NCBI GenBank assembly: GCA_003427395.1
Contig: BFEA01000034.1
Coordinates: 1,269,927-1,333,926 of the forward strand
Length of the DNA stretch: 64,000 bases
Reading direction: 5' to 3'
DNA from: Chara braunii
Lineage: Eukaryota > Plantae > Charophyceae
Numbering within the stretch: the stretch's first letter is position 1; the number at the start of each line of letters is the position of its first letter. Positions 1 through 64,000 of the stretch are shown in pieces. The position numbers were made by a program, and so were the translations under genes. Below the pieces are notes generated by a model that saw only the letters and a program-made list of their open reading frames with translations, was not told the DNA's origin and ran no database searches.

Positions 1-11700: not shown

Positions 11701-13994
11701 TAGTGGGCCGATTTTCCCTTTGGCATTTTCGGCCTCTCTACCCAGCATGCATTGTCGGCCTCACGTTCGAGTGCCCAGGGCCTAACTAACTCGGAGGCCC
11801 TGGGCTTTCAGCATTTGCTGAAATCCGAGACTCGGTGCACACCAACCAACTGGCGTGCTGCAACTGTATGAACCCCACTTCGTGAAATGTTGGCACAGAG
11901 GGCTCTTGTTGATTTGCTGGCCCGCCTTCACTTAGGGTGGGCACGAGGCTTGCTGGGGCCTTAGCCCAGAACATGCACATCATGGCAAGGCCCCTACTTG
12001 AGGGCTCAATCCTCACATTTTGTTCATCTATTAATACTGAGGGAAGCGAAGAAGGCGAAGGGGGCGGAGAGAATGGAGGGGAGGGTAGGAAGGGGAAACG
12101 CAAAAGCAAAGAAGGCGAAGGCGTCAGACGGGAAGGGGGGGGAAGGAGGGAGGAACGTAAGAGATAAACTGGAAATGCATCTGAAACCATGCTGCCATTT
12201 TTCATCAAGGCAAATAGAACCAGAAAGGAAGACAGAAACAGGAACGCACGATGAATCGGAATGCAAGACATAAACAGCAATGCATCCAAAAGCAATGTTC
12301 TTGAGCCAGGGCTCGATCCCTGGTCCGCAGGTTACCACCCACCAGGCGGCTTCTCTGATCTCCGGATCCTGACTGTTGGCACGCTCTGCAGTTGGCGCCC
12401 GTTCTCAAATCCCTCCTCTGGCACTTTCGGATTTCGATACTCGGTGCCATCCGGCATTCTGGCCCAGGCTCAGATGTCCGATTTTCAGTTCAGCTCCGAG
12501 GCAAATTGCACTTCTACCCTCGTTTTTTTTTTTTGAGTCCGGTACTTGAGTCGGTCATCCAGTTTTCTGCCTCAGTGCTTGTGCTTCAGTGCGACTTGCT
12601 GTGACATTGTGTTCGGAATCCAAGATTGCGACTTTGCGACTTTGCCACTTTGTGTCTGCGTCCGTCGAGTCGTGTCGAGTCTGCGTCGAGTTGAGTGAGC
12701 GTGTGTGTGTGCTCTCAACATTGCTTTTTCGAAATTCGAAAACAAATTTTCCCTTCTCTCATATATTTTAAATTCATAAAGTTCCTTTTTTTTTTTTTTT
12801 TTGAAATCTGAAAATTGCTATCAGACTCACTTGCTTTCACAACTCGCATGTAAACAGGTAGCTCAGCAAACTGGCGACAAGCGCCCACTCAGAACTCAGA
12901 GATATGGTAACCACAAACACAGTTCAGATACAAGCTCACTTCAAACGGCTATGGCGCAACAGCGCCTGTACAGCTCTCTGTTCACACACACAGTATCACC
13001 TTGGATATCCCACACGAGTCACACTGTACCCACACACACACACACACGCTACACTCCTCTATCAGCTATGGCCACTACTACCCCTATCGCTATGGCTAAG
13101 CTCTCCTTCTCGCCCATTTCGTCTTCGGGCATACTGCAGACCACCTCGCACAAGTCGCTATGGCAGCGCTTCTGCATGGCTTACGCGGGAATGAATGAAT
13201 GGCTGGGCGCTGCCTCTTGATTTATACTTCTGTANNNNNNNNNNNNNNNNNNNNNNNNNNNNNNNNNNNNNNNNNNNNNNNNNNNNNNNNNNNNNNNNNN
13301 NNNNNNNNNNNNNNNNNNNNNNNNNNNNNNNNNNNNNNNNNNNNNNNNNNNNNNNNNNNNNNNNNNNNNNNNNNNNNNNNNNNNNNNNNNNNNNNNNNNN
13401 NNNNNNNNNNNNNNNNNNNNNNNNNNNNNNNNNNNNNNNNNNNNNNNNNNNNNNNNNNNNNNNNNNNNNNNNNNNNNNNNNNNNNNNNNNNNNNNNNNNN
13501 NNNNNNNNNNNNNNNNNNNNNNNNNNNNNNNNNNNNNNNNNNNNNNNNNNNNNNNNNNNNNNNNNNNNNNNNNNNNNNNNNNNNNNNNNNNNNNNNNNNN
13601 NNNNNNNNNNNNNNNNNNNNNNNNNNNNNNNNNNNNNNNNNNNNNNNNNNNNNNNNNNNNNNNNNNNNNNNNNNNNNNNNNNNNNNNNNNNNNNNNNNNN
13701 NNNNNNNNNNNNNNNNNNNNNNNNNNNNNNNNNNNNNNNNNNNNNNNNNNNNNNNNNNNNNNNNNNNNNNNNNNNNNNNNNNNNNNNNNNNNNNNNNNNN
13801 NNNNNNNNNNNNNNNNNNNNNNNNNNNNNNNNNNNNNNNNNNNNNNNNNNNNNNNNNNNNNNNNNNNNNNNNNNNNNNNNNNNNNNNNNNNNNNNNNNNN
13901 NNNNNNNNNNNNNNNNNNNNNNNNNNNNNNNNNNNNNNNNNNNNNNNNNNNNNNNNNNNNNNNNNNNNNNNNNNNNNNNNNNNNNNNNNNNNNN

Positions 13995-14039
<45 letters not shown>

Positions 14040-14423
14040 AACGAAAAAAACTATGTTATGCAGAAAAAAAAACTGAACAACTTTTGCCTCAGGGTCACAT
14101 CGAAATTCTTTACCAACTTTAAATTAAAATTTTAAAATTAAAAAATAATTTTTATTTTTTTTATTTTTTTATTTCTTTTTGGCGCGGCCGGGCAAGTGGA
14201 CCCGGGCCACTCTGGTAGCCTAGTGAGAAATCCATTTTTTCTCTCAAACCTTTTTCAAATTTTCTTGAAAAACACACTCATCGAATTAATTTTGAATAAA
14301 TTTAATTTCGAAATATTTTTTTTGAAATTATTTTTGTTTTTGCGAATTCTATTTGGAAATTATCTTCGTCGCTAAATCAATTAATGTTACTCTACACTTG
14401 TAAATAGGAACCCGCCCTCGGAC

Positions 14424-17400
14424 ATGACACACACAGTCAGGAACTCTCAATGCGTAGCCGCCGCTGCTGCCACCGCCTCCACTTCATCTGCTGCTTACAC
14501 CTCGTCCGCCGCTACCACGGCCTTCTCCCCCACCATGGCCCAATCATCCAGCATTGATATGTCCGGCATCCGCACCGACTCCGTCGACAGCATCGCCAGC
14601 AACCTCGCAGGCGAGCAAACACCAGCACCTGATGGCGCGACCGATCTCGCAACACTCCTCCACATGGTGACATCCGTCCACTCATCCATCGACGACATCA
14701 GAACATCGGTCTCCACCATCTGCGCTCGTGTGACCGCCATCGAAAATCAAACCCCTGCCATCCAGATCGTCACCACCATGTCCCCCTCCCCCACCTCGGG
14801 TGCGACCACCCTTCTTCCATCCTCTGCCTCCACATCCGCCGCCCTCTCCGCTAGTACGTCATCCACACCCCCGCCTTCATCCACCACCACCTCCACCATG
14901 GTCTCCCCACCACCCAAGACAACAACCCCCGCCGTCACACAGTCGTCGACCATTCGCCCCCACTCAAAACCTCTGTCGACTACATCCACTATCACTTCCA
15001 CCCACCCCACCTATACCCAGATCACTTCTGCACCACACGCCCTGTACCCCGGTCTTCCACTACTTCCACCAAACGTGCTCATTCCCGCCAACCCGCTGAC
15101 AATTTCACCCGGATTGACTCTTCCTCCCCTATGCTCGACTTCAATGCCCTCACGGCTACTGCCACCAAACTACACCAAGCCTTCTCCCTCCCAAACTGCA
15201 TTCTGCACCACTCACCCAGCCCACCTCGAAAAGCTCACGCCGGAGGAGTGAACTTACCTTTAGGAGAAGGGTGGTTGTTTCAGATGCCGACGATTAGGCC
15301 ATCAACAGACAAGCTGTCCAAATACCGCACAGCTCACACGTTAGGCACCTAGGTTTGCGGCCCCATAACCCGCCACTTCCGCATCCGTCACTCACGGTCC
15401 CTCCTCCACTTGAACACTGTCCCCATGATCACCACGAACCCGCCTCGACATTGATGACTAGTCCGCCGACCAACCCATCGGCGATGACCTCTATTCCACG
15501 GATGGCCCAGTTGGCATTGACAATTCGTTTGCCCCCCTCCCCACCCCACCCGGTGACGCACTTCCCACCGGATGATCCCCAGGCATCACCTGACGCCGTT
15601 CCCACTGGTACATGTTCCTCTACCCTTCTCCCGAATCCATCCTCCGTCACCTTCTCTGAGGTTGTTGAGGAACAATCCCGACATGATCGGCTTGTCAGAT
15701 TAGGCATCGGACAACGTTGCCTCAAGGCCATTATCTCCACCGCCTACTCATGTCCGCTTCCAACTCAGTTTATAGCCGCCACCCTTGGTGCGCCTACAAC
15801 CAAGTTTCGGGCCCTCCTTGACATTGGAGCTACCGCTAACTTAATCATTGACGCGCGTGTCTGAAAAGCCTGTCTCACCTCTATCGGTTACAACTCCCCA
15901 ATTACCATTCGTCTAGGAGACAAAGACATCGCTGTCGTAGTAGACCGCACGGTTCCCGAGACCACCATGACTGTCGGGACCCTCCGCAGTCAGGCCTCAT
16001 TCTATGTCATGCACTTGATGTGCGGCATCGTTTTGGGAACACCTAGGTTGGACCACTACATGCCATACGCGTTCCACCCCAGCTTCTTCCGCCTCACCAA
16101 TCCCCCCGACACGCGCATCGACATCCCCTATTTCTCCCACCCTGCCTCCCAAAACTCCGTCACTCCCCACCAGGTTCTCCACATGGCCCGTCATAACCCC
16201 AACTCCATTTACTACTGCCTTGTCCTTGATCGCGAACGTCCCGAGGACTTGCTCCCTACGGACAAACCCGATCAAGCTCCCCCCTCCGACCCCGCCCTCA
16301 CCTCCATCCTCAACGAGTTCAAAGACGTTTTTTCCCGAGGCCTTGCTTGCCAGATTACCCCCGGATCGTGGTGTCTCATACCATTGATCTGGAACCCGGC
16401 CACTCTCCGCCGTGCCGCCCTCCATACCAACTCTCCGTCCCGGTAGCCAAAGAAATGAAGTGCCAACTCAATGAACTCCTTGAAAAAGGATTCATTAAGC
16501 CAAGCTTCTACCCCTTCGGTACAAGTTGCCTTTTCGTAAAGAAAGGTGGAACCTTAGAACTAAGGATGTGCAGAGACTACTGTGGCTTGAATTTCAAGAA
16601 CAAGTACCCCTACCTCGGATCTCTGAGCTTCTTGATCGCCTCTGTGGAGCCAAATATTTTACCAAGATTGACCTCCACAGCGTCTTCCACCAGATCCGAA
16701 TCCGCGAGGAGGACACCCACAAGACTGCATTATGTTCTCGCTTCGGGCACTATGAGTTCCTCGTGATGTCCTTCGGACTCACCAACGCCCCCACCACGTT
16801 CCAATCCACCATGAATCACATATTCCACGACCTCCTCGAAGTCTGTGTCGTCGTCTACCTTGATGATATCCTTGTCTATAGCCCCACCTTGGAATCCCAC
16901 CTTCAGCACCTTCGCCAAGTCCTCTCTATCCTCAAAGAGCAAAAATTATACTCCAAGCTCAACAAGTGTACCTTTGCTGCCTCTAGGGTAGAATACCTTG
17001 GCCACATCGTTTGTGCTGAAGGAATCCGCATGGACCCCTCAAAAGTCAACGTCCTCGTTGAGTACTCCCTGCCCAATACCCTACTCCAACTACGCTCATT
17101 CCTCGGCCTTGCCAACTATTACCGCCCCTTCATCTTCAACTTCTCTGACATCTCTTACCCACTCCATGAACTCACACGCAAGGACGAGCCCATCAATTGG
17201 AATGACTGCCGCCAAAACACCTTCCACTTCCTCAAACAAATCATCACCACGGCCCCATCCTCGAGATTGCTGACCATTCTCGACATTTCTACGTTACCAC
17301 TGACGCATCCGACTTCGCTATTGGAGCTGTCCTCTCGCAACATTTTCCTCGCAACACCTCCGAAACCCCCTCCATCAAAGACTCCCGCACCCACCCCGAG

Positions 17401-18941
17401 GCTCCACCCGACAAATACCCTATTGCCTTTGCAAGCAAGAAGCTCTTTCCCGCGGAGGTGAACTTCCCCTCCAACGAGAAGGAAATCATTGCCGTGATTC
17501 ACGCCCTGAAAGTTTGGCGCCCGTACCTCGACGGACAATACTTCAAGCCCGCTGGTTAGACTTTCTTGCCCAATTCACCATTCGCCACACCCTCGACAAA
17601 AGCAACCGCGTTGCCAGTGCCCTCTCTCGACGGCCCGACCACAAACGCACCTAGAAAGTCTACGTCACCATGACTCATATCCAACTCCTCCCATCACTCC
17701 ACCACTGCTACACCCACAACTACCTCTCTTGCCCGGATTTCTCAACAATCTACAACAAACTTTGTGACCTTGACCCAGTCCCGACTACTCCCTTCACGAC
17801 CAACTTCTTTACATCGACACCAAAGGCACTCGCCGACTTTGCATCCGCGACGCACGTGGCCTCCATACCCAGCTCTTGGCCGAACACCACGACGCCAAGA
17901 CTGCGGGACACCTCGGCTTTCAGAAAACCTTCGACACCATCTCCTGGCTACTTCTACTGGCCTTCACTACTCCCCGACGCCAAAGCTTACATTCGCTTAT
18001 GCCCCATATGTCAAGCCGTCAACCCTTCGAACCGGGCCTAACCCGGCAAGTTATAGTTGTTGCCTATTCCCTCTCACCATTGGCAGTCCATCTCTATGGA
18101 CTTTGTGTGCGGTCTCCCCAAGATTGACCGCAACCATGCCTGCATCTACGTCACCGTATGTCGCTTGACCAAATGCACGCTCTTCGTCCCTTGCACTACT
18201 TCACACCACGCCAAAGACATTGCCACTCTCTTCTTTGATCATGTTGCACTCCATCACGGCCTCCTTGAGAATATCATCAGCGATCGTGATCCGCGGTTTC
18301 TCTTGCAATTCTGGAAACACCTTTTCAAAGCCTACGGAACCACACTCAAGTATAGCACTGCATTCCACCCTCAGACCGATGGACAAACTGAGAAGATAAA
18401 CGATACTTTCCAAAGAATCCTGCGGAAGTATTGTCATCCACACCAACACGTCTGGGACTAGTTGCTCATAGCTGTCGAGATTGCCTATGACAACGTCGTT
18501 TGCCCTTTCAGTGACATGTCTCCGTTCTACCTCGATCTTGGCTACCATCCTTGCTTACCCTCCAACTTCTTGCTTCTTTCACAACTCAACCCCTCCACCC
18601 CTTGCCCTTCTCTCAATGAATGGGTAGCAGCAATGAACATACTCCTCAGAGAAGCCTCCGAAGTTGAACAAACGCAAGAACAACAAGCCAACAAGACCAA
18701 CAAACATAAACGTGCCGTGTCATTCAAAGTAGGGGACAAAGTCTGCCTCTCTGCCAAATGCTTTGAACCCGATCATGGCTTGTCCAAGAAACTCCCGAAC
18801 AAGTGGCTCAGACCCTTCCCCATCACTGAACAAACCTCCCACGTCAATTACAAGCTCCAACTCCCTGCTGATGTGAGTTGTGTCCACCCTGTCTTCCACG
18901 TAGAATACCTAAAAGAAATCCACATGGGAACCTCTTGCTAA
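14424..18941 (+). mobile_element. Decayed Ty3/Gypsy internal region (Gypsy-2): Ser/Thr-rich gag-like ORF, PR, RT, RNase H, IN
   Basis: FRALLDIGAT (~15805), KIDLHS, VYLDDIL, FLGLANYYR, SMDFV, ISDRD, HPQTDGQTE and HPVFHVEYLK. No chromodomain is visible. Confidence 0.92.
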
Positions 18942-20352
18942 CCTTAAGAATGCCATGAAGCGTGTTCGCGCTTATAATCTCGCCCATCCTATATCCTAGC
19001 TACCCACTATGCCTAAACTTTGCCTAAACCTTGCCTAAACCCTGCCTCAAGCCTGCCTCCCTGCACGACACACATGCCCTGTACCCAACAAAACCCTTGC
19101 CCCTTGACCTCCCTCTGTCTGATCTGCTCTCGCCTCCGTCTCGCCCCGTTCGCCTATCTGTCCTCTGCCACGTCTCTGTCCCCCTTGTCGTCTCGCCCCG
19201 TTCGCCTATCTGTCCTCTGCCACGTCTCTGTCCCCCTTGTCCAAGTCCTACATGTGGCCTCTGCGCATCGTCGGCGATAACGGTGTCGAGCGCATCGGCT
19301 CCCGCCTTTTAGGCAAAGGCGAGAGACCTCCCTGCCATGTCACGCAGGAGTTGAACAAAACGACAAGAGACAACTTGGGAGCGACTCATAATAACTCCCG
19401 TGAACCGTCGAGACGAACGCGGTTCCACCTCTCCCTCGCCGCTCTAGTCGGGTGCGCCAGTTGTACATCCCGCGGTCCCCTACGACAGGATAGGTTTCCG
19501 TGGGGCATAAGTTTTCCTTCCCTAAGGGTCTGTCACCACCCTTAGGGGCGTATCCCTACCGAGTTATTGACCCACGTGCGAAAGTTTTAATATGCAGCCG
19601 CAGAGGTAGGTCAGCCGAGGGCGTTTGCTCATCTCGCTGCAGTATAGGAAACACTTGGTTAAACGTCGAGCGGACCCGAACGTTGTCCGTCCCTTAGGGC
19701 GCTGATCTCCTAAGTTCAGAGCGTACGTTGGTCGACTAGGACGGTCTGAACCAAGCGGTCTCAACCAAGCGTGAAACCCTTAGATACAATCCTAGTCCCT
19801 TGACAATCGTTCTGAAAACAACACAATTAAATTCATATGCCTTATATCGAAATTATCAGAGATCACGTCTTTGACTTGATGAGCCGGTTTGCCAAAGTTA
19901 TCCTTCTCAATCTATATGACTGAAGAAACTATTGCACCGCCGCTCCTGAGACGGAGGTTCAATATTGACGACCGATTAGGAAAGACAACCTAATCTTTAA
20001 CTTATTATCGGTCTATCGACACTTACTAATTCCTGCCAGGAGTATCTTCTGCAAATAAATTCCACTGCTATGATGCAAATCAACAAGTGATCTGGTTCCT
20101 GGTCGAAATTTGAACTCTCGATTTGACCACACTTCCGCTATCATATCCAATTTACTTCTAACATGCGTCTTTATGCATGTGATTACCCCTCAATGCATAA
20201 GCATGATAGTACAATCATCGGGGTAATCCAGATACTATCCATCTGGTGGGTCCTATTTAGGAAAGAATTTTTTTTTTTTTTTTTTTTTTTTACCCTTGTA
20301 GGATCACATAAATGTGACCCTACCATAAGGACAACTCACTGCGGTATCTAAC

Positions 20353-21197
20353 TCAAAATGACGGGCCTAGCCAAGATAGAGTTGTCGGCGAGGCCTCAAC
20401 CTTTATCCGGTCGAGTTGTAAGGGCTCCTCGTCGTCAAAAGTTAAGGTGGTAATGTGTCCACCCTGCTTGACCCGAACTGTTCGCGTACCATAGAGGGAA
20501 GCCATCCGTGAGGCCAATTTCCAAACTATGGCGCAAAACCGTTGTCGCATTCGAAAGAGGTGCCTAGTCGTGGTGTCCTTAATCCGGATAACGCCGTAGC
20601 GCTCTCCCGACACGGTAATTTTAACACTCACAATGACCCGAGAAAGGCATTGGAGGTTGCTCGCTCGATGAAAATACAAAGTATATCCATGAAATTCTTT
20701 CGAAATCCGAGCTACATTGGTACGAACATCCGTGCGCGAGTTAGGAAAAAATCCTAGCCCATCCCTGAGCAATCCAACAAAACCCATCCAACGCGTGGGC
20801 GCATCATCTCGAATAAGTAATAGCCGCTCCCCGCGCCGGATCAGCTCCTCGTCTATAGTGTCGCGAAGCAACAAATATCTTGACTGCTTGTCATGTGCAC
20901 ACCCGGAAGAGTTGCCTGTTAGAAAAGACGTTCCCAGATTTCACAAGCCTCGTTATCAAACGCGGTGACGTCAAAACGTTCAGAGCAAAAAATGTTAAAT
21001 TTATTCGCTCGCACTTCTTTCACATGATGAAGGAGACGGAATGGTCCTTGCTGGTCATTCAGCCAAATTTCAAGCGGATTATAGACTAAGCGTCCTTTTC
21101 GTATCTTGCCGAAACGTGATCGTGTCGGCACTGCTATCCATTCTATGGCCGCCTCTTGCTTACTGAATAATCGAAGGATCACTGCTCCTGTGGTCAT
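20353..21197 (-). pseudogene. Unknown ORF inside the LTR, in two frames and probably frameshifted
   Basis: ORFs 20919-21197 and 20353-20874. The ATG is directly preceded by a CTGAC...TTTTGTCATTCAG splice-acceptor-like sequence. I recognise no family. Confidence 0.4.
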
Positions 21198-21502
21198 CTG
21201 AATGACAAAATAATGACTTTGTCAGAATAAATCCATATGCTAAACTCTCTTTCCCTCCTTGGACCGTGATTCTTGTGTCACGGTCCTACCACGAAGGTAG
21301 TGCCTACTTGCACTCCGTTAACACTATTCGAACATGAATTGGGCTTCTTTTGACACCAGTTCCCCATACGATGGTGGCGCCTAAGACGGCCATCCAAAAG
21401 AAGATATTGAATTCAGCCGTCCACCACTCGGAAGTATGAGAAACGGCTATTCTTACGATAGGACATCCTACCCTCAAGAAAGTGGTTTGGAATACCCCTC
21501 CT

Positions 21503-21644
21503 CCTCGTCCGAACACATTGTTCAGATCTCAGATGTTGGGTTGGCTCCACCGCAATACAGCATGGTATTCCCCCTCGTCCGAACACATTGTTCAGATCTC
21601 AGATGTTGGGTTGGCTCCACCGCAATACAGCATGGTATTCCCCC
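21503..21644 (+). repeat. ~70-bp tandem duplication
   Basis: CCTCGTCCGAACACATTGTTCAGATCTCAGATG...GGTATTCCCC appears twice. Confidence 0.9.
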
Positions 21645-24600
21645 GTCAGACCGTCCACTTCGGGTCAATGACAGGGCCAGCTCCTAAAGCAACGAACCCC
21701 TGCCCCGGATGGCTCCTAGAGAGGAGCCCCAATTACTAGGAGTAGACATTTCCCTATACTCCGATTGGGTTTTGACTTAGACGGAAGAAGAATAAGATAG
21801 AGATAAGCACTGAGATCTCTTTGGACGAGTACAGAAAGAAAGTGTTGTTCGGGATAGAATGGGTTGTTCCTTGGAGATACTAAATCATTCTGACCCGCGC
21901 GCGTTATTTCTTATTTATAAGTTCACCGATAATGAGTTGAGTCAATTCTCATATATGAATCACCCTTCGGCTTTAAATGTCAAATAAGAGAGGCCTCTTA
22001 TCTTTATCTTCTTTTTCCACGAATTTCATTTTTTTGGGCACCCGTCGGTTCACCTTTCTCACTGTTTTCTTCTTTTGACACGCATATGGGTAAAGTGGAA
22101 GGAAAGTGAACATTCCCATCATTCCTTGAGCAAGCATAATACTGATCACTTCTCACATGCATCCATTTACCCACCTGCACAACCAAACGGAAGCAACAAC
22201 CCAAGATCATCCATACCTCAACCAAAGTCAGCCCCCCTTCACATGCATGACATCACACACTTTACTCTACCTTCTCCCTTAATCCAAGCAAGGTCATGCA
22301 AGGTGTGGGTTCACACAGGTGTGTAAGGGAAGGTGAGTCACAACTGACCTTGAGTGAAGTAGAAACAGCTCACTCAAGAAAGCCAAATACTCTTTCAAAA
22401 AAAATTGGCCGTACAACTCACGTTGTGACCGTTCACAAAAGATAATCTGCATTTTCCTTCAGGTGTCACCACTCACACAGGGCCACTCGCTAGGACTGGT
22501 GCGAGATAGCCCTCAAGGACGGTGCTCTCACTTTCAAGTCCCATGTGGTCCCACTACAGTCCCAGCGGCACCTCGACCCCCCAAGAAACCTCCACCAATT
22601 ATCAAGTCCGATCATCAAATGTCTGCTACGATACTTGTTTCAGTCTCAATCCCCACTCTCTTGGTCCCAATTTGGGTCCCAAGCGGCTCCACGCTGCTGC
22701 CGCACCACCAAATGATCATCCAAAATGTAAATCTGAATCGTGGCGCTCATCCAATCATTTACAGTGCCCCCGACGTCAATGCAGCAGTGCTACACCAAAA
22801 TTAGCCACACCGCCAAGTACCATGCCAAACAATCACCGCCGCAGATTCAGAACCCTTCGGTGAAAACCTCCACCAGCCGCGCCGCGCAATTTCGACAGCA
22901 ACACACCTCCCTTCAAAACGCTGTCAAATATAATGCCGCTAAAAAGAATCACTGCTGCGCCACACAATCCAGGCAGCACCTCCTTTCAAAAGTACAGCGG
23001 CGCAGCCTCCCTCTCAAAATCCCTTGCCACCACACAGGCTGTCGGGCAGCACCTCCCCGTCGTGGGCCCCTCGCCGCACGATCCAATCCTGCCTCAGCCT
23101 CACGGCTACAGCCTCCCCTCAGGCCTACAGCACAAGCACAAATGTGGGGCTAGAAGCTCCTAGTCTTCAGCTATGGCTGCCTCTCTCCTCCTCCTCCAAG
23201 TGCTTCTGCAGACCTCCAGCACTTTACCTCGCTACATCAGCAGCCAGCCAGCATCTACTTCAAGTAGAATGCCCCAACAGCATTGCCACAAGTGTGCGGC
23301 AGCTGGGTGGCAAGTTGGCTTTTATAGCTGGCTGAAGGCATGTGGGCAGCTGCCTTGCCCACAGCCAGACAAAATTTCGTCAGGGCTCCTGGCCCTTGAT
23401 CTAAATCAATGGCCAGGAGCTCTGTGCCTTGGTTTCCCTAGGGAACCAGGGTCATCAGTTCCCTGGAGCACCTGGCCATTTTCCCAGGCCAGGTGCTTCT
23501 AGAAATGGCTGTACTCAACCATTTCAGGACTGCTGTTCAACTGAACAGATGCAGTCCCATCAGCCCTTAAAAGCTTCTGGGGCGGCCACATTTGTGGCCG
23601 TTACCTTTCTTTACCTCCTCTTTTTCTCTCATGTATATATCCTGAACCCGCGGCCACATACGTGGTTGTTGCTTACTTTTTCCTTCCCTACCTCTTTTTC
23701 TTTCTTTCTTTTTCTTTTTTCTCCCCCTAACCCCTCGTTTCCTTGTGCAGGGGCAGCCCAGCTCGTTTTCCAAAACGGGCTGCCTTCCTAGTCATTTCGC
23801 AGAGCCTAACTACAGTGAGGCTCAAAGGGGTTGTCTCCCCCTGCCCGCGCCTGTATCTGGGCCAAATAAGTGCCAAAGACAGGCGTGTGGCTTATGAGCT
23901 CCCTCCCTCTCTCTCTCCCTCTAGGTCCCGACAGCCACGGTCGTTGCCAGCGTCGAGCGAGCTGCTGTGAAAGCCTTCAGAAAGAGCCCAATTGATGCCA
24001 CAAAAATGTTCGTTCGACCACTAAGGAATGCCCCGTCGTTCCTCACAAACAGGAACCCCCCCAGGGCGTGTGCAGAGAGTCCCTGGTAACTTCGAGTGCA
24101 AGGCTCAACCCCCAGGCTCGGAATGTAGCCGCATCCTGCGGCAAATTCATTCCAACCAAAATTATAGTCCGTTCGTTGAAAATGAACGGACACTTATTTA
24201 TTTATTTATTTATTTCTTTTTCCCGAAAAAATCTAAAACAGATCTAAGAGAAAAAAAATCTAAAAAATAAAAAACAAAAACAAAAAAAATAAAAACAAAT
24301 CTTACCTTTCTCACAAACGGCTGCCCGTTGTTTCGGGCGCCTGCAGTGATTCTGGGGACTGTAAGTCCACCTTACTTCTGATAGCGCCATATGGCGCTTC
24401 ACTTTTAGTTTTAGTTCAATTTATTTTTTTTCCTTTTTGTAGCGGAAAATTCATTCCAACCGAACGGGCACTACACCGGTTTAAAAAACAAAATCTAGAA
24501 ATACAAAAAAGAAAACGGTTGCCCGTTCAAATGATTTTTATATGTTTTTAGGTGTATGCGTGTCACTCTCGTGCATGGCCATGCAGATCAGCGCGGCCCG

Positions 24601-25751
24601 ATCTCGGCCACGCGATCTTCGAAATTGCGCTGTCGAGATCGACCACGACACCTCAAAAAACTGGGCCGCTCCTAACAAAAGGAGCTAGCCCAGCCGCATG
24701 TCGTTGGGCTCGATCCTTGAATCAGCAGGGTGACAATCAGATGGCGGTACCTACTGGGCCAGCTCCTTATTACGGGAGCTAAGCCCACAGCTCTTCTATA
24801 AGAAGAGCTGCCTCCCTGTAGGCCCGTCTGCTACAGCTAGGCAGGTATGGCCTGCCGCACCTGTAGCCGCGTCGCCTGTTAATTCACAGGCGCCCCACCC
24901 TAGCGGCTTGACTTGGTGGCCCGCGGCCAGCAGCGAAACAGTATCAGGTCCTCCGTACGGAGTAGACCTCTTGGCCCAACATCAAGCGCGAACACTCTTT
25001 TTCTACGTATCTAGGCTCTAAACCGCACGACTGCTATTGGGTTTAACTTCAGCGTCCCATCTCCGCACGTTCCAGCGGCTTCGACAACAGCAAAACATTG
25101 CCATTAACATTCATTACTCCTGGACGCTACACGCGTCCGGACTGGAATTCAAAAACTTTTAGTCTCTCAGTCATAGGTCAGGTCTGAATAAACATTGGCA
25201 ACGTCAGTCTCATGAAGTCCTTCAATTCAACAAGAAAAAGTCGGACATCGTTCGACGTTCAAAAACCCCGGCAAATACCCTTGTCAGGGTTTTTGCCCCG
25301 ACAACGGATCTAATGGCAAGCGCACAAGGACGATGGCATGCTGCAGCTCAGTACGAGGAGATAAGACAGCTGGTCGGCCACCATGGGGTTCCCTTTGGCC
25401 GGCACCTTGGACTCGCAGACTTCTGGAGCAGCACCTCTGACATGGACATCAAGATCAGTCTGCGACCTGCTGTCCGGATCTGACCTCATCATCAGATCAT
25501 GTACCGGACGCAACCTGCTACTGCGACAATCAAGTTGAAGTCCTTGCCGTCTTTATCATAGAACTGCTGAAGACTGCTTCCTCACCGCCACTTCTGCGAC
25601 ACCCTCCAAGACCTTCCTCGAGACATTTTTTCTCTTTTGACATTTTGTTACAGACCTGAGACGTTGTTTTCCCAGACCCCTGAAACACCCCAGCACTTGG
25701 CATTGAACAAGCAATTTTTTTTTTTTTTTTTCTCAAACCTGACAACCTATA

Positions 25752-26048
25752 ACCTTGTAGAACACCAATAGGATTGCCCTGTTACTTGTTACCCTGTTAC
25801 CTGAACATTGCTACCCTCACCCTTGTAGAACGTCAATAGGATTACCCTGTTACTTCAGCATTGATCCCCTCATCCTTGTAGAACCTCAATAGGATTACCC
25901 TGTTATTTGAGCATTGATTCCCTCATCCCTGTAGAACCTCAATAGGATTACGCTCTTACTTGAGCAATGATTCCCTCGCCCCTATAGAACCTCAGTAGGA
26001 TTACCCTGTTACTTGAGCTTGGATTCCCTCATACCTGTAGAACCTCCA
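25752..26048 (+). repeat. ~54-bp minisatellite, about 5.5 copies
   Basis: Unit CCTTGTAGAACCTCAATAGGATTACCCTGTTACTTGAGCATTGATTCCCTCAT. Confidence 0.9.
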
Positions 26049-38332: not shown

Positions 38333-41300
38333 ATAGGAAAGGGGGTCATAAAGGGGTAAAAGAATTGAGAGATTAACGAACTACTTGGATCAAACTGATG
38401 TGGGATTCAGAGGGATGTTTGTTTACGCATGTTTGCGGGTTCTTGTTTGGGGCATCTCTTGGTAGCTTTAGTTGTTTAGATGCTCGCCGAGTGTTGGAGT
38501 CATAGACTAGAATGGATGATGGGAAGGGAAAATTGGGATACGATTGGACTGACCTTACTAGAAGTTAGGACTAGTGGTAGCTCATGATGCCATCTTCAAA
38601 AGAGGATTGTGTGGACTATCACCTGCTCTAACGATCAAGTGAGGGTCACAAGTTAGTCCCAAGTATAGTTGTACTTTGTTTCTGCATTTTCAACTTTGTA
38701 TAAATCTTGGCAGTCTCCTGTTCCTACGGGAAGCACTGCCGAAATTTTTACAAATCTGAAAGAGTTAGTCATTTTTGGACATTTGAAAATTCTGAAAAGA
38801 CACTTTTCCTGAGGGTAGAGATGCCGAAATTTTGTGAAATTTAGCGAGTTAGATTATTTTCTGCTAAGGAAAACTTTGGCAAGGAGATGTCAGTGCTCTC
38901 AATAACTTCTACGGAAAGTAAGGTAAACGTTAGTAAGGAAGATAGGCTATGGAGTGGTGTTGATCCTCCATCTGTCTTGAACGAAGTACTTGGTCCGCTT
39001 TGGCTTGAACTGTGGTGCANNNNNNNNNNNNNNNNNNNNNNNNNNNNNNNNNNNNNNNNNNNNNNNNNNNNNNNNNNNNNNNNNNNNNNNNNNNNNNNNN
39101 NNNNNNNNNNNNNNNNNNNNNNNNNNNNNNNNNNNNNNNNNNNNNNNNNNNNNNNNNNNNNNNNNNNNNNNNNNNNNNNNNNNNNNNNNNNNNNNNNNNN
39201 NNNNNNNNNNNNNNNNNNNNNNNNNNNNNNNNNNNNNNNNNNNNNNNNNNNNNNNNNNNNNNNNNNNNNNNNNNNNNNNNNNNNNNNNNNNNNNNNNNNG
39301 GTGTTGATCCTCCATCTGTCTTGAACGAAGTACTTGGTCCGCTTTGGCTTGAACTGTGGTGCAGGTCAACGAATTCGATTGAAGGCTTGATTCGTTCGAC
39401 TTGATCCTACGAAGGATCATTCTTCTGTTATCCCTTGATAACAGGTCGGTTTACGACACTTCCCTGCTTCTACATCTCAACTGAAAGCCTTGGCTCTTGG
39501 GGGTTTCCATCTTTCTTGTGATTTTCACCCAGATTTCTAAGTGGCCATTTTTAAAGACTGAGTACCTTTGTTGCGGGTTGGTGGAAATTGGTTGGGGCTT
39601 GTATGCATAAGGCAGGGTGTGAGTCGCAAAAACGCAGTAAAGTTGACTCCCTTACTGTGTGTGATGTTGTTGTTTGAACTTTGTGTGATCGCAGGTATGC
39701 GTATAAGATCTTTGGATTGAGTTTGATGATAGTTTGAGTATTGTTCAAATGTTGATGGACAAGCCACACTACTATTGTGAGAGTGATCGTCTGAAACCAC
39801 ACAAACTTCTGCTTGAACTACCTCTGCTGAGCATAATTATAATGAGAACCCTATAGTGGTCGTGAAAAGTGATAGCCTCAAATTTCATAACCCCTCGTAT
39901 ACATATGTGTATACATTCCCATTTACATGTACATATACATCAGTATTCGTGCGGTCTGCTGTGACCGCGTGCGGGAGTTAAACAAACTATGTCTGAGAGA
40001 AAAGAAAGATCCACTTTTACCTTTTGCTTTTCAAGGTTATCATGGTTGGACGTTGTTGTTTGTGGCAACCGTCAAAGTCAAACCCCTTGATTTCACTCCA
40101 GGCCTTGGATGATGGAGCTTGCCTCCTAGGCGACGAGAGTTGATTGCCACCACAGGCTGGAACCTGTGTACCACCCACTCTCCGTAGAGTGCAGAAGAGT
40201 GTGTGGTGATCAACCACCTTGGCGGTTATCTATCGTTGGGAGATTAACCCCTCAAGGCACGTGTCAGCCGATACTTGAGTATGGAAACGTGACCCTCGAG
40301 ACTATCGAGGGTCGCGTGATTATGGGTATTACATAGTATTCCATCGATGCGATTGCGTTCGTATACTTGCATTGCTAGTCGATATGAGAAAGCCCTAGCG
40401 TCCGCGCGGTTTTATCTTGAGTCTCGCGCACGACGCCTAACCGATTTTCGTGGTAAAAGGTTATGGTTTGGATACTGAAGGGACTATCAAAGTTTTGTTT
40501 TTGTGTGTATTTTATTTTTTGTGTGGTGTAACGCGTGGTGAGTGGAATGTGTCCTAGTCGACCGACGGCGAGTCGTGCTTGGGACCTCAGCCCCCCAATG
40601 CATTGATTCACGTGCGGGTCCGATTGAGGGGCGTTAACCGCACGTACCCCCAGTGCCACAGAACGAGAAAATGCCCTCGGTCGGGCGACCTCTGCGATTG
40701 CATACGAAAAGCTATCGCATGTGATTCGATAGCTCGGCGGGGATACACCCACCCAAGGGATGGTGACAACTCCCGGAGGTGGAGGTAAGTTGTGCCTCGC
40801 GTGACCCTATCCTGTCGTAGGGGTTCACGAGAGGTATGGCTGGCGCACTCGGCCGGAGCGGCAAAAGGCTCTGCGACGAAGTCCTACAAAATCCTGCGTG
40901 ACACGGTCAAGAGGGTCTCCCTACGGGACCGATGCGCTCGATACCGCACGTCCCAAAAAACAAAACAAGCTTTGGCCGCGATTGTAGTTGGATACACTTT
41001 TTGGAGTACTCCGTGTGAGTCTGCCCTCAGTGAGGGCACTTCGGTAGAACGAAGAACACGGGGAGCACTGTCAGACTCACGAAAAAAGAACAAAAGAAAA
41101 AAAACAACAAAGCTTTGGTCGTGAAAGTGGTTGGATGCATTTCAACGACGCTAGTGTGAGTATGCCCCCAGACAGGGCGTTTTGAGAAAGAGGCGCTGCC
41201 TTGCTGGCAGGGAAAGGCAGGAAAAAAAAAAAGGAGAAAAAATAAACCAGCAACGTTCCCTCTCCTCGTAATAGTGGTCAGATGCATTTTGGAAAGTGAT

Positions 41301-42149
41301 CATTTGAGTATGGCCTCCGTGACGTCCTTCCACGACATCATTGATCTCTGGCATGTTTGTTCTTTTTTTTTTTTTTTTTTTTTTCCCTTCAGGTAGACCG
41401 TCAGCACCGGTGCCACTTTCGAAATTCCCACTGCAGGTACCCTCATGCCGAAGGCTCGGGAAATAGCGGCGTGCAGTGGGCAGGTAGCTTCGGGATTTTA
41501 TGTGCGGGTGTACTGGTGGTTTTAAGTTCTTGCTGCGCTACAGAGGGAACGTGGACTGACCAATCCTATGCAAGACGTCTACCAGACCGTCTATAAATTA
41601 TTTCTGGACGGATCTGATCTGAACACTGGCTGTGATCGTTGTCCTGTCTGCGACGTTAAATACTTCCCGAGGACCTTGGGGGTTGTCTTTAAACTGCCTC
41701 TTGATTAGCCGGATGTAAGGCTCATTGCACGCAGGGATAAATAACGGGCAGTACTGGTCATAAGCGGGTTCCTGGGCACAGGAAGGGAAGGTTCCAATTG
41801 GTGCTCGAGCATGAACACATTTATTTCCATTACCGGGTACATCTGTGCACGTGATCTATTTTTATTTTGATTAGTTGAGGTGTGACAGACTGCTAACACC
41901 TGACAAACAACAGTAGTTCAGAACTGTTGTAGTCTACCATTGCCAGCTCTATGTGATGGTGATGTAGGAGAAGTAATCGGAGTAGCAATTGATCAATTGC
42001 TCAGTCTGTGTATAAACTGTTGGCACCACTTGATCGGTCGCCCGAGTGACATGCTAAATAGTAAATATTTATATATTTATTTTTAATTATTTTTCAACTC
42101 GGTTAGACACATGTTGCGGTAGGCTCAAGTGAGGGCATAATGCAGATAG

Positions 42150-45100
42150 GGATCTGCTTAGTCGATGAGCGGTACAAATAGTGGTGAAGGTACAGCTGGC
42201 GATAGGAGGCAAACATGACCGGATGCACGAAGAATTCCGGTAGTGTTCCAAGAGAAGGTTTCGGGCCGAAGCAAGGGCCCGACATTTCGAGACTGCTAGG
42301 GAGGCAGCTGCAGCTGCAGAACAAGTGCTAGCATAGTAGTGATGGCTACATCTGCAGCGACCTCTCAAGGGCAGGAGACGTCAGGAAGCAAGGCCTGACA
42401 TTTGCAGACTGCTAGGGAGGCAGCAACAGTTGCAGAACAAGTGCTAGCGTAGAAGCGATGGCTACATCTGCAGTGACCTCTCAAGGGCAGCAGGCGTTCG
42501 GAACCTTAGCTAGTTCCTCCCCCTCATCCAGCGGGATGAGTGCAGGACTTTCCACAAGTCAGATGGTGGGCTCGCAGTACAACTCGCCACCTCCACACAC
42601 TGAGAGGACATAGAACTCCAGCAAGTGGAGTTAATCCGCTTACGGCTAGAGAAGGAACTTAAGGAAGCTACCAAAAGAGAAACCGAGATTAGAAATAGGA
42701 AAGTCGGATTGGAGAGCAGAAGGGCAGACAATGCTGCAATAGAAGGGTTTGATGACTCGACCCTGGATGACACTAGTAAAATCCTGAAGGCAGGTATGTT
42801 GAGCACGTACGCTTACATGGATAGCAAACTGGATGCAATCCTGGACACCCTTGACCAGATATTGAATGCCAGGACCACATCCCTCCTTAGCTGGTGGGCC
42901 CAGTGTCCAGCCCCGGGCAGCGTTTCCAGCGTCGGTAGTAACACCGGCAAAGACAGACGGCTGCTTTTTCATCTTCCGGTCCAGCTGCTGCCGCTACGGG
43001 GCAGCAGCCAGTTCCAGAAATGGGACTACAATAGCCTTGGTACCCCAAGACTGCACTGAAACCACCCCCAACCAGTTCCATAAATGGGACTACAGCAGCC
43101 TTGGTACCCCAAGACTGCACTGAAACCACCCCCGTCTTTCTCAGGAGATAAGAAGGACGAGGCACTTGACACATGGTTGAGGACGGTTCCAAGTATGGGT
43201 TATGGCGAAGAGGACGTTGCTAGAAGAAGAGGTGATCACTGCTGCCTCATATCTCGAGGGATCAGCAGTGAGATGGCTAGATGTGATAGTGGCCTTTAAA
43301 TGAGGGGTTCAGGTGGAGAATGAATGATTGGGCAAAGACCCCCACAATAAAGTGCTTCATGGGGTTGGTTGAAACGCGATCGCACAACCAACAGCAGTCC
43401 CAACAGGCCACCGATGCATTGGCCTGACTTGATGCCAGAAGGTACAAGTCCGTGCGTGAGCTCCCCGTTGTCGTGGAAAGACTCACAGTCATCCCGGGAG
43501 CCCGCTCTGATCCACAAGTCTTGCTGACCATGTATTTGAGATGTCTTCTCACAGACATCAAAAACCTGATGGTTAGCGAGGCAAGCATGGATTATCACAC
43601 TCTTGACTTCTTCAACAAGAAGGCCCTAGATTTAGAGGCCAAGCTAGGAGCATAGCAACCTGCCATGGACGGTAGGAAGAAAAAGGCCCCACAAGAATGG
43701 AAGAAGGGTAGTCAGTTGCTGATGATTTATTCCGATGGGAATCAAACCGAGATCGATGTGGAGGAAACAAAGGTGGGTGGCGAGGAGAGTGCAGAGGGTG
43801 GCAACCTCACCATCATAACCGAAGGAAAAACAGTTGGCTTCGGCAAGGGCGGTCAACAAAAGAGTCAGGGGCAGGCCCAAAACTCAAATAAGACTCTAGC
43901 TTGGGTGAGGGCAGGCCTGAATCAGGATGTGTGGAGGGACCGGTATTTGAGTGGAGCTTGCATAAACTGTGGTGAGTATGGTCATCAGCAGGTGCAAGAA
44001 CACCAAGGTCTCTCAAAAAAAGATTTCTCCCAAAGGTGGTCTTGGGGGATCTTTTGTCCAGAGTGGTGCTTCTACGAGGGCCAATCAGGGAAACACATCC
44101 AACCAGTAGAAGTTATAGCTGCTTCTACTCATGCTGAAGTGGGTGTACCCTCGCCACTTTTGGAGTTGGCCGAAGCTATTGACTCACTCGTCACCCCGCA
44201 GGCACATTTTGACCAAACGACACTATGATTGTTAGATGTGTCTCAAGCCTTAGAGGCCTTAGAAACGGAGTGGTCGGCAAGGGACCCTCGTGAGTCTCGG
44301 GTGGCACCGTCCAGAGGTCATAGAGGGGGGCATTTCGTTGTGGAAGTCGGTGTAGGTGGCCGCTAGTGTGGTGCCTTCGTTGACATTGGCTCCTCCCGAA
44401 ACTTCATAAGTCGCAATTGTGTTTATGGCTACGCCTAGGGGACCGGGTGCAGCGCTTGGGTAGATCTGTAGCATCTACTCTAGCCAACAAATAGCGCATG
44501 GTTGTGAATGACTACGTCAAGGGCACAGTCTACACCTTCTACGTCTACACCTTCTACTATGGAGGTGGGGAACTAAATCATATGATTTTGTTCCTAGTTA
44601 GCGATGACTTACCATTTGACATGATGTTAGGTGTGTACTACCTCGAGGTTGCAAAGCCCCAGTTCGACTGGGACGAAATGGTACTTAAGCATGTACTACC
44701 AGAAGGGAGGACAGTCAAACTTGCGAAGTATAAGGCTAACAATCTGATAGACACTTACGGTTGCATGTGTGCATCGACATTCTACAATTACTATAAACGG
44801 AACCAAGAGGAGGGTATGTACTTAGTCTTTGTCTTTGAAAAATGGGAGGCCGTTAAATCACTCTAGAGATAGAAGTTGTCGTTGCTAAGTACCCTGATCT
44901 GTTCAAGGAGCCTTCAGGAGTCGTGGGTAGGGAGGTCGTCCATGCCGTAGAAATCATCCCAGGTAGCAAGACACCAAAAGGGAAAATGTATAGGATGGCT
45001 TCGATCGAGTTGGACGAGCTTCGTCGGCAACTGAAAGAGCTTACAGAAAAGGGTTGGATTCAGCCTTAGTACCTCCCCCTTCAGCTCACTAGCTCTATTT

Positions 45101-45635
45101 GTCCTGAAGAAGGGGGGGACAATGAGGATGTGCATTGACCATCACCGTTAAAAACGTAGAGCCTATACCACACACCCTCTTGGATAGGGTGCAGGGATGT
45201 AAATGCTTCACAAAGATAGATCTAAAGTTCGGTTACCATCCAATTGTGAGTAGACCAGAGGACCAATACAAAACTGCACTTTGGACCAGGTTCCGTTTGT
45301 ACGAGTTTGTGGTGATGCCCTTTGAACTTCGCAATGCGCTGGGCACATCCCAGCACACCATGAATAGGATAGTTCATGACTACTTGGATAAGTTCATCGT
45401 CGTCTACCTCGACGACATTCTTATCTTCAGTAGAACAGTCTAGGAACATCCCCAACATTTAGAAAAAGTACTTTCACTCCTGCGAAAACATGAGTATAAG
45501 ATCAATTTAGAGAAATGCGAGTTCGGTCGCACTAAAATCTTGTACTTGGGTCATGAGATATCCTTGGAAGGGATAAGGGCGGAACATGCCAAGGTGGCTA
45601 GCATTCGTGACTGGCCATGACCCCATTCTGTGACA
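42150..45635 (+). mobile_element. Decayed Ty3/Gypsy internal region (Gypsy-3): gag, PR and RT, truncated after RT
   Basis: LKPPPSFSGDKKDEALDTWLR, zinc knuckle CINCGEYGH, AFVDIGS, KIDLKFGY and VVYLDDIL. It ends at IRDWP*PHSVT. Confidence 0.9.
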
Positions 45636-45657
45636 TTGGATACAGTTGCAAAAACGT

Positions 45658-48223
45658 TGTCGAGCGCATCGGCCCCCGCGCGAGCACGAGGGCCCTCCCG
45701 ACCATGTCACGCAGGAGATAATCAAAACAAAACCTGGAGACAACTCGAGAACGACGCCTAACTAATCCCGCGAGCCGCCGAGACGGTCGTGGCCGCGTCG
45801 TCTCGTCCCCGCTCTAGCTTGGTGCGCCAGCTATACATCCCTCGCTCTAGCTTGGTGCCTCCCCAACGACCATCGTTATGATTGTGGCTATAGCCAGCAG
45901 CACCTCCACCCTTGTTGAGATGGTGGCTATGAGAGCCTCCTCTCTCTGCCTCTATTGCAAACCTCCACTCTCCTCCTCGAGGCAGCACTTACTCTAGCAG
46001 CAACAACTCCCACCGGCAGCTCCTCCACGCCCCTCCTAGCAATGCTTAGCTGCTCCCGGACCTCAGTCCACTCCTAAGTTTTTGAGTGTCACGTATCAAG
46101 CTATAGGTCTCACTACGCGCCCATGGCCTCATTTGCTATGTCAAGCTGCTGCTCCGCTGTGCCTTTGCTTGGGTCCACCCCTTCCTAATATAGTCGTGGA
46201 GGTGGGGCACTCACATCACTTCAGTTATGGGTCCATATGTGCCTCTATCTGCCTTCACTCGAGCTGCTGAATCCCGAAATCACTCTGTGACTGCCACTTG
46301 TCACTTCTCCTTGCTTCCTCTACCGTCACCGTGGAATTAGAGTTGTTGTGACCCATAACTTTCATTGTCCAGCTTGCTTCGCCTTGTGTATATATATACA
46401 TGTCCCTCTAATGGCTTCAGGTTGTCTCATCGGGCTCTGGACCGAAGTTCCGGAGCAGCCTCTCATTGAAAATGGGGGCAAGCTCAGTCCGCATGGGTTT
46501 GAGCCCAAGCAGCCCTCATAGGGCTGCAATACAAGGCGGATAACTCAAGCCCTTTGCTATATGGAGGGCTGCCAATTCGGAGGCTTCAAAGCCTTGAAGC
46601 CTCAGTCTGCTGCTGGAGGCAAGAGTCACAGCCAGACCTTAAAAAGGCCTGAGCTACACTCTCTTGCTGTGGTTATGGGTTGAAGAATTCCCAGCCATGG
46701 TCACTATGTTTTGTTTTCTCCACCGTGGTCTCCCACATTAAAAATAGGCAGCCAAATGGCTACAGCTAACTCCTGGACAGCCATTGGCTGCCTTTTTTCT
46801 GTCTGGCACGAGTTCTGAGGGGTGCCAGCTCAGTGCTAAAGAACAACTCGTTATAATCGCGAGCTAAAATCTCGACAGGCTTAGAGCGGGATGCAAAAAG
46901 TACCCTGATTTTGGCGATTTTTAATTAAAATTTCGTCAAATAAAAGAATCTGAAAAAATTCATGCGCGTGGCATAGGTGCCCACCTACTCAGAGAAAATT
47001 TTTCAGAGCGAACAAAAATCATTTACGCCACCAAAAAATATAGGCGCAAACTGCGTTATACACATTTTCTAAAAATCTTGATCCACTTTTTTATTTATTT
47101 TTATTTTTTTTCTTTTTTCTTTTCCCTTTTTGCCCATTGGCCTAACAGCGCCCTTGGGAAGGCTGTGGCTCCAAGGCCCAGCCATGAACTATTGAAATGC
47201 AGACCAGAGTCCAAATCCAAATGGATTCAGGGCATGGTGGGGTTGTGCAACCTCATGAAAAATGACCCTCACCACCCTACTCACCAGATGTGAAAAATGG
47301 AAACGAGTTTCCCCTTTTCCCACGGGAAGAAGCAGTGCCTTGTTAAGCCGTGAGGCTGCTGCTATTTCAAATTTCATAAGAAAAAAAAATCATGTCATCC
47401 CTGCGTAGGTCATGCTACTCTCTACGCGGCTGGTTTTCAGCCGTGCGATTTTATCTATCGCACGACCGAAAATGGCCGCGTCATAAAGTTGGGCTGCTCC
47501 AAAAGGAAGGAGCTAGCTCAGTGGGCCTATTGGCTTCGATCCCCACATCTGCGGTGTATCAAGCTGGTACTTTACCTACTGGGCTAGCTCCTATTTCACA
47601 TCAGGATAGGAGCAGGCCTCATATATGAAAGGCTATAATGGCCAATAGGCAATCTATCTACGGCCTTGCAGGCCTCGCCTACATGAGGCCTTGAGAACTT
47701 GCCTACTTGTAGCCTAGCAGGCCTATCTTGCCTGTGGCCTTGCAGGCCTCACCGGCTGGTGGCCTAGCAGGTTCTACCTACTGCCACTTCCTCATGGATG
47801 GCAACCTATCCATGGCTCCGGGGCCACCCATCGGGTAGGCCTCGGCATAGGCCTGTTGGCCCTCCCCTTGGCTCGAGGTCAACTCGGTGGCCCTTCCTAT
47901 TCCTCTCGCGCCCCTCCTTTCTAGCCTACTTAGGCCTTGAATCGTGCGGCTTAGTAGCCACGCGACATTATTTTAGATAGAATAGGTTTAACTTTAGCGT
48001 TCCCATGTCCGCGAAACATTGTCATTCACATCTGTTATTCTCGGACGCTACATGCGTGCGGACAAAAGCTCGAAAACTTTTAGTTCCTCAGTCATGGGTC
48101 AGGTCTGAATAAACTTTTGGCAAACGTCGGTCTTATCAAGTCTTTTAACCGAACGAAAAGTCGGACTGCGTCCGAGGTTTAAAATCCCCGGCGAATACCC
48201 TTGTTAGGGTATTTGCCCCGACA
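45658..48223 (-). repeat. 3' LTR (2566 bp, internally deleted)
   Basis: Collinear with 52122-52305 and 54596-56997. Confidence 0.9.
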
Positions 48224-48734
48224 GCATTCTGAGACCCCATTGAATGACTTCCACGTCATTCATCCTATATTAACAAATAATATAGGTTTGTCTGGATTCT
48301 TATGGAACTCCTTTGTAAAAATACTAACAAAATTATCCCATATATAATTAGCCCGAAGCTTATACCAGAATCCGTGTCGTTCCCCCGGTAGTCTAAAATT
48401 CACGATCTATGAATGATCTTACTGAGCGATGTTCCCGCCGCTCTTCATCAAGATAATAATAGAAACTGCATAAGATTTTAATAGATACCTTTAATCAATC
48501 AAGCAACCATCCGGGACGAAGTCGGGGAGTTTTTACCAATATTCAAGGAATGTCACTCTCTGTCGTTCACTATCCAAATAGAAATTAGGATTCTTACGAA
48601 ATTACCACGTGAAAGCAACACTTAAGAAACTCAACAATTCAACAAACATTCGGAACACAACTGAAATTCTCACATCAACATTCAACAATAAAATTGAATT
48701 TTAATCTTTAGAAGTCTTACAATTCACTCACTCG

Positions 48735-49710
48735 ACAGGATCATTCCCCTGTAGGTCTTTTGACAGGATTATTCCCCTGCAGGTCCTTTCACAGGATCAT
48801 CCCCCTGCAGGTCTTTCAAAAGGAAACAGTCACATCATAACTGAACCAATTTTTCAATTCAACAAACATGCTGATTAAGACAAGTTCCTTGTCACAGAAC
48901 TATTCCCCAGTTTACTGATAGGAATGATTCCCCGGTTGCTGATGGATTAACCTCCCAATCCACTGATGGGAACGAGTCCCCAGTTGCTGATGGAAGTCAC
49001 TCCCTAGTCTGTTGATGGGAACCAATCCACATTGTACTGATTTGAATTACTTTCTAGCTTTCTGATGGGAATGACTCCCCAGTTGCTGATGGGAATGACC
49101 TCCCAGTCTACCGATGGGAACAAGTCCCCAGTTGCTGATGGAAGTCACTCCCCAGTCTGCTGATGGGAACCACTCCCTAGTCCACTGATAAAATCGAGTT
49201 GTGAGATCATCCTGTTATAGGTCTTTCACAGGCTTAACCCCCTGCGGGTCTTTTTCATTCCATCGAATATGGAAATGACTCCCCAGTGGCTGATAGGAAT
49301 GACCTCCGAGTCCATTGATCGGAACAAGTCTCAAGTTGCTGATGGAAGCCACTCCCGAGTTTGCTGATGGGAGCTAATCCATGGTCTTTCACAGGCTTAA
49401 CCCCCTGTGGGTCTCTCATTCCATCAATATGGAAACGACTCCCCAGTTGCTGATGGGAATGACCTCCCAGNNNNNNNNNNNNNNNNNNNNGGGAACAAGT
49501 CCCCAGTTGCTGATGGAAGTGAGTCCCCAGTCTGCTGATGGGAGTCAATCCATGGTCTTTCACAGGCTTAACCCCCTGTGGGTCTTTCATTCCATCAATA
49601 TGGAAATGACTCCCCAGTTGCTGATGGGAATGACCTCCCAGTTTATTGATGGGAACAAGTCCCCAGTTGCTGATGGAAGCCACTCCCCAGTCTGCTGATG
49701 GGAGTCAATC
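48735..49710 (-). repeat. 3' UTR arrays: ~28-bp CAGGATCATTCCCCTG units and a ~23-bp TCCCCAGTTGCTGATGGGA array with higher-order duplication
   Basis: Directly visible. Confidence 0.9.
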
Positions 49711-50664
49711 CTCTTTTTGATAATCATTCCTCAGTAGTCGCCATAACATTCCATAATATTCATCCTAAAATAAATGAGATCCATTCAGGACCAAGTCTTG
49801 ATTGCGATTCAAACTTCTTCACATTCCATCCTAATTTCAGTGTCTCCATTCATCAATCTGTCACATGTAGAGTAGAACAACCTTACCTTTTACAACCAAG
49901 GTTGGCTAGACCCTGGTTACAAGGGTACAATGCCTGACACAAGGAGAGGTAGCCACTTCTCCCCTCGCAACAACCATAGTCGTCTACCTACAAATTCACA
50001 ATTTCTCAACAACTTACATTCAACCAAATACTCACAACAACAAAACAAATGCTTTCAAATGGAATTTCATAGTGATCCTTATCGTATATTCTTCAATAAT
50101 AAACTGATCAGACAATTTTTCAATAGATAATAGAATGAACATATCAAATGAGACAGAATTCTCGTGTCATAAAAATGATATCAAACGAAACATCAACCTT
50201 GAGTTGATTTTATTAATCTCACAAAAAATTGTTTTGAGTTCATTAACTCAGGAATTGAAATCAGAATCTCGACAATCTATTTTTTCTGTAACCGTCAATC
50301 CCTTGCATCTACTCGGAGTGTGTCCGGTACTACCATATCTCTTACATGTAATATTCTCCCAATAGGATCTCCCTTTCTTTACTCGTTGGTCTAGTTGATT
50401 TCAAGACGCTGACTCGCAATCTTGAGTAGTTGACATTGAAGAATTATCCAACTGATCTCCCTCATTGTCCCTATCTCGCTCACATTGGTCCTCCAAAGGA
50501 CGTTCTATCCTTGTCTTCTAATACTCATGACAACAATCGTCCTTTTCTTTTTTCAGTATTCCTCTGATTTTTGAGAGATTCGTCACGGGATCTGAATCTC
50601 TCTTTCGCTTGTCAACTCGACACTCTCTCTCAATTTTTTGTAAGCAAAGATGTAATCGAAGAGT

Positions 50665-51480
50665 CTAGTTAAATATTCGACTAAATTCTCGGTCAATAAA
50701 ATTTGACCGAATTTTTTTCCAATTGAATTTACTACTTTCTCCTCGGGTAAGCAAACACAGCTCCCCTTCAGAAAAATTTTCAAGAAAAGCAAAGCACTTC
50801 CGTCTATCTGTCAACCCTTGAATTCGACGAGCCACCCGTTCAAATTCACCCATAAACTTTTTCTTTACTCCATATGGATCTCGCTCAACATTCCTCAAAT
50901 CCTCAATTGTTGTTACTGTATCGCCTAACCAGAATTCGTCTAACACGGCATCGGGAAAATGAGGCCACACTAATGAAGTCTCAATTATTTGTTGGACTAT
51001 ACTCGCGAGATCTTTGTCAATATATTTAAGAACTCGCCTCAACATTTGAGGCTTATCCCAATCGTTAACGGATGCCAACTGTTCAAATTTTTCAAGGAAA
51101 GTAGAAACAAAATTACCGTCGAAGAGAGGGACGTCTACTCTTGGCAGACTTTCCCTTTCCACGTCTCTCTGTTTTACAAGTCGAGTTATTCCCGTCATAT
51201 CTTCGTGATGATGACCTTTGCTTTCTTCCTTTTTCTCTCCTGCGAGCGGTTTCGAGAATTTGACAATCATCAACTTCTCGAACTCATTCCAGGTTTCAGA
51301 AGCACGTAGAAGATGTCCAATCTTAACTTTCAATTCTTCAATCACAAACCCCAAAGTAAAAAGGAACTTGTGATTTTCTCCCCAAAGCATTAGTGTTGCC
51401 AAAGCCTGAAAGGCCTTTAAGAATTCAACAACCCCGCTACCTCTGAAGAGAGGCACGTCGGTAAAAGTTCCTCCCGTCAT
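50665..51480 (-). CDS. Retrotransposon Gag capsid-like protein, C-terminus disrupted
   Basis: VPLFDGNFVSTFLEKFEQLA...W...W..F capsid N-terminal pattern, present twice. It lies downstream of the PBS, and the acceptor-like TTTTGCAG ends 9 nt before the ATG. Confidence 0.75.
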   Translation of the reverse strand: MTGGTFTDVPLFRGSGVVEFLKAFQALATLMLWGENHKFLFTLGFVIEELKVKIGHLLRASETWNEFEKLMIVKFSKPLAGEKKEESKGHHHEDMTGITRLVKQRDVERESLPRVDVPLFDGNFVSTFLEKFEQLASVNDWDKPQMLRRVLKYIDKDLASIVQQIIETSLVWPHFPDAVLDEFWLGDTVTTIEDLRNVERDPYGVKKKFMGEFERVARRIQGLTDRRKCFAFLENFSEGELCLLTRGESSKFNWKKIRSNFIDREFSRIFN

Positions 51481-52100
51481 TTTATCGCCCTGCAAAAGGC
51501 ATAAAGTATATTAATAATCAAATTATCTTATTGATAATTTAACAATCACTGAAACAATTTCAGGTCTGACTTGCAAGAATAATGCTTAACCATCAAATTA
51601 ACTTATTCGGATACCGTTTCATNNNNNNNNNNNNNNNNNNNNNNNNNNNNNNNNNNNNNNNNNNNNNNNNNNNNNNNNNNNNNNNNNNNNNNNNNNNNNN
51701 NNNNNNNATCACTGAAACAATTTCAGGTCTGACTTGTAAGAATAATGCTTAACCATCAAATTAACTTATTCGGATACCGTTTCATCAATGAAAATATGCC
51801 ATAGATGTTCAATTATCTATCAATGAGATTTACAAATTACTGTGAACGAGAGTTACAATAATAGTTCTTAGAACTAAAAGTTATTATTAAAATGACTTTG
51901 AAGTTACACTTTCTTTGCGAGTTTGAGATAAAAGTTAGTACCAGATGCACCACAATAAAGAGTACAAGAAAGAATTACCCTTCTTTTCCTTATAGAGGTC
52001 AGAGTTACTAACCTTTCTCTTAGCCAAGTAAAGAAAGTATAATTTTTACATCATCCAATCCCGAGTATCGTTCCACCAGGGACAACGGTAGTTTGTCGTT

Positions 52101-52119
52101 ATCCCCGGCAACGGCGCCA
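52101..52119 (-). promoter_or_regulatory. Primer-binding site complementary to the 3' end of plant tRNA-Asp
   Basis: The minus strand reads TGGCGCCGTTGCCGGGGAT, 2 nt after the LTR CA. This is the PBS type known from Athila-like elements. Confidence 0.92.
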
Positions 52120-52121
52120 CC

Positions 52122-55100
52122 TGTGAAGCGCATCGGTCCCCGCGCGAGCACGAGGGCCCTCCGGGCCATTTCACGCAGGAGATAAACAAAATAAAACCTA
52201 GAGACAAATCAGGAAGGACGCCTAACTAATCCCGCAAGCCGCCGAGACGGTCGTGGCCGCGTCGTCCCGTCGCCGCTGTGGCCGGGTGTGCCAGCTATAC
52301 ATCCCGCAATCCCCTACGACAGGAAAGGTTTTCGCGGGGCATAAGCTTGCATCCCTAAGGGGCTGTCACCACCCTTTGAGGCGTATCCCTACTGAGCTAC
52401 TGACCCACGTGCGAAAGCTTTCATATGCAATTGCAGAGGTAGGTCAGCCGAGGGCGTTTGCTCGATTGATAAATACGTTTGGTTGGCGCCAAGTGGACCC
52501 GATCGCCGTCCGTTCCTAGGGCGCTGATCTCATAGGTACGAAGCGGGACGTTGGTCGACTATGACGGTCTCAACCAAGCGTGAAACCCAAATTAATCCTA
52601 GTCCCTTTAGACATATAGCCAAATGAAATTATAACATTCACAGTCAATTACATCAAAAGAAAATCGAACGTCGTCGACAGAAATATCCAATATGATATGA
52701 TAACTAAAGTATTCGAATCACCACACAATACATCCAATAACACAAGATCGAAATAAAATCCGACCATCTCAGGTCGAAGACCACAAAGCAATCATACAAC
52801 CGCCAACAAGGAGTTGGTCACCGACAATAACATAGATTCAGCCGACAAGGTAGTCGGCTGCCTTAGTCTTGACTTGACGAGACGCGTTGTCAAAGTCTTT
52901 CATTCCAACCTACTTGCGACCGGAACCTCGACGCACATACATGCCTTCGTCCGTTTTCAATCTTTTCGGATGACAAGCTACTTTGCGATTGATTCTTGAT
53001 CAGGGGCATTGCTTGACGTGTTGCATGCCTCTTCCTCTAGGAAGTGGTTTGGGTTACTCCTCCTCCTCGTCGAAACACAAGACTCGGATCTCAAAAGTCG
53101 GGCCGTCTCCACCGAATCGACAAGTACCCCCCCCGTAGAACGGTCCACTCTGGGTCGATAACAGGGTTGGCTCCTGAAGCAACGAACCCCCGCCCCAGAT
53201 GCTTCCTAGAGATAGTGGATGTGTCCACCGCAAGTAGTTTTCATATATTTTTTTATTTCTCCTAAGTCGCGGGGGTAACTTAGACGAAAAAAAATTAGAA
53301 GAGATAAAGAAAATGAGAATCATTTAGACAGGTACAGGTAGATAAGGTCGTTCGGGATAGAATGGGTCAATCCTTGGGAAAAGTTAAATCCGTTTGACCT
53401 TATCTGCTTTATTGCAATAGAATCCATTCTTCGACACACGTTGAATAACATTTTTCCAAAACAACAAGCTTTTCTTGACAAGCATGCAGGTGAAAGGTAG
53501 AAAAAAAACAATCCATTCCGTCATCTCAAAGAGGCATAATCAATCTCCTTTGTAAGCATCCCTCTACCTACCTGCACAAACGGCAAAGGAAACACGTTCG
53601 AAAGAAAACAGTACAATCCCATACTCGAGTTAGTCTTTTCCATTCACATGCATGACTTGCACAACTTTCCTCTACCTTTTCTTTTGAATATTCAAAACGA
53701 ACAGGGGCAAGCAAAGTGCAGGTCGACACAGGCATGAAAGGAAGTCAGAGTCATTCAACTGACCTTGAGTGAAGTTGAATGGTACACTCAAGAAGACCGT
53801 ATAAAATCACTCCCTTTGACTCGCCGGTAGTCCTCCCCAGTCGTCAACAAAGTGATCCAAACCACTCTCTTGCTGCGATCACCTGCCACAACACCCCCTT
53901 ACTTATTTTTCAGTAAGTATCGTCGCCACTAGCTTCCACTGTGACAGCGTCACCGCGCCGTCAAGTCCACACTGCCTCAAGATACCCCACTCTAGTGGCA
54001 CCTTCCCTGCACAAAGGCCCAACTGCCGCTCAATGTAAAATTATTGTCGTCACCGCCATAAACCCTGTGCCGACATTGCGAAATTTTTCAACAACGCTTC
54101 CGCACTGCCGCTGTAAAGCCTGGTGCCGTCGCCGTAAAATTTTTGCAGTGCTTCCACACCACCTGGGTTAAGCTTGTGTCGCCGCCGCAAAAGTTTGGCA
54201 GCACCACCGTATCATCGCCGTAAAAGCATGCGTCTCCGCTGCAAAAGTTCGGCAGCACTTCCGTACCACCGCCGTAAAAGCCTGCGTCGCCGCCGCAAAA
54301 GTTCGGCAGCATTTTCGTACCACCGCCGTAAAAGCCTGCGTCGCTGTTGCGAAAGTTCGGCACCACTTCCGTACCACCGCCNACCACCGCCGTAAAAGCC
54401 TGCGTCGCCGCCGCAAAAGTTCGGCAGCACTTCCGTACCACCGCCGTAAAAGCCTGCGTCGTAGCCGCAAAAGTTTGGCAGCACTTCCATACCACCACCG
54501 TAAAAGCTTGCGTCGCCGCCGCAAAAGTTCGACAACACTTCCGTACCACCGTAAAAGCCTGCATCGCTGCCGCAGTTGCCGCATAAAGTAGCAATGCCTC
54601 CCCCACGACCGTCGTTATGACTGTGGCTATAGCCAGCAGCACCTCCACCCTTGCTGAGATGGTGGCTATGGGAGCCTCCTATCTGAGCCTCTGTTGCAGA
54701 CCTCCACTTTCCTCCTCCAGGCAGCACTTCCTCTAGCAGCAACAGCTCCCACCGACAACTCCTCCACGCCCCTCCTAGTTGTGCTTAGCTGCTCCTGGAT
54801 CTCAGTCCACTCCTAATCTCCTGAGTGTCATGTATCAAGCCTTAGGTCTCACTACGCGCCCATAGCCTCATATGCTATGTCAAGCTGCTGCTCCGCTGTG
54901 CCTTTGCTTGGGTCCACGCCTTCCTAATATAGTCGTGGAGGTGGGGCACTCACATCACTTTAGTTATGGGTCCATATGTGCCTGTATCTGCCTTCACTCG
55001 AGCTGCTGAATCCCGAAATTACTCTGTGACTGCCACTTGTCACTTCTCCTTGCTTCCTCTGCTGTCACTGTGGAATTAGAGTTGTTGTGACCCATAACTT

Positions 55101-56997
55101 TCATTGTCCAGCTTGCTTCGCCTTGTGTATATGTATACATGTCCCTCTGCAGGCTTTTACATCCTGTGATGATGGCTTCAAGCTGTCTCATCGGGCTCTG
55201 GACCAAAGTTCCGGAGCAATTTCTCATTAAAAATGGGGGCAAGCTCAGTCCGCATGGGTTTGAGCCCAAACAATTGTCATAGGGCTTCAATACAAGGCAG
55301 ATAAGTCAAGCCCTTTGCTATCTGGAGGGCTGCCAATTCGAAGGCTTCAAAGCCTTGAAGCCTCAGTCTTCTGCTGAAGGCAAGAGTCACAGCCAGACCT
55401 TAAAAAGGCTTGAGCTGCACTCTCTTGCTGTGATTATGGGTTGATGATTTCCCAGCCATGGTCTTTCTCTACGTTTGTTTTTTCCACCGTGGTCTCCCAC
55501 ATTAAAAATAGGCAGCCAAATGGCTTCCCTAACTCCTGGACAGCCATTGGCTGCCTTTTTTCTGTCTGGCACCCGTTCTGAGGGGTGCCAGCTCAGTGCT
55601 AAGATTGGGGGGGTAAGAACAACTCGTGATAATCACGAGCTAAAATCTCGATAGGCTCAGAGCGGGATGCAAAAATTACCAAGACTCTGGCGATTTTTAA
55701 TTAAAATTTCGTCAAATAAAAAAATCTAAAAAATTTCACGCGCGTTGTATAGGTGCCCACCTACTCAGAGAATTTTTTTCAGAGCCAACAAAAATCATTT
55801 ACGTCACCAAAAAAATATAGGCGCAAACTGCAAAATACAGATTTTCTCAAAATTTTGATCCACTTTTTCATTTTCTTCTTTTTTTTCTTTTTCTTTTTTT
55901 TTTCCCTTTTTATCCATTGGCCTAACAACGCCCTTTCGAAGGTTGTGGCTCCAAGCCAAGCCATGAACTGTTGAAATGTAGACCAGAGTCCAAATCCAAA
56001 TGGATTCAGGGCATAGTGGGGCTGTGCAACCTCACGAAAAATGGCCCTCACCACCCTACTCACCAGATGTGCAACATGAAAACGAGTATCCCTCTTTCCC
56101 ACGGGAAGAAGCAGTGCCTCGTTAAGCCGAGAGGCTGTTGCTATTTCACATTTCAAGAAACAAAAAAATCATGTCATCCTTGCGTAGGTCATGCTACTCT
56201 TTGCGCGGCTATTTTTCAGCTGTGCGATTTTATCGATCGCACGACCGAAAATGATCGCGCCATAAAGTTGGGCTGCTCCAAAAGGAAGGAGCTAGCCCAG
56301 TGGGCCTATTGGCTTCGATCCCCACATCTGCGGTGTATCAAGCTGGTACTTTACCTACTGGGCTAGCTCCTATTTCACATCAGGATAGGAGCAGGCCTCA
56401 TATATGAAAGGCTATAATGCCCAGTAGGCAATCTATCTACGGCCTTGCAGGCCTTGCCTGCATGAGGCCTGCAAAACCTGCCTACCTGTAGCCTAGCAGG
56501 CCTATCTTGCTTGTGGCCTTGCAGGCTTCACCGGCTGGTGGCCTAGCAGGTTCTGCCTATTGCCGCTTCCTCGTGGATGGCAACCCATCCATGGCTCCGG
56601 GGCCACCCATCGGGTAGGCCTCGGCATAGGCCTGTTGGCCCTCCCCTTGGCTCGAGGTCAACTCGGCGGCCCTTCCTATTCCTCTCGCGCCGCGATCCTA
56701 TACCCGGCGCATCCTTCTTTCTAGCCTACTTAGGCCCTGAATCGCGCGGCTGCCAATAGGTCTAACTTTAGCGTTCCCATGTCCGCGAAACATTGGCATT
56801 CACATCCGTTATTCTCGGACGCTACATGCGTCCGGACTAAAGCTCGAAAACTTTTAGTTCCTTAGTCATGGGTCAGGTCTGAATAAACTTTTGGCAAACG
56901 TCGGTCTCATCAAGTCTTTTAACCGAACGAAAAGTCGGACAACATTCGACGTTTAAAATCCCCGGCAAATACCCTTGTCAGGGTATTTGCCCCGACA
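52122..56997 (-). repeat. 5' LTR (4876 bp)
   Basis: TG...CA termini, adjacent to the PBS. Confidence 0.9.
54050..54585 (+). repeat. 54-bp minisatellite within the LTR, about 9 copies
   Basis: Unit CCGCCGTAAAAGCCTGCGTCGCCGCCGCAAAAGTTCGGCAGCACTTCCGTACCA. Confidence 0.92.
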
Positions 56998-57001
56998 ACG
57001 T

Positions 57002-57237
57002 AGATAGGCTAGATAGGCTGAGTAGGATAGGCTGGGCGCAGATAGTAAGTGCGACATTGCGTACAGTGCTGGTTTGACCAGAGAGTGGCAACGTTGATAT
57101 TTGAGTTCGTTGAATTGCTCTTCTTTGGACGGTATCTTGGTGCGTTGCACTCTGTACTTGGTTCATGACTATCTGAGCTTATTCGTGATTTTGCAACTTG
57201 GATTTTTGTCTATCGCTCTTGCTCATATTCCTTGCAA
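57002..57237 (+). repeat. Remainder of the probable Gypsy-3 3' LTR
   Basis: Homologous to 29523-29765. Confidence 0.65.
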
Positions 57238-58759
57238 CTGGGAACCGGACGGACCCTTCGTACCCCAGGACCAACCTCCGCCAGGAACACGAGTTTCCTA
57301 GTGGGCACCACCGATAGTTGAAGTGAGGCTTTCCCGATGTTGATTTTGCCATATACACATCTGATTGTGCTCCCCTGGTCCGCGGCGCACCGACCCCCGC
57401 CCCCGGACCCCGGCACCACCACCATCGACCCCCGCCCCTGGCACCAGCGCCCCCGGAGTGACCCGCGCCCTCGGAGTGACTCGCGCCCCCGGAGTGACCC
57501 CGCCCCGCCCCCCCCCCCCCCCAACCCAGGCCCGTATGCGATTCCCCCCCCCCCCGACCCGCAACCACCCAGAAATTGGGAAAAATGGAGTTTGGCCCAA
57601 AAGACCTGCGGTGGCGCTGCGCACCCGACCAAGTTTTCCTTTTTCTTTTTTTGTTTGTTTCAACCCCTCTCCCCCCGGGGTTGAGGGTCCCACCCCCGGC
57701 GGCCCTGCACCCTGCCGGTGATCAGGTGTCGGGGGGTGACAACCTTGAATCATGGCCATGATCGTCAATCGCCATCTTCTACCCTCTTGCTTCCCTTCTC
57801 TTCCCTCCGTCATTCTCGCCCATCTAATCCCTGCATCCTCAGACCACCATGATGATCATTGTGATCCCTGGATCCTCTGTCCTCCTGCTCTACTATTCTC
57901 GCGTATTGCAACATCCCCCCCCCCCCCGTTTTCCCCCTTCTCTCTCTCTCTCTCTCAATACACACGCCATCGTCTTCATCATTATCATCGTCATCACCGG
58001 TGACCCATTCTTCTCCCACCGGTGACCCATTCTTCTCCCAATTGCATCGCAGCGACGTGTCAATCACATGCTGCCTCTTGTCTGCAATCAATTCGTATGT
58101 TGAGAAAGGGAAAATGAGTTGAAATGAAAAGGAAAAAAGGAAGGGGAAAAAAGGGGAATTGAGTATCTGCAACATCAGGTGGAGGAGGCCATAGCCATTG
58201 ATTGGTCAATGATTATGATTGATAAATGAATTGTAGTTGATCGTCGATCTCAGATCAGCCATTGGTCGGCGCTCAACCATCAAGAATGGCCATGGATTCG
58301 GGATGAGTCATTTGATTAGCCATGTATATATAGACATAGATATAGATATGTACATATATATATATCGGGCAGCTCTGTTTGGCTATATATTGCACAACTT
58401 CGTTAGCACCCTGCTACGTTTTTCTCCGGTCAGTTTGAGCGGCAGTGGTCGGGGCCGTCGCCACGCGGCCATGCTGTGCCTCTACACTAGTGGTGTGCCC
58501 GGAGTGTATTTTTTGGATGTGACAGACGTTTGTTTAGGGGTGTTTTGCTTGCTTGTGATTGGGTGTGAACCGACAGTCTGTAGAGTTTTCCATTTGGTGT
58601 GGGTGAGTGATAGTCTGCTTTGATTTTCGTCACCAGGTACCTTGAGGGCAGTGGTCGGTGCGCACCTCAGGGTATCAATTGTCGGGCACTCGTTGATGCT
58701 TAACCAAAGTCGGGGTTAAGGTGGATTATCACTTGCAGTGTAATCAGTTAGGGGATTCT

Positions 58760-58819
58760 GCAGACTGTTGAGGGTTCAGCCTCCTGATGAGTCGGTGAAA
58801 CTTTGACGAAACAGTTTGT
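58760..58819 (+). ncRNA. Type III hammerhead ribozyme
   Basis: Stem III GCAGACTGT/ACAGTTTGT, GUU triplet ending 58769, stem I GAGG/CCTC, CTGATGA at 58784-58790, stem II GTCGG/TTGAC and GAAA at 58808-58811. Confidence 0.88.
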
Positions 58820-58952
58820 CACAACCCCTCGTTTGTTGTCCTCTTCTCCCTCTCTGCCTGCGGTGTATCAGTTGTCGGGCAGTTGTTGATGCTTAACCAC
58901 AGTCGGGGTTAAGGTGGATTATGACTTACAGTGTACTCAGTTAGGGGATTCT

Positions 58953-59012
58953 GGAGACTGTTGAGGGTTCAGCCTCCTGATGAGTCGATCAAACTCCGAC
59001 AAAACAGTTTGT
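58953..59012 (+). ncRNA. Second type III hammerhead, core mutated (GAAA to AAAA)
   Basis: Same fold, with CTGATGA at 58977-58983. Confidence 0.8.
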
Positions 59013-59719
59013 CATAGCCACTCGTTTGTTATCCTCTTCTTCATCTCTGCCCACAGTTTAGCGGGCAACTCTGTTTGACGATATATACGACGAAACAGTT
59101 TGTCACAGCCCCTCGTTTGTTGTCCTCTTCTCCCTCTCTGCCTACGGTTTACCGGGCAGTTCTNNNNNNNNNNNNNNNNNNNNNNNNNNNNNNNNNNNNN
59201 NNNNNNNNNNNNNNNNNNNNNNNNNNNNNNNNNNNNNNNNNNNNNNNNNNNNNNNNNNNNNNNNNNNNNNNNNNNNNNNNNNNNNNNNNNNNNNNNNNNN
59301 NNNNNNNNNNNNNNNNNNNNNNNNNNNNNNNNNNNNNNNNNNNNNNNNNNNNNNNNNNNNNNNNNNNNNNNNNNNNNNNNNNNNNNNNNNNNNNNNNNNN
59401 NNNNNNNNNNNNNNNNNNNNNNNNNNNNNNNNNNNNNNNNNNNNNNNNNNNNNNNNNNNNNNNNNNNNNNNNNNNNNNNNNNNNNNNNNNNNNNNNNNNN
59501 NNNNNNNNNNNNNNNNNNNNNNNNNNNNNNNNNNNNNNNNNNNNNNNNNNNNNNNNNNNNNNNNNNNNNNNNNNNNNNNNNNNNNNNNNNNNNNNNNNNN
59601 NNNNNNNNNNNNNNNNNNNNNNNNNNNNNNNNNNNNNNNNNNNNNNNNNNNNNNNNNNNGATATATATATATATATAAAGGTATAGAGATGGATAATATA
59701 ATTATGAAAATGATAATGA

Positions 59720-60143
59720 TAATAATATGGGTTAAGTCGACGTACGGCCCAGACGGACCGGGCCAGACGAACAGGGGGGGGTCCGTCCGGCAAAACCAGA
59801 CGAGCCAAAAAACATCCCAAGATTTTTTATTTTTTTTATTTTTAAGATGGGGTTGGAGTGCGCTTAGTGAGAGGAGCCCGAATCCGCAAAGAAACTTGTG
59901 AAAGTCATGTGCAGTGGGGGGAGTGGGGGTGGGTGGGGGGGGGGGGGGGGGAGGGGGGGATTTGTCAAGGGGGTAAAAGGTTGTGTTGTAGCAGCTAGTC
60001 CGCTGAGGGGACTGGCTATTGACAGTACAAGAAGAAGAAGAAGAAGAGGAAGAAGAAAGGAGCAGACTGAAAAAAAAAAAAAAAACAGGCATTTGACCAC
60101 TCACGCAAACGAAGTCATATGGCGGGAGATTTGAGTGTCAAAG

Positions 60144-60186
<43 letters not shown>

Positions 60187-63100
60187 GACACAAGTGTCAA
60201 AGTCTCTCTCTCTCTCTCTCAGACACACACACAGTGTCACACACTTGTGGACATGCTGATCTCATTCGGAATCAGCGTCGCAGCCCTCATCCTCAGATGG
60301 TTGTTCGCTGCAGTCAACTGATTTCGGGTCATCCTCCACGACCGTCTTGCGCTTGAGGCGCTGTTTCTTTTTTTTAACCGGTGTAGTGGCCGTGTCGGTC
60401 TTCTGCTTTCGCGGTCTTCCACGAGGACGTTTTGGCTGTGCAGGAGCGTCCTGTGATGGCTCCTTTCTCTTCCTGCCCACTCGGTTCACCCATAGGTTGT
60501 CATGCTGGACATCCTCCCTCATTGCGGGGAATTCCGGTATCTTCTCCTCGGACTCCGGAAACTCCGCTGGCCGGGGCCTGCGTGTGTAGACTGCTGTCGT
60601 TGTGGGATGGGGCTCGTCTTCGCGGGCCGTATCGACCTCGCCGTGCTGCATCTTCGGTTGCGCCAATCCTTCCCCCTCCTCTTCCTGCTGCATTTCCTCT
60701 TCCTCCCCGCCTTGCACCGTGCCTTCCTCTTCTTCTTGGTGCTCCATCTCCTCTTCCTCCTGTGGTTGCGCCATGCCCTCTGCCTCTTCTTCCTGTTCCA
60801 TGTAATCTCCCACCTCAGCCTGGTGCTCCTCCTCTTCTCCTTCTTCCTCAACCCCCAATGCCTGATTGATCTGCTGTTGGTGCTCCTTGGCTTGTTTGAG
60901 ACCTCTCTCGATCTCTCTCCGAGTCTGGATAGGTGCACGACGGGCCTCCTCCTCCATCATACGTTTGTTGACGAGTTCGGTCTCCCGGTTAGCCATAGCC
61001 TTGGCACGGTTCGCATCCTCATCTTCGTCCACCCTCGTTTCCAGCAACATCTCAACATCCGTGTCTAGCCGTGCGAACTCGACATCAGATTGCGGATTGT
61101 ACAGTGCAGTTTCCCTTACCCCGGGCTCCGTCGCTGTCGGGCGTGGCTCTTCTCTGCGTTGTCGTCCGGTCCGCCTCCTTCCGACGTACGTCGTGCCTGG
61201 GACGGACGTCTCTGGTCGTAGCTCGAAATCGGAGTCATCGTCGTCATCCTCTTCGCTGCCACATGAGTCCTCCGATAATCCACACTTCCCCTTCCACAAC
61301 TCGTCATCCAAATCACTGTCATCCGTGAGCTCTTTGTCCTTGTCCTCGAGATTTTTTGGAACCCTTCCCTTCGGAGTCTTTGTGAGCCTCCGTTCCCGTA
61401 CAAGTTCCTCCTCTGTCTTCTCAGCCTCATCCTCGGGCCCCTTCGACACCGATCCATCGTTCTCTTCAGGCTCCGGGGCGGGCTCGACGAAGTCACACCA
61501 CAAGTCCACAAATCCGTTGTTCTTAGTCTTTGGAACATGCAACGCAATAGCTGCATGTTTCAGTGTATGTACACTAGCTTCGCCAAGCTTTCTGGCGACA
61601 ACTTGTTCCTTGGTTTGGAATGGATGAAGTCCATGGAAGCCCAGTTCCTCTCCGCCGGCGATGCGGTGCTCCACATGCCCATAACCTTGATTGCAATCTT
61701 CTGCAATTCGGGCACATCGCCCCCGTGTGCTGCCCACCATTCCGACGGTGTCTTCTTGTCAACATCTGCCTTCGCTGTGGGGTCCCACATCTTCGTGTCA
61801 TTCCTTTTCGGGGCGTTCCTTGTAGGTTTGTTGTGGAACTCGTTCAGGTCACTCCAAATGTCAAGGTGCGCTTGCCCTTTCCATTCACCTCCAACCTGCC
61901 TCGAGAGAAAGCGCATGGCATTTGCACAAGCGCACTGTCTTGGTCATGCAACCACCTCGGTTCTCTCCTGCGCGGGTCCAAAAGAAACGCTGCTGTGTGG
62001 ACGGGCTGCCGCATCATCTTCATGCGTTCTTTGACTTTCTCCATCACACTCGCCCGCTGTTCCACCGTAAGAACAACATGGCTAAGCTTCCTCTCTATCA
62101 TGTCGTCATACTCGACAAGGTTTGTAGGACCGGTACCGTCCTGATCCATCCGCCTCAAGAGGCCGAACACGGGCTCCATCACCTCAACCACCTTGTTCAA
62201 CCCCGTCCACCAATCATCACTCCTCAATGTGAAGTACACTAGATCCGATCTGGCCCTCAACTTCGACGTGGACCATCGGATTGCATTCCACTTTACTGCA
62301 TTCCGACCGTTGACCATGTCCTTCAACACCGCCCTCCTGTCGTATATCCTCTCCAACATTTGGTAGACTGACCCGAAGCGCACCTCCGTGGGTCGAAGAA
62401 GAGACAGCGAATCGTCCACTGTCATCATCAGACTGTTTGTGCTGTGGTGATTTGTGATGAACTTGATGATTGTGTGGCCCCTCTTAACGGTGTGCTTCAC
62501 CCAATCGAGTTTGCTGAGGTCGCGCAAGAGAAGGCTGTAGCAATGTGCAGCGCAAGGAACCCACGAAATCCTTGCTACCTCCTTGTCCGTTCGTCACTCC
62601 AGGATCTGAGCCGCCCTTTTGTTGACCTCCGCGTTGTCAGTGCAGATCGCATTGATTTGACGCAGTCCGATTTCCGTCATGATCTGCGCCCAAAGTTTCG
62701 TCAATGCAGGTCCGGTCTTCTTCCTCCCGGACATTGACAACGTCGCCACCAGAACCGCCCCATCCACCCCAGCTGCCAAGAAGTTCATCACGGGCCGCTC
62801 CCGACGATCGCTCGATCCGTCTGTGATGAAAGTACACCCGCTCACATCCCAACAAGTAGTCAACGGCTCCACCGTCTTCTGCACTCGCATGTACACAATG
62901 TCCAACATGACGGTCCTCATGTGGTTGAAGGAGGGCAGTTTCACCTACGGTCTTGACTTTGCCACCTGCAGGTACACTTAGTGGAGTTTCTGGGTGGTTT
63001 CGAAGTGCAGGAAGTTGAACGGGATCCCAGCACGAAACATGGCCTCCACCCATGCAATGTCGAGTTTCTTCTGCGCATCGTTGTCCACCCACCTCCTTAT

Positions 63101-64000
63101 TGTTGACTGCTGCAATGAGGACAGCCGTGTGTTCGACCCCGACGCCTCACCCTCTGCCGCCTCCAAAGCATTGTCCTTGTGCAAATCCCCTGCATCACAT
63201 GGAGGAGCAGCCCTGCCCGCAGTGGGCGGTGGCTGTGGCTCAAGGTATGAGGGAACTTCAACCACCTCGTCGGCCTTCTCCGTCTGATCGACCCCCCCTT
63301 CCGGAATCCCATGCAGCTGCCTGTAATTCTTCAGCAAGTACCGCGTATTCTTATCACCCGGCAGCACTTTCCCCCCGGAGTTGACGAGCTCATTCACCAT
63401 TTCCCCCGCGCGCGACGGACACGGCTTCTGCGTCTTCAGGTAATGTTCCACCGCTCTTGAGCTCGTGCCCCTCCAAATCTGCATGCACAACCGACACCTC
63501 ACCCAATACTCGCTTCCTGACCCTGTTCTGCGTACTTCCACACAGGCTTCTCCTTTTGCAACTTGTACTGCCTCGCCTTGTCCTGTGGAACGAACAGCAA
63601 AGGGTCCATTGCCAGCGTGGGGTCTTTGGAGGTCACTGTGGATATGGGTGTAGCGGAGGTGCTTGCAACGTTTTCTTTTCCTTTTTCTGCTGCCGTTTTG
63701 CGCCTCCTCCGTCCAGAACCGCCACTCCCCCCTCCAATGTCGCTGGCACCGCCCGCCATAGTGTCGTGGAAGTAGAGGATGCAAGGACAACCAGCGAAGG
63801 AAAAACCAAGTTCAAATATTGGAAGAAGAAGAAGAAGAAGAAGACTTAGCGAGGAGGAGAAAGGAGCAGGAGAAGCTGGCGAGAAAAGGAGGAGGAGGAG
63901 AGAAGAAGACGACGGGAGGGGGAGGAGGAGAGAGAGGAGGAGGAGGAGGAGAACCTGCCGATTTTGAGTTGCGTTGACGAAAAAAAAAAAAAAAAAAGAT
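59720..64000 (-). mobile_element. hAT DNA transposon, other end outside the window
   Basis: Transposase plus GC-rich subterminal-like CCAGACG motifs at 59730-59810. The TIR cannot be verified. Confidence 0.6.
60262..63759 (-). pseudogene. hAT-superfamily transposase (BED finger, DUF659-type core, dimerisation domain, acidic tail)
   Basis: VWKY...CRLC...H...C, FITDG, ICTDNA, CAAHC, RPTEVRF, PSEWW and ASPAERNW, with stops and frameshifts. Confidence 0.9.

What the first reader, a model, noticed from the sequence alone, without database searches (positions are those of the whole stretch)
19284..56997. Modular giant-LTR family: conserved ends, swapped cargo
Four LTRs of 2.6, 4.9, 6.0 and ~10.5 kb share roughly 300 bp at U3 and up to ~500 bp at U5. 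Their middles differ: an unknown ORF, a 54-bp array, or an rRNA mosaic plus hairpin array. The 2.6-kb copy is simply deleted. Inference: the LTR itself acts as a cargo compartment that persists as solo LTRs. This is a candidate undescribed system.
Basis: partly seen in the sequence, partly recalled or inferred. Interest (0 to 1): 0.85.

Follow-up and report, generated by a model that had tools for sequence, protein, structure and literature searches.

The report
Giant algal LTRs carrying rRNA fragments
In what is likely a stonewort alga (Chara), the end repeats of one jumping-gene lineage run 5 to 10 kb with similar ends but different middles, one holding three ribosomal RNA pieces where a relative holds a U6 RNA copy, likely because the element's copying enzyme picked up abundant cell RNAs, which would make these oversized passive carriers rather than a new system.

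Summary
The four units exist at the stated sizes, but they are three insertions. A (6.0 kb) is a solo LTR. C (about 10.2 kb once an assembly gap is closed) is probably one. B (2.6 kb) and D (4.9 kb) are the paired LTRs of one gag-only element with a tRNA-Asp primer site. The lineage is Ty3/gypsy with Chara braunii relatives, 4-bp CG-centred target duplications and no polypurine tract. A and D also share middle blocks (44% of D), so 'only the ends are conserved' is overstated; C is far more distant. The cargo idea gained support. C holds three sense rRNA pieces. A sister element (L011) shares C's first ~0.8 kb and its 3' end, then carries a full U6 copy instead. D's 54-bp array and A's insert recur beside gag at other loci, and no cargo has its own duplication. 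Best reading: a hypervariable LTR slot, likely filled by template switching onto co-packaged RNA and carried passively. Not shown: a paired 10-kb LTR, or any function. The scan's earlier Chara notes concern accessory ORFs, not this. New variant of a known kind.

The parts
19284..25303 (-). Unit A: solo LTR, 6,020 bp, TG...CA, flanked by the 4-bp duplication ACGG
19885..21470 (-). A-specific 1.6-kb segment in the 3' part of the LTR (D has 345 bp here)
   Evidence: block map
20356..20940 (-). 195-codon stop-to-stop frame; length not beyond chance; 21 residues match the first exon of one Chara gag gene model (P0007)
22391..24558 (-). A variable slot (2.2 kb), not alignable to D's slot of similar length
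29500..29766 (+). Empty-site paralog of the repeat into which element B-D inserted
30450..40943 (+). Unit C: probable solo LTR, 10,494 bp as assembled (10,150 if the gap closes by overlap); TG...TA; flanks CCAT/CCGC (2 of 4 match)
30450..31233 (+). U3 start shared with the 3' LTR of sister element L011; homology ends at a T-rich tract
   Evidence: (E 1e-52)
31457..31986 (+). 28S rRNA piece (model 675-954) with a 279-nt insert, sense to the element
   Evidence: E 6.7e-8
34491..34999 (+). 253-bp tandem duplication with microsatellite heads
35211..35300 (+). 18S rRNA piece (well-aligned core from model 1213), sense
   Evidence: E 1.1e-6; rRNA-like read ends
35637..35819 (+). 28S rRNA piece (model 2621-2802), sense, above Rfam gathering score; its junction to downstream DNA recurs in one other contig
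   Evidence: 52.2 bits; record 10
37275..38340 (+). Degenerate ~63-bp array; copy number varies among other contigs
   Evidence: (joints)
39020..39299 (.). Assembly gap flanked by an identical 64-bp overlap
40146..40943 (+). Conserved, very high-depth 3' end of C, shared with A, D and the 5' LTR of L011
45658..56997 (-). Gag-only LTR element (B + internal + D), 11,340 bp, duplication ACGT
45658..48223 (-). Unit B: 3' LTR with a 2,289-bp deletion (filler at about 45842-45855); no polypurine tract in front of it
48904..49711 (.). 25/49/148-bp tandem array in the 3' untranslated internal region
50314..51480 (-). gag (open frame 51480-50668, zinc-knuckle remnant 50388-50314); no pol
52102..52119 (-). 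Primer binding site, Athila-type tRNA-Asp; the only one in the window within 4 mismatches
52122..56997 (-). Unit D: 5' LTR, 4,876 bp
54043..54594 (.). 54-bp array at the end of D's variable slot; related sequence lies before gag in 2 of 120 gag relatives
55959..56002 (+). tRNA/SINE-like fragment, antisense to the element, also in B (47177-47223) and sense in L011
   Evidence: E 0.002-0.004; loose end
56155..56240 (-). Weak U6-like core, sense, also in B (47398-47417); suggestive only
   Evidence: 17 bits, E 2.7; 1 and 5 of 100 shuffles reach it
56964..56991 (-). Hairpin at LTR nucleotides 7-34; equivalent in A, B, C and L011

Best explanation
These are long terminal repeats of a Ty3/gypsy lineage, likely from Chara, in which a conserved tip and a conserved 3' part bracket a variable slot that differs between subfamilies and holds rRNA, U6, SINE-like and minisatellite pieces, likely patched in by reverse-transcriptase template switching onto co-packaged cell RNAs and then likely carried along passively. 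Shown: the ends, target duplications, primer site, gag, the B/D pairing, the RNA-derived pieces and their orientation, and the C/L011 exchange after about 0.8 shared kb. Inferred: the slot is U3 (no start site was mapped); capture happened during minus-strand synthesis; each later round copies the slot into both LTRs; LTR-LTR recombination leaves solo copies such as A and probably C; the gag-only elements borrow pol from autonomous relatives; the cargo has no selected function.
For: L011 has C's LTR start (813 bp, E 1e-52) at its 3' LTR and C's LTR end (E 2e-31) at its 5' LTR, with the same primer site and a related gag, which ties C's two ends to one LTR type. About 1.1 kb into that LTR L011 has a full U6 copy (57 bits, E 9e-13) where C has 28S rRNA at about 1.0 kb. 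The 4 firm Rfam hits (28S twice, 18S, U6) are all sense to the element. The SINE-like fragment and weak U6-like core sit in both B and D, so that slot content predates insertion. D-array-like sequence precedes gag in 2 of 120 relatives, once with the same flank (P0099, E 6e-7; P0005, E 3e-9); A-insert-like sequence starts 1 of 120 (P0007, 10.1 bits versus at most 5.3 in 30 shuffles). One other contig spans the 28S-piece/downstream junction with 88 other letters and 22 gaps over about 560 bases (record 10). Summed contig depth (a rank, not a copy number; own-locus contigs 6-15): B slot 302/541, gag 205-231/552-669, conserved 3' ends 40,000-75,000. Cargo edges share only 5-7-letter words, as random pairs do. 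Retroviral particles package U6 and RT recombines with host RNA (PMC4997597, passages).
Against: No paired C-type LTR was seen, so replication of a 10-kb LTR is not shown. C's target duplication matches 2 of 4 letters. Few other contigs cover C's rRNA zone (3 at 35288, 6 at 35775), and the 5' third of C has no read data. Sense bias rests on 4 of 4 firm pieces (1 in 16 by chance) and the SINE-like piece is antisense in B/D. LINE-made U6 and 28S retrocopies are also mostly sense and could have landed in an LTR (PMC13174262, passages). A's and D's main slots have similar length (2.2 and 2.4 kb) and may simply have diverged. The U6-like core in A is not significant (37 of 100 shuffles). The swap rests on one sister contig (1 of 14 pattern hits).
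Confidence: 0.6

Rival explanations
1. C is an old, shorter LTR (about 5-6 kb) inflated after insertion by nested retrocopies and repeats; the 10-kb form never replicated.
For: C is old (mutated terminal CA, imperfect duplication). Own-locus contigs over 34839-36542 have single-copy depth, and only 3-6 contigs cover points in the rRNA zone, whereas depth jumps from 36144 onward. The rRNA pieces are not in precursor order.
Against: No duplications at cargo edges beyond chance; one other contig carries the 28S/downstream junction; three rRNA pieces in one 4.4-kb stretch, all sense; the sister LTR carries U6 at the matching place.
Confidence: 0.2
2. Ordinary LTR subfamily divergence: the middles descend from one sequence and drifted apart through substitutions, indels and tandem amplification, with RNA pieces as rare accidents.
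For: A and D are colinear over 44% of D, with slots of similar length; U3-centred divergence with conserved R/U5 is described for crapaud (PMC10787394, abstract and section 8).
Against: 28S, 18S and U6 pieces cannot arise by drift; C and L011 stay alignable for 0.8 kb and then hold different RNA genes.
Confidence: 0.12
3. The RNA-gene pieces are selected cargo: Pol III promoters as in Cassandra/Helenus, or rRNA-like shields that would blunt silencing or aid packaging.
For: L011 has a tRNA-like unit just upstream of its U6 copy (seen, homology); a U6-like core may persist at a matching place in B and D.
Against: The pieces break many model base pairs; ARAGORN finds no tRNA in L011; 18S/28S carry no internal Pol III promoter (general knowledge); known Pol III-type elements are under 1.3 kb (PMC10886601, passages).
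Confidence: 0.08

Closest known systems
Ogre (Tat clade, Ty3/gypsy)
   Same: Very long LTRs (1.9-6.5 kb per PMC6431247, passages), tandem arrays in non-coding parts, extra 5' ORF in some (L011 has a 246-aa one).
   Different: C is about 10 kb; primer is tRNA-Asp not Arg; 4-bp not 5-bp duplication; no extra RNase H seen in 44 of 120 relatives scanned.
Athila (Ty3/gypsy, OTA)
   Same: Identical tRNA-Asp primer sequence; no extra RNase H or chromodomain seen; non-autonomous derivatives.
   Different: 4-bp CG-centred duplication rather than 5 bp; no polypurine tract; LTRs of 5-10 kb against a 1-2 kb default in ATHILAfinder.
Phygy (moss non-chromovirus)
   Same: 4-bp NCGN target duplication (PMC6317226, passages and supplementary file 3).
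   Different: Phygy uses tRNA-Trp (81%) and is short with coding sequence filling the interior.
Cassandra, Helenus, Ajax (TRIMp3)
   Same: Non-autonomous LTR elements with RNA-gene sequence inside the LTR (PMC10886601, passages).
   Different: Those are 0.3-1.3 kb with one conserved 5S or tRNA promoter piece; here LTRs are 5-10 kb and hold decayed 18S, 28S and U6 pieces that differ between subfamilies.
crapaud of Podospora
   Same: One family, many LTR subfamilies differing in U3 with conserved R/U5, template switching proposed.
   Different: In the abstract and section read, no captured structural RNAs and no giant LTRs are mentioned.
U6/LINE-1 and 28S/LINE-1 chimeras; host RNA patches in retroviruses
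   Same: Same RNA species, sense orientation, template-switch model.
   Different: Those are single insertion events; here the pieces sit inside an LTR and at least some slot content is copied to both LTRs.

Membership tests
Ty3/gypsy LTR retrotransposon | TG...CA direct terminal repeats with target duplication | tested here: met
   A and B-D: TG...CA with perfect 4-bp duplications; C: TG...TA with 2 of 4 matching
Ty3/gypsy LTR retrotransposon | tRNA primer site after the 5' LTR | tested here: met
   2 nt after D and after L011's 5' LTR
Ty3/gypsy LTR retrotransposon | Polypurine tract before the 3' LTR | tested here: not met
   B and L011: no purine run next to the LTR; best 11 and 12 purines in 15 nt within 40 nt
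Ty3/gypsy LTR retrotransposon | gag-protease-RT-RNase H-integrase order | tested here: met
   In gag relatives such as P0068, not in the window's element, which lacks pol
Athila | tRNA-Asp/Asn primer site | tested here: met
Athila | 5-bp target duplication | tested here: not met
   4 bp in A and B-D; Athila 5 bp in 95%
Athila / Tat / Phygy | Placement in the RT-RH-INT tree | not tested
   No lineage-labelled reference set was on hand
Tat/Ogre | Additional archaeal-type RNase H | tested here: inconclusive
   No such Pfam hit in 44 of 120 relatives scanned, but these are partial gene models
Phygy | 4-bp NCGN duplication | tested here: met
   ACGG, ACGT, and CCGC on one side of C; NCGN is 4.4% of window 4-mers
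Phygy | tRNA-Trp primer, compact element | tested here: not met
   tRNA-Asp primer, LTRs 5-10 kb
TRIMp3 (Cassandra/Helenus/Ajax) | RNA-gene-derived sequence inside the LTR | tested here: met
TRIMp3 (Cassandra/Helenus/Ajax) | Miniature non-coding element under about 1.3 kb | tested here: not met
   11.3-kb element with gag
TRIMp3 (Cassandra/Helenus/Ajax) | Working Pol III promoter in the LTR | not testable with these tools
   Only a tRNA-like unit by eye in L011; ARAGORN negative

The most novel reading that the evidence does not exclude
Chara hosts a large Ty3/gypsy lineage with Athila's primer, Phygy's CG-centred targeting and no polypurine tract, whose LTR replicates at up to about 10 kb, beyond the 6.5 kb quoted for Ogre, and works as an RNA trap: each subfamily fixes a different sense-strand collection of 18S, 28S, U6 and SINE pieces in one slot and spreads it, giving a genomic fossil record of the host RNAs packaged in retrotransposon particles.
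Probability: 0.4. Interest if true: 0.78.

Novelty: new variant of a known kind. Interest (0 to 1): 0.58.

Why it matters
If confirmed, it raises the size an LTR can reach, in a range that standard finders exclude (the plant reference set capped LTRs at 6 kb; PMC6317226). It would show capture of rRNA and U6 into an LTR that then spreads, which makes the question of which host RNAs ride in retrotransposon particles testable from genome sequence. The missing polypurine tract with a conserved terminal hairpin points to an unusual way of starting plus-strand DNA. Practically, such LTRs scatter rRNA-like sequence and feed false exons into gene models.

Tried and rejected
No whole genome is held, so no genome-wide census was possible. 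Metagenome pattern scan: 1 of 14 loci was related (L011); the other 13 showed no similarity to the window. Viral collection: 0 hits for the LTR-primer junction. Word-index protein searches found nothing for D's gag or for A's frame, near or longer; A's frame does not match L011's 5' ORF. Rfam on A and on B-D gave only chance-level hits apart from the weak U6; Rfam on 31990-34440 gave one chance-level hit, so a second 28S-like stretch near 32100-32200 is by eye only. A single-sequence U6 search did not find the B/D core, and the pattern was shaped on the hits, so its chance figure is not valid. A D/C motif near 36400 was not significant (7 of 200 shuffles). 'Hairpin array' as a folded RNA: not supported for the one unit folded. 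RNA: no RNA holder was listed as on record; two raw RNA runs gave low, two-strand, mostly under-90% reads on the LTRs and no start or end site, which says nothing on expression. Rejected: C as two truncated LTRs around an interior (no internal primer site or duplicated ends). The Chara genome paper is not held, so I could not see whether it or its supplements describe these repeats.
Full report
Observation. A self-comparison of the window and direct inspection place four units: A 19284-25303, C 30450-40943, B 45658-48223 and D 52122-56997. A, B and D lie on the minus strand, C on the plus strand. A ends TG...CA between ACGG and ACGG and is a solo LTR. B and D are not separate: ACGT flanks the outer side of each, a paralog of the joined flanks lies at about 29500-29766, a primer site follows D after 2 nt, and the two align at K2P 0.078 over 2,339 columns. 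They are the 3' and 5' LTR of an 11.3-kb element whose interior holds a gag frame (Pfam Retrotrans_gag, E 6e-4, below the curated cut-off) and a tandem array but no pol. B lost 2,289 bp; since D keeps them, the loss is inferred to follow insertion. C ends TG...TA between CCAT and CCGC and spans a 280-N gap with an identical 64-bp overlap, so its length is 10,150 bp if the gap closes that way.

What is shared. A and D align in colinear blocks over 2,165 of D's 4,876 bp: the first 0.8 kb, a 0.8-kb middle block and the last 0.6 kb. Two slots differ: 2.4 versus 2.2 kb after the first block, and 0.35 versus 1.6 kb before the last. C shares with them only 43-49 bp at the tip and 315-590 bp near the 3' end.

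Lineage. No genome is held. A scan of metagenome contigs with an 18-letter motif common to A, C and D (3 window matches, 0.02 expected) gave 14 loci, of which 1, L011, is related. L011 is a second gag-only element with the same primer site; its gag is 29% identical to D's. Its gag found 120 relatives; of 11 looked up, 10 are named Chara braunii and 1 is L011's own unnamed protein, so the window is likely Chara. Of 44 relatives scanned, many carry protease, RT, RNase H and integrase in Ty3/gypsy order, and none showed an extra RNase H or chromodomain (partial gene models). The primer sequence is that printed for Athila tRNA-Asp (PMC2844528 and the ATHILAfinder preprint, passages). The duplications are 4 bp and CG-centred, a trait given only for moss Phygy (PMC6317226, passages and supplementary file 3); such 4-mers are 4.4% of the window. 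Neither B nor L011 has a polypurine tract before the 3' LTR, while all five LTR starts fold into a hairpin (z -1.8 to -3.7).

Is C one LTR? L011's 3' LTR begins like C for 813 bp (E 1e-52) and its 5' LTR ends like C (E 2e-31). C has no inner primer site and no duplicated ends. That supports one LTR. Against certainty: the duplication matches 2 of 4 letters, and no paired copy was seen.

Cargo. C holds three rRNA pieces, all sense: 28S model 675-954 (E 7e-8), 18S from model 1213 (E 1e-6) and 28S 2621-2802 (52 bits). They are not in precursor order, so several captures are inferred. After the shared 0.8 kb, which ends at a T-rich tract, L011 instead carries a tRNA-like unit (by eye) and a full U6 copy (57 bits, E 9e-13), also sense. 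This is the clearest swap, from one comparison. B and D both hold an antisense fragment of the same tRNA-like unit (E 0.002-0.004) and a weak U6-like core (17 bits; 1 and 5 of 100 shuffles reach the score, A 37 of 100). D's 54-bp array is matched by sequence lying before gag in 2 of 120 relatives, once with the adjoining flank. A's 195-codon frame is not longer than chance (21 of 200 shuffles) and has no database homolog, but 21 of its residues match the start of 1 of 120 gag models, so the DNA recurs beside a gag elsewhere; that it is a gene is not shown. No cargo edge has a duplication beyond the random level (edges approximate).

Read data. Two DNA contig sets and two RNA runs were laid on 34810-54800 at 80% likeness. 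Summed depth is not a copy number and is used as a rank only; contigs from this very locus have depth 6-15. The conserved 3' ends reach 40,000-75,000. B's slot has 302/541 and gag 205-231/552-669, so that slot is about as common as its own interior; the array bin has 956/1,741. In C, all bins from 36144 on are at least 466/1,793, and joints show length variants of the 63-bp array. The rRNA zone is thinner: 3 contigs at 35288 and 6 at 35775. One 1,492-base contig lays from inside the 3' 28S piece to 36244 with 88 other letters and 22 gaps, while its first 956 bases do not lay. The 5' third of C and all of A have no read data. RNA reads gave no start site.

Mechanism. Established: U3 is copied into both LTRs in each round; retroviral particles package U6 and other host RNAs and RT patches them in by template switching (PMC4997597, passages); U3-centred LTR subfamilies are known (PMC10787394, abstract and section 8). 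Inferred here: rare switches onto co-packaged rRNA, U6 or SINE RNA, plus minisatellite growth, lengthen a tolerant slot between the ends needed for integration and the 3' part needed for expression and priming; subfamilies fix different fills; recombination leaves solo LTRs. I put this at 0.6, post-insertion inflation of C at 0.2 (LINE-made U6 and 28S copies are also mostly sense; PMC13174262, passages), plain divergence at 0.12 and selected function at 0.08.

Novelty. Each ingredient has a precedent: Ogre LTRs of 1.9-6.5 kb (PMC6431247, passages), 5S or tRNA in miniature LTRs (PMC10886601, passages), U3 subfamilies. Six searches (listings and abstract starts) listed no title or abstract describing Chara LTRs, LTRs near 10 kb, or 18S/28S/U6 pieces inside an LTR; the Chara genome paper and its supplements could not be read, and PMC6894440 (passages) added nothing specific. 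The scan's two earlier notes on this genome concern accessory ORF arrays. Verdict: a real feature, a new variant of a known kind, interest 0.58; 0.78 if paired 10-kb LTRs with shared rRNA junctions are found.

Noticed in passing
window 48224-48263; L011 1477-1516: No polypurine tract before either 3' LTR; the two share a short non-purine motif there, and a hairpin starts 6 nt into every LTR. Plus-strand priming is unexplained.
   Followed up: partly
window 19280-19283, 45654-45657, 40944-40947: All target sites are CG-centred 4-mers, as reported only for moss Phygy elements.
   Followed up: partly
L011 4577-5317 (minus): 246-aa open frame between primer site and gag, no Pfam hit; part of it recurs at the start of protein P0102.
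   Followed up: partly
proteins P0004, P0118, P0005, P0099, P0007: Public Chara gene models join this gag to kinase or WD40 domains, or to LTR-derived exons; annotation artefacts or domestication.
   Followed up: no
window 6800-8700: AT-rich organelle-like insertion with tRNA-His (7333-7406) and a bacterial-type LSU rRNA piece (7993-8307).
   Followed up: no
window 2200-6800, 14400-19250, 42500-45650: Three decayed Ty3/gypsy coding regions of another lineage (RT, RNase H, integrase remnants); A and B-D sit at their edges.
   Followed up: no
window 33570, 34153, 35033 and 24138, 24442: A 14-letter motif recurs three times in C and twice in A, in opposite orientation relative to the elements; at 35045 contig depth is very high, suggesting a piece of a dispersed repeat.
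   Followed up: no
window 61500-63800 (minus): DUF659-bearing, hAT-like transposase remnant.
   Followed up: no
window 251-811: Endonuclease-like frame typical of a LINE.
   Followed up: no
window 47177-47223, 55959-56002; L011 400-500: A tRNA-derived SINE-like unit; RNA reads in one run extend the B copy with a tRNA-like head, suggesting an expressed SINE family.
   Followed up: partly

Follow-up and report, generated by a model that had tools for sequence, protein, structure and literature searches.

Tandem type III hammerhead motifs and an antisense arm in a probable cluster of short non-coding retroelement copies in Chara braunii

The locus described here lies in a window of 64,000 nucleotides of the Chara braunii genome (contig BFEA01000034.1), which is the whole stretch of DNA that we analysed. 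It is flanked on the left by an imperfect (TA)n microsatellite that is also the insertion target (58325..58365; seen by direct reading and by Tandem Repeats Finder, TRF, with period 2 and 20.5 copies) and on the right by another (59660..59677; TRF period 2, 8.5 copies). Between them, on the + strand, stand an 18-nt copy of a 3' terminus (CGGGCAGCTCTGTTTGGC, 58366-58383), which is followed by TATATAT (together 58366..58390), a full-length copy (58391-59081), and a 5'-truncated copy running from 59088 into an assembly gap of 496 N (59164..59659) that hides the right-hand part of the insertion. The full-length copy is composed, in this order, of a 5' leader (58391..58514, aligning from 58468 on with an outside relative, L004), a G/U-rich antisense arm (58515..58623, recognized by transition-tolerant local alignment, G.U bias, and duplex energy), an apical region (58624..58715), a hammerhead unit of 193 nt (unit A, 58672..58864), a second tandem unit of 193 nt (unit B, 58865..59057, 89% identical to A with 22 differences), and a 3' terminus (59058..59087) that is the start of a third unit stopping after ca. 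25 nt, as recognized by alignment, repeat, and pattern searches. The apical region forms part of a rod in the minimum free energy (MFE) structure of 58515-58826, with a local hairpin at around 58636-58675 that overlaps the start of unit A. The 193-nt tandem of hammerheads proposed in the initial annotation is borne out by TRF (58672-59051, period 193, 2.0 copies, 89% matches), by repeat search, and by an Infernal scan with the Hammerhead_3 model. BLASTN found no extra copies of the element elsewhere in the window. A 15-nt direct repeat in the left part (GGCAGTGGTCGG, twice, 206 nt apart) was discarded, with a score of 39.5 that lies within the range of shuffles.

The pieces of this cluster end in the same way, with the terminus CGGGCARYTCTGTTTGRC and then a TA run, as seen at 58366 and at 59062; in the full-length copy the terminus reads CGGGCAACTCTGTTTGACGA (59062-59081) and is followed by TATATA. 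A pattern search of all 64 kb found full terminus matches only at these two positions (0.25 expected by chance), and a third occurrence at 59153-59163 is incomplete, being the terminus of unit C itself (CGGGCAGTTCT) where it enters the assembly gap. The similarity of the first two had earlier been taken to suggest a larger unit of ca. 700 bp; the match is real (a 28-nt direct repeat of 58363-58390 and 59059-59086 with 86% identity and 696 nt spacing), but it reflects the 3' terminus and TA run that end successive insertions. The short first piece is a copy with extreme 5' truncation or else a Penelope-style "tail". Unit C (59088..59163), placed by alignment, is 95% identical to unit A across 63 nt (58805-58867) and begins at CGACGAAAC within the 3' strand of stem II, without a cut site, so that its 5' end lies inside the ribozyme as expected for a 5'-truncated retrocopy. 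Target-site duplications are unreadable at this locus because the target is a microsatellite.

Full-length matches to Hammerhead_3 (RF00008) were obtained with cmscan on the + strand at 58762-58817 (hammerhead A, 42.4 bits) and, 193 nt further on, at 58955-59010 (hammerhead B, 36.8 bits). Their E-values are 9.5e-8 and 3.7e-6, respectively, when a stretch of 866 nt is scanned, and 7e-6 and 2.8e-4 when the whole window is scanned. Both scores, like the 37.1 bits of the hammerhead in L004, stay below the Rfam gathering score of 48.5 bits for this family despite significant E-values, and the motifs in the window surface with an E-value threshold. A default Rfam scan therefore omits both of them, and routine annotation would overlook the family. 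No further hammerheads besides A and B were found by cmscan in the 64 kb, and no ribozyme of opposite polarity was found at the locus on scanning both strands; a core-pattern match at 23432 in a pattern search of the window is unrelated and due to chance. Hammerhead_3 rather than type I is the best member of its clan, and the full-length model alignments give both motifs type III topology, with loops closing stems I and II and an open stem III (58760-58768 / 58811-58819 in hammerhead A). Over three sequences, 94% of cells are paired in this structure compared to 39-54% when the partners are slid, and the covariation support is thin because it consists of one double-sided change among only these three sequences.

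Hammerhead A has the core CUGAUGA ... GAAA and a GUU triplet, i.e., the expected CUGANGA ... GAAA with a permitted NUH, and is predicted to be cut after 58769. Its core is intact, yet its stem II is weakened and the arm masks the ribozyme; as an isolated 60-mer its hammerhead fold reaches -16.5 kcal/mol against -18.6 kcal/mol for the MFE structure. For hammerhead B, the isolated 60-mer takes the hammerhead fold as its MFE structure, but the core is broken by G12A (CAAAA, with A at 59001), and the motif is probably inactive judging from this substitution. The two full folds announced in the initial annotation therefore hold for the fold, one of them with a broken core, and the third partial piece mentioned there is real (59088-59163). 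The accompanying idea of CpG decay from an active ancestor holds for CGAAA to CAAAA in B, CCGAC to TTGAC in A, and positions 58859-60 (TG in unit A, CA in unit B) and explains only about 6-7 of the 22 differences between the units; a GTC ancestor is absent from the copies obtained, with GUU in A and B and GUA in L004, both of them permitted NUH triplets.

Units A and B differ by 8 purine and 6 pyrimidine transitions, without the bias seen in the arm (see below). Such 11% divergence without a strand bias in transitions is what in-situ decay predicts. It fits a single-hammerhead retroposon in which the A/B tandem arose later by duplication at the DNA level (slippage or unequal exchange) and is irrelevant to RNA processing, as do the mere 2.0 copies of the tandem, the presence of only one hammerhead per unit in L004, and the 193-nt monomer, which lacks a special fold (z +0.56, no better than shuffles, compared to z -6.7 for arm plus unit). 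This history is nonetheless unlikely in our view, since the full-length copy enters a further unit by ca. 25 nt at its 3' terminus; the template was therefore already longer than one unit, as multimeric or circular templates would be. The self-cleaved 193-nt circle that had been envisaged finds no support, given the z-score of the monomer and the fact that only one of the two bounding ribozymes is core-intact.

The arm at 58515-58623 is G/U-rich and repeats the hammerhead region (58716-58826) in inverted, diverged form, with a transition-tolerant local alignment score of 67 against 25 +/- 4.6 for shuffles (maximum 48.5). Read as + strand RNA, arm and ribozyme form 30 G.U pairs and 1 A.C mismatch (binomial ca. 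3e-8), and this 30:1 ratio is direct sequence evidence that a lock has been retained at the level of RNA. The duplex of the arm with unit A is predicted at -101 kcal/mol, and the predicted fold of the rod (58515-58826) reaches -131.1 kcal/mol on the + strand (z -6.7) compared to -71.2 kcal/mol on the - strand (z -2.3). Enforcing the hammerhead within the rod is predicted to cost 28 kcal/mol. In the modeled structure, the + strand rod buries hammerhead A. The arm had been overlooked in the initial annotation. A hammerhead with a mirror-image arm is an unusual design for a green alga.

A rod-like fold with the ribozyme within one strand resembles hammerhead viroids, and a long imperfect hairpin could also supply Dicer-like enzymes. 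These features would be accounted for by a satellite or viroid-like RNA that became endogenous, or by a locus with inverted repeats that mainly makes small RNAs, with the hammerhead as a relic in either case. The likeness extends to a type III motif locked in a rod or branched unit-length fold, as in Avsunviroidae-type viroids and satellite RNAs, which have to enter a transient or multimeric state for cleavage. In contrast to these RNAs, however, the locus consists of genomic DNA copies with the hallmarks of retroposons, carries a ribozyme in one polarity only, and has as its complementary arm a wobble-rich decoy and not a second ribozyme. The missing opposite-polarity ribozyme, the lack of any match to the element in a viral-contig collection, and the microsatellite flanks, 5'-truncated neighbor, and shared terminus that indicate retroposition together make such an origin very improbable.

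L004 is the only relative that we obtained, as one of five matches in a metagenome scan (the other four being due to chance), and statements at the level of the family therefore rest on two loci. A scan of prokaryote genomes gave two chance matches, both missing the ribozyme's 3' half. Each 1448-nt unit of L004 has a single hammerhead, with every core base retained and changes in the helices that preserve pairing, one of them double-sided. L004 also has an arm, with 72-199 matching 491-619 at a score of 73 compared to 29 +/- 4 for shuffles and a ratio of G.U to A.C of 22:7. From 58468 on, leader and arm of the window align with positions 14-180 of L004 at a score of 88.5, above shuffles at 50.3 +/- 8.1 (maximum 76). 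Judging from these alignments, the two arms are homologous and the arm-plus-hammerhead design is common to both loci. Because of this homology and the 30:1 bias toward G.U pairs, we regard the arm as inherited and not as a fresh inverted insertion.

The element is without any open reading frame (ORF) able to encode an enzyme. The initial view of type III motifs in head-to-tail units is supported, and the locus has the character of a non-coding retroelement, retrozyme-like or Penelope-style, rather than of a gene. Among 30 ORFs scanned in the window, no reverse transcriptase (RT), nuclease, or GIY-YIG domains were found except for a Gypsy pol at 16.5-18.9 kb, and five ORFs of the window have no exact entry in a protein collection. 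The only RT of the window is this Ty3/Gypsy remnant, 41 kb from the element; the RT is most closely related to Gypsy elements of plant type, at 45-58% identity, and matches one protein of Chara braunii at 54%. A linked Penelope-type RT, which the initial annotation had proposed to look for, is absent from the 64-kb window, and the ORF scan of the window found no autonomous partner for the element.

This result bears on the suggestion that the units form the pseudo-LTR or terminus of an autonomous Penelope-like element, its coding part being deleted or hidden in the gap. The layout is compatible with what has been described for such elements (partial tandem, tail-like piece, microsatellite target, and an inverted copy on the 5' side; PMC8557442), and hammerhead-bearing Chlamys types have been reported from Chara braunii itself (PMC8557442). 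An autonomous Penelope terminus needs a linked RT ORF, however, and only Gypsy pol was seen among the 30 ORFs scanned, while the gap of 496 N is directly followed by (TA)n and too small for an ORF of at least 3 kb unless its size is arbitrary. Inheritance of the arm also speaks against a pseudo-LTR, as does the fact that the Penelope-like hammerheads in print are minimal type I variants (PMC7229834), and we consider this origin improbable.

Dimeric type III hammerheads and Gypsy elements in the window, with an RT closest to plant-type Gypsy, could alternatively point to a plant-type LTR retrozyme, i.e., to two hammerhead-bearing LTRs mobilized by Gypsy via circular RNA. Like the plant LTR retrozymes (PMC4918200), the element combines a type III ribozyme, placed in strongly self-paired RNA, with a non-coding and non-autonomous nature. 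Unlike them, it has no LTRs, tRNA-Met primer binding site (PBS), or polypurine tract (PPT), has much smaller units, and ends in (TA)n, with an insertion that is Penelope-like and not Gypsy-like. The units abut without an internal region and measure 193 nt compared to LTRs of ca. 350 nt (PMC7229834), and the element ends within TA repeats instead of showing a 4-bp duplication (PMC7229834). The tRNA-Met PBS TGGTATCAGAGC has no match within 3 mismatches anywhere in 58300-59200, and the + strand, being rich in pyrimidines between the ribozymes, has no polypurine tract. We find this assignment hardly credible. The sequence GGTATCA where the units meet resembles a PBS, but we discarded it as a tRNA-Met site.

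With a probability of roughly 0.7, the locus is best explained as a compound cluster in which copies of a short non-coding retroelement, all in one orientation, inserted into a (TA)n microsatellite. The element would be transcribed from the + strand and copied by target-primed reverse transcription at TA repeats, with the enzyme supplied in trans, most likely by a Penelope-like element of the Chlamys or Naiad type. Template jumping, or reading around a multimeric or circular template, may have produced the partial tandem as well as the overhang at the terminus; the hammerhead would trim multimeric or read-through transcripts, and the arm may hold it off within unit-length RNA. The locus is a decaying copy that is mostly dead, with B probably inactive and C lacking the cut site. 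None of the copy ends falls at the cut site of the ribozyme, whose role in the life cycle is therefore not visible here.

Penelope-like elements are known to target microsatellites, to carry a short tail, and to leave partial tandems and copies truncated at the 5' end (PMC8557442). Compared by description, the closest of these are the Chlamys/PLE-X elements of Chara braunii and spike mosses, which likewise have a hammerhead near the 3' end and share with our element the partial tandems, 5' truncation, short tail, microsatellite insertion, and Chara braunii as host, but which encode an RT with or without GIY-YIG where the element in the window encodes nothing (PMC8557442). Craig et al. report a preference of Chlamys elements for (CA)n or (C)n and of Naiads for (TA)n (PMC8557442); the (TA)n target thus differs from that of Chlamys, and the assignment of a partner is a loose one because of these preferences. 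In animals, short tandem hammerhead repeats form non-LTR retrozymes tied to Penelope-like elements (PMC7229834; bioRxiv 10.64898/2026.07.22.740005). Like these metazoan elements with their units of 150-450 bp, ours is short, non-coding, and arranged head to tail with a hammerhead per unit (two complete ones here), has low-to-middling GC and neither LTR, PBS, nor PPT, and is presumed to be mobilized in trans by Penelope-like elements. It differs from them in its type III motif with a stable stem III of 7-9 bp instead of type I, in its streptophyte algal host, in consisting of two units plus fragments and not of long arrays, and in a 193-nt monomer that is not highly self-paired, the pairing being provided by the upstream arm outside the tandem unit.

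In the literature, type III hammerheads of eukaryotic genomes are associated with plant LTR retrozymes, and short tandem repeats of hammerheads with the type I motif in animals. It is conceivable, though we advance this only tentatively and at well below even odds, that the element represents a distinct retrozyme class in a streptophyte alga: Penelope-style, microsatellite-targeting, and non-coding, with a type III hammerhead and a selected wobble-rich arm as an on/off lock that would restrict cleavage to multimeric or nascent transcripts. If true, this class would bridge plant LTR retrozymes and viroids on the one side and the Penelope-dependent retrozymes of animals on the other. A type III ribozyme on a non-LTR mini-element that targets microsatellites in an early-diverging streptophyte would mean that the two styles of retrozymes are not cleanly divided by ribozyme type or kingdom, and it would give a natural case in which a built-in decoy strand locks a ribozyme.

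The tandem at 193-nt spacing proposed in the initial annotation is borne out by two abutting units at 58672 to 59057, A (58672 to 58864) and B (58865 to 59057), that share 89% identity (Tandem Repeats Finder, repeat search, and BLASTN). With an E-value threshold, each unit carries a full-model match to Hammerhead_3 (RF00008) of 42.4 bits (58762 to 58817) and 36.8 bits (58955 to 59010), respectively, as anticipated where this covariance check was first suggested. Both scores lie below the Rfam curated score of 48.5, and a default Rfam scan of the whole window at gathering thresholds listed no ribozyme. Despite these low scores, the matches are far beyond chance given E-values of 7e-6 and 2.8e-4 on both strands of the whole 64-kb window (9.5e-8 and 3.7e-6 in an 866-nt stretch). 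No hammerheads beyond these two were found in the 64-kb window by pattern search or with the Hammerhead_3 model. In both, loops close stems I and II and stem III is open, so that their earlier assignment to type III is correct.

The core of copy A is complete (CUGAUGA and GAAA), with the triplet GUU and a predicted cut after 58769; GUU is permitted by the NUH rule, and GUC is the better hammerhead substrate. Two stem II pairs that are G-C in copy B and in L004, a relative on a metagenome contig, are G.U in copy A. In copy B, G12 is replaced by A (59001), and because G12 is required for hammerhead catalysis this copy is, judging by its sequence, very probably dead. A circular 193-nt monomer, as previously envisaged, is thus unsupported, with one bounding ribozyme probably inactive and the RNA between the two cut sites no more stably folded than shuffles (z +0.56). 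For 60-mers of copy A and L004 folded in isolation, the minimum free energy structure is a non-hammerhead helix (in the interval 58770 to 58807 of the window and 567 to 604 of L004) in which stem I bases GGGUU pair with AAC(C/U) of loop/stem II (2 kcal/mol better in copy A). All three copies retain loop 1 GUU and loop 2 AAC, which may reflect a contact between the loops or an alternative fold in competition with the hammerhead.

From its sequence, we read the locus as three pieces in the same orientation with short TA runs between them: an 18-nt terminal fragment starting at 58366 (CGGGCARYTCTGTTTGRC, then a TA run), a full-length copy containing the A/B tandem (58391 to 59081), and a 5'-truncated copy C (59088 to 59163; 95% identical to unit A) whose first bases, CGACGAAAC, belong to the 3' strand of stem II. 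On the left the locus is flanked by an imperfect (TA)n tract (58325 to 58365); on the right copy C runs into an assembly gap of 496 N, with a further (TA)n tract beyond it (59660 to 59677). CGGGCARYTCTGTTTGRC occurs at 58366 and 59062, with a TA run after it in both places, and the start of the motif recurs at 59153, where it enters the gap; there are no other matches in the 64 kb (0.25 expected by chance). In alignment A1, CGGGCARYTCTGTTTGRC corresponds in variant form to the first ~25 nt of the 193-nt unit, so that each piece ends slightly into another unit. The 696-nt spacing noted previously, rather than marking a higher-order repeat, is the length of the middle copy. Nearby are an exact 22-nt tandem of two copies upstream (CACCGGTGACCCATTCTTCTCC; 57995 to 58038), a 44-nt G-run downstream (59914 to 59959), several microsatellites at 60029 to 60220 including (TC)n, (CA)n, and (AAG)n, and, at 600 nt distance from the TA tract on the right, a 492-aa ORF (60262 to 61740, minus strand) with a high Glu, Asp, and Lys content and a basic tail at its C terminus. 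This ORF has no Pfam match, and its exact sequence is absent from the protein collection searched.

When 58391 to 58864 is folded, the hammerhead pairs long-range with sequence ~200 nt upstream. This antisense arm (58515 to 58623) matches 58716 to 58826 as its reverse complement with a score of 67 in a transition-tolerant local alignment (composition-matched shuffles: 25 +/- 4.6, maximum 48.5). The aligned columns comprise 30 G.U pairs versus a single A.C in plus-strand RNA; an A.C column there is a G.U pair in the opposite strand, and equal numbers would be expected if a DNA inverted repeat had decayed symmetrically (binomial probability ~3e-8). No comparable bias appears among the 22 changes that separate unit A from unit B, taken as necessarily arisen in place (transitions: 8 purine versus 6 pyrimidine). 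The wobble bias points either to pairing maintained at the RNA level on the plus strand or to a strongly strand-specific RNA-level mutation process. Plus-strand RNA of 58515 to 58826 folds into a near-continuous rod (-131.1 kcal/mol, z -6.7, 0/100 shuffles as good); the minus strand reaches -71.2 kcal/mol (z -2.3). Because the rod is favored, the enforced hammerhead fold is 28 kcal/mol less stable, and in the fold of the full 693-nt RNA the arm engages unit A but not unit B, hammerhead A is predicted to be thermodynamically masked in unit-length RNA.

A single search of metagenome contigs, with 20 nt from stem I and the core as query, gave 5 matches, of which only L004 (BFBZ01011546.1, 1534 nt) is a true relative; the other 4 are chance matches without the remainder of the ribozyme. 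L004 has a full Hammerhead_3 match (37.1 bits) with the triplet GUA. Compared to copy A, every core base is conserved, and the changes affect loops, the cut nucleotide, or helix positions that remain paired. Stem III has one double-sided change (C-G to U-A); helix covariation among three sequences is thin, and a shuffle control gives no separation from chance. Positions 72 to 199 of L004 are an inverted, wobble-rich match of 491 to 619 (score 73 versus 29 +/- 4; G.U to A.C 22:7, one-sided p ~0.004) and homologous to the window arm (score 88.5 versus 50 +/- 8, maximum 76). In the minimum free energy structure of L004 the arm is paired with the hammerhead, and the plus strand folds better (z -1.6 versus +2.1 for the minus strand), as in the window. 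This shared arm-plus-hammerhead design with a homologous arm indicates that the arm is inherited with the element and did not arise by chance in one insertion, and the window locus is a decayed example of that element. The first and last 86 nt of L004 are identical and therefore indicate a 1448-nt cycle or tandem, which contains a single hammerhead with its antisense arm as well as two (CA)n runs (approximately 1010 to 1020 and 1310 to 1326).

Type III hammerheads are known from plant LTR retrozymes, with which the window element shares this type but from which it differs in its abutting units and microsatellite ends. We reject a plant LTR retrozyme on these differences and on the lack of a polypurine tract and of a tRNA-Met primer site at the element (up to 3 mismatches allowed). 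Animal tandem retrozymes and Penelope-like elements carry type I hammerheads (PMC7229834), in contrast to the type III of the window element. "Canonical" hammerheads have been described in two Chlamys subclades of Chara braunii and spike mosses (PMC8557442). The 5' truncation, partial tandem, short tail, and microsatellite target of the locus fit Penelope-like elements, for which all four are documented (PMC8557442). The end of an autonomous element of this kind, raised earlier as an alternative in the form of a Penelope-like pseudo-LTR, is not visible: the 30 scanned ORFs hold no reverse transcriptase or GIY-YIG domain besides a Ty3/Gypsy pol remnant at 16.5 to 18.9 kb (RVT_1, integrase, SH3_Tf2-1), and the 496-N gap, if its stated size is correct, is too short for a reverse transcriptase-type ORF. 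In the literature searched, no short non-coding elements with type III hammerheads were described from charophytes, a weak negative given that the genus name is unselective as a text query.

The Gypsy remnants form several broken ORFs (16526 to 18941 and 5763 to 6779, both plus strand) with RVT_1, Integrase_H2C2, rve, and SH3_Tf2-1 domains and a second integrase ORF 10 kb upstream of the pol remnant. Nearest relatives of the reverse transcriptase are plant-type Gypsy elements (45% to 58% identity), including one protein of Chara braunii (54%). An AT-rich block (6000 to 8310, 32% GC) holds tRNA-His(GUG) (7333 to 7405, plus strand) and, on the minus strand, fragments of bacterial-type LSU rRNA (7993 to 8307) and of the SSU rRNA 3' end (7965 to 8101); it resembles organelle DNA that has been inserted into the nuclear genome. 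A eukaryotic 25S/28S rRNA fragment (31457 to 31986, plus strand; 43.9 bits to LSU_rRNA_eukarya, under the gathering score) is located within a region elsewhere termed a giant solo LTR in the initial annotation.

Around the observed motifs, layout, flanks, recurring terminus, rod, and single relative of the same design, we infer a mechanism because the locus fits published Penelope-like behavior and that of animal non-LTR retrozymes, on which the analogy is based (PMC7229834; bioRxiv 10.64898/2026.07.22.740005). Plus-strand RNA would serve as template for a reverse transcriptase provided in trans, which would copy it at TA repeats, and the partial tandem and terminal overhang may stem from template jumps or from a multimeric or circular template. 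The copy ends argue against so simple a scheme: the full copy and copy C have their 5' starts (58391 and 59088, respectively) away from the cut site, and the 3' ends are ~80 nt from it. The hammerhead would resolve multimeric or read-through transcripts, and the arm would hold it shut in the mature unit.
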